Assembly: GCA_963703285.1 (NCBI GenBank)
Contig: OY969807.1
Span: 960,001-1,024,000 of the forward strand
From: an uncultured Nitrososphaerota archaeon
GTDB taxonomy: Archaea; Thermoproteota; Nitrososphaeria; Nitrososphaerales; Gagatemarchaeaceae
Direction of reading: 5' to 3'
DNA length: 64,000 nucleotides
Position numbers and translations under genes: made by a program. Position 1 is the first letter of the stretch. The number at the start of each line of letters is the position of its first letter. Below the pieces are notes generated by a model. It was not told where the DNA came from, searched no databases, and saw nothing but the letters and a program-made list of their open reading frames with translations. Positions 1 to 64,000 of the stretch are shown piece after piece.

Positions 1-561
1 AAACGAGCAAGACAGGCGTCTCCCTGCATAATCTTCTTCGATGAGATAGACGCCCTCGCTCCGGTGAGGGGAATGGGGGGAGGCAGCGATGTGACCGAGA
101 GGGTAGTCAGTCAGCTGCTCACGGAGATGGACGGCATCCAGGCGCTGCTGGGTGTTGTGGTGCTCGCAGCCACGAACAGGATTGACATGGTCGACCCGGC
201 CCTACTCAGACCGGGCAGATTCGACAAGATCGTCAACGTCCCGCTGCCCGACAAGGAAGCGCGGAGGGACATATTGCAGATACAGCTGAAAGGGAAGCCG
301 ATCTCAAAGGAGGTGGAGGTTGAACGTCTAGTTGAGATGACCGAGGGACTCAACGGAGCAGACCTGGCGGCTCTGGTGAACACGGCACTCTCCATAGTTC
401 TTCAAGCATACATCGCTAAGTATCCGAGGCCCGAGGACGCGAAGAAGCACCTCGATGAACCGATCGTGACCTACGAGCACTTCCGGGAGGCAGCGAAGAA
501 AGTGAGGTCCTCCAGGGAGAGCAACCCGATGGAGAAAGTCGCGATGCCTTACTACAGGTAA
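1..561 (+). CDS. cdc48: CDC48/VAT AAA+ ATPase, C-terminal part (5' truncated by window)
   Basis: Frame open from nt 1: Walker B IIFFDEID, VVSQLLTEMDG, AATNR, arginine finger PALLRPGRFD. Confidence 0.95.
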   Translation, partial: KRARQASPCIIFFDEIDALAPVRGMGGGSDVTERVVSQLLTEMDGIQALLGVVVLAATNRIDMVDPALLRPGRFDKIVNVPLPDKEARRDILQIQLKGKPISKEVEVERLVEMTEGLNGADLAALVNTALSIVLQAYIAKYPRPEDAKKHLDEPIVTYEHFREAAKKVRSSRESNPMEKVAMPYYR

Positions 562-585
562 GGCCGTAGGAGATGTGTGGTAGAG

Positions 586-705
586 ATGGTTCGATGCAGC
601 AAATGTGGAAAAAAAGTGGCGGAGATGAAAACCAAAGGAAGCATTGTTTTGGTTTGTACTGGTTGTAATAATTACACGAGTGAGTGTACTTGTTCGTCAA
701 ACTAG
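586..705 (+). CDS. 39-aa Cys-rich zinc-ribbon microprotein (not in ORF track)
   Basis: MVRCSKCGKKVAEMKTKGSIVLVCTGCNNYTSECTCSSN; CxxCG...CxxC...CxC; AGGAGA upstream; alternative in-frame GTG at 577. Confidence 0.7.
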   Translation: MVRCSKCGKKVAEMKTKGSIVLVCTGCNNYTSECTCSSN

Positions 706-962
706 GCACGGCACCTGGTTCGAGAACAATCTTTCCCAGAGGAAGTACCTAAGACTCAACGCCCACGTCGGACTAGTCGGCATTCGGGTTCTTTGCCCGC
801 ATATTGATTACCCATCTTCATCCAGCGATTGCTGAAGTAATTTCCTTTGTTGAATCAAAAGTACCACCAGCGCGAGACGTAACCGAACTAACGCTTTTAG
901 CGCTGAAGCGGTCTGCCGGATCGCCCTAGCTTCTTCCATCCCAATGGAAGGGAGCGGAATTG

Positions 963-1520
963 TCAGTAGATCATAAGCTTCTTTTCTTCGAGCATCACGT
1001 GCAGGTTGTTGACCGCCCTGTAGACCTCGCTCTCCCTCTTCGCCCCGGTGCAGACTAGCTTACCAGAGGCGAAGAGGAGTATCACCGTCTTGGGGTCGGC
1101 CATCCTGTGGATGAGGCCCGGGAACTGCTCGGGCTCGTACATCGATTTTGGCAGCTGCCTAGCAGCTTCCTCTAGGTGAATCTTCCCCCCAAGGTTCGCA
1201 GATGCCACGATGTTCTGTATCACTATCTCTGCCTCATTCTTGATGGGGATACCGCCCTTCTTCAATCTCCTGACGACCTCTTGAACGGCCTTTCTTGACT
1301 GGTCCTCCGATTTTGCACCCGTACAGACCATCTTCCCCGAGCTGAAGATCAGGGTAGCTGTCTTTGGGGTCTTCAGTCTGAAGACCAGTCCAGGGAACTG
1401 GTCGGGGTGGTACTCTACATCGATAAAGTTCTTGGTAATCTGGTTCAGGTCGACCCTCTGATTTATTGAGGCAGAAGCGACAACGTTTTCGATGCTTACT
1501 ATCGCCTTCGTTTGAGGCAT
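963..1520 (-). CDS. tbp: TATA-box binding protein
   Basis: Two TBP repeats (IENVVASA...PGLVFR...LIFSSGKMVCTGAK; IQNIVASA...EPEQFPGLIHR...LFASGKLVCTGAK). Confidence 0.98.
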   Translation of the reverse strand: MPQTKAIVSIENVVASASINQRVDLNQITKNFIDVEYHPDQFPGLVFRLKTPKTATLIFSSGKMVCTGAKSEDQSRKAVQEVVRRLKKGGIPIKNEAEIVIQNIVASANLGGKIHLEEAARQLPKSMYEPEQFPGLIHRMADPKTVILLFASGKLVCTGAKRESEVYRAVNNLHVMLEEKKLMIY

Positions 1521-1541
1521 TGCCTAGACGTGGAAATTTGC

Positions 1542-1560
1542 GCTATATATAGTATATAAA
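1542..1560. promoter_or_regulatory. TATA-rich element between divergent tbp and rps10
   Basis: gctatatatagtatataaa; TTTATATA on the minus strand about 30 nt upstream of the tbp ATG. Confidence 0.6.
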
Positions 1561-1736
1561 TGGACTGGGAAAGATTCCGATAGCTCGTCGTGTCATGCAA
1601 GGTTTCATATCGGGGTGGACGACGCATCTCAAACTACTCTCGATCCATCATCTATCGAAGGCAATCCATCTGACATGGTAGGGCAATGAGTGGTATACGT
1701 GTAAGTAGTCAGTCAAAGAGCGGCTCTCGAGGAATA

Positions 1737-2048
1737 GTGCCACAGTACGCCCGAATCAAGCTAACCAGCTCCAACCTTGAGCAGCTGGATGCCCTTGCCT
1801 GGGAGATCAAAGAAATCGCTGAGAAGACAGGGGTCAAATGCAAGGGCCCGCAACCTCTGCCAACGAAGAGGCTGAAGATTACTACGAGGAAAGCCCCTAC
1901 GGGGGAGGGTACGCACACGTTCGACCACTGGCAGCTCAGGATTCACAGAAGGATCCTTGACATCGAACCGAACGAAAGAACGATGCGACAGATAACGAAG
2001 CTCAGGATCCCCGAGGAGGTCAAGATAGAGATGACCCTGACCAGTTAG
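1737..2048 (+). CDS. rps10: 30S ribosomal protein uS10
   Basis: ARIKLTS...GPQPLPTKRLKITTRKAPTGEGTHTFDHWQLRIHRRILDI; GTG start at 1737 after GAGGA. Confidence 0.95.
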   Translation: MPQYARIKLTSSNLEQLDALAWEIKEIAEKTGVKCKGPQPLPTKRLKITTRKAPTGEGTHTFDHWQLRIHRRILDIEPNERTMRQITKLRIPEEVKIEMTLTS

Positions 2049-2108
2049 AGCGCCTAAGCATTCCTTTCATCCCACTGCCCGGCTCTCATTCTCGGGGACC
2101 TTTGTCGA

Positions 2109-2537
2109 TTAGCCAACCTTCCCAAGTTTCCGGGTGCTTTGGGAGCGAAACTTGCGGCCGTCAATGAGGTTAAGATAGACGTCTGATAACTCTCGTTTGG
2201 CTTTCAATGAGAGGTCAAACTCATCCCTGTATGGACAGAACGCGTCCTTTACAGGATGGTCAAGGTCTACGTCGAAGATGATAGGATAAAGCCTGCATCC
2301 CGCGGGTCGATTTGAGTAGATAGTACACTGCTTTCCATCGTGGAAGACACATCTCCCGCTGCTGCTGTTCCTGAGCATCTTGAAGCCGTCGGATTCAACT
2401 GCAAAAGAGCCTTCTTTGAAACCCAGACTGACTATTCGTTGCACATCTTCCTCCAATAGAAGCATCTGTGTTCCATAGCAGCAACTCACACAGAGACGGC
2501 TCTCGCATACATTCTTCGAAGACAGGGGCGCCTCCAA
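2109..2537 (-). CDS. YkgJ/UPF0153 family Cys-cluster (Zn or Fe-S) protein
   Basis: CESRLCVSCC...CVF...CTIYSNRPAGCRLYP pattern. Confidence 0.85.
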   Translation of the reverse strand: MEAPLSSKNVCESRLCVSCCYGTQMLLLEEDVQRIVSLGFKEGSFAVESDGFKMLRNSSSGRCVFHDGKQCTIYSNRPAGCRLYPIIFDVDLDHPVKDAFCPYRDEFDLSLKAKRELSDVYLNLIDGRKFRSQSTRKLGKVG

Positions 2538-2772
2538 TTAGCAGTCGCAAGAAGAAGTGAATGCGATCTTACTGAACCTTTCGGCTTTGAGACGTAACCG
2601 GATTTGAGCCTTCTGACGATGCCTCGTGACGACCGTTCCTATCGCCGCAGCTTCCGGGCCGAGGAGTAAACATGCAGGAAGGGTCGCGTTCGACAAGCAG
2701 ATGCTCGATAGAGCCAGTTGCCTACGCACTAGTCGTCAGCAAACTGTGACAGACACCTTTATCACTTTTCAC

Positions 2773-3258
2773 ATGGCTCGGATCATTGTGGGTGCCCCGT
2801 TCGTCCCGTCACCTGGATATGTGATAGAGAAGATGCTGACCCTGGGCGGTGTGAACTCGAATTCCGTTGTCTACGACCTGGGATGTGGGGACGGAAGCAT
2901 CGTTGTTGCTGCTGCCCGAGATCATCATGCGAAGAAAGTCGTGGGTATCGAACAGAAACAGAAGCTCTGTGTCATTGCGCTCGCGAAGGTAAGGCATCTC
3001 AAGAATACACTCATAGTGAACGCAAACTATGATGCCGTAGACATATCAGAGGCAAACATAGTAACGATTTATCAAAGCTCGAGTGAGAATGCGAGACTGA
3101 AACGAAAATTCCTCGATGAACTTTCGGAAGGCTCTACGATAGTATCGCATGATTTCGGGATTCCCGGATGGGGCGCCAAGGATTTTCAAACATTCAAGGA
3201 AAACCGCCATGGTTATCGAATCATCGTCTACGTTGTGGGTTTCCATACCCCTCCATAA
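2773..3258 (+). CDS. Class I SAM-dependent methyltransferase
   Basis: APFVPSP...VYDLGCGDGSIV...IVSHDF; ATG at 2773. Confidence 0.88.
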   Translation: MARIIVGAPFVPSPGYVIEKMLTLGGVNSNSVVYDLGCGDGSIVVAAARDHHAKKVVGIEQKQKLCVIALAKVRHLKNTLIVNANYDAVDISEANIVTIYQSSSENARLKRKFLDELSEGSTIVSHDFGIPGWGAKDFQTFKENRHGYRIIVYVVGFHTPP

Positions 3259-3328
3259 TCGCAAGAGTTGCGCTGACTTTTCCTAGAACCATCTTTCAAG
3301 AACTCATTGCAATATTCTTTGTGCTGAC

Positions 3329-3373
3329 TGACGGCCTTTCTTCACTCGGGTACTGAGTAGGGCCACGCTCACC
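3329..3373. repeat. Imperfect palindrome; degenerate copy of the hairpin repeat
   Basis: tgacggcc...actcgg gta ctgagt agggccacgctcac resembles ctgagYagggcacgtcac at 3721 and 20581. Confidence 0.55.
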
Positions 3374-3394
3374 CTTCTTTCCGGAGGTGATTGG

Positions 3395-3538
3395 ATGGAA
3401 GACAAGCTGACAGACGACCAGTGGAGGACGATACGGCCGCTCATACCAAAGCAGACCGGTCCGGGGAAGCCGAGGGCCGACGACAGAGAGTTCCAATCAG
3501 CGCTCCTTTACATATCGCCCGACGTTGTAAACACATAG
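3395..3538 (+). mobile_element. IS5-family transposase N-terminal remnant (DUF4096-like), truncated
   Basis: MEDKLTDDQWRTIRPLIPKQTGPGKPRADDREFQSALLYI matches the LTDxQWxxIxPLxP..GRPRxDDR motif; GGAGGTGA RBS; no DDE domain. Confidence 0.75.
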
Positions 3539-3719
3539 CCATTTAGCGTGTGTCAACACAAGCGTATCAGGCCGTTAGTTCCAATAGCCCGCCCTCGATA
3601 AAGCCAAAAAACTACGATATCACCAATTTCAAACAATTCCCTTCCGGCCCATCATCCTGTTCATTCGATTCCATCTGATGGAAGAATACTTGACGATTGC
3701 CGTCGGCCGCGCTCACTCA

Positions 3720-3773
3720 GCTGAGTAGGGCACGTCACTGTATGTTCAAATCTCCAACTTTAGGTTCAAATCC
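3720..3773 (+). repeat. Left copy of ~55-bp direct repeat
   Basis: gctgagtagggcacgtcactgtatgttcaaatctccaactttaggttcaaatcc; about 48/55 identical to 20580-20634 by manual alignment. Confidence 0.85.
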
Positions 3774-3786
3774 CTTCCGGGCCCGC
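3763..3786 (+). repeat. tRNA 3'-end fragment (att-like)
   Basis: ggttcaaatcccttccgggcccgc equals the 3' end of tRNA-Arg (39361-39383) apart from one extra T. Confidence 0.7.
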
Positions 3787-3846
3787 CTCAAAAAGCAGCT
3801 AGAAATGCAAGCGGAATGGTTGATTGTTTAGCCACTAGACGCAACT

Positions 3847-4059
3847 TCAAAACCGCAGTATCAGACGCGCCGGCAGTCTAAGGGCGGTACCGCCTAACTT
3901 GTTACCTGGAAACTTATTCCTGTTGTCCGACAAGATTGCGACCCAACTGCTTCCATTGCAAACGAAAATCTCTCCCTTACCTGAGTCGTAGGCAAGCGTA
4001 CCAGGGGCGGCCACGATAGGCACGGTAGTCACAAGAGATTGCTCGTGAGCCTCGGGCAC
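3847..4059 (-). pseudogene. YVTN/beta-propeller repeat fragment
   Basis: LVTTVPIVAAPGTLAYDSGKGEIFVCN..S.VAILSD is a single blade of archaeal YVTN surface proteins. Confidence 0.55.
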
Positions 4060-4141
4060 AGGCAGGTATTAGGGGCCGAAGAGTAGAATCAAGAGAGGAA
4101 GGAGGGCCAGGACAGCGCGTCTTGATGATGCTAACAACGGC

Positions 4142-4726
4142 CTAGTGCCTCTCCCACATGCCAAGACGCAGAATCCTCGCATCCGAGAGCCTTACGAACT
4201 GCCGGCGCGAGCCGTACCTCTGTACCAGACTCTTGATTCCATCTGTAAAGTCCTTTGCGTCACCGAGCTCTCCGAGGAGGTTCTTGTCGAAGAGGATGGG
4301 ACGCAGAGGGCCGCCACGGTGCCTCTTGGCTACAATAGGTGCGTAGCAGGCGGAATACTTCCGGATTAGGTTGTTGATCATCGTGCGGTCCACCACCGAG
4401 ATGTCACCGGGCACGAGTATGACGGCGTCCGCGTCGCTTCTCACCTTCGAGAGACCCTCCTTGATCGAGCCGGTCTCCCCGAGCTCGAGGTTCTCGTCCA
4501 AGACAGTTTCGCACCGATAATCCTTCAGCTCGCTCCTGACCTTTTCAGAGTCCGGTCCGACCAAGACGATGACCTGTTTGGCCTTTGAGGTTTGACACTC
4601 GTACACCACGTGTCCTATCATTGTCCTTTCCCCTATCTGCTCGAGCAGTCTGTTCGTTCCGGACTTCGTGTAAAGACCCCGGGCCAATACGATAACAGAC
4701 ACGGTGACTGGGTATCCTCTGCTCAT
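4142..4726 (-). CDS. MocA/MobA-like nucleotidyltransferase (Moco cytidylyltransferase family), divergent motif
   Basis: VIVLARG...RLL, GSIKEGL, ILVPGD, PILFDK; downstream of an XDH-family operon. Confidence 0.75.
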   Translation of the reverse strand: MSRGYPVTVSVIVLARGLYTKSGTNRLLEQIGERTMIGHVVYECQTSKAKQVIVLVGPDSEKVRSELKDYRCETVLDENLELGETGSIKEGLSKVRSDADAVILVPGDISVVDRTMINNLIRKYSACYAPIVAKRHRGGPLRPILFDKNLLGELGDAKDFTDGIKSLVQRYGSRRQFVRLSDARILRLGMWERH

Positions 4727-4791
4727 CTCTTCAACTCCGGCTCGATGACGGAACCTTCCGAACTCCCGCTCGATGACTGGAGCGGGCGCAG

Positions 4792-5033
4792 CTACAGAAG
4801 TAGGTGGAATGGCGATTCACCAGCATAGAAGATGCAGATGTCAGTGTACTTGGCAGTTTTCTCCCGATACTGAAACGGTCGACGTCGTTCTCCACTACCC
4901 GGCCCTTAAGGGGCTGGAAATCCTTGCCCCTGCTGGTCACCTCGGTTGCCACCCACCTGTCCTTGTACTTCTCAGAGATTTCAGAGAGAGTGAGCTCCTG
5001 CGGTTTGGTCCCACCTGACTCCCCAGATGTCAA
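4792..5033 (-). CDS. Small conserved-type archaeal hypothetical protein, apparent 1-nt deletion near 4866
   Basis: EKYKDRWVA...DVDRFSI continues in a shifted frame as EKTAKYTDICIFYAGESPFHLLL* (stop 4792-4794); GGAGAGG RBS. Confidence 0.55.
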
Positions 5034-5053
5034 ATCGCCTCTCCTTCCTCATC

Positions 5054-6133
5054 CTAGGATGAACTACTAGCAGTGACCGTAGACTCACTAGTGGTGACCG
5101 AAGCGAGTGGGGTGAGTGAGGTGACTGGACCGATTAGGCTGCTGAGGGCCTTCTGCACGACCCCCTGAGCGATGTAGACCCGGAAGGCGTTCCCCGTGCC
5201 CGTCGTCAGCGGTGTGGCGCCAGAGAGGGCCTTGGTGGCAGCGGCCGATATCACGCTCGCGTTGAGCTGCTGGCCGTTCAGGTAGCTCTCTGCGGCCGTG
5301 GCGCGGATGGGCTTGTTGGCGACCCCTCCCAAGACCAGCCTCACGTTCGAGGCGGTGGTCCCGCTCAGGGTCGCGCTGACCGCGCAGCTGGCGAGTGCGA
5401 AGTCGATCGCGCTTCTGTCGCTCGCCTTGTAGAAGGCGCTGACCGAGCCCGACGCTGGGGCGGGGACGTTTATCGAGGTCACGATCTCGTTGTAGCGGAG
5501 GCTGTTCTCCTTGACGCGGCCGTCGACGATGCTGACTCCCGGCATGAAGGAGTCCATCGACTCGGTCGTCGAACCCCCTGGTCCCTGGATGGTCACGGTG
5601 GCGTTGAGGGCGAAGAGGGCGGGCGTTATGTCGCCCGCGTGCACTGCGTAGCAGAGGTTGCCGCCGAAGAGGCTGTGGTAGTAGCGGTTGTCGCCGTTGG
5701 GTGCGTAGCAGACGTTCCCGCCGTTGCGCCAGCAGTCGTAGTTGTTCCTCAGGTACCAGCACCAGACCTCCTGGGAGATGTCGCCCGCCACGGTCGCCTG
5801 GTTGGCGATCTGCGCGGGATGGCCGGAGACCGCGCCGTAGAGCGCACCGTAGTTCGCCTTGACGTCGGAGTTGTTGAGCAGGTCTGAGACGTTGGTGGTG
5901 GCTCCTATCGTGAGTCCCGAGCTCGAGCTGTAGCTTATGCCGCTCAGGTTGAGCCCGGTGATGTCGACGACATACTGCGGCGTGAGGAGGTCGATGTGCT
6001 CCTTCATCTGGTAGAGTAGGTCGGTACCTCCGGCGATGACCCTCGCCTGACCGCCGTACTTGGTCAGGAGCGAGACCGCGTCACTGACCGATGTTGGCTG
6101 TAGGTATCCGAATTGCGCTAATTCGTTTCTCAT
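5054..6133 (-). CDS. XDH-family FAD-binding subunit with PaoB/YagS-type 4-Cys insert
   Basis: IAGGTDL, IGATT, QIANQATVAGD, CWYLRNNYDCWRNGGNVC...LCYAVHAGD, VRLVLGGVANKP. Confidence 0.93.
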   Translation of the reverse strand: MRNELAQFGYLQPTSVSDAVSLLTKYGGQARVIAGGTDLLYQMKEHIDLLTPQYVVDITGLNLSGISYSSSSGLTIGATTNVSDLLNNSDVKANYGALYGAVSGHPAQIANQATVAGDISQEVWCWYLRNNYDCWRNGGNVCYAPNGDNRYYHSLFGGNLCYAVHAGDITPALFALNATVTIQGPGGSTTESMDSFMPGVSIVDGRVKENSLRYNEIVTSINVPAPASGSVSAFYKASDRSAIDFALASCAVSATLSGTTASNVRLVLGGVANKPIRATAAESYLNGQQLNASVISAAATKALSGATPLTTGTGNAFRVYIAQGVVQKALSSLIGPVTSLTPLASVTTSESTVTASSSS

Positions 6134-6146
6134 CTGTCTTCACCAC

Positions 6147-8531
6147 TTAGAGTTTCCCGTTCGCCTGCATCCACTGCAGCGCGGCCACAATGTCCTCCTT
6201 CCTCATTGGGACGCTCGTGAACCTGTAGCCGCCCAGGGCGTTGCTCATCGCGTTCGCTATCGCGGCCGAGGTGGCGCACAGGGAGTCCTCGCCCATCCCC
6301 TTGGCCCCGAACGGGCCCGTCGGGTCGAGGCTCTCGTAGGGGAGGCACGTGAAGCTGGAGGGTGCCTGCATGATGGTCGGTATCTTCATGTCGAGGTAGT
6401 TCGGGTTGAGGTAGCTTCCGGAACGGGCGAGACCAGTCGTCGGGTCGTTGAGCACCTCCTCGAAGAGCGCCTCGCCCATCCCGAGGCCGATGAAGGCGCC
6501 CTCGAGCTGGGACCGGGCTCCCTTCGCGAAGACGACGCGGCCTATGTCCAGCGCGCTCACGACGCTCACGACCTCGGCGTCGGCGGTCAGCGTGTCGACG
6601 GCCACCATCGCGATCTTCGTCCCGGAGTCGCGGTGCGTGAACGCGAGGCCCGGGAACTCCGAGGGGGGCCCGTACCCGGTGACTGTGAGGGGCGCGCTGA
6701 GGAGCGCCGCCGCCTGCTGGAAGGTCATCTGGTTGGAGGGGTTCGTCGTGTCGTAGATTATTCCCGAGGGCTGCGGCGAGACGCTCCCGCCGACGCCGCT
6801 GAAGCCGGCTCCGATGCCACCGCCGAACGCGAGGTTGGACGCCTTGGTGCCGGGGGCCAGGGCTGCCGCCACTATCGGGAACCACGCGCGTCCGAGGGCG
6901 GTGGCGGCGGATAGCACCCCGAGGCCGCCGGTCATCGTGCCCAGGCTGCCGAAGGTGCCGCCGGAGTCAGAGGTGACCGACGTGTCGCCAGAGTAGTATG
7001 TCACGTTCTCGAGCGAGCTGAGTCCGATGAACTGCGCCGCCAGCAGGGGAAGCGTCGTGGTGGTGCCCCCTCCCTGGTCGGACTGTCCGTTGTAGATGGC
7101 CACGCTCCCGTCGGGGTTGACGGTTATCTGGCCCCAGCAGACAGGCATGTAACCTCCCTTGTTGCAGCTCTCGAGAGCCAGGCCGACGCCGTAGCGGATG
7201 GAGCCGCTCGTCGAGCTCGGGACGCCCCAGCCCTTCCAGAGCGACGTCCAGTTGAAGGCGCTCGTTGCAGAGTTGAAGACCTGCGGCTGGGGGAGAGTGC
7301 TGTAGGGCGTGCCGGCCACGGGGTCCGTGGCTGTGGCGCTCGTCCTCATGTTGTTGAGCCTGAAGGTGACGGGGTCGATCCCGAGCTGATCCGCGAGCAT
7401 GTCTATGGTCGACTCCATCGCGAAGTGGGTCTGGCTCTCTCCGACGTCCCTCATTGGGGTGCCCATGCTGTACGCGTTGGTGCTTACGACGTACTGGTTG
7501 ATCTCGAGGTTCGGGACGACGTACGTGTTGTAGAAGTCGTCAGCGCCGTCCGTCATGCTGCCTCCGACGGCGCCCATGTTGTAGTACATGTTCACCTGCA
7601 TCGCTGTCAGGAGGCCTGCCTTCGTCCCGCCGAACGCGCAGTAGCACCTAGTGGGGAACCTGCTGTTTGTCGAGCGTGCGTCCGCGAAGCGAGTGCCAAC
7701 CCACTTGACGGGCGCGCCGACCTTCTGGGACATCGCAGCGGCGATGACGAGGTCGTTCGCGTTGGAGCTGTTGCCGAACATTCCGCCGTTGGCGGAGTGG
7801 GTTGTGCCTCCGAGGGCCACCCTGCAGACCACGTCCGAGACCGGGATCCCGAAGTAGCTCGCCAGGCTAGACTGGTCGCCGAAGGCGTAGTTGGTCCTCT
7901 CCCAGACGTAGAGCTGGCCTCCCGTCCACCAGGCGACGCAGCCGCTCGGTTCGATCTGGAAGTGCTGGAGGATTGGGTAGTCGAACCTCTGGGAGACCAC
8001 CGCGTCAGCCGCGGAGAGGGCCGACGCAGCGTCTCCGTAGGAGATCGTGACCGGCTCTGGGCCCGTCAGGCTGTTCCCTCCCGGGTAGAGCTGAGGTGCG
8101 CCAGGCTTGAGCGCCTCCTCCGGGTCGAAGACGTATGGCTGCGGCTCATAGGCAACGTCCACGAGGTCGATGCCGTCCTGGACGGTGTCAGGGTCGGTCG
8201 AAGCGACGGCCGCCACCGGCTGGCCGGCGTAGAGGACTGACCCCCTCGCCAGGGGCAGGAAATTTCGACCCTGGTTAATGAAGTTGTATGCAGGCAGGTC
8301 GGCTGCGGTCAGCACCGTGTATCCCGCTGCCTCGGCCTTGCTCACGTCGATGCTCTTGATCAGAGCGCTCGGATGGGGGCTGAGGACCCTGCCCATGTAG
8401 ACCATGCTGGAGGCCCCGATGTCGCTTGCCGAGATGTCGGCGGTCCAGTGTCTCGTCCCGTTGATCCTGTTCATGAGGTCCTGTCTCGTGACGCTGGCGT
8501 TGCCGACTAATGAGTAGGAGGAGGAAGACAT
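6147..8531 (-). CDS. XDH/aldehyde oxidoreductase family molybdopterin-binding subunit
   Basis: SPHPSALIKSID, YAGQPVAAV, IEPSGCVA, DQLGIDPVTFRLNN, DQGGGTTT, GGTFGSLG, GPFGAKGMGE (catalytic Glu); ATG at 8531. Confidence 0.95.
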   Translation of the reverse strand: MSSSSYSLVGNASVTRQDLMNRINGTRHWTADISASDIGASSMVYMGRVLSPHPSALIKSIDVSKAEAAGYTVLTAADLPAYNFINQGRNFLPLARGSVLYAGQPVAAVASTDPDTVQDGIDLVDVAYEPQPYVFDPEEALKPGAPQLYPGGNSLTGPEPVTISYGDAASALSAADAVVSQRFDYPILQHFQIEPSGCVAWWTGGQLYVWERTNYAFGDQSSLASYFGIPVSDVVCRVALGGTTHSANGGMFGNSSNANDLVIAAAMSQKVGAPVKWVGTRFADARSTNSRFPTRCYCAFGGTKAGLLTAMQVNMYYNMGAVGGSMTDGADDFYNTYVVPNLEINQYVVSTNAYSMGTPMRDVGESQTHFAMESTIDMLADQLGIDPVTFRLNNMRTSATATDPVAGTPYSTLPQPQVFNSATSAFNWTSLWKGWGVPSSTSGSIRYGVGLALESCNKGGYMPVCWGQITVNPDGSVAIYNGQSDQGGGTTTTLPLLAAQFIGLSSLENVTYYSGDTSVTSDSGGTFGSLGTMTGGLGVLSAATALGRAWFPIVAAALAPGTKASNLAFGGGIGAGFSGVGGSVSPQPSGIIYDTTNPSNQMTFQQAAALLSAPLTVTGYGPPSEFPGLAFTHRDSGTKIAMVAVDTLTADAEVVSVVSALDIGRVVFAKGARSQLEGAFIGLGMGEALFEEVLNDPTTGLARSGSYLNPNYLDMKIPTIMQAPSSFTCLPYESLDPTGPFGAKGMGEDSLCATSAAIANAMSNALGGYRFTSVPMRKEDIVAALQWMQANGKL

Positions 8532-8535
8532 TCTC

Positions 8536-9327
8536 TCACGCACCTCCCAAGTTCGTCGCCGCAAGCTGTACGGAGGCGATTATGTTCAGATAGTTGCCGC
8601 ACCGGCAGAGGTTGCCCGAGAGCGCCTGCTGTATCTGCGCCACCGTGGGGCTCGTGTTCTGCTTCAGCAGCGCCGCGGCGGCCATGATGCTGCCGGGCGA
8701 ACAGAAGGCGCACTGGCCTCCGTCGTTCTGGACCCAAGCAGCCTGAAGAGCGGCGATCACCGGGTCAGCCGGCACCGCAACTGTGCCAGTCGACGACATT
8801 GTTGGGAGGCCCCCCTCGGTCGTCAGTATCGTGTGGCCGCCTGCCCTTATCGCCGGGTACTGGCACGCCTCGTGGGCTTCGCCGTCTATCAGGACCGTGC
8901 AGGCGCCGCACGCCATCCTGTTGCACCCCATCTTGGTGCCGACGAGCCCGAGGTCTTCCCGGAGAACGGTGGCCAGCATGTCTCTCGGCTCGACCGAGAC
9001 GGTGTAGCTGGTTCCGTTGACCGTGAACGTCACCGTCTGGGCGGCGAACGGGTTGGCCGCTGCAGCCGCAGGCACAGCCGGCACCGACGAGGTCTGCTGT
9101 ATGCCGCTCCCCGAGGTCTGCAGGACACCCCCTCGCAGCGCCAGGGCGGATACGCCCACGACGGCGCCCGCCGCCATGGTGCCCTTGAGAAGCGTGCGTT
9201 TGCTTACCTTAGTTTCCAAAATCTTCTCGACCGGTCCTGCAGACTCGCCGACCTTCTGGGAAGGTATCTTGTTCGGAGTGCTTGCCTTCTTCCGAACGCG
9301 TTTCGTACTTTTGTCAGTATCTGTCAA
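8536..9327 (-). CDS. XDH-family [2Fe-2S] subunit with Tat-type signal (PaoA/YagT-like)
   Basis: SKRTLLKG plus hydrophobic stretch; GTKMGCNRMACGACTVLIDG; GQCAFCSPG; GNLCRCG. Confidence 0.94.
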   Translation of the reverse strand: MTDTDKSTKRVRKKASTPNKIPSQKVGESAGPVEKILETKVSKRTLLKGTMAAGAVVGVSALALRGGVLQTSGSGIQQTSSVPAVPAAAAANPFAAQTVTFTVNGTSYTVSVEPRDMLATVLREDLGLVGTKMGCNRMACGACTVLIDGEAHEACQYPAIRAGGHTILTTEGGLPTMSSTGTVAVPADPVIAALQAAWVQNDGGQCAFCSPGSIMAAAALLKQNTSPTVAQIQQALSGNLCRCGNYLNIIASVQLAATNLGGA

Positions 9328-9360
9328 CGTCTGTCAACAATTGACTGTACTTGTCAACAT
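9311..9360. promoter_or_regulatory. Helically phased YTGTCA(AC) repeats plus GTCAA-N3-TTGAC inverted repeat
   Basis: YTGTCA at 9311, 9321, 9331 and 9351; inverted repeat 9333-9345; overlaps the start of the XDH operon. Confidence 0.55.
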
Positions 9361-9793
9361 AGACGTATTTGTCGAGTTCCCCGTATCCATTCGGGCCCCT
9401 CTCACAAATGAGACGAGAGGACTCGAGGACAACTAGCGGCAGGAGACCGTCGCGCGACCCGCTGTCTGGACGGAGCGCACCTGTATCCGAAGTCTGCGAG
9501 GGCAGCAACCGAATTGACCACTCCAAGCGAAAGGGCCTTCGTCTTGGTCTCAATCCTTAATCTGCCCAAATCGGCTCCCTTTGTGTCAAACGAGTCGCAA
9601 ATGGCCTTATCTTCAATTCCGAACACAAAAACCGAAAAAGGCTAAACACCGCCTAGTTTTCAAATCAGAGCTGTATCCTGGCTGTTTTCGAGTTTTCACC
9701 TAAACACATACCAAAGTTCTTGCCATCAACGAGCTTCTTCACCTTATCAGGTAATTCAATGGCGAAACATGAACCTCTTTCAAGAGCAGAGTT

Positions 9794-9988
9794 TTAGGAT
9801 TTGCGCTCCGGCATGTGCCATGTTCTGGTCGCCAACGAAGCGTAACGTTGGAAAAGAATGTGGGCCGGAACGGGTGTAAACTGTAGTAGAGCTTGGGTCT
9901 CCACTTCCAATTGCCAATCGTGCCACTGCTTGTCGACTTTCAGCGTCGGCCTCTCCTTGATGATTACTCTTGTAGGTTGGGTGCTCAA
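9794..9988 (-). CDS. Small hypothetical protein (64 aa)
   Basis: AAGGAG upstream of TTG; co-oriented between regulator and XDH operon; no recognisable motif. Confidence 0.4.
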   Translation of the reverse strand: MSTQPTRVIIKERPTLKVDKQWHDWQLEVETQALLQFTPVPAHILFQRYASLATRTWHMPERKS

Positions 9989-10104
9989 GCGCCGGCCGTC
10001 TCCTTCCCCCCTGCAACTCGCAAAATCGCCTACTGATTCTCAAAACTCTACGACACTTCGAAGGGGCCCGCCGGTGAACGACCTTCTTGAGGCGAACAGA
10101 CGAG

Positions 10105-10692
10105 CTATGAGACCTTTCTCCTTGAGGCTGTCATCATGATCGTCCCCCGGTTTATTTCGTGTTTGGCTACGTCGTAGCCGTAGCCGTTGAGAACCGACCG
10201 CAGGAAAGCAAAGGAGCACTCGGTTGATTCAATCTTCCTTCCAGCGCCGACTATGTTGATCTCCACCACGTCGTCGCCTTGCAGCTTGGAAACGGTGAAC
10301 CGTTTTATTGGGATCAGCAGGGTGAAGTCTCTTGCGAGGTCTGCGAGTTCGTTCAGGTCCTTGGCACCGGCCTTGAGGATACCAACGGTGTTACTCCCTA
10401 GCGCGGTGAACATAGCAAGCAGACCCTCCTTGTCCTCGGCGTACATCCTCGCGAGGATCTCGTCGACGAAGTCGGAAGGGAGGGTGATCACATCTATCTG
10501 CTTCATCAGGGAGACTGAACGCCATAGCCTGTAGAGCTCCGCGGGATCTCCGCCTTCTGCTGATATCTTTGACATCGTCGAGAGAGACTGGTTTGCGAAC
10601 GCAAACATGGTTCTCTCCCTTCGTTTTGCCTCGGAGGAGAACTCCTCAAAAATCTTGTGATCGATGAAGATGCTGGCACGCGACATGAACAC
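10105..10692 (-). CDS. Putative regulator (N-terminal ribbon-helix-helix-like), paralog 1
   Basis: RASIFIDHKIFEEFSSEAKRRERTMFAFANQSL; collinear and highly similar to 18554-19228. Confidence 0.75.
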   Translation of the reverse strand: MFMSRASIFIDHKIFEEFSSEAKRRERTMFAFANQSLSTMSKISAEGGDPAELYRLWRSVSLMKQIDVITLPSDFVDEILARMYAEDKEGLLAMFTALGSNTVGILKAGAKDLNELADLARDFTLLIPIKRFTVSKLQGDDVVEINIVGAGRKIESTECSFAFLRSVLNGYGYDVAKHEINRGTIMMTASRRKVS

Positions 10693-11047
10693 TCATCACT
10701 CTGACACAAGGGATTAATGGTTATCCCTTTTAAAAACGCTTAGTTTTGTATTAAACCTTCTTTTTCTTCTTTCTTCAATTTCAGAAAAAGATATGTCTCC
10801 TTCTGTCCATCTATATGTTGCATCTTCACCGGTCCCTGTTTCCTTTTGCTCTGACGCCATACATCGTCAAATGTCTACGAACGTACACAAGCATAAACAT
10901 ATTATCCCGAATGGGTTCGAGTATGTTATCAAGAAATTACTTCACCCCTACTGAAGGCGAGTAAACTAGGCCAAAATCTGTGCTCGACTGGGCTCTGAGC
11001 TTCCGACCACTCCTCTTCTCCTCTTCTTCTACTATCTTATAGAAAGG

Positions 11048-11593
11048 ATGGGGAATCTTTCGGAGAATCTCTCGACCGTAATTGACCTTCTGGTAGCAGC
11101 GCTCTTCCTATCCGCTGGGGCTCTGGCGATAGAGCCAAGAATCCAAGACCGGAGGCAAGTGGGCGCTGTCGTCGACGACCTTAAGAGTCCGGAGGTGCGA
11201 TTGAACGTGCAACTCAAGTTGAAGGCAGAAGTAACGAAGCTGGTTTCGACTGAAGAGGCGAAGATGATTCTGCATAACTTCCCGACTCTTCTACCTATGA
11301 TTAACGGCCTCACGCTGATGAACGAGAACGAAGCCCTAAGTCGAGAACTCGAAGCGAGCGAGGCGATTCTCGTGGACACGATCGTCGGTGGAGGGTGTGG
11401 GGCATCCTCCTATCAATCTCGAGCACAGCAGTTAGCGATCGATGCCATAAGGACGATGACTCTTCCCAAGGATGCAAAGATGGTCAGGAGGCCCAAATCA
11501 CTGCCGGGCCCGCCTACGTTACTGTCAAAGTACGGACTTGCACCTCATCCGTCAATGCTGCCGCTGGACGAGGGGCCCGTAATCTACCCTTGA
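11048..11593 (+). CDS. Hypothetical membrane-anchored protein
   Basis: 181-aa ORF with N-terminal hydrophobic helix; no motif recognised. Confidence 0.5.
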   Translation: MGNLSENLSTVIDLLVAALFLSAGALAIEPRIQDRRQVGAVVDDLKSPEVRLNVQLKLKAEVTKLVSTEEAKMILHNFPTLLPMINGLTLMNENEALSRELEASEAILVDTIVGGGCGASSYQSRAQQLAIDAIRTMTLPKDAKMVRRPKSLPGPPTLLSKYGLAPHPSMLPLDEGPVIYP

Positions 11594-12052
11594 CGCCGTA
11601 AAGAGCCCATTTCACGGCCAAGGACTACCTCAGGAGGAGCATCGTTCAAGCCCGATAAACGAACTACATGTCTGTTCGGGCGCAAAGAGTTTGCCATGAG
11701 ACCAACGATCCGCGGCCCGGGCTCGAACCTCCGCACTATACCAAGACGCGGATTTGCACACCAAAGTGGTCGGATCCACCGGCCCTACCAACGATTCAGA
11801 CTTTCCGAAGAACGAATCTGGTGGTTGACCTATATAAGATGCCGTGACTGTCGCACGACTCTAATTGAGCTTTCCAGTCATTTTGTCCCCCGGTATGTTG
11901 ATCGCCCTTCCTTTGGAACAGATAGCCCTGGTTGGTTAATCGGTCTACAGAGATGATTACGGTATCCATCCAGGATCACTGATTCTCATATGTACGCGAT
12001 CCTAGCATGGGAACATTGGTCAAGCCTATCATCAGGACCCAAATGCTCTACT

Positions 12053-12469
12053 CTATCCGCCTGTCATCGACCCAAGGAAAGCCACAGTGTCTCCGTTCTT
12101 GAGCATTGGATTGCCTTGCGGAGGCGTTCCATTCAACAGAATCTGCATAGAATGCATGGTTTCTAATGCCGGGTGTTCCTGACAGACCTCTGTAATCAAC
12201 TGGGAAAGGGATGACGGGGCGGATATTTGCATGTTTTCCATGCTCGACCCAATTACACCCGCCATGCCAAGGTAGTAGACTTCGACGTTCAGGAAGAGTT
12301 GCGCGCTAAGGGGGGGACTCTTATCCGTACCTGATTGCGGTTGATGATTCTGTGAGAGGAAAATAAGCAGCCCCTTCGTGCCCAGCAGAGCAACGGATGC
12401 GCCGGCTGTTATGATGACCATCTTACCCAATGCTTCGCGCCTTGTTAACTTTGACAAGCTATGGGACAT
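12053..12469 (-). CDS. MoaD/ThiS/SAMP ubiquitin-like protein with N-terminal twin-arginine signal
   Basis: KLTRREALGK plus TM segment; VEVYYLG...ILLNG...LKNGDTVAFLGSMTGG ending in GG. Confidence 0.85.
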   Translation of the reverse strand: MSHSLSKLTRREALGKMVIITAGASVALLGTKGLLIFLSQNHQPQSGTDKSPPLSAQLFLNVEVYYLGMAGVIGSSMENMQISAPSSLSQLITEVCQEHPALETMHSMQILLNGTPPQGNPMLKNGDTVAFLGSMTGG

Positions 12470-12478
12470 CTCTCTCCG

Positions 12479-12979
12479 TTACAGAGTGAAAGTGCAATTG
12501 CCTTCGTTTGTGACCATCTGCACGATGAGTGACTGGTTGTTCGATAAGACGCCTAGGTACAGCGTGGCATCCTCACCTGGTAGAATAGTTGCACTACAAA
12601 GGCCGCCAGTGTCCATATTCCAATGCTGCGCCTGAGGGAATATGAGGCCGTTTGTGGGTGCTTCGCAGAAAGAGGAAGTGTTGTTGACCGCGAGCAACGG
12701 AACGCCCCCTCCGAGCACTCCTTGAATCAAGGGCTCCCCGTTCGAGATAACTTTGAGAATCGTCAGGTTCTCGTTTCCTAGGTTTGTCAGGGTCAGTGAA
12801 GGTTCGCTGCTGTTGCAACAATTGCCGTATCCCACTAGCTTGAGTTGTGGTGTGTTCTGACTCGCGGGTGGGTCCCCAGTGAAGTAAATCTGGGACAGCG
12901 TGATAGACGCGAGCAGCAATACCAGGGGCAGAACAACAACGAGCAGCTTTGCGAAGGCGCCAATCTTCTTATTTGTCAA
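12479..12979 (-). CDS. Membrane-anchored extracellular Ig/pilin-like protein
   Basis: N-terminal TM, LTLTNLGNENLTILKVISNG, several Cys; overlaps the upstream gene. Confidence 0.65.
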   Translation of the reverse strand: MTNKKIGAFAKLLVVVLPLVLLLASITLSQIYFTGDPPASQNTPQLKLVGYGNCCNSSEPSLTLTNLGNENLTILKVISNGEPLIQGVLGGGVPLLAVNNTSSFCEAPTNGLIFPQAQHWNMDTGGLCSATILPGEDATLYLGVLSNNQSLIVQMVTNEGNCTFTL

Positions 12980-13973
12980 CCTTAGCTCTCCTCTTTTTTG
13001 TTACAAGAACGTGTACCAGCGCGAACCCTATCACCCCGTAGACTGAAGCGAGGACCAAAATGAAAATGCTCACCACGACTGCGGTTGGGATGGGTGGTAC
13101 TCCTACCAGTCTGAGGTCGACGGAACTTCCCTGACCACTAACGTAGGGCGATGCGGAATCCGTCGCGGATGGATCGTTTTGAATGGCGGCAGTCACGTTG
13201 CTTGCCCCGTAGCTCTTGCTTCCCGAGTAGGAGGCGTAAAGGAGTCCTCCCCATTGGGAAGGCAACTGGTAAGTCAGATAGGCGGTGCCATTTGACTGAG
13301 TTTGGCTCGAGCCGATAGCCATTAGCCCGAAGTCGGTAGGTATGGAGAAGTCGACTTGAGCACCTGCAATGGGAGCCCCGTTGGAATCGGTCAGTCCAAC
13401 GGCAGCAAGAAGCTCGTCGCCATGAACGTTCATGGAAAGCGCGCTCAGTTTCGTACTGGTAGTCGTCGTACTGGTAGTACTGCTGGTGCTGGTGGTGCTG
13501 GTGCTCGTTGAGCTGCTGGTGGTTGTGCTGCTGCTCCCGGTTGAGCCGGATGAGCTAGTAGTGCTTTGTTGGGCAGGCGTTACGATGAACCAGCCGTTCT
13601 GCATGTTGGCCATTCCGAGACAGGGTATGATGCAGTGAATTCTGAATGTTCCCGCCGCATTCGCCGTAAATTGAACCACTGAAATCGGGCTCTGCGCGTT
13701 AAGAACCGCCGAGGTGACGTTGTATCCATCGACCTCAATTTGATGGGCGTTATACGGTACGTTGGTGTCGTTCCAGACGAATTTGATTATCACAGTGTCC
13801 CCTTGGGAGACCGGACCTAGCGTGAAGTTTCCCGATGTTCCGTTGAAGCCAGCTTCGCTCACGTAGACAGTGAAGCTATCCGTAGCGCTTGTCTTCTGAG
13901 CCGCGGTAAGATGCGAAGGCTGCATTACCAGCAGCAGAAGTACAAGCAGGGAGATTGTGAAGATTTTACGCGT
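12969..13973 (-). CDS. Membrane-anchored cupredoxin (CuA-like) plus Ig domain; probable ACG start
   Basis: HQIEVDGY...AGTFRIHCIIPCLGMANMQNG; S/T linker; C-terminal TM plus KKRR; signal peptide RKIFTISLLVLLLLV in frame upstream of the first ATG (13925). Confidence 0.8.
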   Translation of the reverse strand, partial: TRKIFTISLLVLLLLVMQPSHLTAAQKTSATDSFTVYVSEAGFNGTSGNFTLGPVSQGDTVIIKFVWNDTNVPYNAHQIEVDGYNVTSAVLNAQSPISVVQFTANAAGTFRIHCIIPCLGMANMQNGWFIVTPAQQSTTSSSGSTGSSSTTTSSSTSTSTTSTSSTTSTTTTSTKLSALSMNVHGDELLAAVGLTDSNGAPIAGAQVDFSIPTDFGLMAIGSSQTQSNGTAYLTYQLPSQWGGLLYASYSGSKSYGASNVTAAIQNDPSATDSASPYVSGQGSSVDLRLVGVPPIPTAVVVSIFILVLASVYGVIGFALVHVLVTKKRRAKVDK

Positions 13974-15924
13974 TTGTGTCCGCCTCCATGGAGTTTGCTA
14001 TCTTCATTAGCTTGGGAAGCGCGAGGTTCGCAAATATTGAGCATCTCCTTCCGTTCGACCACCACTGGAGCTGTCCGGGCTCGGCTGGTTGTCCGGCCTG
14101 TTTCGACGACGCTCGTGTGAAACCTGCGTGCCCTTCAACAGTTATCCTGTCATAGCCCTTTGGCAAAAAGGCGGGAGGACTATCGATGACATCCTCTTTT
14201 ATCTGAAGGATCGCGATATCCACACTGTCGGTGTAGATGTTGAGCGGTTCCATCGATTCGCTAGTGTAGAGAAGGCCGACCATGGCTCCGTCGGCGGAGA
14301 TTCTCGCTTCGTGAAGGGTAGCTCCTTCAGGAAGAGATGATGGAAAAGAAACGAAAAACGACGCCTTAGTCCTCGCTTCCTCCTGACTGATTAATTCGCC
14401 AATGCTGGACAGCTGCACCTTCTCTTGATTGATAGGCTCTTGACTGACAGAATTCGCGGTATCTTTGTTCTGCATATCAGAAGGAAGGAAGCTGAGAGCG
14501 GCGATCCCTGCGGTCAGCCCTACGGCAGCGACCAGGCCATTTCTGAGGAATGCTCGCCTTCCGGTGGATTGGGGCGCTTCAGGGTCGCTGCCTGAATAAG
14601 TTGCCAGCGCGGGTGGGATAATCGGCGCTCTAGCGACAGTGTCCCCGTCGCCCTCGTTGACCTCCCAGATTGAGATCATTGGTACTAGCCTGCTCACGAT
14701 AATCAACAGCAGAGCGACGCCCGCAAACCCAGCGGCGGTAACCGAGAGCTCCTCCCAAGAGGGAATGTAGCTCCCAACTGCATATGGCAACCCGAGCTGC
14801 GGAACAGCTAGGGCCGGAATCACTATCAGAAAACGTTCCAGCCACATCCCGATGTTTGCGAGTATCGCGGCCACGACTATCCAGCCAACTCTCCTCGTCA
14901 CAGGGAGCGATATGATTGCCGCGGGCAGGATCAACCCGCCCACCAACATGAACCAGAAGTAGGGAGCGTAGGCACCCGTGAACAACGACGTCAAGTATTG
15001 AACGTCCAACGTTTCAGAAGACCAAGAGGGTGCCATGTATTCACTCAGCGTGAGATAGATCATCGCCAAGTCCGCTGCAAGGAAGATGTATGCCAGATAC
15101 AGAAAGTGCTTAACCTCTATGTACCGCTCAAGGTGATAGAACCTGCGGAAAGCATAGACGACAATCAATATCGTCGCGAGGCCGGAGTAGACTGCACCCA
15201 TGACGAAGAATATCGGGAAGATTGTGCTGTGCCATTCGACCCTGAGGGTAACAGAAAACACCCAGGAGAGAACGGAATGCACTGTGACCGCGATTGGCAC
15301 GACGAGTATCGCCATAATCTTGATGGACTTGTTCAACCTGCTCGCCTGCTCGGCTCCGCCTGACCAGCCTAGAGAGAGCCTAGTGTAGAGCCAACCTCTC
15401 AGCTTTGAGACTTTCTTCAGGGAATCTCTGCAGATGGCGAGGTCTGGGATGAGTGGCAGGTAGAAGTAGAGCAAGCTCGCCACAAGATACGTAACTATTG
15501 CGATTGTGTCCCATGTTATGGGCGACTGTAACCTGGGGAAGATTAGGAGGTTGATTGCCCTCTGGGGCATGCCCAGGTCCAGTATTGGAAATAAGGCACC
15601 TATCGGGAGAGAGCAGATAGTTATCATCTCTGCGATTCGCGTTATTGGTCTCCTCCATGTTGCGTTGGAGAGCCTGAGGATTCCGGAGATTATTGTCCCT
15701 GCCATGCTTATCGCTATGAAATAGACGAAGTCGACTATGTTCAGGCCCCATGCTACAGGAAGCCTGTCTCCCGTCAACCCAAGACCGTAGACATACTCAA
15801 GGTAGAACGCGTAGAGGCCCCATCCTATCACCGCAACCAACGAGGTCACAATAAGGAAGAATCGAAAACCGTGGGACTTCAGAGGTCCCAAGATCGACTG
15901 TGTATCTTTCTCACTATCTGTCAT
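13966..15924 (-). CDS. NrfD/PsrC/ActC-family polytopic membrane protein with fused C-terminal extracytoplasmic domain
   Basis: WGLNIVDFVYFIAIS, WRRPITRIAE, DLGMPQR, SPITWD, VHSVLSW, WHSTIF, GMWLERFLIV; internal GRRAFL plus TM. Confidence 0.92.
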   Translation of the reverse strand: MTDSEKDTQSILGPLKSHGFRFFLIVTSLVAVIGWGLYAFYLEYVYGLGLTGDRLPVAWGLNIVDFVYFIAISMAGTIISGILRLSNATWRRPITRIAEMITICSLPIGALFPILDLGMPQRAINLLIFPRLQSPITWDTIAIVTYLVASLLYFYLPLIPDLAICRDSLKKVSKLRGWLYTRLSLGWSGGAEQASRLNKSIKIMAILVVPIAVTVHSVLSWVFSVTLRVEWHSTIFPIFFVMGAVYSGLATILIVVYAFRRFYHLERYIEVKHFLYLAYIFLAADLAMIYLTLSEYMAPSWSSETLDVQYLTSLFTGAYAPYFWFMLVGGLILPAAIISLPVTRRVGWIVVAAILANIGMWLERFLIVIPALAVPQLGLPYAVGSYIPSWEELSVTAAGFAGVALLLIIVSRLVPMISIWEVNEGDGDTVARAPIIPPALATYSGSDPEAPQSTGRRAFLRNGLVAAVGLTAGIAALSFLPSDMQNKDTANSVSQEPINQEKVQLSSIGELISQEEARTKASFFVSFPSSLPEGATLHEARISADGAMVGLLYTSESMEPLNIYTDSVDIAILQIKEDVIDSPPAFLPKGYDRITVEGHAGFTRASSKQAGQPAEPGQLQWWSNGRRCSIFANLALPKLMKIANSMEADTNA

Positions 15925-16712
15925 TGTGTATCACCCTTTGGAGGAAGATAGATGACCTGCGGAAGTGTACCATATTCTTCATTCAGTCTGTAAGCGCCCC
16001 GCTTCTCTATCATACCGCTCAGAGAGACAGCGACCTGTCCGTTGCTTATCACGTCCTGTGCTGCGTCTCCGAACCAGAGAGCGCTCATTCCTGCCGCGCT
16101 GCATGCGGCCACACACGCAGGGACGTCGCCTTCCGTGACCCTGTGTCTGCACCAAATACATTTTTCAGCTACACCCTTTCTGTGTGGGACGTTAGTGTCG
16201 GGCGAGTAGACAACGTTAGCTTCGTCCGGAGTCACGGGTGGGTCGAACCAGTTGAAGAACCTCCTTTCGTAGGGACAGGCTACAAGACAGTACCTACAGC
16301 CGACGCATCTGTCTTGGTCAATCAGCACGATATGGTCGTCACTGTAGAAGGTGGCTCCAACCGGGCAGACCTTGGCGCATGGGGCGTCTTGACAGTTCTG
16401 ACAAGGCACAGGCATGAATACACCACCGCCGACGTCGAAGACCTGAATCCATGCCTGTCTGCCATCATACTGCATTTCGCCATCCCACGCCGGTGGCACG
16501 TCCATTTCAGCCTGACAAGCTTCGGTACACTTGCTGCAACCATCACAGTTGTTAAGGTCTATGACAAAGACGTACTGCTTGCTCGCGTCTGAAGAGCTTT
16601 CGGAGACCGCTGCACTTGCTTTCGGGAGGAGACTACCGGACGCAGCGCAAAGCGTCAGACCTGCAGCGGCCGCCGAGGCACCGACCAAGAATTTCCTCCT
16701 TTCTGGATCCAA
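15921..16712 (-). CDS. NrfC/DmsB-type 4x[4Fe-4S] electron-transfer protein with Tat signal
   Basis: ERRKFL; CDGCSKCTEAC; CQNCQDAPCAKVCP; CVGCRYCLVACPY; KCIWC...PACVAAC. Confidence 0.95.
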   Translation of the reverse strand: MDPERRKFLVGASAAAAGLTLCAASGSLLPKASAAVSESSSDASKQYVFVIDLNNCDGCSKCTEACQAEMDVPPAWDGEMQYDGRQAWIQVFDVGGGVFMPVPCQNCQDAPCAKVCPVGATFYSDDHIVLIDQDRCVGCRYCLVACPYERRFFNWFDPPVTPDEANVVYSPDTNVPHRKGVAEKCIWCRHRVTEGDVPACVAACSAAGMSALWFGDAAQDVISNGQVAVSLSGMIEKRGAYRLNEEYGTLPQVIYLPPKGDTQ

Positions 16713-16739
16713 GATCGAAAACCCGTTTGGATCGATGCA

Positions 16740-18272
16740 TCAAGCTCCTTGCTTGGTAGTCCCTCTGCGCAAAGCCATGAACGACGTGCCAATGGCAATG
16801 ATGGCTATGAGCGCGGCAATTGCACCAACAATCAGACCTGTTGTGTCAGTTGTGTCGGACGATGTTGTTGTCTGAGCAACGGTCGTCGTCACGAGCACAA
16901 ATGTTGTTGTCTGGGCTACGGTCGCTGTCTGAGTTATGGTTGTTGTCTGAGGTACGGTCGCTGTCTGAGTTATGGTTGTTGTCTGAGGTACGGTCGCTGT
17001 CTGAGTTATGGTTGTTGTCTGAGGTACGGTCGCTGTCTGAGTTATGGTTGTTGTCTGGGCTACGGTCGTTGTTGTTACGCTACTGATGGTAATCACTGTG
17101 CCGGAAATCGGAACTTTCACAGTCGAGTCCATCACGTTTCCGCCCACTGAGGTACTATTTGCATTGATTATGTCGATGCCGTAGTACTCGTTGTGGAAGC
17201 TGTTGTCAGTAATCAGTGAATTCACCACCGCAACAGACTTCAAGGTGGATTCTCCGCCCACGATTATTCCACTTAGCGTTGGAGCGGAGCCGTCATTGCT
17301 GAGCACATTCCCGCTGATGATCTCATCCTTGTTTACGGCTCCAGCCGCATTCGCATGCAGAATGATGCCGCCCTCCCCTGTGTTGACGACTGTATTCGAG
17401 AGGACACTACTGCCTGATACTTGTGTATTGGCGTCATCAGCCGCTACAACTATGCCCGCAATATCGTCTACTACCATGTTGTTGCTGATTATGGTGTTCG
17501 ATACTCCCTCGCCCGGGTCATAGGCAGAAAGGACGATGGAGCAGGCGCCGGTGTTGTCTATGTCCGAGTTGCCGGTGATGATGTTACCATTAGCTGGATT
17601 TGGAGTCCCGGTTGGAATGCCCGCGCTAGGTATTGCAGTACTGTTCCAGGAGGGGTCAACTGCCCCATCGTCGTCGACGCCTATTCCTCCGGCGTAATTT
17701 CCTATCACGGTGTTGTCAGCTACCGTGGAGTTCGAGGTGCCTGTCAGCTCGATCGCCTTATTTTCGTCAATCGTAGAAAGGGGAGTCACACCATTGCCAG
17801 TAACTACATTGTCTTGGATTGCTACACCAGAGCTATCCTGTACATAGACGCCATGGTTGTTTGCGTTCTCAACCGTAAGGCCTTGAATTACCGACCCGGC
17901 TGCCGTAGAACCGAATATGGCAATCCCATTAGGCTGACCAGCCGCGTTGATGATTGTATTTGATGGCTCTGAGCTTTGAGATTCGAGCGCAAGTTTCTTC
18001 GAAATCGTCACCATCTCGTTGTATGCGCCAGGAAGGACAATGATGGTAGCACCAGTAGGTGCGACCGAGACCGCGTGAGAAATTGTCGCGTAGGGGCTAG
18101 CGAGGGTACCCGTCCCACTTGTATTGCTGCCCGTCGTGCTTACGTACAGTACAGTTGCCGCAGCACTTGCGGGCCGGACAAGAAGAACGCCGGCCGAAAA
18201 AGCAAAGAGGAGAATTAAGCATACTACTACGGGCATTGTTGTGCGTATATGCGGCTTCACGTTCTGGTGCAT
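16740..18272 (-). CDS. Secreted right-handed beta-helix protein (NosD/pectin-lyase-like) with Thr-rich stalk and C-terminal anchor
   Basis: Signal peptide; LYVSTTGSN..GT..SPYATISHAV; repeated IxxNxxxxN turns; C-terminal TM. Confidence 0.85.
   Translation of the reverse strand: MHQNVKPHIRTTMPVVVCLILLFAFSAGVLLVRPASAAATVLYVSTTGSNTSGTGTLASPYATISHAVSVAPTGATIIVLPGAYNEMVTISKKLALESQSSEPSNTIINAAGQPNGIAIFGSTAAGSVIQGLTVENANNHGVYVQDSSGVAIQDNVVTGNGVTPLSTIDENKAIELTGTSNSTVADNTVIGNYAGGIGVDDDGAVDPSWNSTAIPSAGIPTGTPNPANGNIITGNSDIDNTGACSIVLSAYDPGEGVSNTIISNNMVVDDIAGIVVAADDANTQVSGSSVLSNTVVNTGEGGIILHANAAGAVNKDEIISGNVLSNDGSAPTLSGIIVGGESTLKSVAVVNSLITDNSFHNEYYGIDIINANSTSVGGNVMDSTVKVPISGTVITISSVTTTTVAQTTTITQTATVPQTTTITQTATVPQTTTITQTATVPQTTTITQTATVAQTTTFVLVTTTVAQTTTSSDTTDTTGLIVGAIAALIAIIAIGTSFMALRRGTTKQGA
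16905..17070. repeat. 36-bp coding tandem repeat (QTTTITQTATVP, about 4 copies)
   Basis: gttatggttgttgtctgaggtacggtcgctgtctga units; no spacers. Confidence 0.9.
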
Positions 18273-18553
18273 GGAAACGCATGCGGAACGTGCACTAAAA
18301 ACCTCATCCGTTTAGATGCGTACTTTCGCACAAAATTGTATGCAGACCCGCGCATTCCGAGTTGCAAACAACCCAAGGTAACTTCGAACTTACCCATCCT
18401 TTGAAAGTCAACCAACCTAGGGACAATCTCTGTACGTTTAATGGCGTTCTCGTGCGAGAAATCATGTGTTTAGGCGTTGGTTGGTGTAATTTCTTCACTC
18501 GATTGAACCACTCGATTGAACTGAAGACGGAGCCTCCGATGACAGCGAGGTGG

Positions 18554-19228
18554 CTAGGATAACCTTCTCTTGGAGGCCCTCACCATAATCGTGCCTATGT
18601 TTATGTCGTGGTTCGTCACCGTATACCCGTAACCATTGAGAATAGACTGTAGGAAGACGAATGAGCACTCGGTAGACTCTATCCTTCTTCCGGCCCCAAC
18701 GATCCCAATCTCTACGGAGTCATCTTTTTGGGACTGAGATATCTTGAACTGCTTTATGGGCAGGAGCGCAGTGAAATCTGTTGCGAGAGCCGCGAGTTCG
18801 CTGAGGTCCTTGGCGCCAAATTTGAGGACTCCAACCAACTCGCTCCCCAGGTCGCTAAACATCTTGAGGAGGCCTTCCTTATCCGATGCGTACTCCCTCG
18901 CAATCAGCCTGTCCACGAAATCTGACGGAAGGGTAATGATGTCTGTCTGCTTCAGCAGGGCGATGGAGCGCCAGAACTTATAAAGGTCTGAAGGCTCTCC
19001 CCCCTCTGCGGTTATCTTCGCCATCGCAGATAGTGACTCGTTCGCGAACGCGAACAAGGTCTTGTCCTTTCGCTTCGCTTGAGCGGAGAACTCTTCGAAG
19101 ACGGCTTGATCCACCGAGAGATTAACCCGCGCCACGAACCCCTTGTGTCGCGAAACCGTGGATTTATCGATATCCTCGCCAGTAGTTCCGGGTTCACCTT
19201 CCGATATTTGCCCGGCAACTTCGGTCAT
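18554..19228 (-). CDS. Putative regulator (RHH-like), paralog 2
   Basis: RVNLSVDQAVFEEFSAQAKRKDKTLFAFANESL...ITLPSDFVD...GAGRRIESTECSF. Confidence 0.75.
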   Translation of the reverse strand: MTEVAGQISEGEPGTTGEDIDKSTVSRHKGFVARVNLSVDQAVFEEFSAQAKRKDKTLFAFANESLSAMAKITAEGGEPSDLYKFWRSIALLKQTDIITLPSDFVDRLIAREYASDKEGLLKMFSDLGSELVGVLKFGAKDLSELAALATDFTALLPIKQFKISQSQKDDSVEIGIVGAGRRIESTECSFVFLQSILNGYGYTVTNHDINIGTIMVRASKRRLS

Positions 19229-20073
19229 CTCAGAAGCTCCTCCGCCGTGACACGTTCAGACTCTCTCGGACGGACTACCACGCCATTAACCAGACACTGA
19301 GCCACGGACGCCATGCGTCCGAAGGATAACTCGTCGTCTGCAACGATGCACCCACCGCTTCTACCAATCTTGAAGGCACTCACGGAACAGAGGGAGGTCC
19401 AATCTCCTCTTCCGCTGCAGCATCCGAATTCGATGGCGGCCAGAGGGCAATCCGTAAGAGAAGGATGTACAGTTGGGCCGCTGAGACAGTGCGACTCTTT
19501 CGCGCTCCGACCTTCGGGTTCAGGCATTGCGACCTTGACTAGCGTTCTCCGCAATACGTGTATCCGTACTTTTGCCCGCATTTGTTCGCAGATGCGAGCA
19601 CCCACCTCCGCGTAAGCTGATAAGCGCTCACTTGGGAATAGTCCCGTGCTCCTGTTCATTCTTCTTAGTACAGGACAACAATTCTACGGGCAAGATTCAG
19701 AACGAACCCTGTTCTGCGGGAATGCGGTTCGACTTCCGGTCATTCATGGCATTTCCAATGTGAATCATCAGTAGATAGGGGTTGACGCCTTCGGCGGGGC
19801 TTCCCTCGGGGCACACCGGGCTACCTTGGAGCGAATTGCACGAGTCGGCGGCAGACCCGAGAGTTGGGCCCAACTCGCTTGCGAGCTTCAGCGTGACTGG
19901 GCTTAGAAACGAAGTCAGGGTGACTGAATACGCCAATGCCAGTCCTTGGACTCCTCGGCCTTGAGAACGGGGCGTAGCTCCCAAGCTTCGATTTCCTTCG
20001 GACCCGCTGCCGACAGGAGCCAGAGTCATCGCGGCGCTACGCTTCTCACCGTTGAGAATCATGTCAATGCATA

Positions 20074-20406
20074 TTGGTTCCGCAGACAGCAATCGCAATC
20101 GCGAAAAACACCAGGACGAGGTATATGTGCATCCGGAGGGCTTCGAGCTCCAGAGTACCGGAGGACAGGGAGGCCATAGTCAGGCGAGCCATAACGGTCA
20201 CTCAGGGAGGGCAGGAGGCCCTGAAGGCAGGCAGGCTGAAAGGGTGGGGAATCAGCCCCGACGGCAGGAAGGGATACGTAGTCTTCGGAGGAAGCGAGAC
20301 TGACCTCGCCAGGATAGCCTTTAGGGGAGTACCACTCTTCGAGTCGGAGATTTACCCGATCATGACGGCGAATCAATGGATGGAAGCTCTGAAGAGCTCG
20401 GCATAA
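20074..20406 (+). CDS. Small hypothetical protein, DUF3303-like; start uncertain, possibly degenerate
   Basis: LKAGRLKGWGISPDGRKGYVVFGG...PLFESEIYP. Confidence 0.5.
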   Translation: MVPQTAIAIAKNTRTRYMCIRRASSSRVPEDREAIVRRAITVTQGGQEALKAGRLKGWGISPDGRKGYVVFGGSETDLARIAFRGVPLFESEIYPIMTANQWMEALKSSA

Positions 20407-20579
20407 GCACTCCAAGAATTGGAATCCGGATTCGAGGGATGCCGGCATCCAGCCGTGATTTTTGGTTAAGTGGTTTTGTTGTCGTTCTTGCCTTGGAAAG
20501 AAGCAAAAGAGGGGGTCGCTGGAGAATCCACTTTCAGAGCCCATCTGGGGGCGAGCCCCCTCGGGCCTGCTCACAGTTG

Positions 20580-20634
20580 GCTGAGCAGGGCACGTCACTT
20601 TAGGTTCAAATCTCCGACCTTGTGGTTCAAATCC
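20580..20634 (+). repeat. Right copy of ~55-bp direct repeat
   Basis: gctgagcagggcacgtcactttaggttcaaatctccgaccttgtggttcaaatcc; overlaps the 8-bp hairpin cctgctca/tgagcagg. Confidence 0.85.
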
Positions 20635-20674
20635 GTTGCAAAAGCGGGAAACTTCGTTGTTGATCGAAAAGGGA

Positions 20675-20765
20675 TGCCCCGGGCGGGATTTGAACCCGCG
20701 CTCATCGACTCGAAAGGCCGACATACTTGACCGGGCTGCACGCACGAGCTCTGTACTACCGGGGC
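20675..20765 (-). tRNA. tRNA-Glu(TTC) with 15-nt D-loop intron (20736-20750)
   Basis: GCCCCGG/CCGGGGC acceptor, TCGGC CT-TTC-GA GTCGA, GCGGG TTCAAAT CCCGC; BHB GUAC/GUGC with AG|A and AG|C; 76 nt after splicing. Confidence 0.92.
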
Positions 20766-20789
20766 TGGCCACCCCTTCTGGCTCATGAA

Positions 20790-21503
20790 TTAGAGGCTTT
20801 TGGGGCCTTCCAGGTAGCACCACTCGCCGAGGTCTGCTCCAAAGGAGAACGCCGGTAACGACCCTGCCCCGACCCTCAGGACGGAGGACCTCGGCAGATA
20901 GGAATTCTTTGTGGAGCCCGAGGAGATGGTGCGCAACCGGAGGATGAACTCCTGGGCCGGGAGAATCGAACGGTAGTACTGCCGTTTTCCGAACTGAAGG
21001 ATGGAGCACCCGTCGGTCGGGTAGTCTGTCACGCACTCGGCCACCCTCTCGGCGTCCCGTAGGAGCCGGGAGATGGACTCTTTCTCGTCCGGCGTCAGCC
21101 CGCATTCGCCTGACCTTCGCAGCTCCAACCAGAGCCGGAGTCCTTCCATTCTAGGAAAGATTTGTGCCTCGAACCCTCCCGGTACCTCCTTCAGGGCGAG
21201 GTACGGGTTTGTCGGAGCAGGCTCCCTAGGGAAACGGAGGAGGTCGGGAATCGCGGGCGAAAGGACGTCGAGCATGTCGGACGGCGACCACGCCAGACCT
21301 GAGCGAGCGATCGTCGTCACTCCCGAGGCGTCCTCTGCCCTGAGCCGCTCACCTTGGTTACTGACCGAGAACCCTCTCCCGACGAGGCGGGACTCCAAGG
21401 CGTCCATTTGTGCCCTTGTCAGCTTTGGGAGAGGCAGGTAGTACCTGTCGAGCCTCTCAAGGTGTATCTGATGGAGCTCGAATTCTAGCAACGAGCTTAC
21501 CAA
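20790..21503 (-). CDS. Hypothetical protein
   Basis: 237-aa ORF, host-like codon usage, TTTATC box upstream. Confidence 0.65.
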   Translation of the reverse strand: MVSSLLEFELHQIHLERLDRYYLPLPKLTRAQMDALESRLVGRGFSVSNQGERLRAEDASGVTTIARSGLAWSPSDMLDVLSPAIPDLLRFPREPAPTNPYLALKEVPGGFEAQIFPRMEGLRLWLELRRSGECGLTPDEKESISRLLRDAERVAECVTDYPTDGCSILQFGKRQYYRSILPAQEFILRLRTISSGSTKNSYLPRSSVLRVGAGSLPAFSFGADLGEWCYLEGPKSL

Positions 21504-21575
21504 CCTGACGCCAGAGATAAAGCATCTTGGGGCATCTCGGAGGCGTAGTCACAGGGAGGGACCGGGAAGCCCATT

Positions 21576-22853
21576 TCAGAGGTTCTGTCGACTCTTCGGG
21601 TGATCGACGGGTGCGTTAACCGTCGGGCGACGAGCCAACTTCGAGGCATCGACTCTGAGGATTACCGTCTTCGTCGGGTTCCCCTTCATTGCTTCATCTG
21701 CCCCGCCTTTCTCCTCGGCGAGAACCAGCGGTCGTTGCTCGGGATTCTCTGGCTTTGGAAGGGAACTTGCGAGCCTTGCCAGCCCCCTGTCGGATAGGTT
21801 GATTCCGACATTCACATCTCTGTCTATCCACGCCTTACATGTCTGGCACCACAGCATCCTCCTGTGCACGGCATCTCCCCTCTCAGGGTCGTGGAGCTTC
21901 TCCCCACACGCCCAGTGCACCGATGAGGACCCCCTGGTTTCAGACTTCGTAAGCGATATTACAGCGACGCCCTTCCACGCTGCCTTGTACTCGATCATCT
22001 GCTTCGCCCTCCTGTGAGGCCACGAGTTTAGTCTGAACCTGTAATCCGGACCCTGCCCATTTCCTTTCCCGTACATCCTCCTGATGTTGGTGATGTCCTC
22101 GAGAGCCAACGCGGCGCCATCCCTCATCGCGGTATCGACCATGAAGTTCGTGGCGGCGTGGAGCAGCTGGTCAGTCCTATGTGTCGCCCTTCTCCAGCAC
22201 CTGCGAGCGAGGTTCCTCCTCACGCGCACATCGTTCCTCCTGAACGAGCTGACGATCTCTCTGGTCGTCCGCCTGATCTTCACGGCCTTGGTCATGTCGA
22301 CCTGCACGATTCCCCCTCGGTTTCCGAACGTCAGGTTCTTCTCGTTCCTGTCCACACCGAAGACGGTCCTGATCGGCACCTCTCCGACCTCCTCCGAATA
22401 GCAGAACGAGAGCGACCCGGGTGTTATCGTGAGACTTCTGAGCTTCTTCGCAGTAATCTTCGTTACGACATACCTGTTGAGCTGGATGTCGAAATACCTT
22501 TCGCGTCTGAGCGGGATGAAGAACCGACCTTTCATCGTGACGAAGAATCCAGAGATGATGCAGATCGTCGGCCTGAGAGGCTTCGGATGCCGTATCTGAG
22601 TTCCTCTGTCATCGCTCTTCTTCCTGCTCTTCACCACCGCGCAGGCCCTGGTAATCGCGGCGACCTTGTAGCAGGATGGAAGCTCGACATCCTTGAGCGA
22701 GCGATAGAATCTCTTCATCCCCTTCCGGTTCTCGATTCCTTTCTCCTTCGCGTAGGCGATTGCGTTGTAAGTGACCGTGAGACATTGGCAAAGGAGATTG
22801 TGCAGCCCGTCCCCTCCGTCATATGACTGCGCGACGCACTTCGTTCCGAGCAA
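21576..22853 (-). mobile_element. tnpB: Solo TnpB (IS1341-type, IS200/IS605 family) RNA-guided nuclease; no TnpA
   Basis: RuvC-I FGVDRNE, RuvC-II LALEDI, HWACG...CQTC zinc finger, RuvC-III DRDVNVGINL. Confidence 0.92.
21580..21790 (-). ncRNA. Putative omegaRNA/sotRNA overlapping the tnpB 3' end (boundaries approximate)
   Basis: tnpB tail (EAMKGNP...ILRVDASKL) typical of archaeal tnpB with overlapping RNA; terminal hairpin gtcga...tcgac. Confidence 0.55.
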
Positions 22854-23000
22854 CGCTCTGGACCGCCCTGGAGTATTTAAGGGCCCATGATAGTCACCCG
22901 ATGGTTAACAGAAAGACAGGTCACCCAGAGACTTGACAGTGCCTTTTCAGATAACCGTTAAATAACAACCGAGCAAGGTATCGTGAAAAGGTTCCAATTT

Positions 23001-23858
23001 TTGGTCGAGAGAGACCCGACGCTGGTCGAAGAGTTCATGCTGAAGATGAAGGATTATCTGGACAGGACGAGCATCGCGGTAGACCGGGAGCTCGAGCGGT
23101 ACTCCAACTCACGTTTCTTCGGTCCGCTGAGATACGCGCTCGAGGGCGGAAAGCGGATAAGGCCCGTCATCACGCTCCTCGCTGCCGAGAGCGTGGGCTC
23201 CAAGGACGACAGCGTGTTGGACGCCGCCGTTGCGGTCGAGCTCCTCCACGCGGAATCGATAATCCACGACGACATAATAGACCAAGAAGTCTCCAGGAGA
23301 GGAAAGGCGGCCTTCCACGTCAGGTACGGATACAGCTCGTCGCTCCTCACGGCGGACTTCGTATTCGCCATGATCCTCGCCGTGGCCTCGAGATACCAGG
23401 ATAGGCGGGTGGCGCACACGCTGAGCAAGGCCGCGCTGCAGATGTGCGAGGGCGAGTACATGGAGCTGACCATCGACCCAATCACGTACAAGCTGGAGTG
23501 GGAGGAGTACGTTGACATAATCTACAACAAGACGGGAGCTCTGTTCGAGACCGCGACCCAGCTTGGCGGCATCATCGGAGGGGGCACCAACGAGCAGATC
23601 GAGGCGCTCTCGAGCTACGGCAAGTACCTCGGGATCGCCTACCAGGTCCACGACGACCTGCTCGACTGGGGTACCAAGGACAAGGTCACTCTGGCGCTGA
23701 AGCAGGGGAACGAGGAGAGCTCCATTCTATCTGAGCTGAGGTCGCTGACGAGCAACTACTCGAGGAAGGCGATGGAGCAGCTCTCGTTCCTGCCTGACAC
23801 CAAGGCGCGGAGGCTCCTCGGGGAGCTCACCGATTTCTCCGTTCAACGAGAATTCTAG
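23001..23858 (+). CDS. Polyprenyl (geranylgeranyl) diphosphate synthase
   Basis: GGKRIRP, IIHDDIID, RRG, KTGALF, YQVHDDLLD; start 23001 or 22983. Confidence 0.93.
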   Translation: MVERDPTLVEEFMLKMKDYLDRTSIAVDRELERYSNSRFFGPLRYALEGGKRIRPVITLLAAESVGSKDDSVLDAAVAVELLHAESIIHDDIIDQEVSRRGKAAFHVRYGYSSSLLTADFVFAMILAVASRYQDRRVAHTLSKAALQMCEGEYMELTIDPITYKLEWEEYVDIIYNKTGALFETATQLGGIIGGGTNEQIEALSSYGKYLGIAYQVHDDLLDWGTKDKVTLALKQGNEESSILSELRSLTSNYSRKAMEQLSFLPDTKARRLLGELTDFSVQREF

Positions 23859-23915
23859 TCGCCGGGAGGCGTCGACGGCTGCTGTCCCGCGACGGGGTCG
23901 TTTCTCAGTCTGCGT

Positions 23916-25571
23916 CTAGCCCAAGGAGGCGGCGAAATCTTCCAGCTTCTTCCTGTAGATGCTCCTCGGCGGGAACCCGATTCCGGTCAGGTATGTCGAG
24001 AACTTCACCTTCTTCCTCGGGTCGGTCAGACGGTCCTCGATGGCCCGAATCTCCTCGCCAACCACCGCATAGCAGGTCGCGTAGCCCGGGAACATCCCCT
24101 CGTGAGCGGGGAAGAGGTTGTAGTACATGTCCCTGCGCGAGACACCCGTGTGCTCGTGGGCCCACTCGAGGAACTCGAGTAGTCCCTGCTTGCCAGTGTT
24201 GACGCGGACGTCTCCGACGACCCGAAGAAACCTGATCAACCTGTACTTCCGCGTCTCGAACTCGATTTCCATGTTCACTAGGTCGACGCCCCCGTGCTTC
24301 TCCAGCAGGGCGATGTAGTTCTTCTCGGCCCTCGTGAGCGTCTGCTTCCCCTTGAGGGCGAGAGAGGCCTCGAGGAACTCCCGCTCCCTGTTGAACGACA
24401 GCCCCTCTGTGATGGGACCCGAGAGCAGCGTCGGCAGGAGCTCGAGGTCCGATGCCCTCCCGCCGAACCTGAGGGCGCTGTTCGAGTGATTGACGCAATG
24501 GCCGTACTCCTCGTGGACGAGCAGGTTGATGAGCCTGGAGACCGAGTTGGCTGGATTGCGCTTTGGGTCGGTCGTCAAGTAGTAGAGCTGGAAGGGCTTC
24601 TTCGTGAAGGTGTCCATGAACCCCGCCGCGCCTGTCGGTATCATCCCCGTCAGGAACGGCGGAGTCTCGATCACCTTCGTCTTGTAGCGCTTGTTTATCT
24701 TGACGAGCGACTCGTTGGCGAAGGCCTGCATCACCCTCCGGACCGCGTTGGTCGTCCGGAGGAGCTGGACGGGTTTGAGCTGCTCTCGCTCTCCGATCCT
24801 CTTGTCGACGGCCTCCGTCGTAGGGGCGCACCCATAGTGCTTTGCCAGCCTGTTGAGCGCGCTCCTGTACATGGGTAGCTCCTCCTCGATCCAGGCGAGC
24901 GCCCTGCGCTCGAGCTCGTCCGGGGTCTCGGAGTAGTCCAACCCAGCCTCGAGCGCGAGCCTGTAGAACTTCTCTCTGCCCAGGTCGAACCTGTACTTCT
25001 TGAACACCTGCTCGACCTCCTCGAAGGTCCCCTTCCCGAACCCGTTGAGCTGGAAGAGGTCTGCGAACCTCTTGGCCTTCTCGATCAGGCGGTCACACTC
25101 CTTCTTGAGCGCCTTGCTCTTGGTCTCACTCTTCACGGATTCGAGTATCTCTATGACACCGTCGAGGCGATAGAGGGTGAGCGCCCTGACCGCCATGGGT
25201 ACCTTTGCCGACCTGAACCTCTTCTGGGAAGCGTCGATTGCCTTGGACGCGTCGCTCAGCAGCGACGAGATGTGCTTCTCGTTGAGACCTTCCTTGGTGA
25301 GGTGGGCGAAGATGGCTCCGACGACCTCGTCCAGGACCGGCTGAGGCTCCGGGAAGAGCAGAGTGACCTCGATGCTATCGAGGACCTTGGCTTGGACATC
25401 GTTCTCCGTCCTCCGCCTGAGCGACCTCACGCTCTCGAGCGCGGCCTTGATGTTCTGGTCGCTCGGGATGAAGAGCTTTCCTGCATATTCGTCCCAACCC
25501 AGCGTGTACGCCCCGGACGGGCTGAGTTCCTTCCACAGAGTCACAATCTCGTTGTCGAGAGATTTTTGCAT
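23916..25571 (-). CDS. DUF885-like zincin metallopeptidase
   Basis: LVHEEYGH plus downstream TEGLS gluzincin-type ligand; PGYATCY. Confidence 0.75.
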   Translation of the reverse strand: MQKSLDNEIVTLWKELSPSGAYTLGWDEYAGKLFIPSDQNIKAALESVRSLRRRTENDVQAKVLDSIEVTLLFPEPQPVLDEVVGAIFAHLTKEGLNEKHISSLLSDASKAIDASQKRFRSAKVPMAVRALTLYRLDGVIEILESVKSETKSKALKKECDRLIEKAKRFADLFQLNGFGKGTFEEVEQVFKKYRFDLGREKFYRLALEAGLDYSETPDELERRALAWIEEELPMYRSALNRLAKHYGCAPTTEAVDKRIGEREQLKPVQLLRTTNAVRRVMQAFANESLVKINKRYKTKVIETPPFLTGMIPTGAAGFMDTFTKKPFQLYYLTTDPKRNPANSVSRLINLLVHEEYGHCVNHSNSALRFGGRASDLELLPTLLSGPITEGLSFNREREFLEASLALKGKQTLTRAEKNYIALLEKHGGVDLVNMEIEFETRKYRLIRFLRVVGDVRVNTGKQGLLEFLEWAHEHTGVSRRDMYYNLFPAHEGMFPGYATCYAVVGEEIRAIEDRLTDPRKKVKFSTYLTGIGFPPRSIYRKKLEDFAASLG

Positions 25572-25572
25572 T

Positions 25573-27045
25573 CTATTCGGCCACTTCGACGGGCTTGAAC
25601 CGTTCGACCGTCTCATTTAACTCTGACAGGAGGACCTTCCTCCATTCGACGAAGCCCGCGGGCGTCTTCGGGTAGTCGAGGTTGTGCTGCACCAGGGTCT
25701 GGCTCTTCTTCGCTGTGTACCTCAGCCCCATTGCGAGGTCGCGCTCGCTGAGGGCCCTGAGGATGAGGATCGGGTTCATCATATGGACCCTGTTGAAGTC
25801 GGGGTGGCGCCTCTCGCTAATCGCCCTGACGTCGTCCTCCGAGAGGAAGTGCTTCATCCCGTAGTTGATCTGCTCGTTGGTGAGCGCCTGCAGGTACCTC
25901 CTCAGCACCTCGAAGCTCGCCATCTGGTACCCGTGGGTGGTCATGTACTCGACGTTGTAGTCCCAGAGCGCCTCCTGGCTGTAGTCCTTTGTCTCGAGGG
26001 CGCGGGCCACGGTCTTCCCCAGGATGACGCCGGCATAGATGGATGGCCCTATGCCTCCTGCGTCGAGCGGCCTGGGCATCCAAGCGGCGTCGCCGACGAC
26101 CGCGAACCCGTTCGCCACCATGCAGTCGTTCTGCCGGCGGACGGGGACCTGCCAGTTCCCCTTCGAGTTGCCGTCGTAGCCGGGGCCGGCGGAGAGACGG
26201 CCGTTCCTGATGGCGGGATTGTCCTTGACGTACTTCTCTATCAGGCTCTGTAGGTTGTCGTTCAGCTTGAACCTCTTGTTCCGTCGGGAGAGCCCGGTCT
26301 TGGAGACGCCGAGCCCGATATTGACTCTCGTCTTCCCCTTCGGAAAAATCCACGCGTAGCCCGAAGGGGCGATGAATTGGTCGAGGTGGATCAGGCAGTA
26401 GTCCGGCGTGAAGAAGGTCTCGTCCCGCTTCCCCTCCTCGAAGTCGAGGATGTAACGGCCCGTCACCTCTATGTCGTCCATGTCGATCTCCCGCTCTATG
26501 TAGCTCTCGATGGGGAGGAACTTCCGGAGCACTGACGAGGAACCGGTCGCGTCGATGACTATGTTCGCGCTCGCCTTGAAGGGTTTCCCGTCGTCATACC
26601 TCCCCGTTACCCCCGTTACGTAGCCGTTCTCAGAGGTGACCCTCTCTGCGCTGAGGTTGAACTTGAACTCGACCCCGAACTCCAGGGCATCCTTGACCTG
26701 CCTCTGAGGCAACAGCTTCCTGTTCAGGATGAAGCCCTCCCCCTCGAACCTGACCTTGGTCTGGTGGTCCGGCGAATAGACCAGCACCCCCTTAACGGGG
26801 TGCTCCAGTTCGGGTTCTCCGTATTTTATCCCGATGTTCTTCTCGAGGAACCTCAGGCTGTTCAGGCTGGTCGCGTCGCCGCAGGTCCACCCGTTGTTTG
26901 TCTTCTTCCCCGCCTCCTCTGGAGGGTTCCTGTCGACGACCAGAACCTTGGCAGACTTCTTCGAGTAGTAACCGATGGCGGCCGCCGTGATCAGCCCCGA
27001 CATTCCGCCACCCGCCACGATCACGTCATAGTCTCGAGAGGGCAC
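25573..27045 (-). CDS. Digeranylgeranylglycerophospholipid reductase / GGR family
   Basis: DVIVAGGGMSG, CGDA, IDATG, GYAWIFPK, VGDAA..RPLDAGGI. Confidence 0.9.
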   Translation of the reverse strand: MPSRDYDVIVAGGGMSGLITAAAIGYYSKKSAKVLVVDRNPPEEAGKKTNNGWTCGDATSLNSLRFLEKNIGIKYGEPELEHPVKGVLVYSPDHQTKVRFEGEGFILNRKLLPQRQVKDALEFGVEFKFNLSAERVTSENGYVTGVTGRYDDGKPFKASANIVIDATGSSSVLRKFLPIESYIEREIDMDDIEVTGRYILDFEEGKRDETFFTPDYCLIHLDQFIAPSGYAWIFPKGKTRVNIGLGVSKTGLSRRNKRFKLNDNLQSLIEKYVKDNPAIRNGRLSAGPGYDGNSKGNWQVPVRRQNDCMVANGFAVVGDAAWMPRPLDAGGIGPSIYAGVILGKTVARALETKDYSQEALWDYNVEYMTTHGYQMASFEVLRRYLQALTNEQINYGMKHFLSEDDVRAISERRHPDFNRVHMMNPILILRALSERDLAMGLRYTAKKSQTLVQHNLDYPKTPAGFVEWRKVLLSELNETVERFKPVEVAE

Positions 27046-27112
27046 GATAACACCAGATTATAGTTGCGAACGCTACTAAAACCCTATATAAGAGTTTCCC
27101 GAATCGGAACCG

Positions 27113-27811
27113 TTGGACGCGGGCATCCTCGACGAGCTCAGAGACCTCGGGCTGACGCGGTACGAGGGGATGTGCTACGTCTCGTTGCTGGGTCTAGGTC
27201 TGGCGGATCCAAGGGCAGTGGCCGAGGACGCGGGCATCCCGCACCCGAACGCGTACGAGGCGCTCAGGAGGCTCCAGGGCAGAGGATGGGTCGAGCTCGT
27301 GAGGAAAAGGCCCGCGACATACCGCGCCAGGAGGCCCGAGGTCATAAGGACGATGATAGCATCAAAGATGGAGGCCACCTTCAGCGTCCTGTCGCGGATG
27401 TACAGGGCTGTGCCGACGGCGGACGCCGAGATGGTTTACACGCTCAGGGGTAGGGAGAAGGTGCTCTCCAAGATGTACGAGATGATGGAGGGGGCAAGAC
27501 AGAGCATGATCCTCGTTACCCCGACGCTCGGGCTGGAAGAGAAGGTGCAGAGGCTGTTGAAGGAGGCGGTCGCAAGGGGTGTCAGGGTGAGGGCCATAGT
27601 CGACGAGGAAGGGGCGCGTCTCCTCCCCAAAGGCGTGGAGACTAGGAGCGGGAGCCTCATCGCAATCGACCTCCTCGCTGACGACAAGACCGCGATGATC
27701 TCGCTCCCCGACTACTCGGCCTGTGGGTGGGTCGACAGCCCCCAGGTCGCCAGTCACTTCAAGCAGTTCCTCGAGCTGATGTGGACGAGCTCGAAGGCGT
27801 CCGGCCGATAA
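27113..27811 (+). CDS. TrmB-family transcriptional regulator
   Basis: LRDLGLTRYE..Y..LL, AYEALRRL..RGWV, RPATYRA. Confidence 0.9.
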   Translation: MDAGILDELRDLGLTRYEGMCYVSLLGLGLADPRAVAEDAGIPHPNAYEALRRLQGRGWVELVRKRPATYRARRPEVIRTMIASKMEATFSVLSRMYRAVPTADAEMVYTLRGREKVLSKMYEMMEGARQSMILVTPTLGLEEKVQRLLKEAVARGVRVRAIVDEEGARLLPKGVETRSGSLIAIDLLADDKTAMISLPDYSACGWVDSPQVASHFKQFLELMWTSSKASGR

Positions 27812-27919
27812 CGGCGCTGAACGAGGGCGGGGTAGCCCCCTAACCGAGGAAAAATCTCATAATGATTATGGAATGATTATGGAGATTCTTCTTTAGGTGG
27901 CCCGAGAGAGGCCGGCCGT

Positions 27920-30259
27920 ATGCGCAGGCAGCGGGCGGTCGGAGGGTTGGTGGCGTGCTCGGTTCTAGCGCTGCTCTTGCTCGTCACCGTGACGAATGCC
28001 TTCGGCTCCACGTCGGTGGCTCGCACCGCGCCCATGCTTGTCCCCACGACGACCTGCTCCTGTGAGCAGGGCCCGCAGGCCGGGGGCTCCTCATCGCTGT
28101 ACCAATTGCAGAGGCACGGTCCGCCCAATATGGAGAACTACGACGAGCAGCTGGGAATCACCTTCTCGCAGAGTTTCACGTCCATCGAGTACAACGTCAC
28201 CGCGGTGGAGCAGACCGACCCCCAGCTGGACACCGGACCGGCCTACCTTCTCAACGGGCTCGCGAACAACGGTTACTGGTATCAAGTGGGCGTCTCGTGG
28301 AACTGGGGTCCAGGCTCAACGCCCGGCACGGGTTTCGATATGAACTATGAGGTCTTCGACACCCAAGGGGACTCCATCTATCCGCGCAACGGCGGGGGGC
28401 TCTCCGGTTTCTCGGGCCCCGTGAACGAAGGCGACACGATAACGCTGAACCTGTACATCGGAAACTCGAGCGACGTGGTGATGGTGGCAGAGGACACGAA
28501 CACGGGAGCGTTCGCCTCGCAGACCTACAGCTCGTTTGGAGCGACCTACTTCGCAGGGTTGCCGAGCGCCGTGGCGAGCTCGAACGGTTACTTCACGGGC
28601 CTGATGAACGAGTGGTATCACGGAGCCCCCTACTACGCCAACGGGGAGCAGGTAATCTTCTCGAACCCGACGTTCGCCCTATCGTCCGCATGGATGTGGA
28701 TGGACGAGTTCAACGCGAACACCATCCAGTCCCTCTTCACGGCAAACACGGCGTCGCCGGTCACCTACACCAACCCGAACTCCCTGCAGGAGTTCTCGTA
28801 CAACGGCACCGTGGAATACAGCGACGCCTACGAGTTCATAACGGGCAACGCGACCGTCTCCACGACCAACTCCACCGTTCCGCTGACGCTCAGCTACGCC
28901 GTCCTGGGTGGGGGGACGACCTATTCCTCGCCGGTGCTGACCTACGTCTCGGGAGGGTCTCAGAAGACGGCGACGCTCTCCATATCCTCGGCCACCTACC
29001 AGGCCGACATCGGCAGCACCTGGACCGTCACCGGGACCCTCGGAGGCTCGTCGTCCAGCGAGCGGTGGCAGACAGACCAGCCGACGACCGGAGTCGCCAA
29101 GTCGGCGGACACGGTCGTCCTCGAGTACTACCATCAGTTCTCGGTGAGCTTCGAATTCGCCGTCTCGGGCGGAGGGTCAGCCTATTCGGAGCCCACCGTG
29201 GCATACGACTCCTTCGGTTCCGCACAGTCCGCGGGTGGAACTTCTGCCCAGTTCCCGCTCGGCAGCGTGTGGGCGGACTCGGGGTCCCGCTACAACTACA
29301 CCGACCCGCTGCCAGGTTCCTCGTCGAGCGAGAGGTGGAACGCCGACCCTGCCACGGGGACGGTCGATTCGTCAGGGACAGCAACGGTCGACTACTACCA
29401 CCAGTTCCTCGTGACGGTGGACGCGTCCTTCGAGGGCAGCGTGATCTTCCCATCGGTCTCGCTGCGCTCGACCAGCGAGGGCAGGTCCCTCACGGGGACG
29501 GTCGCCCAGGGCGCGAACACGTTCTGGCTGGACGCAAGCGCGCAGTACTCGATCTCACAGACGGTATCGCTCCTCCAGGGAGAGAGGTGGGCGACCAACG
29601 CCACGACCACAGGAGTGGTCTCCGGGCAGTTCACGATCCCGCTGGCCTACCAGTACCAGTACTACGTCGGCATATCGACGAGCGGGACGAACGGGGGGAC
29701 GACGTCTGCGGAGATAGGGTGGTATCTTCCCGGGACGAACCTGCAGGTAACGGCGACCCCGAACTCCGGATGGCAGTTCGAAGGGTGGACGGGTGTCGGG
29801 GCGGGATCCACGACGAGCTCGAGCCCCGAACTGTCCTTGACCCTCATCGGTCCTGCGAACGAGACGGCGGCCTTCTACCCCGGGGTGACAGTGACGGCCT
29901 CAGGGCCGGTAGCCGTCTCGTACCAGGATGGGACCATCTCGGGGAGGGTCGCCGCCGGAACGAGTTCCGTCGTCTATGTCCCTGCGTCGTCTACGATGTC
30001 GCTCAGCGCTGGTTCCGCACCCCTCTTCTACTCGTTCACGGGGTGGAGCGGGGCTGTCTCCTCGAAGGGGTCTAGCGTCTCGCTCTCGGTTGACGCGCCA
30101 GAGAGCGTCATGGCGGGGTCGTCCTATGACTACGCCAGCATCGCGATAGTGTCGCTGGCCGCGATCCTGATAGTCGTGGTGGCCCTCCTTGCGTTAACAA
30201 GGTCGAGGAAGCCTAAGGTCGAGAATCGGGAGGAGACCGTAGGCAGCCCGGCTGCGTAA
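27920..30259 (+). CDS. Large membrane-anchored surface protein (possible glutamic peptidase-like N-domain plus repeats)
   Basis: Signal peptide; GYWYQVG; repeated SERW...YYHQF units; PNSGWQFEGWTG (InlB-B-like); C-terminal TM. Confidence 0.8.
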   Translation: MRRQRAVGGLVACSVLALLLLVTVTNAFGSTSVARTAPMLVPTTTCSCEQGPQAGGSSSLYQLQRHGPPNMENYDEQLGITFSQSFTSIEYNVTAVEQTDPQLDTGPAYLLNGLANNGYWYQVGVSWNWGPGSTPGTGFDMNYEVFDTQGDSIYPRNGGGLSGFSGPVNEGDTITLNLYIGNSSDVVMVAEDTNTGAFASQTYSSFGATYFAGLPSAVASSNGYFTGLMNEWYHGAPYYANGEQVIFSNPTFALSSAWMWMDEFNANTIQSLFTANTASPVTYTNPNSLQEFSYNGTVEYSDAYEFITGNATVSTTNSTVPLTLSYAVLGGGTTYSSPVLTYVSGGSQKTATLSISSATYQADIGSTWTVTGTLGGSSSSERWQTDQPTTGVAKSADTVVLEYYHQFSVSFEFAVSGGGSAYSEPTVAYDSFGSAQSAGGTSAQFPLGSVWADSGSRYNYTDPLPGSSSSERWNADPATGTVDSSGTATVDYYHQFLVTVDASFEGSVIFPSVSLRSTSEGRSLTGTVAQGANTFWLDASAQYSISQTVSLLQGERWATNATTTGVVSGQFTIPLAYQYQYYVGISTSGTNGGTTSAEIGWYLPGTNLQVTATPNSGWQFEGWTGVGAGSTTSSSPELSLTLIGPANETAAFYPGVTVTASGPVAVSYQDGTISGRVAAGTSSVVYVPASSTMSLSAGSAPLFYSFTGWSGAVSSKGSSVSLSVDAPESVMAGSSYDYASIAIVSLAAILIVVVALLALTRSRKPKVENREETVGSPAA

Positions 30260-30287
30260 GAATGCAACCGGGCTGGCCATTAGCAGC

Positions 30288-30926
30288 CTAACTGCTGAAG
30301 ACAGACTCGCTGGAGGCGGACGGAATCTCGGGGAACGAGTCGGACATCCGCTTCTCTGCCACCGCTGCAGCTTCTGCCATGATCTTCTCGGCCTCTTCGC
30401 TGCTCTCAGGGGTGAAGAAGTTGCCCCCGCTTATTCCGCCGACGTCGCTCATGAGCCCGGTAAGGGAGGCGCCGATGTCTCCGAGCGCCGACTGGGCGTC
30501 CGGCATCGCGGTGCCCAGGGTAGAGCGGATAGACCTGATGACCCCGATCGCCGGAGCGAGGGTGGCGGTGAAGTCGCCGATGTCGGTCACGGTCTGCAGT
30601 CTGGTGGTTATCTGTTCGAGCGCAATCTTGGACTGCGTGACGATCTTCGCCATCTTCCTCACCTCGGACAGCTCGTTCGAGTAGGCCTTGCTTGTCTGCT
30701 CGTCGTGCTGCTGGACGGCGGTCACGGTCTTCTTGAATATCGCCTGTTCCCTCTGCTTCAGGCGGTCCATCGAGCGGTCCAGGCGGGAAATCTCCTGCTG
30801 GAGCTGGCTCGTGGCCTTCTGGATCTGCGGCCTCATGGGCTGGGCGCCCCTGATGGCCTCCTTCGTCTTCTGGCTGAACGACCCTTGGTCCTGCTGCGGC
30901 TTCCAGTTCTTTTCGAACTTACTCAA
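30288..30926 (-). CDS. ESCRT-III/Snf7 (CdvB-like) protein
   Basis: AYSNELSEVRK, KIALEQITTRLQTVTDIGD, EAEKIMAEAAAVAE. Confidence 0.88.
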   Translation of the reverse strand: MSKFEKNWKPQQDQGSFSQKTKEAIRGAQPMRPQIQKATSQLQQEISRLDRSMDRLKQREQAIFKKTVTAVQQHDEQTSKAYSNELSEVRKMAKIVTQSKIALEQITTRLQTVTDIGDFTATLAPAIGVIRSIRSTLGTAMPDAQSALGDIGASLTGLMSDVGGISGGNFFTPESSEEAEKIMAEAAAVAEKRMSDSFPEIPSASSESVFSS

Positions 30927-31069
30927 GTTAATCTCTCGCTATCACGTGCCTCTTGATGTGATGATACCGGCGTCAGGCAACAATTCTTGACAGGTTGCTC
31001 AACGCGGATGAGACATTCGCATCGGCGAAGGCATCGCTTTTTTAGGTACACACCATAGGCCGCACCGTC

Positions 31070-31780
31070 TTGGCTCTCGACCCGGCCATCTTCCTCGCTG
31101 CGCTCGGGATAACTCTCCTAGAGTTCACCGAGGCCTCGGCGGTCGCGCTCGCCCTCTACGCCGACTCGGGCCGGTATTCGGCGTTCCTGTACGTAGCCCT
31201 CGGGTCCCTAGTTGTCCTGCTCCCGACCATCCTCGTCGGGTCGCTCATCGGTCTGCTGCCCGCCGTCTATGTGAGGCTCGTCGCGGCAGTCCTCCTCCTC
31301 TACTTCGGTCTGAGGCTGGCCAGGAGCGCGAGGAGGTCGGTCCTGAGCGCGAGGAAGGGGAGCAAGCGCATCGAGCACTTCGAGAAGGGAATCATGGCGA
31401 CGGGTTTCTCGGTAGGCGCCATTGAGGCCTTCGAGGCGGCCATCGTACTCGTGGGTCTCCTGCCGAACGGCTTCGTCGCGACCATCAGTGGCCTGAGCGT
31501 CGGTATCGTCCTCGTGGTGGTCGCCACCTATCTCTTGCGGACCCAGGTCAGGAAGGTGAAGCAGGCCGATTCCAAGGTCGTCGTCTCGGCGCTCCTTCTC
31601 TCCTTCTCGAGCTTCTGGTTCGCGGAGGCTTTCTACTCGCCTTCGGACCTGCTCCTCATACCTGTCTTCGGCGTCTTCGCCGTGACGGTGTACTTCTTCG
31701 CCAACCGGCCCTCGCCCCCGGTCCAGGGCGGTTCATCTGAGCAGGCGTCCGAGACTCGGGGCGGCACCCCGCCCCCGTAA
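31070..31780 (+). CDS. COG4280/FTR1-like membrane protein, putative metal transporter
   Basis: Two repeated ExxE helices (LLEFTEA, IEAFEA); multiple TMs; next to NRAMP. Confidence 0.75.
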   Translation: MALDPAIFLAALGITLLEFTEASAVALALYADSGRYSAFLYVALGSLVVLLPTILVGSLIGLLPAVYVRLVAAVLLLYFGLRLARSARRSVLSARKGSKRIEHFEKGIMATGFSVGAIEAFEAAIVLVGLLPNGFVATISGLSVGIVLVVVATYLLRTQVRKVKQADSKVVVSALLLSFSSFWFAEAFYSPSDLLLIPVFGVFAVTVYFFANRPSPPVQGGSSEQASETRGGTPPP

Positions 31781-31849
31781 TCTACTATCCTTCCGCCCCG
31801 CGACGCTGACCCGTTCAGGTTATCAAGTACGTGATAACGGGCCAGCATC

Positions 31850-33010
31850 ATGGGGTCCGGTCGGCTGCACGAGTTCGCACAGTCCTTCGGGCCCGCCTGG
31901 ATCGTCATGATAGCGGACGTCGACGCCCCCAGCATACTGACCGCGGCGACGGTTGGGGCGACCTACGGCTACGGGCTGATCTGGTTCTTCATGCTGCTCA
32001 CCGTACCGCTCTTCATCATCCAAGAGGCGAGCGGGAGGATAGGGATCGCGACGGGAAGAGGTCTGGGCGATGTAATCCGCACATCCTACTCGCGGAACAT
32101 CGCGGTCCTCGCAAGCGTGCCGATGGCGACGGTTGACGTTGTGAGCTACGTCGCAGAGTACACTGGCATCGCGATCGGGATGGAGATAGTAGGCGTGCCG
32201 CCGATAGTCTCCATGCCCGCGGCCTACGTGGTCCACATTCTGGTCATACGTAGGAGGCAGTATTTGACGCTCCAAAAGGTCCTGTTTGCAATCTCGGTGG
32301 TCCTGATCATCTCATACGCCGGCTCCCTCTTCGCGCGCGGGCTGATTTCTTCGAACGCGTTCTACTTCAGCGGGTCACCGAACTATCTGTACCTCCTGGC
32401 GGCTAGCGCGGGAGCGGTCATCATGCCGTTTATGTTGTTCTTCCAGGCCTCCGCAACTGCGGAGAAGGGATTAGTGCGCCTGTGGGCGATGAGGACGGAG
32501 ACCCTGATCGGGGCGCTGGCGAGTGAGATAGGCATGGTCGTGATCGTGATAGCGACGGCCGGGTTGAACTCCTCTGTGAATGTTGGCAACCCGAGGACAC
32601 TCGCGTCGGCACTTTCGTCCATAGCTGGCGCCTATGCGCCCTATCTCTTCGCCGCAGGGCTCGTGGCCGCGGCGTTTTTGGCCCTGGTCGTAATCTCCCT
32701 GGCCAGCTCCTGGGCGGTCGTGGAGGCTCTGAACTGGCAGCGGAACAGGTTCTTCTGGGTCTACGTCGCAGAATCACTGCCGGCGGTCGCTATTCCGATC
32801 TTCTATCCGAACCCCCTCGGGCTCGTACTGAACCTGATGGTTCTCTCCATCTTCGTGCTGGTGGGCCCCGGGATTCTGATGGGGAAGCTGGCCTCGAACA
32901 GGACGATAATGGGTAAGTACGTCTCTTCCGGTCGAGAGAAGAGCGCCTTCTGGCTGAGCCTGGCGGTGGTGCTGAGCTTCGGCGTAGTAGCCGTGGCCGC
33001 GTCCCTCTAG
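31850..33010 (+). CDS. NRAMP-family divalent metal transporter
   Basis: GPAWIVMIADVDA, QEASGRIGIATGRGL, GAVIMPFM. Confidence 0.9.
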   Translation: MGSGRLHEFAQSFGPAWIVMIADVDAPSILTAATVGATYGYGLIWFFMLLTVPLFIIQEASGRIGIATGRGLGDVIRTSYSRNIAVLASVPMATVDVVSYVAEYTGIAIGMEIVGVPPIVSMPAAYVVHILVIRRRQYLTLQKVLFAISVVLIISYAGSLFARGLISSNAFYFSGSPNYLYLLAASAGAVIMPFMLFFQASATAEKGLVRLWAMRTETLIGALASEIGMVVIVIATAGLNSSVNVGNPRTLASALSSIAGAYAPYLFAAGLVAAAFLALVVISLASSWAVVEALNWQRNRFFWVYVAESLPAVAIPIFYPNPLGLVLNLMVLSIFVLVGPGILMGKLASNRTIMGKYVSSGREKSAFWLSLAVVLSFGVVAVAASL

Positions 33011-33107
33011 GGAGCTGGAGGCGCGCTTCCAGACGCACTTCGTTCCAGCTCTCGAGAGTCAGCCCTCCTGGCGCGCGGAAAGCACGGGTTGAACGGTGTA
33101 GCGGAAT

Positions 33108-33536
33108 TCAGGCAGACCTGGGTGCTACACGCTGAACCAAGGCGGCGAGCAATTCAGCGGGCGCCTCGGCTTCCATTATAGCTCGTCGCCGGTTCCTCTC
33201 CTCAGACGGAGTTCGGGATTCAGCCGCCTCCCTCGCGCATCGCACCGCCTCCTCCAGCGTGGACGCCATCTTGACGCCAAACTTCGGATCCGGTTGCCAG
33301 AACTTCGCGCGGTACCTGCCCCGGGGGTCGACCCTTCTTTCCTCCAGGGTAAGAAGTCCCGCAGCCTCGAGCCCCCGGAGGGCCCCTCCCGCGGTCTTCC
33401 AGTTCGTGATTTGAAGGGCAGCCATCACCCGTTTGGTGGTGACGGGACCTGGATGGCGATGCAGAAAAAGGATGATCTCAATCCTGCGGGATCCCTCGAA
33501 GAGGTTCCCGGGGCCGCCGACAAGTTCCTCTCGCAT
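33108..33536 (-). CDS. Winged-helix hypothetical protein
   Basis: RRIEIILFL...ALRGLEAAGLL. Confidence 0.5.
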   Translation of the reverse strand: MREELVGGPGNLFEGSRRIEIILFLHRHPGPVTTKRVMAALQITNWKTAGGALRGLEAAGLLTLEERRVDPRGRYRAKFWQPDPKFGVKMASTLEEAVRCAREAAESRTPSEERNRRRAIMEAEAPAELLAALVQRVAPRSA

Positions 33537-33755
33537 CGACGGAATAAACCCCCTCCTTCATATTGGCATGACTATGAAATGCTCTGGGTCTCTCTATGTG
33601 AGATTCTTACGCGAGAAACGAGCATCAGAGATCGGGCTGCGAGCGTGCTAGCCCTCATCCCTCGGTCTGGAGTCGTTCCCCTCTGCCGTCTTCATCCACC
33701 TCTCGATTTCCTCGAATGCCTCTGCCACCCTGACCCCGCGCCCTGGTTCCATTGG

Positions 33756-34301
33756 CTAGGGGCGCTCGTTCCCGTCCTGCTCCTCCGGTCCCTCGCCCAG
33801 CCCGGCGTCGTCTATGACACCGCTCGGGAGGACGGCCGAGTAGAGCTTGAAGATGGACTCGGCGTAGGCACGCAGGATGACCTCCCGCGGCCGTTGATCT
33901 CCGTTAGTCACGTAGGACCCGAGCGGGACGGCATAGAAAACCAGGCTCTCGGCTCGCGCCTCCCCGCGGTACTCCAGGTCGAAGTGGAAGACCGGGAACA
34001 ACCCTCCGATGGCGATTATCAGCTTTGTCACGCCGTCGTGCTCGACCGTGATGTTTTGCTCGTCGAGCTCCAGAGACCCTATGGCGAATCCCGAGTAGTC
34101 TTCCAACGTCTTCGGTTTGATGCTCGTCCTGCCCCAGGCCCCCGTTAGCAACTCCGTCCTGAGCGCGAAGCCCCCCTGTGACCTCGCCTGCTGGATGAAG
34201 ATCGACCGTCGGTCCGTAATCAGGATGGCATACTCGTTCATCCCGTGGTGCGATGCGATGACCCTGTGGACCAGTCCGAGCCTTCTCTCCTGGGAACTCA
34301 C
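33756..34301 (-). CDS. Hypothetical protein
   Basis: YAILITDRRSIFI (PH-like pattern); GTG start at 34301. Confidence 0.6.
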   Translation of the reverse strand: MSSQERRLGLVHRVIASHHGMNEYAILITDRRSIFIQQARSQGGFALRTELLTGAWGRTSIKPKTLEDYSGFAIGSLELDEQNITVEHDGVTKLIIAIGGLFPVFHFDLEYRGEARAESLVFYAVPLGSYVTNGDQRPREVILRAYAESIFKLYSAVLPSGVIDDAGLGEGPEEQDGNERP

Positions 34302-34445
34302 GGAATTCCTTCTCGCATCCGACGCAGGCGGTCGACTTAATACTTTCCCGGTTGGTCCAGGAGGCCAGGCACGAGGTTCGTCAGTCCAGCTAACGGTGGC
34401 GAGCGACGTAAATAAACGGGAGTAACCATGTCGGGGCGGGATAGC

Positions 34446-34658
34446 ATGGCAGGACAGCATTCGAAGGAAGAACTCGAGGGCAAGCTGAAGGAGTGGTCGG
34501 AGTACGCGCGCAAGGTGCGTGAGAAGGGGGTCGCGTTCCGCAACGAGCTGGGAAAGATCACGAAGGCGCCAGTCTACACCAAGAAGGACGCCGACAGGGT
34601 TGCGGAGATCGTGGAGGAGTTTGCCAAGGTCATGGAGGACATGCCGTCACCGATTTGA
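34446..34658 (+). CDS. Small helical hypothetical protein
   Basis: Host-like codon usage; TAAATAA box upstream. Confidence 0.6.
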   Translation: MAGQHSKEELEGKLKEWSEYARKVREKGVAFRNELGKITKAPVYTKKDADRVAEIVEEFAKVMEDMPSPI

Positions 34659-34686
34659 GACGTTCAGGAAGCGCAGTTACAGTAGA

Positions 34687-35145
34687 ATGGGCAGAAGCTT
34701 AAAGGACAAGCATTATAGGAGACCACTCGATGAACAACCCGAGGGTCACTCCAGTGGAGGGGAGAAAGCGGTGATATTCCAGAAGCCACCGTCCAAGTGT
34801 GGGTGCCCATACTGTGACTCCGGGTGCCTGTGCGGCGACTGCTCCGCTTGCACAAACATCGCCGCCGACAGACTGTTCGTGAGAAACGCGAAGAGGGCCG
34901 CGGTGCTGTGCTGTCTCTTTCTTGTGGTCGGGGGGTTCATGTTCTTCGCTCCGGTCGTCTCCTTGGGATCAGAGGCGCCCCTTACGACGGGGGTGCCCTC
35001 CTTCAGGATCCAGACGAGCGAGACGTCGACCGCAGAGCTTTGCTCCATCACGTTCTGCTACCTAGGCGCCGGTGCGGTGTACGCCAATGGTACGTACTAC
35101 CCTGTGACAAACCCAGTGGCGGGCCTCGGCGGTCCCAGGAAGTAA
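34687..35145 (+). CDS. Membrane protein with N-terminal Cys cluster (start may be GTG 34771)
   Basis: CGCPYCDSGCLCGDCSAC, then a TM helix. Confidence 0.55.
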   Translation: MGRSLKDKHYRRPLDEQPEGHSSGGEKAVIFQKPPSKCGCPYCDSGCLCGDCSACTNIAADRLFVRNAKRAAVLCCLFLVVGGFMFFAPVVSLGSEAPLTTGVPSFRIQTSETSTAELCSITFCYLGAGAVYANGTYYPVTNPVAGLGGPRK

Positions 35146-35221
35146 GAGCCCAGGACCTCGGGGATGCTGTCGGCCCCAACCGAGGGTCTGATGCCTTGAT
35201 TGGTCTGGGCCGGGCCCAAGC

Positions 35222-35663
35222 TCACTTGCCATAGATGTCCTGGTTTTGTTGGATGTGCAGGGCGGTAAATGTCGGTATCGCAGCCGTGACAAAAGCAGCG
35301 TTCAGTATGCCTTCGTAGATTGGGAGGTTGAGTGCCTGAGTCAGGTCCCAGGCGAGGTCGAACGTGGCGAGGGCCAGGATGAAGGAGTAGAGTATCAGCC
35401 GGTAGCCCTTGTTCCTGACGAACAGGGCCAGCACGAGGATGGCCACCCCGCTGGCGAGGAAGGACTCGAGGCAATAGGGCAGAGTCGCCTGGGACAGGGG
35501 GTTGAGCTCAGAATCCTCCGGCCGAGAGGACGAAGTATGTGACAAAGGTAACTGAGACCTTGAGGAAGAGAGTGGCGAGCAGCATCTCTCCGGCGAGTCT
35601 ATCGAAGCCCAAGGCGAGATGGGGATGATGCAGCTTCCATCCCGCGACCAACCCATCGAACAT
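35222..35663 (-). CDS. DUF5658-like membrane protein, apparent +1 frameshift near 35512
   Basis: MLLATLFLKVSVTFVTYFVLSAGG joins SELNPLS...hydrophobic helices if one T is removed (GGxELNP motif). Confidence 0.55.
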
Positions 35664-35815
35664 CGGCGCTCACACGAGAAAGCCGGTTTTTCTTGTCCAT
35701 ATAACGTGGGCACACGATTTTCATCCCTGAGAACCAGGACCCTTACGAGTGGTTGGGAGCCTTGGCTCCTAGCCACAGAGGGAGTTCGCTCTCCCGGTCC
35801 TCTGTGTCCCCTGAT

Positions 35816-37078
35816 TTAGGGCGAGCTGATGGAACGCTCCGGAGGGGCGCTGGCGCGTCCCTCGAGCAGTATCAGGGCCAGCGGGACCATAGCTAACGCG
35901 CCGCTGTAGAAGCCGGAGGGAGCCGTGGCCGGGCTACCATTGCCGACTTCGAATATTGCGATAAGGGTTGTGTTTTGGTCAAGTGTCAACGTCCTGGTCG
36001 CGTTGGTGCTGCCGGTGTCACTCCACCGGACGAACTTCAGGTCGCTGTAAGACGACATCTGCGCCGTGTATGTGTCACCCGCTATGAGCACGAACGGCAG
36101 CAGTGTGCCACCTGTGTAGGATCCAGTGAAGGGTTCGTAGGCGCCTGGAGGCGTGACGGTGACCCAGAGCCCGGGGGACCGTTCAACGTACCCCGTGTTG
36201 CTCACCGTGTTGCCGATCACCGTGCCGTTCTGGTACTCCGCTATCACGTTGAGGGTTGCGGCCTGTGACGGCGGAACATACTGATAGAGAGCGTCGAAGG
36301 AAGCACTCGTCGATCCGGTCGAGCTGAACGTTAGGAAATCGTAGTTGTTCAGTTCCCCATCCGAGAAGTGCCTGAAGTAGTAGTTGCCCGAAGAGTACGC
36401 GACCACCTGATACTGCAGCCCGGGCTCCAGGTTCTGGAACGTGGTCGGCGTAGTGCCGTTCTATATCGTGTATCCATCGACCGCCAGGTAGACGACGAAT
36501 CCGCTGAGCGCGGTCCCATTGAGATCGTTGCTTGCGACCGAGATGCTGTAGGGCGTCGCAGGCGGAGGCTGCGGGGTGGTCGTGAAGACCGCCGTCGCGG
36601 TCGTACCGGATGAGTTCGCGGCGACAGGCAGGACCCTCGAGGAGAATCCTCCTGACCAGTGGTTAAAGTAGAGGTTCTTGAAGTCAGAGACCGTCACCGT
36701 ATAGTTGTCCCCACTCGTCGTGTTGAACGTTACCGGAGTGTATCCGGTGGCGACCTCTGTGCCGTTGAGCGCCAGCTCCGTGTAGACGCCCTTCAAGGTG
36801 GTCCCGTTTGAGTACTGCGAGGTCACCAGTACGGCCGAGCCCGACTTCGGCGAGCCTCCAGTGCTTGTGGACGTGGATGTTGTGGATGCGGTGGATCTCG
36901 TGGAGGACACGCCCTGGCTACTCGTGGTTGTGGTGTTGGTACCCGTCTTTGAGTGACTCACGCCCAAAAAGTCAGCGCTGAAGAGGATGACGCCAGCGAT
37001 AACGGCTATCATGAGGACCACCGCTACTATGATAGGTGCGGCAGAGGCTCCGGGTGACCTGTGTTTCCGTGTCAACAA
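35816..37078 (-). CDS. Surface protein with three Ig-like repeats, interrupted by in-frame TAG (36461-36463)
   Basis: ORFs 36461-37078 and 35816-36406 share a frame; read-through gives GYTI*NGTTPTTFQNLEPGLQYQVVAY, homologous to repeat 1. Confidence 0.75.
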
Positions 37079-37481
37079 GTGTGCTCGTTGTTCTTTCCCC
37101 GAAAGTAAATGAGCATCCTAGCATTGCTCTGGGGCATTGTGCTAGAGAATAGAACGGGCATCCGACCCCGCCCCACGCCTCCAGCCTCGTCGAGAACGCT
37201 ACGATTTCCGAGAGCCTATCGAGAGTAATCGACTGTCAAGAACTTCGTACCGGAACGGTGCGAGGCCGGCGTGCATCAGGCTGAACGCTGGCCGCGCTCT
37301 GGGGGGCCAAGATCTCGCTCCTAACTGGCTTCTCCTGCCAGCTTCTCATCCACATGATTGCGAAGGCCCGCGACACCAATCCAATGACCCCTTCGGCGAA
37401 TAACATAGGTCATATTTAATGATAACGATGTTAACCATTCGCGTTAACACCGTTATTAACAGCAGGCCGTAACGCTAGTCA

Positions 37482-37697
37482 GGCGGAGGAGGAGATCTCG
37501 TGCTGTGGACGGAGTGAGACTAATCATTTATACTGACTCATCGAACGAAGGAAGAAGGCGATGAAAGCGGCGCCAGGATCCGCGCGCCCTCTGCACTTCC
37601 CTCAAACTGGCTATCTCAGTGCTTTTTCGTTGGTGGCGTAATCTGCAGGATAATCTGACCGAAGTTTAGGTGGACGGTACATTGTGGGTGCTTTTTT
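37482..37697 (+). ncRNA. Candidate ~215-nt structured RNA, family unknown
   Basis: TTATTAA box at ~37453, oligo-T at 37692, several nested helices seen by eye. Confidence 0.4.
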
Positions 37698-37768
37698 ATT
37701 GCCGTGCTATTGTGCAATGGCGAAGGCTGTCTTTGACGGGTCGAAGAGGACGAAAGTATTGCCAAGAA

Positions 37769-38236
37769 ATGCACGAACGGATCCTGTCCATACTACCAAA
37801 ACCTGACCTTGAACGACTTTACTTTAGCGAACTCGTCTCAACCAAGCTGCTTGCGAAGCGATATGGAGTGTCCCAGTCTTGCATCTATAACCTCTTTCAG
37901 CGATATGGTCTCAAGACTAGAACGCTGCAAGAGGCTATGCTGCTGAGAAGAAAACCTTCCACAAGACATAAACGCATTCGCGAACGAGCGGTTAGGCTAC
38001 TCGGTGGCATTTGTGCGCATTGTGGATGTGATGGCATGAGAATTCTGGAGATTCACCACAAAGAGGGAGGGGGAAGGCCTGAGACAAGAACGTCATCAAA
38101 GTTCTATTACAACATTACCATGGGTCGCAGAAACACGAGCGACCTAGAGGTTTGCTGCAAACCCTGCCACGCTGCAGAGGAGGTCAAAAGGATCCACGGG
38201 CTGGATTGTTTTCAGATTGTGTGGAGAAAATCATAG
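37769..38236 (+). CDS. HTH plus HNH endonuclease (alternative start TTG 37733)
   Basis: LAKRYGVSQSCIY helix-turn-helix; CAHCG...LEIHH...LEVCCKPCH; AT-richer than flanks. Confidence 0.85.
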   Translation: MHERILSILPKPDLERLYFSELVSTKLLAKRYGVSQSCIYNLFQRYGLKTRTLQEAMLLRRKPSTRHKRIRERAVRLLGGICAHCGCDGMRILEIHHKEGGGRPETRTSSKFYYNITMGRRNTSDLEVCCKPCHAAEEVKRIHGLDCFQIVWRKS

Positions 38237-39241
38237 ATGCGCATTGCCGTAGTTGGTGCTGGCGTCGCGGGCTCGTACCTGCTGAACCGGCTGGATGGTC
38301 ACCAGGTCGAGTGCTTCGAGATGCGGCCACAGGACAAGTGGTACACCGTCTGCGCTTGGGGGACAAGCGAGCCCTATATCTCCGACCTCGTCAAAAAGGC
38401 GGGTTTCAACTTCTCGGACTACGTCCTCCACCGCGGGAAGAAGATGACCGTCGACACCGGCAAGGGGACCTTCGACATACCCCTCAACGGGCTGGTGAGC
38501 TACGACAAACACAGGCTCTGCGAAGACATGCTCAAGGGGCATACCGTCCACTGGGGGACGCAGGTCAAGCAGCTCGACGGCAGGTTCGCTGACTTCGACC
38601 TGATCATCGACGCCACCGGGATGCAGCGTGCGCTACTCCCCAAAATCAAGAACGACATCATCGTACCCTGCGTGGAATACCAGGTGAAGTCGAACAAGTT
38701 CCCCTGGGACGACTTCTACATCAAGCCCTACCGTGGGTTGACGGGATACCTGTGGTACTTCCCCCTCTGGGAGGGGGTCGCCCACCTCGGAGCTGGCGAG
38801 CTCCACGGAGGATACAAGGGAGAGCTCGAGGCGATGCTGAAGAAGTATGACTGCGAGGTGATAAGGAAGATAGGCCGACCGGTGAGGATAATGCCCCCAT
38901 CCTACTGCCAGCCCTTCAGCCAGGGTAAGGTGGTCGGGGTCGGGGAGTCCATCGGTACGGTCTTCCCTATGCTAGGCGAGGGCATCATCCCCTCGATGCA
39001 GTGCGCAGACATGCTCGTCGACCACATAGACGACATGGAAGCCTACGCCGAGGAGGTGCTGAAGAGGACGGACATCTACACGAAGGGGTTCCGTTTTGTG
39101 AAGTCGAAGATGGACGGCGAGTTCAGCATGATGAGGAACCTGCCGGGGCTCCTCTCGGTCTACATGTTCATGCACGGGAACGAGAGGAGGTTCGGTATGG
39201 AGACCAGGCTCTCGGACCTGCGGAAGCTTGCGGCGGTTTAG
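38237..39241 (+). CDS. FAD-dependent oxidoreductase, GGR-like
   Basis: IAVVGAGVAG, CAWG, IDATG, GYLWYFP, VGESIGTVFPMLGEGI. Confidence 0.88.
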   Translation: MRIAVVGAGVAGSYLLNRLDGHQVECFEMRPQDKWYTVCAWGTSEPYISDLVKKAGFNFSDYVLHRGKKMTVDTGKGTFDIPLNGLVSYDKHRLCEDMLKGHTVHWGTQVKQLDGRFADFDLIIDATGMQRALLPKIKNDIIVPCVEYQVKSNKFPWDDFYIKPYRGLTGYLWYFPLWEGVAHLGAGELHGGYKGELEAMLKKYDCEVIRKIGRPVRIMPPSYCQPFSQGKVVGVGESIGTVFPMLGEGIIPSMQCADMLVDHIDDMEAYAEEVLKRTDIYTKGFRFVKSKMDGEFSMMRNLPGLLSVYMFMHGNERRFGMETRLSDLRKLAAV

Positions 39242-39286
39242 CGACCGGGCAAAACAAGATATTGATGTCCCGACGGGCTCTGGCTT

Positions 39287-39382
39287 GGGCCCGTAGCTCA
39301 GTACGGACAGAGTGGCAGCCCCCTAAGCTGTAGGGAGATCGTTATCTCGCAGAGGCCGAGGGTTCAAATCCCTCCGGGCCCG
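39287..39382 (+). tRNA. tRNA-Arg(CCT) with 21-nt variable-loop intron (39334-39354)
   Basis: GGGCCCG/CGGGCCC, GCAGC CC-CCT-AA GCTGT, GAGGG TTCAAAT CCCTC; BHB CUGU/GCAG, GAGAU/AUCUC hairpin; 75 nt spliced. Confidence 0.92.
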
Positions 39383-39531
39383 CTTCAAGGCACATCAGAA
39401 CAGGGCGCGGGAGTCTACGATGGGAATCCGTCCCCTACGACTGTTGACCAAATCGGAGGGAGAGCTCTCGAAGAGTTGAGATTCCCCGAGTGCGTAAGGA
39501 TATATATCTGGTATGCCATTTTGTCTACCGT

Positions 39532-40230
39532 ATGGTTTCGTCGTCGAAGGCAGGCCCAGCAGAGGACAACGCTCTGGAGGAGGAAGGACTGGACTCGATC
39601 CTTTTGGCGATTGAGAACCCGGTCAGGAGGAAGATCATTAGGAGGTTGAGCAGGCAGCCAAGCTACCAGCTTCAGATCTCTAGAGAGCTGGGCTTCAGCC
39701 AGCAATTGGTCGCCAAGCACCTTGACGCGATGGAGGGAACGGGGCTCGTCTCATCCCTCATGGAGGACAGCCCGCACGGTCCGCGGCGGCGAGAGTACCT
39801 GCTCAACAAGAGCATCTCGCTTAGCATCGACTTTGCGCCGAACCTCTTCCGGGCCAGGCTGTTCTCATTCGAGTCCCCCGAGAAAGAGATGTCGTCCGGC
39901 TCGAACGACCTCTTCAGGTCTCTGACCGACATCGCCCAGCGTCCGGAGGAGAGCGGGAACATGCGTCCGCTCGGATCTCTGATATCGGAGATCGACAAGA
40001 GGCTCGCGAACATCCAGGACGAGAGGTCTGTGCTGCTCTACGTCAGGCACCTCGCCATGACGGAGGTGGCCAGGGCCATCAGCGGGATGCCGATGACCTG
40101 GGATGAGAAGAAGGCGCTCTACCAGCTGATCAGCGAGCGAGATACGAGCGTCGAAGGAATTTCGAGGACCCTGAAGCTCAGGGAAGAATGGGTCAGGGGC
40201 GTCATCGCGAGCTTGCAGAGTAACCTCTGA
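39532..40230 (+). CDS. ArsR-type wHTH regulator (COG1777, Phr/HSR1-like)
   Basis: IENPVRRKIIRRL, ISRELGFSQQLVAKHL, GPRRREY, coiled-coil C-terminus. Confidence 0.82.
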   Translation: MVSSSKAGPAEDNALEEEGLDSILLAIENPVRRKIIRRLSRQPSYQLQISRELGFSQQLVAKHLDAMEGTGLVSSLMEDSPHGPRRREYLLNKSISLSIDFAPNLFRARLFSFESPEKEMSSGSNDLFRSLTDIAQRPEESGNMRPLGSLISEIDKRLANIQDERSVLLYVRHLAMTEVARAISGMPMTWDEKKALYQLISERDTSVEGISRTLKLREEWVRGVIASLQSNL

Positions 40231-40283
40231 GTCCTCTAAAAAAAGAGAAGAAGGGGCTCTTCCCGTTGGAAGATTACGACTGA

Positions 40284-40475
40284 TTATGCCTGGAAGGTCG
40301 TCTGCGGAACCCCGAGTTGCGTCTGAAGAGTCCTGATCCGCTCGGAGTATTCCTTCATTCTGACCGCGTCGTTCTGAACCTTGGCAATCTTGTATGCCTT
40401 CCATGCCTTCCTCAGTGCCCCCCACGTCTGGCCGGTTGTGTAGGTACTCGTCTTTGCTCTACCTCGTGAGAGCAC
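40284..40475 (-). CDS. Small basic protein of a type seen in Nitrososphaerota
   Basis: TTGQTWGALRKAWKAYKIAK...MKEYSERIRTLQ..LG. Confidence 0.7.
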   Translation of the reverse strand: MLSRGRAKTSTYTTGQTWGALRKAWKAYKIAKVQNDAVRMKEYSERIRTLQTQLGVPQTTFQA

Positions 40476-40553
40476 TGGGGTTTCGCGATATTTTGGGGAT
40501 GGAGTCTACAGAACTTGAGCAGTCGATGCGAACCGATTCAACTTGAAGCGCGG

Positions 40554-41162
40554 CTACTGCGATTGGGCCGCTGCGGCCGGGGCCCCTTCCTTGCTAGGAG
40601 AGGGTGCAGGCTGAGCCTCGACTGGAGGGGCTGCCTGAGGTTCCGCGGGAGAGGCCGCTGGAGGCGGTGACTCCGCGGCTGGGGCTTCGACCGGTGCGGC
40701 TCCCGCGGGTATGGCGGAGACCGCTTCTGTTATCGCCTTCGAGATTTCGTCCTTCGTCTTGCCGCGAGTCTCAATCTTAAGGATCCTCGCCATCTCGATC
40801 AGCATCTGGTCCGAGGACTTGGGCGGTGCGGGAAGGGCGACCGCGTCACCGACTGGAGTGACAGCGGGTGTAGGACTTCCCTGAGGGACAACAGCCTGCC
40901 CGGGCGCAGGTTTCTCTTCAGCGGTCCCGGCCATCCCGGCCCCCAGGAGAGCATTGCTGAGAGTGTCTATGTTGAGATTGCCGCTGCTGATACCCGATTG
41001 GAGCTCCTTCGTGATACCCGACAGCTGCTTCGTCGCGCCGTCCAACTGCTTCCTCGCGCTTGCGAGCGTCTTCGCCATCTCGGGAATCTTGTCAGGTCCC
41101 CAAATCAGTATGCCGGCTCCCATCAAAAGGACTATGCCCCACTCGAGCGGGTCCAAGGCCAT
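40554..41162 (-). CDS. tatA: Twin-arginine translocase TatA/TatB subunit
   Basis: DPLEW TM, WGPDKIPEMAKTL amphipathic helix, Pro/Ala-rich tail. Confidence 0.85.
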   Translation of the reverse strand: MALDPLEWGIVLLMGAGILIWGPDKIPEMAKTLASARKQLDGATKQLSGITKELQSGISSGNLNIDTLSNALLGAGMAGTAEEKPAPGQAVVPQGSPTPAVTPVGDAVALPAPPKSSDQMLIEMARILKIETRGKTKDEISKAITEAVSAIPAGAAPVEAPAAESPPPAASPAEPQAAPPVEAQPAPSPSKEGAPAAAAQSQ

Positions 41163-41305
41163 TTCCAGCTCCCGCGAATTTTGCGCCGCGTCCGTTATTT
41201 AAGGGAAGTGGCCGGTTGTGAAGTGGCCGAAGGGCGAAGTGACCCGCGTTGGAGGAGGAGGTAATAGCCACAAATAGAGGATTAGGGGTGGAACGGAGGA
41301 TGCAA

Positions 41306-42391
41306 ATGGGCTCGACGAGAATCGACCGGCTCCGTGATAAGATCTCCAGTAGGGAACTCGAGGGCGTAGTGCTCGCCCCGGGGCCCAACATAGAGTACTT
41401 CACAGGCGTGCGTTCTCAGATGCTGGAGCGGCCCTTCCTCCTCTTCGTCACGAGGGAGGGGGAACCCCACCTTGTCGCCCCGACGCTCGAATCAGGGCCA
41501 TACGCGAGGTCCACCGTCAAGATTGACCTGCACAGCTGGGACGACGCTAGCGGGCCGTCTGGGGCGTTCGCCTTGTTGCGTAGGAAGATTGGCCTGAAGG
41601 GAAAGTGGGGATGCGAGGGGCGCGTGCCGTACGGGTACCTCGTCCACATAATGAGGGAGGGCACGGAGCTCGTCTCCGCCGATCCCCTCTTGCAGTCGAT
41701 AAGAGAGGTGAAGGATGCCTCTGAACTCGACCTGCTCAGGAGGGCCGCCAAGGTCCTGGGGAAGGCGTTCACCGAGGTCCCGAACATGATGAAGGCAGGG
41801 ATGAGCGAGCTGGACCTTGCGGGCGAGTTGAGGGAGGAGATACTCGCGCTCGGAGGGGAGGCGGTCGACTTCTGCAGCGTACAGGCCGGGGTCCACGGCG
41901 CCGACCCGCACTGGGCTTCATCCAAGAGCGTCATCTCCAAGGGGCTCGGCGTCGTAATCGATGTTGGGTGCACCATCTCCGGGTACAACGCCGACATAAC
42001 GAGGACGTTCATAATGGGCAGAAACCCCGAGGTCGAGGAAGCGTACGGAATCGTGCTTCAGGCCCAGAAGAACGGAATCAGGGCGGTCGGGCCAGGTAAG
42101 ACCGTGGGGGAGATCGATGAGGCCACCCGGGACTACATAGAGAAGAAGGGCCTCGGCAAGTACTTCTTCCACCGTACGGGGCACGGCCTCGGGTTGGAAA
42201 TCCACGAGGAGCCCTACATCGTCTCTGGCGGCAAGAAGAAGCTCAGGGAGGGCATGGTCTTCACGGTGGAGCCCGGCGTCTACCTCGCGGGGAGGTACGG
42301 CGTGAGGATCGAGGACGACGTGGTCGTCACCCCAAGCGGGTGCGACGTCATCACGAAGTCGGTCCCGAAAGAGTTCGGCTGGTGGAAGTGA
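41306..42391 (+). CDS. Xaa-Pro peptidase (M24B)
   Basis: IDVGC..GYNADITRT, HRTGHGLGLEIHEEP, TVEPG, GVRIEDD. Confidence 0.95.
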   Translation: MGSTRIDRLRDKISSRELEGVVLAPGPNIEYFTGVRSQMLERPFLLFVTREGEPHLVAPTLESGPYARSTVKIDLHSWDDASGPSGAFALLRRKIGLKGKWGCEGRVPYGYLVHIMREGTELVSADPLLQSIREVKDASELDLLRRAAKVLGKAFTEVPNMMKAGMSELDLAGELREEILALGGEAVDFCSVQAGVHGADPHWASSKSVISKGLGVVIDVGCTISGYNADITRTFIMGRNPEVEEAYGIVLQAQKNGIRAVGPGKTVGEIDEATRDYIEKKGLGKYFFHRTGHGLGLEIHEEPYIVSGGKKKLREGMVFTVEPGVYLAGRYGVRIEDDVVVTPSGCDVITKSVPKEFGWWK

Positions 42392-44082
42392 CGAGGAACC
42401 ATGACGTCGCAGAGTTGCTTGAGAGGCTCTCTCTCCTGTCGGAGGCGAGCGGCGATGACAGGTTCAAGGCAATAGCCTACAGGAGGGCCGCGACTAGCGT
42501 AAAGAACCTGGACGAGGATATCGAAGATGTCTGGAAGCGCGGGGAGCTCACCCAGATAAAGTTCGTAGGCGAGGGAATCGCTAAGAAAATCGACGAGTAC
42601 CTCAGGACGGGGAAGCTCGAGTTCCTCGGGAAGTTGGAGAAGAGGGTGCCAGAGGGTACCACCGAGCTCATGCAGGTCTCGGGCATCGGTCCACGGACGG
42701 CGTACAAGCTGTCGAAGGAGTATGGCGTGAAGAGCATCGCCCAGCTGAGGGCCGACCTGGGCGCGGGGAAGCTGAACCAGGCGCTCGGGGAGGTGATGTC
42801 CAAGAAGATCCTCGAGTCGGTGGAGAAGATGAAGACGGGGCAGACGCGAATGCTGCTCGTCGAGGCGACATACCTCTCGAGAGAGCTCGTCTCGTACTTC
42901 GAGGCGCAGGGGCTCAGGGTCGACGTGGCGGGGAGCCTGAGGAGGGGCAAGAGCACCGTGGGCGACCTAGACATACTCTGCGGCGACGCGCGCGGTACGG
43001 AGCTGCTGGTTGGCTTCCCGGGGGTGGAGCGGGTGATCGAGAGCGGCCCGACCAAGACCAGCGTCTTCCTTAGGAACGGCGTCCAGGTCGATATCCGGGT
43101 GCTGGGGAAGGAGGAGTACGGGGCCGCCCTGCTCTACTTCACCGGGTCAAAGGAACACAACATAATCCTGCGGAATCTCTCCATCGAGAAGGGGTGGAAG
43201 CTGAACGAGTACGGTCTCTTCGAGGTCAAGACGGGCAGGAGGATCGCCGGAAAGAGCGAGGCGGGTGTCTACCGGAAGCTCGGGCTGGATTTCATTCCGC
43301 CAGAGCTGAGGGAGGCCAGGGGCGAGGTCGAGGCCGCGAAGGAGGGGAGGCTCCCGACGCTCGTCGAGATGGCCGACCTGAAGGGGGACCTCCAGATGCA
43401 CAGCACGTGGAGCGACGGGGCCGACAAGCTCGGGGAGATGGCCAGGGCCGCCAAGGAGAGGGGGTACGAGTACATCGCGGTAACGGACCACTCCTTCTCA
43501 GCGGGTATAGCCAACGGCCTATCCGAGGAGCGTTTCGGGAAGCAGTGGAAGGAGATCGACGAGCTGAACGACGAACTGAGGCCGTTCAGGATCATCAAGG
43601 CCGTGGAAGCAGAGGTGAGGTCGGACGGCAGCCTGGACTTCGACCGGGCGTTCTTCGAGAACTTCGAGATGGTGGGCGCTTCCATCCACCAGGCCTACAG
43701 GCAGAGCCCCGAGAAGCTGACCGAGCGGGCGCTCAAGGCGCTCTCCCACCCCTCGGTCGACGTGCTCTTCCATCCGACCAACAGGCTGATCGGGAAGAGG
43801 GAGCCCAACCCAATCGACCTGCCCAAGGTCATAGCCGCCGCGAGGGACAACGGGAAGATGCTCGAGATAGACGGCTCCCCCATGAGGCTCGACCTCGATG
43901 AGGTCTGGGCGAGGAAGGCCATGGAAGAAGGTGTGGCGCTGATGATCGATTCTGATGCCCACAGCACGGGCGAGCTGGCCAACGTCGAGTACGGCACCAT
44001 AGTGGCGAGGAGGGGATGGCTTGAGAGGGGGGACGTCGCGAACGCTCTGCCTCTCAGCGGCCTTCTGAAGAAGTTCAGCTGA
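42388..44082 (+). CDS. polX: DNA polymerase X with PHP domain
   Basis: GIGPRTA HhH, AGSLRRGKSTVGDLDIL, YFTGSKEHN, DLQMHSTWSDG, TDHS, DSDAH; GTG overlaps the upstream stop. Confidence 0.95.
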   Translation: MTRNHDVAELLERLSLLSEASGDDRFKAIAYRRAATSVKNLDEDIEDVWKRGELTQIKFVGEGIAKKIDEYLRTGKLEFLGKLEKRVPEGTTELMQVSGIGPRTAYKLSKEYGVKSIAQLRADLGAGKLNQALGEVMSKKILESVEKMKTGQTRMLLVEATYLSRELVSYFEAQGLRVDVAGSLRRGKSTVGDLDILCGDARGTELLVGFPGVERVIESGPTKTSVFLRNGVQVDIRVLGKEEYGAALLYFTGSKEHNIILRNLSIEKGWKLNEYGLFEVKTGRRIAGKSEAGVYRKLGLDFIPPELREARGEVEAAKEGRLPTLVEMADLKGDLQMHSTWSDGADKLGEMARAAKERGYEYIAVTDHSFSAGIANGLSEERFGKQWKEIDELNDELRPFRIIKAVEAEVRSDGSLDFDRAFFENFEMVGASIHQAYRQSPEKLTERALKALSHPSVDVLFHPTNRLIGKREPNPIDLPKVIAAARDNGKMLEIDGSPMRLDLDEVWARKAMEEGVALMIDSDAHSTGELANVEYGTIVARRGWLERGDVANALPLSGLLKKFS

Positions 44083-44142
44083 CATCATTGGCATCGGGTC
44101 GCCCTCGAAACCCTTTTCATCCCTGCCGCGGCCCGAGCGAAT

Positions 44143-44271
44143 GCGGGGGTAGCCAAGCCTGGCCAACGACGTCGCGAGACGGTGGAAGCGTGGGACTTAA
44201 GCGCGGGTGTCCGGGCTCGCAGAGATATCCCATCCCCCAGGGGTTCGTGGGTTCGAATCCCACCCCCCGCA
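44143..44271 (+). tRNA. tRNA-Leu(TAA) with two introns (44169-44187 in D-arm; 44202-44226 canonical 37/38)
   Basis: GCGGGGG/CCCCCGC, TGGGA CT-TAA-G|A TCCCA, long variable arm, GTGGG TTCGAAT CCCAC; 85 nt spliced. Confidence 0.92.
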
Positions 44272-44381
44272 CTGCAATCAAAAAGGGTGGAGGTGAAGAG
44301 AATCAGCTGTTGGATTCTCCTCTATTCAATCGCAATAGCTAATAAGCGAGTCCGAATCTCCAGGACCTGATTCGCGGAACC

Positions 44382-45080
44382 ATGTCATCGAACGAGGATC
44401 TCTTCACGCCGATCCACAAAGCGCTCCGCTCAATGATCTACGGCCTCTCGAGTCGACTCCAGACGAACGACTTCGCTGACTTGACAACAACGAAATCCCT
44501 AGTCAACGACCTTGAGAACGACTTCGCTATTGCGCGGTCGGCTGGATGCACTCTTTGCGTACTCAATCAACACGCCCAGGATGAAGAGGCTGCGATTTTC
44601 CCCGACGCGACCAAAGCCGGGAATGAGTTGATTGCCACCTTAATCGAGCAGCACCATGACTTGGCTCGCCGTGAAGCGTCACTCGCTCGGTCCGCGAACA
44701 CTCTCTTGGCAATCGAGAACCCCGAAGGCCGAGTGGAGGCCGGGATACGGTTGAATCAATCGGCTAACGAACTCTTCGCGGCGTATATTGCTCACATGAA
44801 TCGCGAGGAGACCGACCTCGTCCCATGGATGAAGGAGCACTTTTCTGACGCACAGATGGTTGCCATGCGAGGCGCCATCATGGGTCGAACGCCACCGGAT
44901 CGGATGTTCGTGGTCCTGGGATGGATGCTTCCGTCCCTCAACGTCCGAGAGCTGTCTGGTCTCATCCGTGAGGTTAAGACGGCTGTGCCACCTCAGGCAT
45001 TCAAAGCAATAACAGACCTGTGCGAAGCGAGAGTCGACCCCACTCGCTGGGACGCAGTTAGACAGAGTGCCGGTCTGTAG
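44382..45080 (+). CDS. Hemerythrin-like (HHE) domain protein
   Basis: IHKALR, HAQDEE, EQHH, HMNREE. Confidence 0.85.
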   Translation: MSSNEDLFTPIHKALRSMIYGLSSRLQTNDFADLTTTKSLVNDLENDFAIARSAGCTLCVLNQHAQDEEAAIFPDATKAGNELIATLIEQHHDLARREASLARSANTLLAIENPEGRVEAGIRLNQSANELFAAYIAHMNREETDLVPWMKEHFSDAQMVAMRGAIMGRTPPDRMFVVLGWMLPSLNVRELSGLIREVKTAVPPQAFKAITDLCEARVDPTRWDAVRQSAGL

Positions 45081-45266
45081 TCCCGTGGTCACAATACGCA
45101 GTTTGGTTAAACCCATCCCCCGCACACTCGTCACTTGAAGACGGAGTTTCGACAATCTCTGTGTCAAGCCGCGATTTCCCGTTGCTGATTTGGGAAAGTA
45201 CAACCTCTCGAGCAACACGCAGTGTATAAGGGCAGCAGCGGGTCCGAAGCGTCGAGGCAACTAGGG

Positions 45267-46183
45267 ATGAGCGAATCGAAGGAGAACTGGGTTTCGGGGA
45301 AGACCTGCATGATAACGGGAAGCAACTCCGGCATAGGGAAGGCGACAGCTCTTGCCCTCGCGAAGATGGGGGCCTCGGTGGTGATGGTCTGCAGGGACCA
45401 AGCCAGGGGCGAAGCGGCGAGGAGGGATATCCTGGCGCAGAGCGGGGCGAAAGAAGCGGATGTGACCCCCATACTCGCGGACCTGTCCACACTCGATTCG
45501 GTGCGTGCCCTTGCGGCCGAGTTCCAGAAGACCGGCGGGAAGCTACACGTACTCGTCAACAACGCGGGGTGATCCTCGGCAAAAGGATCGTCACGAAGGA
45601 TGGGCTTGAGACCACCTTCGTCGTCAACTACCTCTCCCATTTTCTCCTCACTAATCTCCTCCTGGAGACAATCAAGTCGTCGGCGCCGGCCAGGATAATC
45701 AACGTCAGTTCGGGCGCGCACGCATCAGGGCACATCGACTTCGGGGATCTCCAGGAGGAAAACAAGTACGGAGCCATGAAGGCGTACTCCCAGTCCAAGC
45801 TGGCCCAGATACTCTTCACGCACGAGTTGGCAAGGCGGCTGCAGGGGACCGGTGTCACCGTGAACAGCGTCCATCCTGGCGTCGTCGCCACGAACTGGGC
45901 CCGCCATTCGGCGGGCGCCCTCAGCATTGGGGTGAGGCTCGGGAGCCCGTTCATGGCGAGCCCGGAGAAGGGCGCCGAAACCTCGATCTACCTTGCGACC
46001 TCCTCCGATGTCGCGGGAGTCACCGGGAGGTACTTTACAAAGAAGAGGGAGACGAGGTCCTCGACCGAGTCCTATGAAGACGAAGCGGCGAAGAGGCTCT
46101 GGGAGGTCAGCGCGTCGCTCGTGGGCTCGGGGGGGCATCCAGGGAAGTTCCTCAGCCGCTCCACTGAGGCTGGGGAGGGGTAG
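45267..46183 (+). CDS. SDR (retinol dehydrogenase-like), frameshifted at G-run ~45566-45570
   Basis: TGSNSGIG, NNAG|(V)ILG, YSQSK, VHPGVV. Confidence 0.85.
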
Positions 46184-49100
46184 CCGGATTCGGCTCTGCC
46201 CTAGGGGCGCTCCTCCGGCTCACCGAGATTACCGCCACGACGAGCGCGAGGACTGTCGCGAGGCCCAGGCCGTATAGGCCGTAGGTCAGGGTGTTGACGC
46301 TGCTCTTGAGCGAGCCTATGGTGCCCTGGTCGGACGAAATCTGCGAGGTCAGGGAGCTGATGGAGTTGTTGACAGCAGCGAGCTTGCCCTCCGCGCTGAA
46401 GACCACCGTCGTCGAGGAGGACATCCCGTCCTGCTGCGTGGCCACCACGCTGAGGGTGTGCACTCCGAGGGACAGGGCGCCCGAGTCGAGAGGGAAGCTG
46501 AAGGAAGACGGGCCCCCGCTCATGGTCGCGATTGTGGCGCCGTCGAGGTACACTGTAACAGAGGCAACCTGCTGTCCTGAGACCGTAAAGCTGCCAGTGG
46601 CCCCGTTGTAGTTCTGGTTCTCCGCGGGCGTCTGGATGGAGACGACGGGGACGGACGGGGTGACCGACGAGAGGGTAGAGCCGTTCAGCGAGACGGTGGA
46701 CCCGGTGAGCTGCAGCGACTGGAGGCTTGACTGGAGAATCGTCAGCTTGCTGTTCTGCGCGATGACGGTTCCTCCCGTGACATCCATGAGCGTCACTTGG
46801 GCGTTCTTGATGTAGAGAGTCCCGTTGATCTGGGACGACGAGACGGCGAAGGTCCCACCCTCTATCGTGTTGGTGCCCTGGAATAGGTCGCCACTGAGAG
46901 AGGACGGGACTGATATCACGTCGTTCGAGAAGGCAACCTGCGAGCCTTGGGGGAGGGAGATCAGGTCCTGGCCTGAAATGTAGAGGTAGGGCTGTATGAA
47001 TATGCCCTGTTGGGTCGAGATGTTCGTCGAAGTCGGGACGCCGTCGGCCGACAGCCCGGAGACGAATACGTCGTACGGTCCTGTGATGTAGAGCGTGCCC
47101 GGGTCGATATCGACGGACCCCCCGGAGTTGTACGCGGAGGGCAGGGTGATGTTCCCGGACCAGATGCCCGTGTTGGACTGGTACCAGAGCGGGACCTGGA
47201 TTGTCTCGGTGAGCGCGTTATAGTCGTTCTGCAGGTCGCTCGGATAGACGGTGGCGGAGTACATGCCGTACTTGACGGCGGTGCCATTGGAGTAGTCAAT
47301 CTTCGCGGAGACCGCGACGGTCTCTCCCTGGAACTGAACGGATGGGGAGATCGAAATGCGGGGTACCGTATCGGTCGGGGCGACGTACACCTGACCGAAG
47401 TAAGACCCGTTGACCCATCCGCCCAGGGTGAAAGAGTTGAACGACGAGCTAAGAATCACATTGTACAACCCCGGGGGAGTATCGTAGGGGACGGTGAGGG
47501 CACCCTGGATACCCTCTGTCGTGGTGAGGTACGTGTTCGAGTAGAGCGTCTGCGTAGCGACGGCGACCCCGGACTGGCTCACCAAGGAGACGGTGACGTT
47601 CGATCCGACCTCGACGTCGTATTCGACCGAGAGTCCCGTCTCAATCGAGACGAGAGCGGGGATGTTGGCGGGAGGCAAGAGAGAAGCTAGGACGAAGATG
47701 GACTGGCCCGGCGCTACAACTCCCGGTTCGGCTAGGACCGACGTCTCGATGAACGAGCCCTGCATCCCGACGCCGTTGATTATCGGCAGGTAACAGTAGA
47801 CACCGTCGTTCCCCGTGAAGACCATGGGTCCGTAAGGATAGAAGCCGTTGAGAATCCCCTGCCAGTACGATCCGAAGCCGTCAATGACTGGGGTGGTAGC
47901 CACCTTCGTGTACGTGTTGGAGGTGAGAGAATAGGAGTACGCGCTGAAGCTAAACTGGCCCGAATCCACGGGAACCCCGGTCAGTGTCGTGATGTTCGCG
48001 GCCAGGATTATGCCAAACTGCGTGTCGTAGGCGACATCGGGCGATGGGGAGATGATGTCGGCCAGGTATCCCGCAAAGATCACCGAGAATCCTGTCCCGG
48101 AGACCACACCCGAGGTCCCCTTGACCGTGACGTAGGCGAGGCCCGACGCGTTCTGCGGGGACGCGAACTCGCCGGTCCAGGAGCGCGTGAGGCTGCTGTA
48201 GGTCAGCGGCACGGTAACGAGCGTGCCCGTCAGCGTGTCAAGTTCCGCCGTGAAGGTCCCCGTTGAGACAGCCGACGCACCGTTGGTGACCACGGCGCTG
48301 ACCGAAAGGACCGCCCCTGCAAGCACGTCGACAGGCTGTTCTCCGCTCTCGCTCACGGTCACGTTGACAGCGAGCGCGTTCGACTCTGCGGCACCGAGGC
48401 CCTTGTGAGCCATCTCGCCTATGTTAGGAGCCCCCCACCCTGTGGCCAGGTTGTAGCCGCTGCCTGCGACCCAAGGTATAGTGTAGCCGAAGGTTATCGG
48501 GTAGAAGTCCTTAGAATAGAGCGATCGGCTCTCGGCGAGGCTGTAGAGGCTCGGGTTGATCAGCCCCAGGGGCGACTTCGCAGAGGCCATGAGGAGCGTG
48601 AGCAGACCCGCGAAGAGCGGCGAGGCCTCGCTCGTCCCGCCGACCACCTCAGTGAGGTTTCCTGGGACCACGACCAGCACTCCCGGATACACGTTGGCGT
48701 TGAGAGAGATGTCCGGCACCTCCCTTCCTGAGGGGAACCCTGGGGGCGTCGTCAGCTCAGACTGGTACCACGGCTTGGGTTCGAGGGTGCTCACGCCCCC
48801 GGTTCCCCCTCCGTAGTTCACCTCATCGGGGACGAATCCGTAGTTGGACCACGCCGTCTCATAGGAGGAGGTGACCTGAGACCCTTGAAACGTCAGGTAG
48901 GTCGTCGTGCCGCCCACGGCGACGACGTAGGGCGACGTAGACGGGTAACCTACGGTGCCCTCCGGCCCTCCCGAGAAACCGCTCCCGCCCGTGTCTCCGG
49001 TGGACGAGATGAAGGTGATTCCCAGCGCGGACCCGAGCATGTAATACTGGTCGGTGAGAGCGATGTTGAGCTCGAAGCTGCTCGAACCTAGGGAAGAGAG

Positions 49101-50156
49101 CTCTCCCTCCGGGAAGCCGAAGCTCTGGGAGAGGTCCTGGACCTTATCCTGGGCGACGATCGCGGCAATGGCCGCGGAAAGCGGGAGGGCGCCGTTCGCG
49201 AAGTACGCGTCTATCGTTGCGCCCGGCGCCATGGAATGCACCGACTCGATATCGAGGCTAATCTCCCCCGTCCAGCCCTCCACAGTGCCGAGGCTCGGAT
49301 TGTAGTTGTCTATCGGGATGACGTTCAGCGGCGAGCTGGGGAGCCCGTTCACCTCGTCGAAGTACTGCAGCTGCTGAGCGATGTACGGGTCACCGTAAAA
49401 GTCGAGTACCCCTGCCGTGAAGCCCTTCCCGTTGTCTCCCTTGGCGTAGAGGGAAGTGGCGTTGTAAACGGACTGAAGGTCCGTGAGAGGATATGCCTCC
49501 AAGGGGGCAGTCTGGTTCGACTGCGCGAGGTGCGAGCGAAGGGCGGAGAGACCGGCCTGGGTAACGAGGTCGGGGGGATGGCTGAGGAGTAGCGCCGTCA
49601 CGTTGGAGGAGTAGACGTATGCCCCGGGAATCGGCGAGACGCCGCTCGCCCCGTAGTAGGAGCTGGTGCCGTTCGAGTACATCTCCATCTGCAACCCAAA
49701 GGCTCTCGTGACCTGCGAGGCTGTTCCCTGGGCTATGATTATCGAGTCGAGGCTGCTGCTCGTTATCGTAAGCCCGCTCTGCTGCAGGAAAGCGACCGCG
49801 GTCTGGTATTGCGAGACCGGGAGGTAGGCCTGGGCCTGGGCCTGCGAGATGAAGTCGTGGTAGAGGGGGGAACCCGGCGTGGAAATCTGCTGTGTGAGGT
49901 ACTCCAGCGATTGCTCGTTCTCGAGCGGTATCCCGATGGTAACGGTCACGGGTGTCGACGGGGGGACCGCGCCCGACGGCTCGAAGCCCGAGAGGACGGT
50001 TGGAACGACCGACGACGACGCCGGAAGGGCCGGGGTCGCAGCCGAAGCCACACGCACCGGCGAAGCCACGAGCATCGAGAACGCGAGAAGGAAGACGACC
50101 GGCAAAACGACGACTAGGGACTTGCGGGAGTTGGGGCCAGCAACAGCCAACGCCAT
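46152..50156 (-). CDS. Membrane-anchored S53 (sedolisin/kumamolisin) acid serine protease
   Basis: Pro-domain STPGSPLYHDF, EISLD, STGDTG, GGTSEASP, GYNLATGWG; C-terminal TM. Confidence 0.93.
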   Translation of the reverse strand: MALAVAGPNSRKSLVVVLPVVFLLAFSMLVASPVRVASAATPALPASSSVVPTVLSGFEPSGAVPPSTPVTVTIGIPLENEQSLEYLTQQISTPGSPLYHDFISQAQAQAYLPVSQYQTAVAFLQQSGLTITSSSLDSIIIAQGTASQVTRAFGLQMEMYSNGTSSYYGASGVSPIPGAYVYSSNVTALLLSHPPDLVTQAGLSALRSHLAQSNQTAPLEAYPLTDLQSVYNATSLYAKGDNGKGFTAGVLDFYGDPYIAQQLQYFDEVNGLPSSPLNVIPIDNYNPSLGTVEGWTGEISLDIESVHSMAPGATIDAYFANGALPLSAAIAAIVAQDKVQDLSQSFGFPEGELSSLGSSSFELNIALTDQYYMLGSALGITFISSTGDTGGSGFSGGPEGTVGYPSTSPYVVAVGGTTTYLTFQGSQVTSSYETAWSNYGFVPDEVNYGGGTGGVSTLEPKPWYQSELTTPPGFPSGREVPDISLNANVYPGVLVVVPGNLTEVVGGTSEASPLFAGLLTLLMASAKSPLGLINPSLYSLAESRSLYSKDFYPITFGYTIPWVAGSGYNLATGWGAPNIGEMAHKGLGAAESNALAVNVTVSESGEQPVDVLAGAVLSVSAVVTNGASAVSTGTFTAELDTLTGTLVTVPLTYSSLTRSWTGEFASPQNASGLAYVTVKGTSGVVSGTGFSVIFAGYLADIISPSPDVAYDTQFGIILAANITTLTGVPVDSGQFSFSAYSYSLTSNTYTKVATTPVIDGFGSYWQGILNGFYPYGPMVFTGNDGVYCYLPIINGVGMQGSFIETSVLAEPGVVAPGQSIFVLASLLPPANIPALVSIETGLSVEYDVEVGSNVTVSLVSQSGVAVATQTLYSNTYLTTTEGIQGALTVPYDTPPGLYNVILSSSFNSFTLGGWVNGSYFGQVYVAPTDTVPRISISPSVQFQGETVAVSAKIDYSNGTAVKYGMYSATVYPSDLQNDYNALTETIQVPLWYQSNTGIWSGNITLPSAYNSGGSVDIDPGTLYITGPYDVFVSGLSADGVPTSTNISTQQGIFIQPYLYISGQDLISLPQGSQVAFSNDVISVPSSLSGDLFQGTNTIEGGTFAVSSSQINGTLYIKNAQVTLMDVTGGTVIAQNSKLTILQSSLQSLQLTGSTVSLNGSTLSSVTPSVPVVSIQTPAENQNYNGATGSFTVSGQQVASVTVYLDGATIATMSGGPSSFSFPLDSGALSLGVHTLSVVATQQDGMSSSTTVVFSAEGKLAAVNNSISSLTSQISSDQGTIGSLKSSVNTLTYGLYGLGLATVLALVVAVISVSRRSAPRAEPNPATPPQPQWSG

Positions 50157-50244
50157 CCGGGCGGGCTCCAAGTTATTTAAGTTTCGACCCAAATCGTAGG
50201 TCTGGACTGGGGAATCCGGACGGCGTCGATCGCCGCAGCACCGG

Positions 50245-51435
50245 TCACCCGACGGTCGAGAGACCGTACTTGCTCCTCAGCAAACGTCCGGAGCGGAATC
50301 TTGAGAGTCGGAACGCTGAGACGTCGTAGTCTCTGAACTCTCCATCAATCACGAGCGAGGCGGAAATCCTCCCGAACTCGGGGCAGAGCTTGAATCCGTG
50401 CCCCGAGAGGCCGATCACGCAGTGCAAGCCAGGGTACCCATATTCGTTTAGCTCGTCGATTATCGGCTGCTGGTCAGGGGTGTTGTCGTACAGCCCGCTG
50501 TATCCGCGCTCGTATCGCCCCTCCGACGCCATGATCGGGTAGGCCTTGGAGGCCCAGCCTGAGTACTTCTCAATCTCCTCAAACCCGATCCCCTCGTCGT
50601 AGGCGTCGGGATTCTCGGGCGGGCTCCTGGCGTCGAGCTCCGCTTCCATGCTCCCGACGAACAGGAGGTTCTGCCCCTCGGCCTTGTAGTAGGCCGACCG
50701 CTGAAAATCGAAGACCGCGGGGCGTATGCCCCGGAACCCTTCAGGACGCAGGTATATTGCTACGGGGTGCCTGACCGGCTTTATCGGCAAGGAGATTCCC
50801 AGCTTGGCGAATATGGGAACCGACCAGACACCGGTCGAGAGGAGGACCTTCCTCGCCTCCACTCTGCCCCTGTTGGTCAACAGCGAGTAGCCTCCATCCG
50901 ACTTCGAGATGCTGACCAGGGAGGTCTCTGTTAGGATCCTCGCACCAAGCCCCAATGCTGCAGAGGCGAAGGCGTTAGCAGTCGTGGACGGCTCCGCGTA
51001 ACCCATCTGCGGCTCGTAGACCAAGGAGCTGAATTCGCTAGCATCAAGCTGGGGCTCGATCCTTCTGGCTTCGCCTTTGTCGACGAAGTCTGACGCGATT
51101 CCCATGTCGTGAAACATCCGGAGGCTCTCGCGCACCAGCCCCTCCGAGCCCTCGTCCACGCCTATCAGCAATCCGGTCTCCCTGTAACCGGCGCTGAAGC
51201 CGGGCACGAGCTTCTCGAAGTCTCGGAAGAACCTGTAGCTCAGCAGCGCCATACGTGCGACGACCGGCACGGTGTAGTGGGTCCTAACCAGAGCCGTGGA
51301 TCTGCTGGTCTGCCCCGAGGCTATGCCAGACCCGCGCTCGATTAGCAGCGGGGAGGACGCGCCCTCACGTGCGAGGTGGTACAGGATGCTCGAGCCGGTG
51401 GAGCCACCGCCTACCACCACGACTTCTGCTCGCAT
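50245..51435 (-). CDS. FAD-dependent oxidoreductase (DAO/sarcosine oxidase beta family)
   Basis: VVGGGSTG, GQTSRS, YDNTPDQQPII, GLSGHGFK. Confidence 0.9.
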   Translation of the reverse strand: MRAEVVVVGGGSTGSSILYHLAREGASSPLLIERGSGIASGQTSRSTALVRTHYTVPVVARMALLSYRFFRDFEKLVPGFSAGYRETGLLIGVDEGSEGLVRESLRMFHDMGIASDFVDKGEARRIEPQLDASEFSSLVYEPQMGYAEPSTTANAFASAALGLGARILTETSLVSISKSDGGYSLLTNRGRVEARKVLLSTGVWSVPIFAKLGISLPIKPVRHPVAIYLRPEGFRGIRPAVFDFQRSAYYKAEGQNLLFVGSMEAELDARSPPENPDAYDEGIGFEEIEKYSGWASKAYPIMASEGRYERGYSGLYDNTPDQQPIIDELNEYGYPGLHCVIGLSGHGFKLCPEFGRISASLVIDGEFRDYDVSAFRLSRFRSGRLLRSKYGLSTVG

Positions 51436-51447
51436 GGCGGGCTTGGC

Positions 51448-52251
51448 CTAGGCAGGTATCGGTGCGCCCTTGGCCTGGTCGAACATCTCGGAGGCCTCCT
51501 TGACCGTCGCACCTTCATGGACGATGGCCCTGATGGCCCTTATCATCGCGACGGGATGGTCGTTCTGCCAGATGTTCCTGCCCATGTCTACGCCAATGGC
51601 TCCGTACTGGAGGGCGTCGTGGGCGAGCTGGAAGGCGTCAACCTCCGTCTCCAGTTTCGGACCTCCGGCGACGACCAGTGGCACCGGACAGCCCTCGACT
51701 ACCTTCGCGAAGCCTTCACAATAGTAGGTCTTGACGACGTGCGCTCCTATCTCCGCCGAGACCCTGCACGCGAGGGCCAGGTACCTTGCGTCCCGCTTCT
51801 CGAGCTCCTTGCCGACCGCGGTGATCGCCATGACTGGCATGCCTCTCTCCTCACCCTCGTCCACGAGCTTGGCAAGGTTGAGCAGCGTCTGCCTCTCGTG
51901 GGCTGTCCCCACGAACACCGATATCGAGACCGCGGAGGCGTTCAGTCGGAGCGCGTCCTTCATGCTCACGGTGATTCCCTCGTCGCTGAGGTCCTGCTGG
52001 AGCACGCTCGTCCCGCCCGAGACCCGCAGGAGTATAGGAACATCCCAGTTGGGGTCCACCGATGTCCTCAGGATGCCCCTGGTGACGGAGAGGGCGTCGG
52101 CGTACCGCACCAACGGCTCGAAGGTCCGTCTGGGAACCTCCAGTCTGCGCGTCGGGCCCATGAAGTAGCCGTGGTCGCAGGCCAGCATAACGGACCGTCC
52201 ATCGGCGGGCTTGATCATGCGTCCTAGCCTGTTCTTCAGGCCCCAATCCAT
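51448..52251 (-). CDS. lsrF: LsrF-like class I aldolase/thiolase
   Basis: MDWGLKNRL, MLACDHGYFMGPT, VVKTYY, AGGPK, GVDMGRNIWQ. Confidence 0.88.
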   Translation of the reverse strand: MDWGLKNRLGRMIKPADGRSVMLACDHGYFMGPTRRLEVPRRTFEPLVRYADALSVTRGILRTSVDPNWDVPILLRVSGGTSVLQQDLSDEGITVSMKDALRLNASAVSISVFVGTAHERQTLLNLAKLVDEGEERGMPVMAITAVGKELEKRDARYLALACRVSAEIGAHVVKTYYCEGFAKVVEGCPVPLVVAGGPKLETEVDAFQLAHDALQYGAIGVDMGRNIWQNDHPVAMIRAIRAIVHEGATVKEASEMFDQAKGAPIPA

Positions 52252-52393
52252 CTTTACACTTGCACCTTCGAAGCAAAATCGAACCTAGGCGATATATGTC
52301 CTTCGTTTTCCCGCCTCACGGGACCGCGAGGGCAGGTCCGGCGGGGCGCTTTCGCTTCGCCTTGGACCGACAACAATAAACGAAAGGAGAGAC

Positions 52394-53398
52394 GTGGAAG
52401 GCGCAAGCATGGCTGCTGCTGCGAAACGGCGCAAGTCTGCTGCGACCGCTAGGGAGGAGAGCGTCAACGCGCGAATCACGGAGGCTGAATTCGACACTCT
52501 GTTCCACGATGTGTCGAACTGGGGCCGGTGGGGCGAGGGCGACGAGAGGGGGACACTCAACTACCTGACACCCGGCCTCATCAAGAGCGCCGCAATGCTC
52601 GTACGGTCCGGGCGGACGGTCTCTATGTCCAGGCCCATCGACACGGTCTCGGCGGCGGACAACCCAAAGCCGGCCATCCACCACATGACGCAGGGCTTCG
52701 ACGCCCTCTCCGATTCGGGAGAGCCGAAGTTCGTCTCGGATTTCTTGGGGTGCGAGTGTCACGGGTATGCGCATTCCCACATGGACGCCCTCTGTCACGT
52801 GGCCTACAAGGGAAGGCTCTACAACAACAGGGCTCTCTCGATCGTAACGACCAAGGGGGCCAAGGAGATGGACATCACGCAGTATGCCGACGGGGTGGTC
52901 GGGCGCGGCGTGCTTCTGGACATGCCCAAGCTCAGAGGATATCGATGGCTCGAGCCCGGGGACGCCGTAACCTCAGAGGACCTGGAGTCGGCCGAGAGGG
53001 CCGAGGGGGTGAGACTGGGCGAAGGAGACCTCATGGTGTTCAGGACGGGGCTACCCCTTCGGCGCAAGGAGCTCGGACGGTGGGACACGGACCACGGGGG
53101 ACAAGGCAGGGCGGGGCTCCACCCGACCGCGATGCGACTCCTCCACGACAGAAAGATAGCGGCGTTTCTCTCTGATGGTGACGGGGAGACGGTCCCGGGT
53201 TCGGTCGAAGGCGTGGCGCACCCTGTCCACGCGCTGCAAATCTGCGCCATGGGCCTCGCCTGCGTCGACGGCCTGCAACTCGAGGAGGTCGCGCGGGTCT
53301 GCGAGGAGCGAAAGAGCTGGGAGTTCACGGTCTCCCTCGCCCCCCTGAGGCTTCCTCGTGGGACCGGATCTCTGGTCAATCCGATAGCAATCTTCTGA
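52394..53398 (+). CDS. Cyclase (kynurenine formamidase-like) family metallohydrolase
   Basis: SNWGRWG..DERGTLN, HSHMDALCH, GRGVLLD, GTGSLVNPIAIF. Confidence 0.9.
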   Translation: MEGASMAAAAKRRKSAATAREESVNARITEAEFDTLFHDVSNWGRWGEGDERGTLNYLTPGLIKSAAMLVRSGRTVSMSRPIDTVSAADNPKPAIHHMTQGFDALSDSGEPKFVSDFLGCECHGYAHSHMDALCHVAYKGRLYNNRALSIVTTKGAKEMDITQYADGVVGRGVLLDMPKLRGYRWLEPGDAVTSEDLESAERAEGVRLGEGDLMVFRTGLPLRRKELGRWDTDHGGQGRAGLHPTAMRLLHDRKIAAFLSDGDGETVPGSVEGVAHPVHALQICAMGLACVDGLQLEEVARVCEERKSWEFTVSLAPLRLPRGTGSLVNPIAIF

Positions 53399-53489
53399 AC
53401 GAGAAGGGCCGCTCTCGGGGCCGGAGCGGGGGCAGCCCCGCTGCGGAAGACTAAAGAACGAATCCGGGTGGGTCAGGCACAGATCGAGG

Positions 53490-54395
53490 GTGAGCGCGTC
53501 CAAGGTCTCCGACCATGTCTACATGATCGACACCGTCGCGCTTGGCTTCCCGGGGACGGTGGCAGCCTACCTTCTGAAGGGGTCCAAGCTCGCGCTCGTG
53601 GACTGCGGCTACGCGACCTCCGCCGAGACCGTGCTGGAGGCGCTCAGGGCCATCGGAGTCGCCCCCTCAGAGGTGGACTACCTCATCCCCACGCACGTCC
53701 ACCTGGACCACGCCGGCGCTGCCGGGTTCCTCATCAGGCACATGCCCAGGGCGACCGTCATCGCCCAGGAGCGCGGGGTTCCACATCTAGTCGACCCTAC
53801 GCGATTGATTAAGAGCGCGACGAGTGTCTTCGGCGAGGCAACCATCGACACCTATGGAAGGCCGATCGGCATCGACGAGCGGAGGATCGTCTCTGTGGGG
53901 GAGGAGCTGCACATCGACCTGGGCGGTCTCTCGTTCACGGCGCTCCACTCGCCAGGGCACGCGCCGCATCAGATGTCAATCTTCGTCGAGGGCGAGAGGG
54001 TCCTCGTCTCGGCGGATGCCGTCGGGATAGTCTATCCGAACGTGCCGATCCTCATCCCGACGACCCCCCCGCCTAGCCTAGACCCCTTGGAGCTAGCCCG
54101 CACTACGGAGAAGCTCGGCCAGCTCGATGCGCAGACCCTGCTCGCGCCGCACTTCGGGGTGCGGAAGGACGTCCGGGAGGTCCTCGAAGCAACGAGAAAG
54201 AAGACCGGGGAGTGGGTCGCGACGGTGAGGTCGCTGAGGGCTTCGGGCCGCACGCTCGACGAGGTGGCAGCGGCGCTGAGAAGCGAGGTTGCCGAGGCAT
54301 CGGGGGTGAGGGAGGAAAGCCTCCCGGCCTACGCGGACGTCTCCATAAGGGCGAGTGCCATGGGAATCCTGCACTACCTCGAGAAGAACCCCTAG
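53490..54395 (+). CDS. MBL-fold metallohydrolase
   Basis: THVHLDHAG, SPGHAPH, APHFG. Confidence 0.93.
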   Translation: MSASKVSDHVYMIDTVALGFPGTVAAYLLKGSKLALVDCGYATSAETVLEALRAIGVAPSEVDYLIPTHVHLDHAGAAGFLIRHMPRATVIAQERGVPHLVDPTRLIKSATSVFGEATIDTYGRPIGIDERRIVSVGEELHIDLGGLSFTALHSPGHAPHQMSIFVEGERVLVSADAVGIVYPNVPILIPTTPPPSLDPLELARTTEKLGQLDAQTLLAPHFGVRKDVREVLEATRKKTGEWVATVRSLRASGRTLDEVAAALRSEVAEASGVREESLPAYADVSIRASAMGILHYLEKNP

Positions 54396-54544
54396 GATGT
54401 ACCTCCTCCTGCCTCGGTTCCGGCAGAAGCCGGTGAACTGGCACGACCGCCTCTGCATGCGACTTGGTCGGCGATTGCGGCTGCTCTCTTTCGCTCGGAT
54501 GGCCCCTAGAGAACTTTAAGAGACTTTTCAGGAGTGCAGGGGTC

Positions 54545-55066
54545 ATGGTCACTGACAGGAAGTTCGCCGCCTTCAGCAACAAGGCAGTCCCCCCGAGGAT
54601 GAAGAAGATGCCCGAGGGCGGAATGTGCATCTCCGCGTTCGTGATTGTCTCCAAGCGAAGCGACCCAGAGAGCGTCCTCATGGGGAAGATAGACAAGAAC
54701 GGGAACTGGGACCACATAGGCGCGCTGGACTCGAAGAGGGTGGAGCGACTCAGCGGCGGTTGGATGCTTCCCTCTTCGCACCTGATGCTCTACGAGACAC
54801 CCGAGGGGGCGGCGAGGAGAATCCTCAGGGAACAGCTGGGCATAAGGGACATGAGGCTCGACGGCCCGCTTACGTTCGTCGACACCTCAGGGACCGAGAA
54901 TCACTGGGACATTGGGTTCATCTACGCCGGCACCCGAGACTCTCCGCCGAAGAGCCCAGCCTGGCGCGAACTCCGCTTCGTCAACCCCAACGAGCTTGGA
55001 GCGGACGATGTGGTCCGTTCGCAGATCGACGTCCTGGCGTACGCAGGCAAGCGGAAGACACAGTAA
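54545..55066 (+). CDS. NUDIX-fold protein with degenerate box
   Basis: WMLPSSHL..YETPEGAARRILREQLG. Confidence 0.75.
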   Translation: MVTDRKFAAFSNKAVPPRMKKMPEGGMCISAFVIVSKRSDPESVLMGKIDKNGNWDHIGALDSKRVERLSGGWMLPSSHLMLYETPEGAARRILREQLGIRDMRLDGPLTFVDTSGTENHWDIGFIYAGTRDSPPKSPAWRELRFVNPNELGADDVVRSQIDVLAYAGKRKTQ

Positions 55067-55135
55067 GACTCCCGGTAAGAGCCTAGTCCAGAAGGTGCGG
55101 GGATCCCACGTTATCAGTGGGATCCGACGGGTGGC

Positions 55136-56810
55136 CTACTCGAAGTCGCCGCCGCCCATGCCGCCCATCCCTCCCGCTCCGGGAGGTGGGCCGGACGGAC
55201 CCTTGGACTTGCCGGACGCTATGACGTCGTCAATCCTCAGGATCATGCAGGCAGCCTCTGTGGCAGACCTGATTATCTGCTCCTTGACTGCGAGAGGCTC
55301 GACCACCGATTCCCTGTGCATGTCCATTACCTTGCCTTGCTTGGCCTCTATGCCGAACCACTTCCCACCCTCCTGCGCGTGCTTCGCCCTTATCTCGACC
55401 ATGGTGTCGATGGGGTCTAGGCCCGCGTTGGTCAGCAAGCGCGACGGGGATCGTCTCCAGCGCCTCCGCGAACTTCTGTGCGGCTAGCTGTTCCCTGCCG
55501 GAGAGTGTGTCGGTCCACTTCAGAATCCTCGCAGCCATCTCGGCCTCGGGGGCGCCTCCTCCGGCCACTATCGCTGGCTTCTCGATGACGTCCTTGGTCA
55601 CCATGAGTGCGTCGTGCAGAGAGCGCTCCGCCTCATCCACGATTCTCTGCGTTCCACCCCTCACCACGATGGTGACCGCCTTGGGGTTCTTCGTCCCTTC
55701 GATGAAGACCCACTTGTCCTGTTCTATCTTCCGCTCCTCTACCAGATCGGCGTGACCGAGGTCCTTCTCCGAGAGATCCTCGAAGTTGTTTGCGATGCGA
55801 GCTCCTGTCGCCTTTGCTAGGTTAGTCATGTCGCTCTCCTTCACGCGCCTGACGGCGAGAATCCCGGCCTTGGCGAGGTAGTGCTGGGCGACGTCGTCCA
55901 GCCCCTTCTGGCAGATGAGCACGTTCGCCCCGATGGAGACGACCTTGTCGACCATCTCCTTTAGCATGTGCGTCTCCTCGTCTAGGAACTTCTTCATCAT
56001 CGACGGGTCGTTGATGTTCAGCTTTGCGTCGAACTCGGTCTTCTCTATCTCGAAGGCGGCGTTGACTATGGCGATCTTGGCGCCCTCGATGCGCTTCGGC
56101 ATGCCCGAGTGCGCGACCTCCTTGTCCAGGACGAAGCCCATGATCAGCTTGGTGTCCTTGAGGGAGCCTCCGGGCTTCTTCTCGACCTTCACGTTGCTGA
56201 TGTCGACCTTGTACCCGGTGCCCGACTTCTCGGAGACCTGTGTCGCCGCTGCGACGACGAGCTCAGCGAGGTCCTGGGCCTCCCGTGAGACCAGCTTGGT
56301 CTGCATGCTGGTCCGCGCGATCTTGACCAGCCATTCCTTGTTGGTAGGGGAGACCTTCTCCGCGAAGTCCCCCAAAAATTCGACCGCCTTACGGGCGGCC
56401 TTGTTGTAGCCTTCGACGATGACCGTGGGATGAACGCCCTTGTCGATGAGCTCCTCCGCCTTCTCCAGGAGCGCTCCCGCGAGTATCACCGCGGAGGTAG
56501 TGCCGTCGCCGACCTCGTTGTCGGTCGCCTTGGAGACCTCTACGAGCATCTTGGCGGCTGGGTGCTGGACGTCGATCTCCTTGAGCATCGTCGCGCCGTC
56601 GTTGGTGATGGTGACGTCGCCGAGCGAGTCGACTAGCATCTTGTCCATACCGCGGGGTCCTACCGAGGTCTTTACGATCTCGGCGATCAGCTTAGCAGCC
56701 TGAATGTTGTTCCTCTGAGCTTCCTTGCCCTTCGACTGGTTGCTCCCCTCCTTCAGTATGAGAATGGGAGTGCCGCCAGATGTCATGGCAGGAATGGCCG
56801 TTGTTGACAT
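55136..56810 (-). CDS. ths: Thermosome (group II chaperonin) subunit, +1 frameshift near 55435
   Basis: [27 protein letters not shown]; C-terminus (NAGLDP...[13 protein letters not shown]) in the next frame. Confidence 0.95.
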
Positions 56811-56834
56811 ATTTTCCTATAACACCACGCCAAC

Positions 56835-56860
56835 TATACAACTTCGAGTTGTATATAAAA
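56835..56860. promoter_or_regulatory. Perfect 9-bp-arm inverted repeat abutting the thermosome TATA box
   Basis: TATACAACT-TCG-AGTTGTATA; TTTTATATA on the minus strand. Confidence 0.7.
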
Positions 56861-56947
56861 AATTCGGATTCCGGGACGCTCGGGCTGCCGGGACGAGCGC
56901 AGGGACGAGCGGGAAACTAATAATCATCGACCCCGGGCCACCCTACC

Positions 56948-58249
56948 TTGAGCTTCGGGTCTGCCCAGTCTTACGTCGCGCTCGCGATATTCGTCGCGAC
57001 GTACGCCGGTCTCGTCCTGAGGAACGTTCGAAGAACCGCAGTCCCAATCTGGCTGATCTTCCTCGCCGGCGCCGCGGCGATGGTCCTCTCCGGCTCGATC
57101 ACCGTCGGTGGGGCGTACGCGGCGGTGAACCTGCAGGTGATCGTCTTCCTCTTCAGCATGTTCGTTCTCGTGACGGCCCTCGACATGTCGGGGGCGCTGG
57201 AGGGCTTTGCCGCGAGGTTCCTGAGGAGAGCGAGACGACCGGAGGACGTCCTCTACCTGAGCTTCTTTGCGTTCGCATTCCTCTCAATGGCACTGATGAA
57301 CGACACCCTAGCCCTGATGGGGACGCCGATCATGATAACCCTAGCCAAGAGGATGAGGATGCCTGTCGCGCCGCTCCTGCTCTGCCTGGCATTCGCCGTC
57401 ACGATTGGCAGCGCCGCAACGCCGATGGGAAATCCGCAGAACCTTCTCATCGCGGTCTCGAGCGGCCTTGACGCGCCGGTTCTGCAGTTCGCGTACTACC
57501 TCCTGGTGCCTGTGCTCCTCGATATGGTCGCGACGGCTCTCATCCTGAGGTACATGTTCCGGCGCGAACTCGCCTCGGCCTCGCTCCCGGTGTCGGATGC
57601 TCCCGATGAGCTCCGGGTCGGAAGCGGAGACAAATCCCTCGCGAGGAAGGCCATCGCCGTGGTCGTCCTGACGTTGTCGGGGATCCTTCTCGTCAACACC
57701 GTCTCGGCCTTCGGCATCAGCGAGCCCTTCGGGATAAGCGAGGTATCGTTCTTCGGCGCAGTGCTGCTGCTTGGGATAAGCGGGCTCCCGCGAGAAATCC
57801 TGGAACGGCTAGACTGGGGGATTCTTGTAATGTTCGCCGGGCTCTTCATCCTCATGCAGGCCGTCTCGGATAACGGCATCATCTCCTCGATAGCCGGATA
57901 TCTTCCCTCCATCAGCCCTGGCCATCCCGCAGCCGCGGTCTCGTCGATACTCGCTTCATCGGTCGTCCTGAGCCAGGTTCTCAGCAACGTCCCCATGGTC
58001 GCTTTGTACATACCCATAATGAAATCGCTCGGTTTCGGTGGGGGAGCGGCCTTCGCCTGGTCGGCCCTCGCCGGCGGCAGCACTCTCGCGGGCAACCTCA
58101 CGCTCCTCGGGGCTGCGAGCAATCTGATAATCGCACAGGTCGCCGAGAAGCGCGGCCACCGGTTCGGCTTCCTGGAGTTCATGAGGGTAGGCGTCATAAT
58201 CACGATCGTCGATGTCGGAATCCTCTACGCCTACCTGCTCGTCGTCTGA
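56948..58249 (+). CDS. ArsB/NhaD/SLC13-superfamily anion permease
   Basis: LMNDT, IGSAATPMGNPQN, LSNVP, LAGNLTLLGAASN. Confidence 0.9.
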   Translation: MSFGSAQSYVALAIFVATYAGLVLRNVRRTAVPIWLIFLAGAAAMVLSGSITVGGAYAAVNLQVIVFLFSMFVLVTALDMSGALEGFAARFLRRARRPEDVLYLSFFAFAFLSMALMNDTLALMGTPIMITLAKRMRMPVAPLLLCLAFAVTIGSAATPMGNPQNLLIAVSSGLDAPVLQFAYYLLVPVLLDMVATALILRYMFRRELASASLPVSDAPDELRVGSGDKSLARKAIAVVVLTLSGILLVNTVSAFGISEPFGISEVSFFGAVLLLGISGLPREILERLDWGILVMFAGLFILMQAVSDNGIISSIAGYLPSISPGHPAAAVSSILASSVVLSQVLSNVPMVALYIPIMKSLGFGGGAAFAWSALAGGSTLAGNLTLLGAASNLIIAQVAEKRGHRFGFLEFMRVGVIITIVDVGILYAYLLVV

Positions 58250-58265
58250 AACTCGCCCCGAGGGC

Positions 58266-58547
58266 TCACTTTTCGCGCTTCTCAATCTCACCCGCCAGCT
58301 TGAGGTCCAGCGGGGTGATGCCACCTTCGTCGTGGGTCTGAATCTCAAGCCGGACCGTCGTCCACCTGATGTGGATATCGGGATGGTGGTCCATCTTCTC
58401 GGCTATGGCGGCGACCTCGTTCACGAACCGGATGCCATCCATGAACTCCTCGAATTGGAACTCCTTCACTATGAAGTTGCCCCTCCTCTTCCATCCCGGC
58501 AGGTTGCGAATCTTCCTGTCGACCTCCGCGGCTTTCAGCTTGGTCAT
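58266..58547 (-). CDS. Pterin-4-alpha-carbinolamine dehydratase
   Basis: AEKMDHHPDI, THDEGGIT..D. Confidence 0.92.
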   Translation of the reverse strand: MTKLKAAEVDRKIRNLPGWKRRGNFIVKEFQFEEFMDGIRFVNEVAAIAEKMDHHPDIHIRWTTVRLEIQTHDEGGITPLDLKLAGEIEKREK

Positions 58548-58603
58548 CACCCGCACTTCTGGGCGCCGGAGATTAAAGGGATGCGCCGTGGTCGGCTCTC
58601 GTT

Positions 58604-58996
58604 TTGAGCGGAAGGACAATCGCTCTTGACTCGGCACGATTAACGGGCCCCGGTGAGCCTGTTCCCGTGAAAGATAGAGCGAGGCTAGCGAAGGCCATGG
58701 TCGGCTCCGTCTCCAGAAGGTCGGACGACCTCGTCGGCGCGTCGGCCGCTCTGGGTGACCCTGGGACGAGGGAGGCACTGAGGTCGGTAGTCGCGCCGCC
58801 AAACATCACGAAGACGCTCAGGAACGCGGGTGTTGTCCTGCTCATAGCGCCAGACCCCATCACAGGAATCGGGGGGGCCGCGCTCCTGGGAGCGTCCTAT
58901 GCCACGAAGCGTGGGGAGCCCGCAAACCTGCAGTCCTTGGCGAGAGAGGCGGCGAAGACCGCCCAGATTGTCCGCGACCTGCAGTCTCTTCTCTGA
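58604..58996 (+). CDS. Hypothetical protein
   Basis: LRNAGVVLLIAPDPITGIGGAALL hydrophobic hairpin. Confidence 0.6.
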   Translation: MSGRTIALDSARLTGPGEPVPVKDRARLAKAMVGSVSRRSDDLVGASAALGDPGTREALRSVVAPPNITKTLRNAGVVLLIAPDPITGIGGAALLGASYATKRGEPANLQSLAREAAKTAQIVRDLQSLL

Positions 58997-59046
58997 CCTC
59001 CAGACAATTCTTAAGAAGACCGCGGTAGATTCCCCTGCAGTCGTCC

Positions 59047-59349
59047 ATGGACGTGAAACCGAGCAAGGGGTTGAAGGTGAAGGTCAGCGCGACGCGGGAA
59101 GCAGTCTTCGGGGAAGACGGGGTGGAGGTTAAGAAGGTCTCGACGCACGCGGGTGGGAAGGCCTCAGGGGCGATGACGGGGCGGACGCTGGTCGGGTACG
59201 CCGAGGTCGAGATGGCGCAACCCGACGGTAGCAAGCACTGGTATCCGGTCGACCAGCTCTTGACCGAGAACGGCGACAGGGTGGTCGAGGAGGAGATACC
59301 CATCCAGGTCGAGGAAGACGGCTCCGATGGCGCGGAAGAGGAAGAATGA
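59047..59349 (+). CDS. Hypothetical protein with acidic tail
   Basis: Host-like codon usage; TTCTTAAG box upstream. Confidence 0.7.
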   Translation: MDVKPSKGLKVKVSATREAVFGEDGVEVKKVSTHAGGKASGAMTGRTLVGYAEVEMAQPDGSKHWYPVDQLLTENGDRVVEEEIPIQVEEDGSDGAEEEE

Positions 59350-59409
59350 ATCCGTGATGACGAGAGAGGGCCCATAACCTAAAATCTGGTCTCGGCGCTG
59401 CAAAGGCGC

Positions 59410-60378
59410 TTGAGTAGTTTGGACGGGAGAAGCCTCCCCCGTGTGGAGGAGATCGAAGCCGCGGCGGGGAGGATCCAGGGGGTCGCATCTCGCACCCCTC
59501 TCGTGGACTCGCCGGGCCTCTCGAAGAGGTTCGGACGGAAGGTGTACCTCAAGCTGGAGTGCTTCCAGCCGATTCGTGTGTTCAAGATCAGGGGTGCCTA
59601 CAACAAGCTCTCGCAGGTGGATGCGAAGGAGGTCATAGCCGTGTCGTCCGGGAACCACGGAATAGCGGTGGCTTATTCGGCCCGCGCCCTAGGCAAGAAG
59701 TGCACGGTCATCCTTCCCGAGAACCCCGTCAAGGAGAAGGCCGACGCCATCGCCGAGTACGGCGCAGAGGTAGTGAGGTTCGGGAAGTACCACAACGAAA
59801 GGGAGGAGAAGGCCAGGGAGATGGTGAAGGCGACGGGAGCGGCCCTCATCCACCCGTTCAATGACTTCGACGTCATCGCAGGGCAGGGGACGTGCGGGCT
59901 GGAGATCGCTGAGCAGCGGGCGGACATCGACTCGGTCATCGTGCCCGTCGGAGGCGGCGGGCTGATATCGGGAGTCTCAATCGCGATGAAGGCCAAGAAC
60001 CCGAAGGCGCGGATATTCGGGGTCGAGCCGGCGAGCGCGGCGAAGCTCACCGCCTCCATGAAGGCGGGCAGACTCGTGAGCGTCGACGACCCCCACTCGA
60101 TAGCCGACGGCCTGATTCCTCCGTCCGTCGGGGACCTGACCTACAGGGCGTGCAAGGAGAACGTAAGCGGCGTCTTCACCGTGAGCGAGGACGGTATAAT
60201 GGAAGCGATGAGACTGATGATGAGGGAAGCCAGGATCTTCCCCGAGCCTTCAGGTGCGGCCCCCCTCGCCGCGCTCCTCGAGGCCCCCGACGCGGATAAG
60301 CTCGGAGAGACGGTCGTTCTGATAGTCTCCGGGGGGAACGTCTCGCAGAGGCTCCTCGGTCAGATTCTCGCCTCCTGA
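59410..60378 (+). CDS. PLP-dependent threonine/serine dehydratase
   Basis: KLECFQ...FKIRGA, SSGNHG, PVGGGGL, EPSGA, SGGN. Confidence 0.93.
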   Translation: MSSLDGRSLPRVEEIEAAAGRIQGVASRTPLVDSPGLSKRFGRKVYLKLECFQPIRVFKIRGAYNKLSQVDAKEVIAVSSGNHGIAVAYSARALGKKCTVILPENPVKEKADAIAEYGAEVVRFGKYHNEREEKAREMVKATGAALIHPFNDFDVIAGQGTCGLEIAEQRADIDSVIVPVGGGGLISGVSIAMKAKNPKARIFGVEPASAAKLTASMKAGRLVSVDDPHSIADGLIPPSVGDLTYRACKENVSGVFTVSEDGIMEAMRLMMREARIFPEPSGAAPLAALLEAPDADKLGETVVLIVSGGNVSQRLLGQILAS

Positions 60379-60471
60379 CCGAGTCAGACGGACGCGTCTG
60401 GCCCCCCTCACGCGCTGGAGGCTCTTCGGGGTATCGTTGTTTATAAGACGACCCAATGTCTCGGGCCGACG

Positions 60472-62239
60472 ATGTCGAGCGAGATAGCCAACAAGCTCTC
60501 GGAGCAGACCAGAGGACTCGTTTCGAGGTTCGAAGTGAAGGTCGCGGGTTTCGGCGGCAGGGACGACCTGCTCGGGCTACTGAAGTCGCTCGACCGCGAC
60601 GCCGCCAGCGCTTTCGCCCGAGGTTACTTCGGCGAGGGCGAACACCTCGCCATAGGCATCGACGGCTCGCGGGATTTCGACGAGAGGCTCCAGATGATGC
60701 TATTCTACGCCAATGCTACGGGATACTCGTGCCCCTTCCACGTCGACCGGGGGGTGACCTTCGACCTGGCAAAGGCAAGGAGGGAGGGCCGGCTCTCGGC
60801 GTCGGCAGCCATCCCTCTCTGGGCGGAGGATTTCTCCGATGTGATGCCAGACCTGCCCGAAGTCGAGCTGGAACTCGAGTACACGATGCAGAGGATCCCG
60901 AACGCCTTCATGACGCTGGCTGAGCTCTACCTAGGGTTGAAGGCTACCGAGAAGGCAAGGATCGTCTTCATGGACAGGCCCCTCTCGGGGACCTACTCGA
61001 CTCTCGCCAGGGACGCGAGGCTGCTCATCAAGACGGGGAGGACCAACCTCTCTAGGCTCCAGGGACAGGAGGGTCGGAACACGATGATGGACCTCAACCT
61101 TGCGCTGAGCATCGGGCCCCCTTCCGTGGCGATTCCTGACCGAGGGAGATATGCACCGTACAGGGCTCTGCGCGCCCTGATGAGCGGGGAGCTCACCCGG
61201 AGCGAACTCGCGCGGGAGTTCTCCCTCGATGACAGGCAGTTGGCGACGACGCTAAGGGGTCTCAAGAGGATCAACGAGAGGTACTCCGGAGACCTCCTCG
61301 AGGACGAAGGGGAGAGGATCAGAGATCGGAGACGGGGCGAAGGGCTACTGGGAGAATTCCGTCGGGCTCGCGGAGACGTACGCCAAGAGGGTGTACGAAG
61401 GAGGAGAGCCGCCTCTCAACGCGGGAGGTGACGAATGGCTCACAATCCTCGACGTGAACACCATCGCCCTCGTCCTGCTCATGCGGCTCTGCGAGCTCTC
61501 AATCAGGAGGAAGGTCCTCCTCGTGGGCATCGCGAAGGACACTACGGCCACCGACATAAACAGGGCGGTTCTCCCCTTCGCGGCGTCCAAGGGGCTGGTC
61601 GCCCTTAGGGCCGACCCCCCGGGTCTCAACAACGACCGCGCCTTCCTGAGCGTCCTGAGCTCGATGAACCGGAACTTCCAGATACCCTGGAGGACGGCCG
61701 GATACGACTCGGCGTTCTCCACCATCTTCGCTCCCAAGGGGGGCGGGAGGTTCAGGGCAGCCAGGAGGGTGGTGTCCCGCGAGGAGCTGTTCGTCCGCGG
61801 GTACTTCCAGTCGGGCAGCCTGGGCAACAGGGGGAAGATCAGGTCCCAGGTCTTCCTCTTCGACCGGGTGTTCGACCCGTCCTCGGACGGAGGCTCGCTT
61901 AACAGCCTGGAGGTCGAAGAGTCGCACAAGCTGTCCGTGATAACTCCCTACTTCGAGGGAGGGGAGCTCTGCCAGGTGTCGAACATGGTTCTCCACATCC
62001 TCTCACTCACCGACAACCCAGAGGTCTACGAGGCCTTCGGACACAACCAGCTCCTCTACCTGGCCGACAAGGCGGTGAAGTCCGAGATCCGGCTGATGCG
62101 CAGCTCCCTGAGGGGGGTAGCCGACCTAAGGCTCGGCGCAATCGCGAAGCGCGAGCAGGTCTACGGGATCATGACGCCTTATAGAGACCAGCGGTCGGAG
62201 GCGGAGGCGTCGCGCATGAGAGAGGCATCCAGAAGTTGA
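60472..62239 (+). CDS. nurA: NurA nuclease with internal wHTH, +1 frameshift near 61323
   Basis: IGIDGS, VFMDRPLSG, VGIAKD, GHNQLLYLADK; directly upstream of herA. Confidence 0.85.
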
Positions 62240-64000
62240 GCAAGATGACCGAGGGGATCTTCGATGACATGGACGGGAAGTTCGACGCGAGGCTCAGGAG
62301 GATATTCCAGAGCACGAAGACCGCGAAGAACGGGGACCAGGAGATAGTGGTTACAAACAGCGTCGCCGCGGTGGAGGCGCGCTTCGACTTCCGGACCCTC
62401 GAGCGGCTCTACTCCCCGAACTTCATCGCCATAGAGAGGCAGGGAGGCGGCGAGGGGAGGTACCTGATATTCGAGGTCGTCGGGGTGAACCCCATCCACT
62501 TCCAGATGCTGGGCATGGATGTCTCGATGCCGACCGTCCTGCGCCGCGAGTATCTCGACACGATAAGCGAGAGCTGGGGGAAGTCCCAGGAGACCTGGAT
62601 CGACATGGGGGCGATACCCACGTGGTACTCGATGACGGTCGAGGACGGAAGGCCCACGTTCGAGAGGTCGCGGATGCTGCCCCTGGCCGGGGCCAAGGCC
62701 TTCTTGCTCTCGAGGAGCACGGTGGAGGAGTTCCTCTGCGTCCCGAAGGGCGAGGTGGTGGGGACGATGCTCGGGTTCGAGCTTCCCCTCACGATAAGCC
62801 TCGAGAACCTCATCAGATTCCACGCGGGTTTTTTCGGATTCAGCGTTGATGGTGCCGAACCGATAATCTACAGACGGGCCGGTGAAATCAAGGTCGCCAA
62901 GATAGGAGACCTTGTCGACGGCTTCTATCAGGATTCCCAAGAGGGCCTGGTCTGCGCGTCGGGTATCGAGGTCGTCTGTTTCGACAAGGAAACGCTCACG
63001 GTGAAGTGGGCCCCTCTCCAGTACGTCTTCAGGCATCATTACGACGGAGAGCTCCTGAAGCTCAAGCTGCGGACGGGGCGGGAGGTGACTGTTACCCCTG
63101 CTCACTCGGTCTTCGTCGCGAGAGAGGGGCGCGTGACCAGCATTCCCTCATCTGAAATCGTCGTCGGAGATCATGTGGTAGGGTCCCGGGAGATTCCGGT
63201 GCAGTCGGAACGAACCGTGAAACTAGACTTCCTAGAGTTGTTCTCTAAGGAAGTGGGGATAAGGCTGAACTCCATTCCCAAGGACCTTCTTCCGAGGGGA
63301 TTCATGCCGGCCTCGGGGAAGACAACGGAGTGGAAATGGAGAAGGAGGGGAATGATTCCCATCTCATGTGCTGGTCGACTTCCTGAAGCTGCCCTCTCAC
63401 GGGCGCGTATCTCGTACAAAGGTTTCGATGCGGGGCTACCGCTGTCTTTGGAGATTGATGATTCGCTGGCTGGCCTGCTGGGGTACTATGTGGCCGAGGG
63501 GCACGTAACGATTGACCGAAGACGAGGCTATCGCGTTCAATTCACGCTGGGCGAGAAGGATTCCGATATTGTCGGCGAGATAAGTGAAACGGCGGCGAGA
63601 CTCGGAATGAGAGCCAGGGTATCCGCTCACGGTAAGCACGGTGTTCGAGTGACGATCTCCAACAGGTTACTAACCAAGATCGTGTCCGAACTTTGCGGCC
63701 GCGGAGCCAGGAACAAGCGGGTACCTCGACCAATCCTAAACTCTCCGGTTGCTGTTCGCCGGGCTTTCATTCGGGCATGGATCAAGGGGGACTACGGAGT
63801 TACAAGCTCCCGCCTCTTGATAAACGACATCATGTACCTCCTCCTGATGGAGGGCTGCGCCGCGACTTCCACCTTATGGAAAACCGATTCTCCAGTCTAC
63901 ATCGAGGGCAGAAGGATAAAGGCCGGAATTCACTATCAGCTGAAGTTCCCTACGGCCGAAGAAATCATCCACGGAACGTGGAGAACACAACGAGCTCGCG
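62236..64000 (+). CDS. herA: HerA/DUF87 ATPase interrupted by an intein (3' truncated; not in ORF track)
   Basis: TTG overlaps nurA TGA; frame open to window end; HAS-barrel-like N-terminus, then HAGFFGF start of Walker A. Confidence 0.88.
   Translation, partial: MSKMTEGIFDDMDGKFDARLRRIFQSTKTAKNGDQEIVVTNSVAAVEARFDFRTLERLYSPNFIAIERQGGGEGRYLIFEVVGVNPIHFQMLGMDVSMPTVLRREYLDTISESWGKSQETWIDMGAIPTWYSMTVEDGRPTFERSRMLPLAGAKAFLLSRSTVEEFLCVPKGEVVGTMLGFELPLTISLENLIRFHAGFFGFSVDGAEPIIYRRAGEIKVAKIGDLVDGFYQDSQEGLVCASGIEVVCFDKETLTVKWAPLQYVFRHHYDGELLKLKLRTGREVTVTPAHSVFVAREGRVTSIPSSEIVVGDHVVGSREIPVQSERTVKLDFLELFSKEVGIRLNSIPKDLLPRGFMPASGKTTEWKWRRRGMIPISCAGRLPEAALSRARISYKGFDAGLPLSLEIDDSLAGLLGYYVAEGHVTIDRRRGYRVQFTLGEKDSDIVGEISETAARLGMRARVSAHGKHGVRVTISNRLLTKIVSELCGRGARNKRVPRPILNSPVAVRRAFIRAWIKGDYGVTSSRLLINDIMYLLLMEGCAATSTLWKTDSPVYIEGRRIKAGIHYQLKFPTAEEIIHGTWRTQRAR
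62842..64000 (+). mobile_element. Intein with LAGLIDADG homing endonuclease
   Basis: Block A SVDGAEPIIY, block B VTVTPAHSVF, block C LLGYYVAEG, NKRVP, block E FIRAWIKGDYG. Confidence 0.92.

Follow-up and report, generated by a model that had tools for sequence, protein, structure and literature searches.

Operon A (positions 12,053–18,272) of the window, a 64,000-nucleotide stretch of the single 2.25 Mb contig that constitutes the genome of a soil archaeon, probably encodes a self-contained membrane complex that contains neither haem nor molybdenum and acts as a quinol:copper-protein oxidoreductase resembling alternative complex III (ACIII); we place the probability of this reading at roughly 0.6. 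The reading is based on computed homologies, conserved ligands, synteny and co-occurrence, on the lack of partners carrying molybdenum or haem, and on a predicted complex that outscored its controls, from which we infer copper binding, the direction of electron flow, the acceptor and proton pumping by the module. The conserved core consists of a four-cluster Fe-S protein with a putative Tat signal (NrfC), an ActC-like NrfD, a copper subunit and a small membrane protein.

All thirteen genes of the two operons and their upstream paralogs were found on the minus strand at the coordinates given below, each operon being preceded by a paralogous gene as in the preliminary description. These paralogs, regA (18,554–19,228) upstream of operon A and regB (10,105–10,692) upstream of operon B, share 64% identity and belong to a set of six in the genome; regB is 91% identical to the copy at 777 kb, which adjoins another XDH operon, and homologs of regA flank the module in the related genomes G011 and G021. 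Neither gene matched a Pfam family, nor did regA match an NCBIfam family. A language-model lead from the Atlas connects regA to RHH_1 clusters (score 0.92), and on that basis we retain the two as putative ribbon-helix-helix regulators. The GC content is 52.7% in operon A, 63.2% in operon B and 60.6% in the whole genome, making operon B native and operon A foreign in composition. A TnpB/Cas12f-like gene (21,576–22,853, minus strand; Cas12f1-like_TNB, 6.9e-10) flanks the low-GC stretch containing operon A, and any island, previously proposed to carry the whole system, would hold operon A alone. The haem-binding motif CxxCH is absent from all 13 proteins of the two operons, and no stop-to-stop frame of at least 80 aa in the whole genome contains two or more copies of it. 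Twin-arginine-type motifs are present in NrfC (ERRKFL), the ThiS/MoaD-like protein (TRREAL), the C-terminal domain of NrfD (GRRAFL) and the small subunit XdhS of operon B (SKRTLL), with the Pfam TAT_signal model staying under its cut-off (E 0.094 for NrfC and 0.008 for XdhS).

The NrfC/ActB2-like protein (15,921–16,712; Fer4_11, 1.3e-16) is 263 aa long, starts with ERRKFLVG and carries, for four cubane Fe-S clusters, 16 Cys residues that are all invariant or nearly so among 36 aligned sequences. Its best solved relative is ActB of 6f0k, to which it aligns over residues 793–959 alone (E 2.9e-29). The Tat-like start is located on NrfC in loci without a molybdenum subunit (Mo-less loci) and on the molybdenum subunit in Mo-type loci. 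The adjacent gene (13,966–15,924; NrfD, 5.2e-34) is the sole NrfD gene of the genome, as judged from one PF03916 match, and residues 1–445 of its product (14,590–15,924) form the ActC-like, putatively quinone-reactive part, assigned from the NrfD family and PDB matches. A phmmer search of the PDB with E up to 1 returned nothing besides ActC chains (6lod_C, 7.5e-61; 6f0k_C, 9e-57; 8k9e_C, 4.4e-53; 6btm_C, 3e-50) and, weakly, ActF (0.0016). When the sequence was mapped onto R. marinus ActC using the residue list in Table 2 of PMC8076601, 12 of the 13 residues of the N-side channel were found to be kept, the exception being His97, which is replaced by Met. The Q site retains Ser164 and Asp169 but has Asp for His139 and Val for Asp253; among the P-side residues, Glu326, Glu394 and Arg395 are unchanged, with Phe in place of Tyr270, Thr in place of Tyr323 and Asp in place of Glu338. 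The C-terminal extension of NrfD (13,966–14,589) comprises an SRRxFL motif, one helix and an extracytoplasmic α/β domain of ~150 aa, which AlphaFold models with a pLDDT above 90 over residues 57–207 and which weakly matches the folds of MucB/RseB (Z 9.5–9.0) and PsbP-like proteins (Z 7–8). G011 and G021 encode the extension as an ORF of its own, and G053 and Bathyarchaeia have it in fused form. The RR pair of the extension is invariant in 8/8 sequences.

The copper subunit (12,969–13,925) consists of a cupredoxin head (aa 11–120), a Ser/Thr linker, an Ig-like domain (aa 155–250) and a C-terminal membrane helix. The window's own protein matched no Pfam family significantly (Big_1, 1.4e-4, lies below the cut-off), and 18 of its 61 aligned homologs matched Cupredoxin_1. 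The AlphaFold model (mean pLDDT 83.7) shows residues 11–120 as a cupredoxin that superimposes on the CuA domain of NosZ with an rmsd of 2.2–2.7 across ~100 columns and retrieves cupredoxins with Z 10–13, among which the CuA structures 2iwf_A (Z 12.6) and 1ehk_B (Z 10.3) tie with other cupredoxins. The candidate ligands are highly conserved: His61 in 61/61 sequences, Cys98 and Cys102 in 60/61 each, and position 105 as Met in 32/61 or His in 27/61 (59/61 together). CuA sites have the pattern His ... Cys-x3-Cys-x3-His-x2-Met. The head departs from this canonical pattern in that two residues separate Cys98-x3-Cys102 from the next ligand, at position 105, making the ligand loop one residue shorter, and in that the axial (last) ligand position is Leu in 53/61 sequences. 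We regard the site as a probable two-Cys, CuA-like copper centre, which, because of the short loop and the axial Leu, could be mononuclear or bind another metal.

Structure prediction with NrfC, the ActC-like NrfD and the copper subunit as three chains, part of a check put forward in the preliminary description, gave a passing score of 0.62 against 0.34 for the best control, on a scale whose mark was reached by 58/80 solved complexes and 2/110 mismatched pairs; custom alignments and three chains were used here, unlike in the calibration set, and, with ActB-ActC structures already solved, the score may partly reflect memorised structures. At least 69% of the contacts are common to the runs, and the partner's pLDDT is 70 or more. 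In the predicted complex, the helix of the copper subunit (aa 285–310) packs on residues 128–211 of the ActC-like chain, the Ig domain and juxtamembrane segment pack on NrfC, and the cupredoxin head lies outside the confident interface.

Members of the Nitrososphaerota, Bathyarchaeia and Caldarchaeales carry the core, which is syntenic across phyla. Full-length copper subunits were found only in G000, G011, G021, G052 and G053 (twice), always with a close ActC-like gene adjacent; in G029 the ActC-like gene lies on a cut contig and the copper subunit was matched only partially. In Thermoplasmatota, Thermofilaceae and Chloroflexota, the cupredoxin is replaced by a DOMON or cytochrome c head. In related loci the same Ig and helix anchor carries DOMON in L100 (7.1e-13) and L104 (5.2e-16) and cytochrome c or CxxCH in L103 and L105; these replacement heads are all electron carriers. 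A quick-search, midpoint-rooted NrfD tree, built without PsrC, HybB, DsrP or reference ActC rows, resolved a Mo-less clade of 22 rows (SH-aLRT 100) that holds 10/10 Cu-type and 5/5 other Ig-anchor rows, and a separate bacterial clade of 51 rows annotated as ‘Mo+heme’ (40), ‘heme’ (9) and ‘other’ (2). The tree separates the NrfD proteins of the module from bacterial molybdoenzyme-linked NrfD.

Homologs of the small N-terminally anchored core protein (12,479–12,979; no family matched), listed as Ig-like in the preliminary description, directly follow the copper subunit in L022, L023, L024, L027, L098, L166 and L186–L189. The companions of the core are less constant. The ThiS/MoaD-like β-grasp protein (12,053–12,469) ends in Gly-Gly and has a candidate twin-arginine signal, TRREAL, close to its N terminus. 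It scores 22.1 bits against the ThiS cut-off of 22.5, and its relatives score 30.9 and 35.1 bits; GG ends 27/29 aligned family members, including the window's protein, and the RR pair is usual in the family. The putatively exported ubiquitin-like protein of the preliminary description is real, but it is an inconstant companion, adjoining the module in 5/13 other loci. The membrane-anchored right-handed β-helix surface protein with Thr-rich repeats (16,740–18,272; Beta_helix, 3.3e-12; NosD, 7.1e-7) has no homolog beside any of 24 related Mo-less loci and is outside the conserved core.

In the proposed mechanism, the ActC-like NrfD would oxidise quinol in a pocket on its outer face and pass the electrons along the four Fe-S clusters of the NrfC-like subunit, presumably exported by Tat, to the two-Cys copper centre in the cupredoxin head. 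The head, tethered by the flexible Ser/Thr-rich linker to the Ig-like domain and helix docked on ActC/NrfC, could then deliver them to an acceptor outside, most likely an A-type haem-copper oxidase. Proton movement may be coupled to the quinol step, as suggested by the conservation of the ActC channel residues. Two Rieske/cytochrome b complexes are encoded in the genome alongside a single haem-copper oxidase; with the two former present there is no respiratory gap for the module to fill, and its rarity, patchy distribution, foreign GC content and location in a genome with two ordinary Rieske/cytochrome b complexes suggest an accessory complex. Several observations link the module to aerobic respiration. 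COX1 was detected in 11/11 module-bearing genomes searched compared with 146/401 in a sample of the phylum, although the former are related and represent about five families, in two of which COX1 is universal. Upstream of NrfC, G011 and G021 encode two large secreted proteins whose homologs (42–47% identity) lie directly upstream of Rieske and cytochrome b genes in the window's genome. A distance of 1.8 kb separates the module from Rieske and cytochrome b genes in the Bathyarchaeota locus L189.

Electron flow in the Qrc/DsrOP direction, in which the head or the Fe-S subunit would take electrons from an extracytoplasmic donor and NrfD would reduce quinone, appears unlikely. It would fit the best NCBIfam models, which are DsrO for NrfC (1.6e-51) and DsrP for NrfD (6.4e-24), followed by QrcC and QrcD, all under their cut-offs, and the Asp at the position of ActC His139, where DsrP and QrcD also have Asp (PMC8076601, Table 2). 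It would also fit the large uncharacterised secreted proteins that accompany the module in six independent loci. However, ActC, which is of the quinol-oxidising type, outscores every other solved relative by a wide margin, the heads are of high-potential carrier types, and a haem-copper oxidase is present in every module-bearing genome searched.

The preliminary description joined both operons into one chain, in which the PaoABC-like enzyme of operon B oxidises an outside substrate and passes electrons through NrfC and the copper protein to NrfD and the quinone pool. Its account of operon B itself agrees with the Pfam families and the KR-type signal. The small subunit (8,536–9,327; Fer2_2, 3.1e-22; Fer2, 2.6e-7) has two [2Fe-2S] domains and a KR variant of the Tat signal (SKRTLLKG), KR or RR being present in all six paralogs of the genome, three of which read S/T-RR-x-L-[LMI]-KG. 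The molybdenum-binding large subunit, XdhM (6,147–8,564; MoCoBD_1, 2.7e-47; MoCoBD_2, 5e-32), has 1rm6_A (1.7e-46), 7dqx_A (2.1e-46) and PaoC (2.7e-35) as its best solved relatives. The FAD subunit (5,054–6,133; FAD_binding_5, 2.7e-32; CO_deh_flav_C) contains a PaoB-type insertion with four Cys that line up with their counterparts in 5y6q_B (1.8e-39) and PaoB (5g5g_B, 1.2e-30). A small ORF (4,731–5,033; no family matched) follows, as it does after XdhM in every paralogous operon (tblastn matches at 947, 203, 776, 1220 and 2098–2101 kb), and a MobA/MocA-like nucleotidyltransferase (4,142–4,726; NTP_transf_3, 3.4e-21) probably adds the nucleotide to the molybdenum cofactor.

A single chain would account for the adjacency and common orientation of the operons behind paralogs of the same upstream gene (of the six paralogs, three adjoin XDH operons, one NrfC and one another Tat-signal protein), for the surface [4Fe-4S] cysteines of the FAD subunit, which suit hand-over to a protein partner, and for the lack of an encoded membrane acceptor in operon B. 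It is nevertheless improbable, because the genome contains six Tat-type XDH operons and only one module, and the two operons differ in GC content. Of 60 relatives, 11 carry Tat-type XdhS-like genes and 5 carry the module; the two occur together only in G011 and G021, where they are on different contigs. The further 23 Mo-less loci examined had no XdhS or XdhM match alongside, and operon B was never adjacent to the module among the relatives searched, contrary to the co-occurrence expected in the preliminary description. Heads of the copper, DOMON and cytochrome c types usually have higher potentials than menaquinone, so that the flow toward quinone it proposed would be uphill and is probably the thermodynamically less likely direction. 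Operon B is best regarded as an independent exported molybdoenzyme and not an obligate partner, and its adjacency looks like chance.

Least probable of all is a Cu(I)-binding, copper-delivery (CupA-like) or structural head without electron transfer, with NrfC and NrfD serving elsewhere, for example in supplying reducing power for surface-protein maturation: the Cys-x3-Cys-x2-Met-x2-Met loop of the window's own head combines Cys and Met as Cu(I) sites typically do, the CupA copper chaperone matches the fold (Z 9.9), thioredoxin-like and DsbD-like genes lie downstream in the related locus L025 and the upstream β-helix protein resembles NosD, but His61 is invariant, position 105 is His in half of the family, electron carriers replace the head in other lineages and the β-helix protein is not conserved beside the module.

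The ACIII-like reading of operon A can be set against several known systems. Unlike a complex iron-sulfur molybdoenzyme of the Psr/Dms/Ttr type, operon A has no Mo-bisPGD catalytic subunit to go with it, PF00384 matches being absent from the genome (the profile matched in 11/14 genomes as a control), and the Tat-like RR start is on NrfC itself; the same search upholds the earlier view that operon A lacks a catalytic subunit and reveals no DMSO-reductase-family partner encoded elsewhere. DsrOP (of DsrMKJOP) and QrcCD (of QrcABCD) share the model matches and Q-site Asp described above, but the module scores far under the equivalog cut-offs (175 versus 200 and 85 versus 350), has no DsrJ or Qrc cytochromes and has no DsrMK nearby. 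Operon B resembles E. coli PaoABC (5g5g) and the Methylobacillus aldehyde oxidase (5y6q), three-subunit XDH-family enzymes with a Tat signal on the [2Fe-2S] subunit, four extra Cys in the FAD subunit and a MocA-like gene alongside; it differs in scoring 114.6 bits against the NCBIfam PaoA cut-off of 322 and 176.7 against 1180 for PaoC, and 4-hydroxybenzoyl-CoA reductase and a nicotine-pathway dehydrogenase are equally close relatives of its large subunit. The nearest bacterial NrfD (42–48% identity) and NrfC (33–41%) occur in molybdoenzyme clusters with an ActC-like anchor, such as L112, which encodes a pentahaem protein, a Tat Mo-bisPGD subunit, NrfC, the ActC-like protein and a tetrahaem protein. 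These clusters differ in having a true PF00384 catalytic subunit (4.7e-33) that bears the Tat signal, several cytochromes c and an NrfD in a clade separate from that of operon A.

The closest parallel is ACIII itself (ActABCDEF; 6f0k, 6btm, 6lod and 8k9e), in keeping with the preliminary description of a haem-free NrfCD/cupredoxin module akin to it. The two have in common an ActC-type NrfD that retains most channel residues, an Fe-S module of four clusters on the periplasmic side, resembling the C-terminal half of ActB, an additional subunit with a single helix and a presumed role as quinol:acceptor oxidoreductase. The module lacks the molybdopterin-like domain ActB1, the pentahaem ActA, the monohaem ActE and the second NrfD, ActF. 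Its electron exit would instead be a tethered cupredoxin, and its host is an archaeon, ActC and ActF being listed only from bacterial phyla in section 5 of a 2021 survey (PMC8076601).

The genome G000, which carries the window (G000:C1:960001-1024000), is a single contig of 2.25 Mb (96% complete), and a TATA-binding protein gene in the window marks the organism as archaeal. The nearest named relatives of the S10 gene are from uncultured Nitrososphaerota/Thaumarchaeota MAGs of soil and peat, including Ca. Gagatemarchaeum (89% identity). The S10-like ribosomal protein gene (1686–2048, plus strand) has two or three separate similar loci inside single related MAGs, which suggests, from sequence, that S10 paralogs may exist in this lineage. 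A tRNA-Arg(CCT) at 39287–39383 (plus strand) is 97 nt long, a length sufficient for an intron. According to the main text of PMC10640624, Gagatemarchaeaceae live as aerobic heterotrophs and possess an A-type haem-copper oxidase; that text, searched by term, contains none of NrfD, polysulfide, xanthine (dehydrogenase) or complex III, and its supplements may list such genes.

All genes of both operons lie on the minus strand and are those seen in the preliminary description. Operon A (12053–18272) opens with a beta-helix protein (Pfam Beta_helix 3.3e-12, NosD 7.1e-7). Next come NrfC (263 aa), which begins with ERRKFLVG and has its cysteines in four sets of four, NrfD (652 aa), a 318-aa putative copper subunit unnamed by Pfam and a 166-aa small protein without a family. 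The last gene encodes a ThiS-like protein of 138 aa that scores 22.1 bits (cut-off 22.5), carries TRREAL close to its N terminus and ends in GG. Operon B (within 4142–9327) encodes a [2Fe-2S] small subunit (XdhS), a molybdenum-binding large subunit (XdhL), an FAD subunit (XdhM), a small ORF and a MobA-like nucleotidyltransferase. The NrfCD/cupredoxin module had been described as haem-free, and CxxCH occurs in 0 of the 13 proteins of both operons and their upstream genes; no frame with two CxxCH motifs was found in the whole genome.

The core of operon A resembles that of alternative complex III (ACIII). Among all PDB chains, the sole matches to NrfD are the ActC subunits from the four solved ACIII structures (7.5e-61, 9e-57, 4.4e-53 and 3e-50) and, weakly, ActF; polysulfide reductase PsrC gave no match at E up to 1. 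Residues were mapped by aligning NrfD to R. marinus ActC with HMMER and reading off the positions that Table 2 of PMC8076601 lists. On this mapping, 12 of the 13 residues of the N-side channel are retained (His97 is Met), as are Ser164 and Asp169 of the Q site (His139 is Asp and Asp253 is Val) and, on the P side, Glu326, Glu394 and the gate Arg395. Asp at the His139 position is the DsrP and Qrc type according to the same table; section 5 of the paper places ActC, ActF, DsrP and haloarchaeal DmsC in one group and gives ActC and ActF solely from bacterial phyla. The closest solved relative of NrfC is the C-terminal Fe-S half of ActB (2.9e-29); its top NCBIfam model is DsrO, below cut-off, and its 16 cysteines are all conserved across 36 sequences. 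The NrfD gene ends in an additional 207 residues (13966–14589, minus strand) comprising an invariant SRRxFL motif, a helix and a confidently predicted α/β domain, which is a separate ORF in the related genomes G011 and G021. This domain has no Pfam family and no visible cofactor motif, and its fold matches are middling (MucB/RseB, Z 9.5–9.0, the best being 9.5; PsbP-like, Z 7–8). The SRRxFL twin-arginine motif lies inside the fused ActC-plus-C-domain proteins (window, L024 and L186–L189) and likewise opens the split forms.

When residues 1–120 of the copper subunit were searched exhaustively with HMMER, 1.84 billion proteins yielded only 143 representatives, most of 300–400 aa. In an alignment of 61 homologs, His61 is invariant and Cys98 and Cys102 are each present in 60; 32 members have Met and 27 have His at position 105, and 53 have Leu at position 108. 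Pfam assigned Cupredoxin_1 to 18 of the 61, Big_1 to 52 and a fused cytochrome c to one. The AlphaFold model (mean pLDDT 83.7) predicts a confident cupredoxin domain (aa 11–120), a disordered Ser/Thr linker, an Ig-like domain (aa 155–250) and a membrane helix (aa 278–317). The single-domain Foldseek matches of low rmsd (2.2–2.7 over ~100 columns, 20–24% identity) point to the nitrous oxide reductase CuA domain; VIA-align gave this domain a Z of 12.6 and the ba3 CuA subunit one of 10.3, amid many cupredoxins with similar scores. These matches settle the fold of the head as that of a cupredoxin, more firmly than the type of its metal site: the Cys-x3-Cys spacing resembles CuA, although, compared with CuA, the ligand loop is one residue shorter and the axial Met is mostly missing.

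The main argument that the head carries electrons comes from its replacements. In related loci without a molybdenum subunit (Mo-less loci), the protein at the same position retains the Ig-like domain and helix and bears a different head: DOMON in L100 (7.1e-13), L104 (5.2e-16) and, weakly, L108, a CxxCH segment in L105, and a cytochrome c plus a cupredoxin in L103. Because all of these swapped heads are electron-carrier domains, the cupredoxin head probably is one as well.

We co-folded NrfC (aa 45–263), ActC (NrfD aa 1–445) and the copper subunit, each with its own alignment. The prediction is in line with an association of NrfC, NrfD and the cupredoxin protein, with a median score of 0.62 against 0.34 for the best control. 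Of 80 solved complexes 58 attained the same mark, as did 2 of 110 mismatched pairs; the present job differs from that calibration, and the score is a prediction rather than a measurement; part of the pass may also be recall, since ActB–ActC structures exist. The runs had at least 69% of contacts in common, with a partner pLDDT of at least 70. In the predicted complex, the copper-subunit helix (aa 285–310) packs against ActC residues 128–211, and the juxtamembrane segment and Ig-like domain would contact NrfC. The cupredoxin head lies outside the confident interface, which fits a head held on a leash.

Operon A had been reported to lack a catalytic subunit, leaving the alternative that its single NrfD, the only one in the genome, pairs with a DMSO-reductase-family protein encoded elsewhere. 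The molybdopterin oxidoreductase domain PF00384 is absent from the operon and has 0 matches in the entire genome (the control was positive in 11 of 14 genomes), so the observed absence stands and no such partner was found. A search with the single NrfD protein yielded 0 relatives and one with an alignment 574; the ActC-like profile was used to fetch 80 loci, of which 70 were annotated by ORF calling. The bacterial majority order is a pentahaem protein, an ~820-aa protein with an RR start, a 227-aa NrfC without RR, the ActC-like protein, a small ORF and a tetrahaem protein, and the 821-aa protein of L112 is a true Mo-bisPGD subunit (PF00384 4.7e-33). NrfC of the Mo-less loci is longer and has its own RR start, as expected if it is exported alone. 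A rapid maximum-likelihood phylogeny with 81 ActC-like rows (rooted at the midpoint, with SH-aLRT support and ActC-like sequences alone) contains a clade of 22 rows with support of 100 that unites all 10 copper-type rows, all 5 other Ig-anchor rows, 6 unclassified rows and one ‘heme’ row; this clade spans Nitrososphaerota, Bathyarchaeia, Thermoplasmatota, Thermofilaceae, Chloroflexota, Actinomycetota, Planctomycetota and one Bacteroidota genome. A second clade holds 51 bacterial rows (‘Mo+heme’ 40, ‘heme’ 9 and ‘other’ 2).

Among 60 relatives, a full-length copper subunit is encoded in G011, G021, G052 and G053 (two copies), with partial matches in G019 and G029, and a close ActC-like gene (44–62% identity) in G011, G021, G029, G052 and G053; the two genes adjoin wherever the contig permits. 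The copper subunit occurs in 6 of 401 genomes of an even phylum sample, G000 counted, and any NrfD match in 3 of 22 other genomes of the genus. The small 166-aa protein directly follows the copper subunit in ten related loci. The family of the ThiS-like protein numbers 112 clusters; its members join an RR signal to a beta-grasp domain through a variable linker (GG end in 27 of 29 aligned members). Its gene adjoins the module (NrfC, ActC-like NrfD, copper subunit and small protein) in the window and in 5 of 13 fetched loci (G011 and four Bathyarchaeia loci), and a sixth has a distant NrfC/NrfD pair 6 kb off. As an obligatory subunit it was rejected: the search gave no full-length copy in G021, G029, G052 or G053, and in 7 of the 13 loci neither NrfC nor NrfD lies within 9 kb. 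Elsewhere the gene follows a secreted protein of 470–536 aa. The ThiS-like protein is therefore a frequent neighbour of the module, not a constant subunit. The beta-helix protein was rejected as a core component, a homolog lying beside 0 of 24 Mo-less loci.

The preliminary description joined operons A and B on one island as a single chain, from substrate oxidation outside the cell through an Fe-S/Cu relay to quinone. The FAD subunit of operon B retains the four cysteines of the PaoB-type insertion, and the large subunit is about equally near 4-hydroxybenzoyl-CoA reductase, a nicotine-pathway dehydrogenase, aldehyde oxidase and PaoC. It is one of nine XDH-family large subunits in the genome, which has six Tat-type XDH operons of identical gene order (canonical S/T-RR motif in 3 of 6). 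The small ORF at 4731–5033 (minus strand) has a counterpart after the FAD subunit in all six, with its first ~60 residues conserved; it has no family, and extra tandem copies lie at 2098–2101 kb. Counting matches that begin at or before the signal, XdhS-like genes are present in 11 of the 60 relatives (G001, G002, G009, G010, G014 and G036 at 53–66% identity, G021 at 52%, and G011, G016, G017 and G018 at ~40%). Only G011 and G021 of these hold the module, on other contigs, and XdhS or XdhM matches occur in 0 of the other 23 Mo-less loci; an XdhL-like gene, 28% identical, lies 6.5 kb from the module in one Mo-less locus (fetched twice). Among these relatives the single-chain reading fails the refutation test set in the preliminary description, independent distribution of the orthologs, the adjacency with the molybdoenzyme being found in G000 alone.

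An island, if there is one, comprises operon A only. GC content is 52.7% in operon A, 63.2% in operon B and 60.6% genome-wide, with 53.7% as the fifth percentile among 5-kb windows. Just beyond regA, the gene upstream of operon A, lie a tRNA-like match (20675–20736, minus strand; Rfam only, 32.7 bits, unseen by ARAGORN) and a TnpB/Cas12f-like gene (21576–22853, minus strand), which may mark an insertion boundary. Because of this GC contrast and these two features, operon A looks acquired and operon B native. Of the paralogous regulators proposed to precede both operons, the paralogy stands (64% mutual identity, one before each operon); of six such paralogs, three adjoin XDH operons, one the module and one a 669-aa protein that has a Tat-like start, while the sixth sits at an unclear place, and the family may go with exported enzymes generally. 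At G000:C1:394298-397230, the paralog is divergent from the 669-aa protein, which starts with TRRGFVKG. This common upstream gene family is the sole remaining tie between the two operons.

COX1 is encoded once in the genome, cytochrome b twice and Rieske proteins three times. A role of the module as a stand-in for a missing complex III was rejected, both cytochrome b genes having adjacent Rieske genes; given these genes and COX1, the module is an extra rather than a replacement. COX1 was present in 10 of 10 other module-bearing genomes searched versus 146 of 401 in the phylum sample, which is modest support because the holders span about five families. In G011 and G021, two large secreted proteins precede NrfC. 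Their homologs in G000 (42–47% identity; 452 and 603 aa, without a family; G000:C1:2010186-2013321, L184 4199-7373) lie directly upstream of a Rieske/cytochrome b operon, and relatives of the pair also stand beside the module in G053 copy 2, L100, L132 and L145. For the 603-aa protein, no Atlas score exceeded 0.82. In L189, from one Bathyarchaeota MAG (93–8146, minus strand), a distance of 1.8 kb separates the Rieske and cytochrome b genes from a string of NrfC, ActC, copper-subunit and small-protein genes on the same strand. The COX1, secreted-pair and L189 links fit a quinol-oxidising role beside complex III.

Taken together, the best reading of operon A is a relative of ACIII that has a copper head and no haem. 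In the literature on NrfD/ActC with cupredoxin, DOMON or blue copper and on ACIII in archaea, no description of the module was found. We give a probability of roughly 0.45 to a broader reading, in which the module represents a family of respiratory complexes with an Fe-S/ActC-like two-subunit core that would oxidise quinol and move protons without molybdenum or haem c, and with a plug-in exit head, which may be a cupredoxin, a DOMON domain or a cytochrome c, borne by a shared Ig-plus-helix anchor. Such complexes would owe their spread among aerobic archaea and certain bacteria to transfer, would have secreted partners in common with Rieske/cytochrome b complexes and, in some lineages, would be accompanied by a Tat-exported Gly-Gly ubiquitin-like protein. 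If true, the family would offer a minimal system for NrfD-type coupling of quinol chemistry to proton movement and a natural case of electron-carrier heads swapped on one anchor, and would bear on the use of copper in place of cytochrome c in Nitrososphaerota. To Rieske/cytochrome b and bacterial ACIII, some aerobic archaea would then add a third type of complex that oxidises quinol, built without haem c or molybdopterin and ending in a tethered copper centre. Operon A would work like ACIII, yet it fails four of the defining features of ACIII and for that reason is not a member of it.

Follow-up and report, generated by a model that had tools for sequence, protein, structure and literature searches.

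In textbooks, MoaD, ThiS, SAMP, and Urm1 are carriers of the cytoplasm that require ATP for activation of their Gly-Gly end. Structural relatives of the ubiquitin fold generally lose the exact GG terminus, and to our knowledge YukD/EsaB and RnfH have no conserved GG terminus. Outside the cytoplasm, SoxY is a Tat-exported periplasmic sulfur carrier with a C-terminal GGCGG swinging arm, while CusF, CopC, PCuAC, and the NirK-specific AccA of Neisseria are periplasmic Cu(I) chaperones with methionine sites. We know of no dedicated copper chaperone established for extracytoplasmic copper enzymes in archaea. Conjugation of Urm1 is reported to be driven by its thiocarboxylate and independent of E2 and E3 (PMC9574740), and Iyer et al. 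2006 (PMC1779556) present YukD and RnfH as nonconjugated ubiquitin-fold parts of membrane systems.

Here we describe Tat-MoaD, a small archaeal protein in which a MoaD-like domain with a conserved GG end follows a predicted twin-arginine signal, a combination that would put this fold, and possibly its chemistry, on the ATP-free outer face of the membrane. In abundant archaea of soil and peat it is steadily paired with NirK-type copper proteins, which points to a helper, so far unrecognized, in assembling or operating extracytoplasmic copper enzymes in archaea. Tat-MoaD apparently represents an undescribed archaeal family: a literature search covering titles and the starts of abstracts returned nothing on an exported MoaD/ThiS protein, and passages of PMC2948915, PMC1779556, and PMC10640624 do not mention one.

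Gene structure and fold of Tat-MoaD

The window (the whole 64,000-nt stretch analyzed, C1:960001-1024000) carries the Tat-MoaD gene on its reverse strand at 12053..12469, an ORF of 138 codons plus stop that is supported by the ORF list, family comparison, and purifying selection over its whole length. It starts with ATG 9 nt past the stop of the upstream gene, with a GGAGAG stretch ahead of the start, and its N terminus reads MSHSLSKLTRREALGK. The n-region (residues 1 to 16; 12422..12469, reverse strand, as are all features below) contains the motif T-R-R-E-A-L-G-K, with R10 and R11 encoded at nt 12437-12442, and runs into a 22-residue hydrophobic segment (residues 17 to 38; 12356..12421) that hydropathy, a modeled helix, and charge bias mark as a putative Tat h-region or uncleaved signal anchor. 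Alignments delimit a Q/S/P/T-rich linker (SQNHQPQSGTDKSPPLSAQ; residues 39 to 57; 12299..12355), which differs in length within the family and is missing from the Bathyarchaeia form. The remainder (residues 58 to 138; 12056..12298) is assigned by fold and family comparisons to a MoaD/ThiS beta-grasp domain ending in FLGSMTGG and a stop, with G137 and G138 at nt 12056-12061. The architecture read in a preliminary description of this DNA (TRREALGK plus a transmembrane [TM] segment, a linker, and a beta-grasp domain with intact C-terminal GG) is thereby confirmed.

Profiles, structure prediction, and structure comparison also bear out the ubiquitin-like, MoaD/SAMP-type character first proposed, pointing to a MoaD/ThiS-type ubiquitin fold. 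Pfam ThiS (PF02597) matches residues 82 to 138 with E = 2.2e-4 (22.1 bits versus a cut-off of 22.5), and 40 of 40 family members match it at E ≤ 0.1 (best, 1.5e-11). The family profile finds the solved MoaDs 1vjk_A (E = 2.3e-12) and 6jbz_B (1.5e-10). The AF2 model (pLDDT of 90 to 98 at residues 61 to 130; helix at residues 10 to 29) has its best Foldseek matches in MoaD 6jc0_A/6jbz_B (TM 0.83 to 0.84, rmsd ∼2 Å) and SAMP1 3po0, and it also matches the Urm1 structures 2ax5 and 7q5n. Scores for MoaD proper are far below the NCBIfam cut-offs (TIGR01682, 20.6 bits versus 66.15; TIGR01687, 18.8 versus 49.5), as is the SAMP1 equivalog on Tat-MoaD relatives (17.9 bits versus 60). Tat-MoaD resembles MoaD and SAMP1 in its beta-grasp fold, in a tail of equal length with Gly-Gly, in its best profile and structure matches (1vjk, 6jbz, 6jc0, 3po0), and in the presence of a ThiF-family E1 in the genome. 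It departs from them in its N-terminal twin-arginine signal or anchor and linker, its predicted outside location, three family-specific methionines, and its neighbors, which are copper proteins, not MoaE/MoeB or tRNA-thiolation genes.

Family distribution and conservation

Relatives were collected as 66 cluster representatives from a search of 1.84 billion proteins, unselected for RR or GG. The twin arginine, an N-terminal extension with hydrophobic segment, the beta-grasp domain, and GG occur together in 36 of these 66, which answers the call of the preliminary description for a check of joint RR and GG conservation. The exact GG terminus is present in 61/65 unselected hits, and the four exceptions look truncated or frameshifted. 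Because RR and GG were selection criteria for alignments A2 and A4, their invariance there follows from the selection itself. Unselected counts come from the 66 representatives and from the 15 full-length copies found in 14 of 97 genomes of the organism's own taxonomic family, and all 15 carry RR in frame. The motif is therefore conserved, contrary to one of the outcomes that had been named as speaking against the original proposal. These own-family copies score E ≤ 7.8e-29 from profile position 7 or earlier, while ordinary MoaDs score E of at least 5.5e-21 from position 41 or later. Full-length copies also occur in 3 of 13 genomes of a second family of the same order and, in a scan with a smaller alignment (A5), in Bathyarchaeia-titled metagenome-assembled genomes (MAGs). 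Records of the two families of the order are titled Nitrososphaerales or Thaumarchaeota. On a tree, 23 Tat-MoaD family domains split from seven ordinary MoaDs with support of 97/98. A first scan of genome contigs with close homologues gave no Tat-MoaD match, and a metagenome contig search gave one locus. Longer fused forms (304 to 2,000 aa) were sought and none was found, which is weak evidence.

The N terminus is under purifying selection as judged from codon comparison: dN/dS for codons 1 to 38 is 0.19, versus 0.23 for the domain, in a single pair with a 56%-identical homologue (pS ∼0.6). In one copy (L055) there is no ATG, GTG, or TTG upstream of RR. Several representatives begin inside or past the hydrophobic segment; the short ones, which derive from short contigs, have the look of fragments. 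Apart from these, homologues do not start at the ubiquitin-like domain, which was another of the outcomes named as refuting the proposal.

Predicted export and topology

TRREALGK followed by residues 17 to 38 has the form of a Tat substrate (a motif of the S/T-R-R-x-F-L-K type plus a hydrophobic region near the N terminus), and the motif tally over the family fits [S/T]-R-R-x-[L/A/V/F]-L-[K/R], that is, the S/T-R-R-x-hydrophobic-L-K/R type. Motif and conservation together predict a Tat-type signal or anchor, in agreement with the twin-arginine signal claimed at the outset, and the genome encodes TatC (107.7 bits, above cut-off). K+R content is higher ahead of the hydrophobic segment than behind it in 44 of 51 members, which by the positive-inside rule predicts an N-in/C-out orientation and not the cytoplasm-facing domain that had been named as the counter case. 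S/T/P/Q-rich linkers such as that of Tat-MoaD are typical of archaeal surface proteins. From these features we infer export and an outside location. Canonical-motif picks from a scan of the genome, checked with Pfam, comprise 2Fe-2S, Rieske, FAD, TPP, metallophosphoesterase, and 4Fe-4S proteins along with the signal-bearing subunit of a dehydrogenase; among these candidates, picked by eye, Tat-MoaD is the sole one without a known cofactor.

The N-terminal segment might instead merely anchor a MoaD domain that faces the cytoplasm, or the true start might be Met17 and the protein an ordinary cytoplasmic carrier. The Pfam TAT_signal hidden Markov model (HMM) is mostly silent, recognizing just 2 of 40 family members, which favors such an arrangement and also counts against the accessory role discussed below; representatives that begin in or past the hydrophobic segment likewise favor it. 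We nevertheless regard it as most improbable, given an RR and n-region that are conserved and under purifying selection, the charge bias, a linker resembling those of archaeal surface proteins, the fragment-like look of the short representatives, and conserved neighbors that are all extracytoplasmic proteins.

Copper proteins as conserved neighbors

In the window, Tat-MoaD lies in an apparent operon whose first gene (16740..18272) encodes a secreted right-handed beta-helix protein that weakly resembles NosD (Pfam Beta_helix, 3.3e-12; Pfam NosD, 7.1e-7; NCBIfam NosD family, 39 bits versus 300). It is followed by genes for a DsrO/NrfC-like 4Fe-4S protein, itself equipped with the Tat motif ERRKFLVG (15921..16712; Pfam Fer4_11 and others; NCBIfam DsrO, 175 bits versus a cut-off of 200), and for an NrfD/DsrP-like membrane quinone-module subunit that has additional sequence at its C terminus (13966..15924; Pfam NrfD, E = 5.2e-34; NCBIfam DsrP, 85 bits, below the cut-off of 350). 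Next comes a 318-aa protein (12969..13925) composed of a NirK-domain-1-type cupredoxin, an S/T linker, an Ig-like domain, and a C-terminal TM segment. Its profile (A8) matches the copper nitrite reductases 6tfd_A (E = 4.1e-8) and 2dv6_A (4.2e-7), and hhalign against an alignment of the NirK-like multicopper oxidases (MCOs) described below gives 86% probability and E = 4.7e-6; on these profile comparisons and a tblastn search the protein is homologous to NirK domain 1. The motif C-I-I-P-C-x-G-M is invariant in 5/5 sequences compared. Between the 318-aa gene and Tat-MoaD, a conserved upstream neighbor (12479..12979) encodes a protein of 166 aa that has a TM segment at its N terminus and matches nothing in Pfam or NCBIfam. 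In L068 a homologue immediately precedes the Tat-MoaD homologue, and further homologues occur in G011 and G021. No RNA data set was listed for window positions 11900-14000. The Bathyarchaeia loci L090 and L091 again have NrfD, the cupredoxin, and the 166-aa protein next to Tat-MoaD; the L091 counterparts are 40% identical to the 318-aa protein and, as a 186-aa neighbor, 33% identical to the 166-aa protein.

Across the family, half of the Tat-MoaD loci examined (12 of 24) have a NirK-like MCO immediately upstream in the same orientation. This enzyme combines Cu-oxidase_3 with a C-terminal plastocyanin domain and carries the NirK-type HxxxxH and HC...H....M motifs. MoaE, MoeB, and genes of molybdenum cofactor synthesis are absent among the neighbors annotated at 14 relatives' loci and from the window operon. 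Copper-protein neighbors outside the cytoplasm make it more likely, on this sequence context, that Tat-MoaD serves copper redox proteins than that it takes part in making molybdenum cofactor. Delivery of a Mo=S ligand, suggested in the preliminary description, would have a potential client in a Mo hydroxylase cluster 3 kb away (4142-9327), but we rejected it as the main idea because that cluster is not among the neighbors listed or annotated at the other loci examined, where the conserved context is copper proteins. A Cu-S site, the other example given there, may apply. Another neighbor family, of about 200 aa (A7), has no Pfam or PDB-sequence relative except a weak RHH_5 match in one of six members. 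A search of the genome for AmoA gave no match, but as the control genomes gave none either, this result carries no information.

The association is not strict. Four to five loci have no adjoining MCO or cupredoxin: in L043 and L051 Tat-MoaD is beside metal-transporter-like genes, in L070 and L071 it is alone, and in L048 a cupredoxin cluster lies ∼5 to 9 kb away. The MCO, in turn, does not need Tat-MoaD: of the 18 own-family genomes with this enzyme, 8 lack a Tat-MoaD gene behind it and showed no full-length copy at another site, although in one of the eight the contig ends 281 bp downstream and several of them are incomplete. Both observations weigh against an accessory role for Tat-MoaD in copper enzymes.

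Tat hitchhiking is established, for example for PaoABC (PMC4273604), and Tat-MoaD might accordingly be an escort that associates with a partner before export and supplies the twin-arginine signal with which both leave the cytoplasm. The oxidase N termini leave some room for this, as RR has no fixed position in them and 2 of the 9 aligned lack it. We think it very unlikely, however, because the oxidases, the Fe-S protein, and the cupredoxin homologues carry N-terminal signals or anchors of their own, because the 318-aa gene has a signal-like stretch in frame immediately ahead of its ATG, and because oxidase N termini are alike with and without Tat-MoaD.

Methionine triad and a possible copper role

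Three methionines distinguish the family: M69, M105, and M108 are present in 42, 44, and 44 of the 45 sequences in A4 (GG in 45/45, A4 having been selected for GG) and missing from 7/7 ordinary MoaDs aligned. In the standard beta-grasp strand register, which we take to apply here, all three would fall at the base of the C-terminal tail and cluster beside the Gly-Gly end. We read this methionine face as a candidate site for handling Cu(I) or docking a partner. A functional link to copper proteins and Cu(I) binding are what we infer from the neighborhoods and these residues.

Our preferred reading, held tentatively and at a little less than even likelihood, is that Tat-MoaD is a Tat-exported, membrane-tethered accessory factor of extracytoplasmic cupredoxin enzymes, perhaps handling Cu(I). 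The MoaD-derived protein would be made with its twin-arginine signal, fold in the cytoplasm, and be moved folded across the membrane by the Tat system, which would leave it on the outer face. There the hydrophobic segment, if uncleaved, and a flexible linker that is probably glycosylated could tether it to the membrane; cleavage of the signal would instead release it. Outside, it would help cupredoxin-type copper redox proteins as a small accessory factor; the partner would be a NirK-like MCO in most relatives and, in this genome, one cupredoxin of the NirK-domain-1 type that is connected to a DsrOP-like NrfD/Fe-S quinone module. Function would most likely reside in the surface around the base of the tail, with M69, M105, and M108 next to Gly-Gly. 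Like CusF, CopC, PCuAC, and AccA, Tat-MoaD is small, predicted to be extracytoplasmic, encoded beside a copper enzyme gene, equipped with conserved methionines as candidate Cu(I) ligands, and dispensable in some genomes. Unlike them, it has an unrelated fold, predicted Tat instead of Sec targeting, and an E1-type GG terminus, and its Cu(I) binding is at present a prediction.

Three methionines at a ubiquitin-type hydrophobic patch could be a plain protein contact and not a metal site, which counts against copper handling and leads to a purely structural explanation. Here the beta-grasp domain would be a subunit or tether that docks in an extracytoplasmic respiratory assembly without metal or sulfur chemistry, its GG tail and methionines making protein-protein contacts in the manner of YukD or RnfH. 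An operon with NrfD, Fe-S, and cupredoxin genes common to this genome and Bathyarchaeia-titled MAGs favors docking of this kind, and the methionine positions, projected from the fold, correspond to the hydrophobic contact patch of ubiquitin-fold proteins. YukD/EsaB and RnfH are similar in that a ubiquitin-fold domain is attached to or encoded with membrane machinery and does not serve conjugation (PMC1779556). They are not Tat exported. Tat-MoaD, moreover, keeps an exact GG at 25 to 40% identity, and it occurs with at least three different neighbor sets and sometimes with none, so a portable helper fits better than a fixed subunit. We therefore consider a structural role unlikely, and an accessory factor remains our preferred reading.

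The Gly-Gly end and its possible activation

As noted in the preliminary description, no E1 is encoded near Tat-MoaD. The sole ThiF-family match in the 2.25-Mb genome, at C1:1428588-1429295, belongs to a Ubl-E1 fusion in the region C1:1428588-1429610, >400 kb from the window. Adenylation or thiocarboxylation of the GG end by this enzyme before export is conceivable, though we lean against it. Were it to happen, Tat-MoaD could be an exported sulfur carrier: the GG end would be adenylated and thiocarboxylated in the cytoplasm, the charged, folded protein would leave via Tat, and outside the thiocarboxylate would do the work, either by donating its sulfide once or by binding copper as a soft ligand. 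Consistent with this are the near-universal exact GG of unselected hits, a tail as long as that of canonical MoaD, the single ThiF-type E1, and the use of Tat, a route for proteins finished in the cytoplasm, by a protein without a known cofactor. Each of the first and last points has another explanation, in that GG conservation could equally mean docking of the tail into a partner and fast beta-grasp folding is alone a reason for Tat. Further, NirK requires no inorganic sulfide, and neither its T1/T2 copper nor the cupredoxin neighbors call for a sulfide donor; genes for an E1, rhodanese, JAMM protein, or cysteine desulfurase are not linked to Tat-MoaD in any annotated locus; and a spent thiocarboxylate could not be recharged outside because there is no ATP there. 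On balance we judge an exported sulfur carrier improbable.

SoxY offers a likeness in outline, being a Tat-exported carrier whose reactive group sits on a C-terminal arm that is flexible and rich in glycine. It differs in fold and bears its sulfur on a cysteine that is recharged outside, whereas Tat-MoaD has no conserved cysteine. Urm1 shares the MoaD-like fold, and by analogy a precharged thiocarboxylate could react without ATP under oxidizing conditions; Urm1 is, however, cytosolic, and conjugation is not known for the Tat-MoaD family. A further scheme joins these elements: the Ubl-E1 would charge the GG end inside, Tat would export the protein, and the thiocarboxylate and three methionines would then capture Cu(I) or sulfide and deliver it to NirK-type copper proteins on the outer face or drive an ATP-free, Urm1-like oxidative conjugation to surface proteins. 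We rate this scheme, too, as unlikely; if charging inside and use outside were true, it would be the first extracytoplasmic use of ubiquitin/MoaD activation chemistry.

A second ThiS-like gene in the genome

The genome also holds a ThiS-like gene at C1:1057456-1057677, which we considered as a second Tat-MoaD copy and rejected, as it is of the ordinary 92-aa cytoplasmic type. This gene adjoins a plastocyanin-like fragment.

Architecture of the MoaD-like protein and extent of its family

The MoaD-like ORF (12053-12469, minus strand; 138 codons) starts with ATG 9 nt past the stop of the upstream gene, preceded by a GGAGAG stretch. It encodes T-R-R-E-A-L-G-K (R10, R11), a 22-residue hydrophobic stretch, a Q/S/P-rich linker, and about 80 residues closing with a terminal G-G and the stop, so that re-reading the strand confirmed the arginine pair, hydrophobic segment, linker, and GG terminus of the preliminary description. 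These C-terminal ~80 residues are a MoaD/ThiS beta-grasp domain. Pfam ThiS falls marginally below its cutoff (22.1 versus 22.5 bits), the family profile matches solved MoaD structures (1vjk_A, E = 2.3e-12; 6jbz_B, 1.5e-10), and an AlphaFold2 model, with pLDDT of 90 to 98 in 10-residue blocks over residues 61 to 130 and a helix at residues 10 to 29, is closest to MoaD 6jc0_A and 6jbz_B (TM, 0.83 to 0.84; rmsd, ∼2 Å) and also resembles SAMP1 (3po0). The NCBIfam moaD equivalog scores 20.6 bits (cutoff, 66.15), and by this measure the protein is not MoaD proper. Public annotation of relatives reads "molybdopterin converting factor small subunit," "ThiS family domain-containing protein," or nothing.

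A word-indexed search returned seven close relatives (52 to 70% identity), six with TRREALG and one beginning within the hydrophobic segment. The GG terminus is present in five, and the other two deviate near the end in a frameshift- or truncation-like manner. An exhaustive scan of 1.84 billion cluster representatives (E ≤ 1e-3) gave 66 matches, all classified without selection. Thirty-six combine an N-terminal extension of at least 25 residues, hydrophobic segment, RR, and GG terminus, which bears out the joint conservation of RR and GG proposed as a check on the exported-carrier reading. KR replaces RR in two; six start within the hydrophobic segment and are therefore probably cut gene calls; two have RR and segment without GG (one frameshift-like, one cut); and two have RR and GG with a segment below the hydrophobicity threshold applied. 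Seventeen lack a preceding hydrophobic segment (12 with extensions under 25 residues, 4 with longer nonhydrophobic ones, 1 a fragment without GG), and these include both ordinary MoaDs and fragments bearing the family's own motifs. The remaining match has no domain; GG closes 61 of the 65 that do.

Among 97 genomes of the organism's own taxonomic family, the profile gave full-length matches at 15 places, spread over 14 genomes (E = 8.8e-48 to 7.8e-29, from profile position 7 or earlier), and ordinary MoaD-type genes matched with E of at least 5.5e-21 from position 41 or later. RR is in frame at all 15 places; one (L055) lacks an upstream ATG, GTG, or TTG. Across 301 genomes sampled from the order Nitrososphaerales, full-length copies were confined to two families, the organism's own (9 of 74 sampled) and a second (3 of 13, with one further partial copy), with none in the two largest families (0 of 73 each), and a 401-genome phylum sample held no full-length match outside the window's genome. 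Pattern scanning of species-representative genomes added copies under Thaumarchaeota, Nitrososphaerota, Nitrososphaerales, and Bathyarchaeia titles. In a maximum-likelihood tree, 23 family domains separate from seven ordinary MoaDs (support, 97/98), and the window protein clusters with the L068 homologue and two "stand-alone" copies from the second family (99/99). Two contigs titled as an acidobacterial MAG, L085 and L088, bear an archaeal-type MoaD-like gene; L088 has gene order identical to that of the Bathyarchaeota-titled L087, and near-identical proteins, which suggests mis-binning rather than transfer. At the level of titles and abstract openings, the literature searched yielded no description of an exported MoaD/ThiS-type protein. 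We are highly confident that this is a real family, solid in architecture and conservation and predicted to be exported or anchored facing outward.

Predicted orientation and Tat export

The family consensus at the arginine pair is [S/T]-R-R-x-[L/A/V/F]-L-[K/R], several members carrying a textbook SRRxFLK/R, and the window's genome encodes TatC (107.7 bits). The short Pfam TAT_signal model matches only 2 of 40 members. For 44 of 51 distinct sequences, Lys and Arg together are more numerous over the 15 residues leading into the hydrophobic segment than over the 15 that follow it (means, 3.98 versus 1.75), a bias that predicts an N-in, domain-out topology. Against the L068 homologue (56% identical), dN/dS is 0.19 for codons 1 to 38 and 0.23 for the domain, a single pair with synonymous sites near saturation. 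From these sequence features we infer that the protein would be exported; its signal may be cleaved.

A rough whole-genome Tat motif scan, with canonical-looking candidates chosen by eye, picked proteins of the 2Fe-2S, Rieske, FAD, TPP, metallophosphoesterase, and 4Fe-4S types, together with the signal-bearing subunit of a gluconate-dehydrogenase-type enzyme; among these candidates the MoaD-like protein alone is without a known cofactor. Its predicted use of Tat fits a need for completion in the cytoplasm; rapid folding of the beta-grasp domain would account for it too.

Gene neighborhoods and a probable NirK-type cupredoxin link

In the window, the MoaD-like gene closes an apparent six-gene minus-strand operon. 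Ahead of it are genes for a secreted beta-helix protein that weakly resembles NosD, a DsrO/NrfC-like 4Fe-4S protein bearing a Tat motif of its own, a DsrP/NrfD-like membrane subunit (13966-15924), a 318-aa protein (12969-13925), and a 166-aa protein. On profile comparison the 318-aa protein is a NirK-domain-1-type cupredoxin: its family matches copper nitrite reductases (6tfd_A, 4.1e-8; 2dv6_A, 4.2e-7) and aligns to domain 1 of NirK-like oxidases (hhalign 86%, E = 4.7e-6; also tblastn). A C-I-I-P-C-x-G-M motif is invariant in 5 of 5 homologues, and in the window protein, L073, L074, L090, and L091 the longer form C-I-I-P-C-x-G-M-x-[ND]-[ML]-Q-N-x-W is invariant. The motif is unusual in its two cysteines and shortened ligand loop and may be a variant copper site.

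The 318-aa ATG is directly preceded in frame by a signal-peptide-like stretch, WRRTQTRKIFTISLLVLLLLV (13926-13990, minus strand), with no ATG, GTG, or TTG downstream of the preceding stop; the homologues have N-terminal signals, and the gene may have a noncanonical start or an assembly error. The NrfD/DsrP-like subunit continues into a C-terminal part that opens with an internal Tat-like motif (STGRRAFLRNG) together with a hydrophobic segment and a ∼190-aa domain, and it looks like a fusion with a once-separate exported protein.

We compared neighborhoods at 24 loci. At 12 (L044-L047, L049, L052-L056, L069, and L085), the immediate upstream neighbor, on the same strand, is a NirK-like multicopper oxidase of 444 to 489 aa with Cu-oxidase domains, a C-terminal plastocyanin domain, and NirK-like HSIDFH and YHCG...H....M motifs; a divergent HTH_10 regulator is usual there and hemerythrin frequent. 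At L044 (contig G008:C3, from a relative; locus positions 8513-10100), this oxidase is split into two overlapping frames, the cause being a frameshift or else a misassembly. The NrfD, cupredoxin, and 166-aa combination recurs at the Bathyarchaeia-titled L090 and L091, whose cupredoxin and 166-aa protein are 40% and 33% identical to the window's. Partial versions occur at L087 and L088 (adjoining NrfD and Fe-S genes), L068 (166-aa gene upstream), and L048 (5 to 9 kb from an NrfD/cupredoxin-type cluster). Elsewhere the gene is flanked by those for an ABC_cobalt-like permease and an S/T-rich protein, with Znu-type transporter genes close by (L043, L051), stands alone (L070, L071), or lies at a contig edge (L050).

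The NirK-like oxidase core was not found in the window's own genome. Of the 97 own-family genomes, 18 carry the oxidase, with the MoaD-like gene directly after it in 10; the other eight, one with only 281 bp downstream in a set 62 to 98% complete, have no MoaD-like gene after the oxidase and no full-length copy detected elsewhere, and the protein can thus be no more than an optional helper. A functional tie between the MoaD-like protein and NirK-type cupredoxin proteins is likely.

Possible activation of the GG end and a predicted methionine patch

The only ThiF-type E1 in the window's genome (G000:C1:1428588-1429610), one 593-aa frame with its own ThiS-like Ubl domain, is separated from the window by over 400 kb, in agreement with the earlier remark that no E1 is encoded nearby; no linked E1, rhodanese, or JAMM gene was present at any locus annotated. 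This Ubl-E1 fusion architecture is recorded in Thaumarchaeota in an excerpt of Makarova and Koonin (PMC2948915). An exact GG end and a tail of MoaD length are what an E1 requires, making charging before export possible on sequence grounds; thiocarboxylation at that stage is a candidate that we regard as somewhat less likely than not.

Three methionines distinguish the domain: M69 (past strand 1), M105, and M108 (at the start of strand 3) are kept in 42, 44, and 44, respectively, of 45 aligned members chosen for RR and GG, and are absent from all seven aligned ordinary MoaDs and from the solved MoaDs matched by the family profile. Relative to the last strand of a beta-grasp fold, strand 1 is parallel and strand 3 antiparallel; from this standard register, the three residues are expected at the base of the C-terminal tail, by analogy the equivalent of the ubiquitin Leu8/Ile44/Val70 patch. 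Sites of three methionines are characteristic of Cu(I) handling in the periplasm, as in CusF, CusB, and CopC; a protein contact is an equally plausible role for these residues. Our preferred candidate mechanism, if tentatively, is that the predicted methionine patch handles Cu(I).

Other genes in and around the window

A PaoABC/CoxSLM-like molybdenum hydroxylase cluster (4142-9327, minus strand) comprises 2Fe-2S, MoCo-binding, and FAD subunits and a MobA-like nucleotidyltransferase. A Tat-like KR motif (SKRTLLKG) occurs in the long N-terminal extension of its 2Fe-2S subunit; three paralogs of this 2Fe-2S subunit, encoded elsewhere in the genome, carry RR. The hydroxylase lies 3 kb from the MoaD-like gene, and Mo=S delivery to it was rejected as the main idea, the cluster being absent from the neighbors listed or annotated at other loci. 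A family of 195- to 225-aa proteins with invariant E-S-T-x-C (10105-10692 and 18554-19228, both minus strand; also L048:7369-7959, L056:5927-6526, L073:714-1325, and L074:2133-2810) is found repeatedly next to the MoaD-like gene and NrfD/cupredoxin operons; Pfam and PDB hold no relative except for a weak RHH_5 match in one of six, and the family thus may be a regulator. Finally, a 425-aa ORF (21576-22853, minus strand) carries a Cas12f1-like TNB domain and is TnpB-like.
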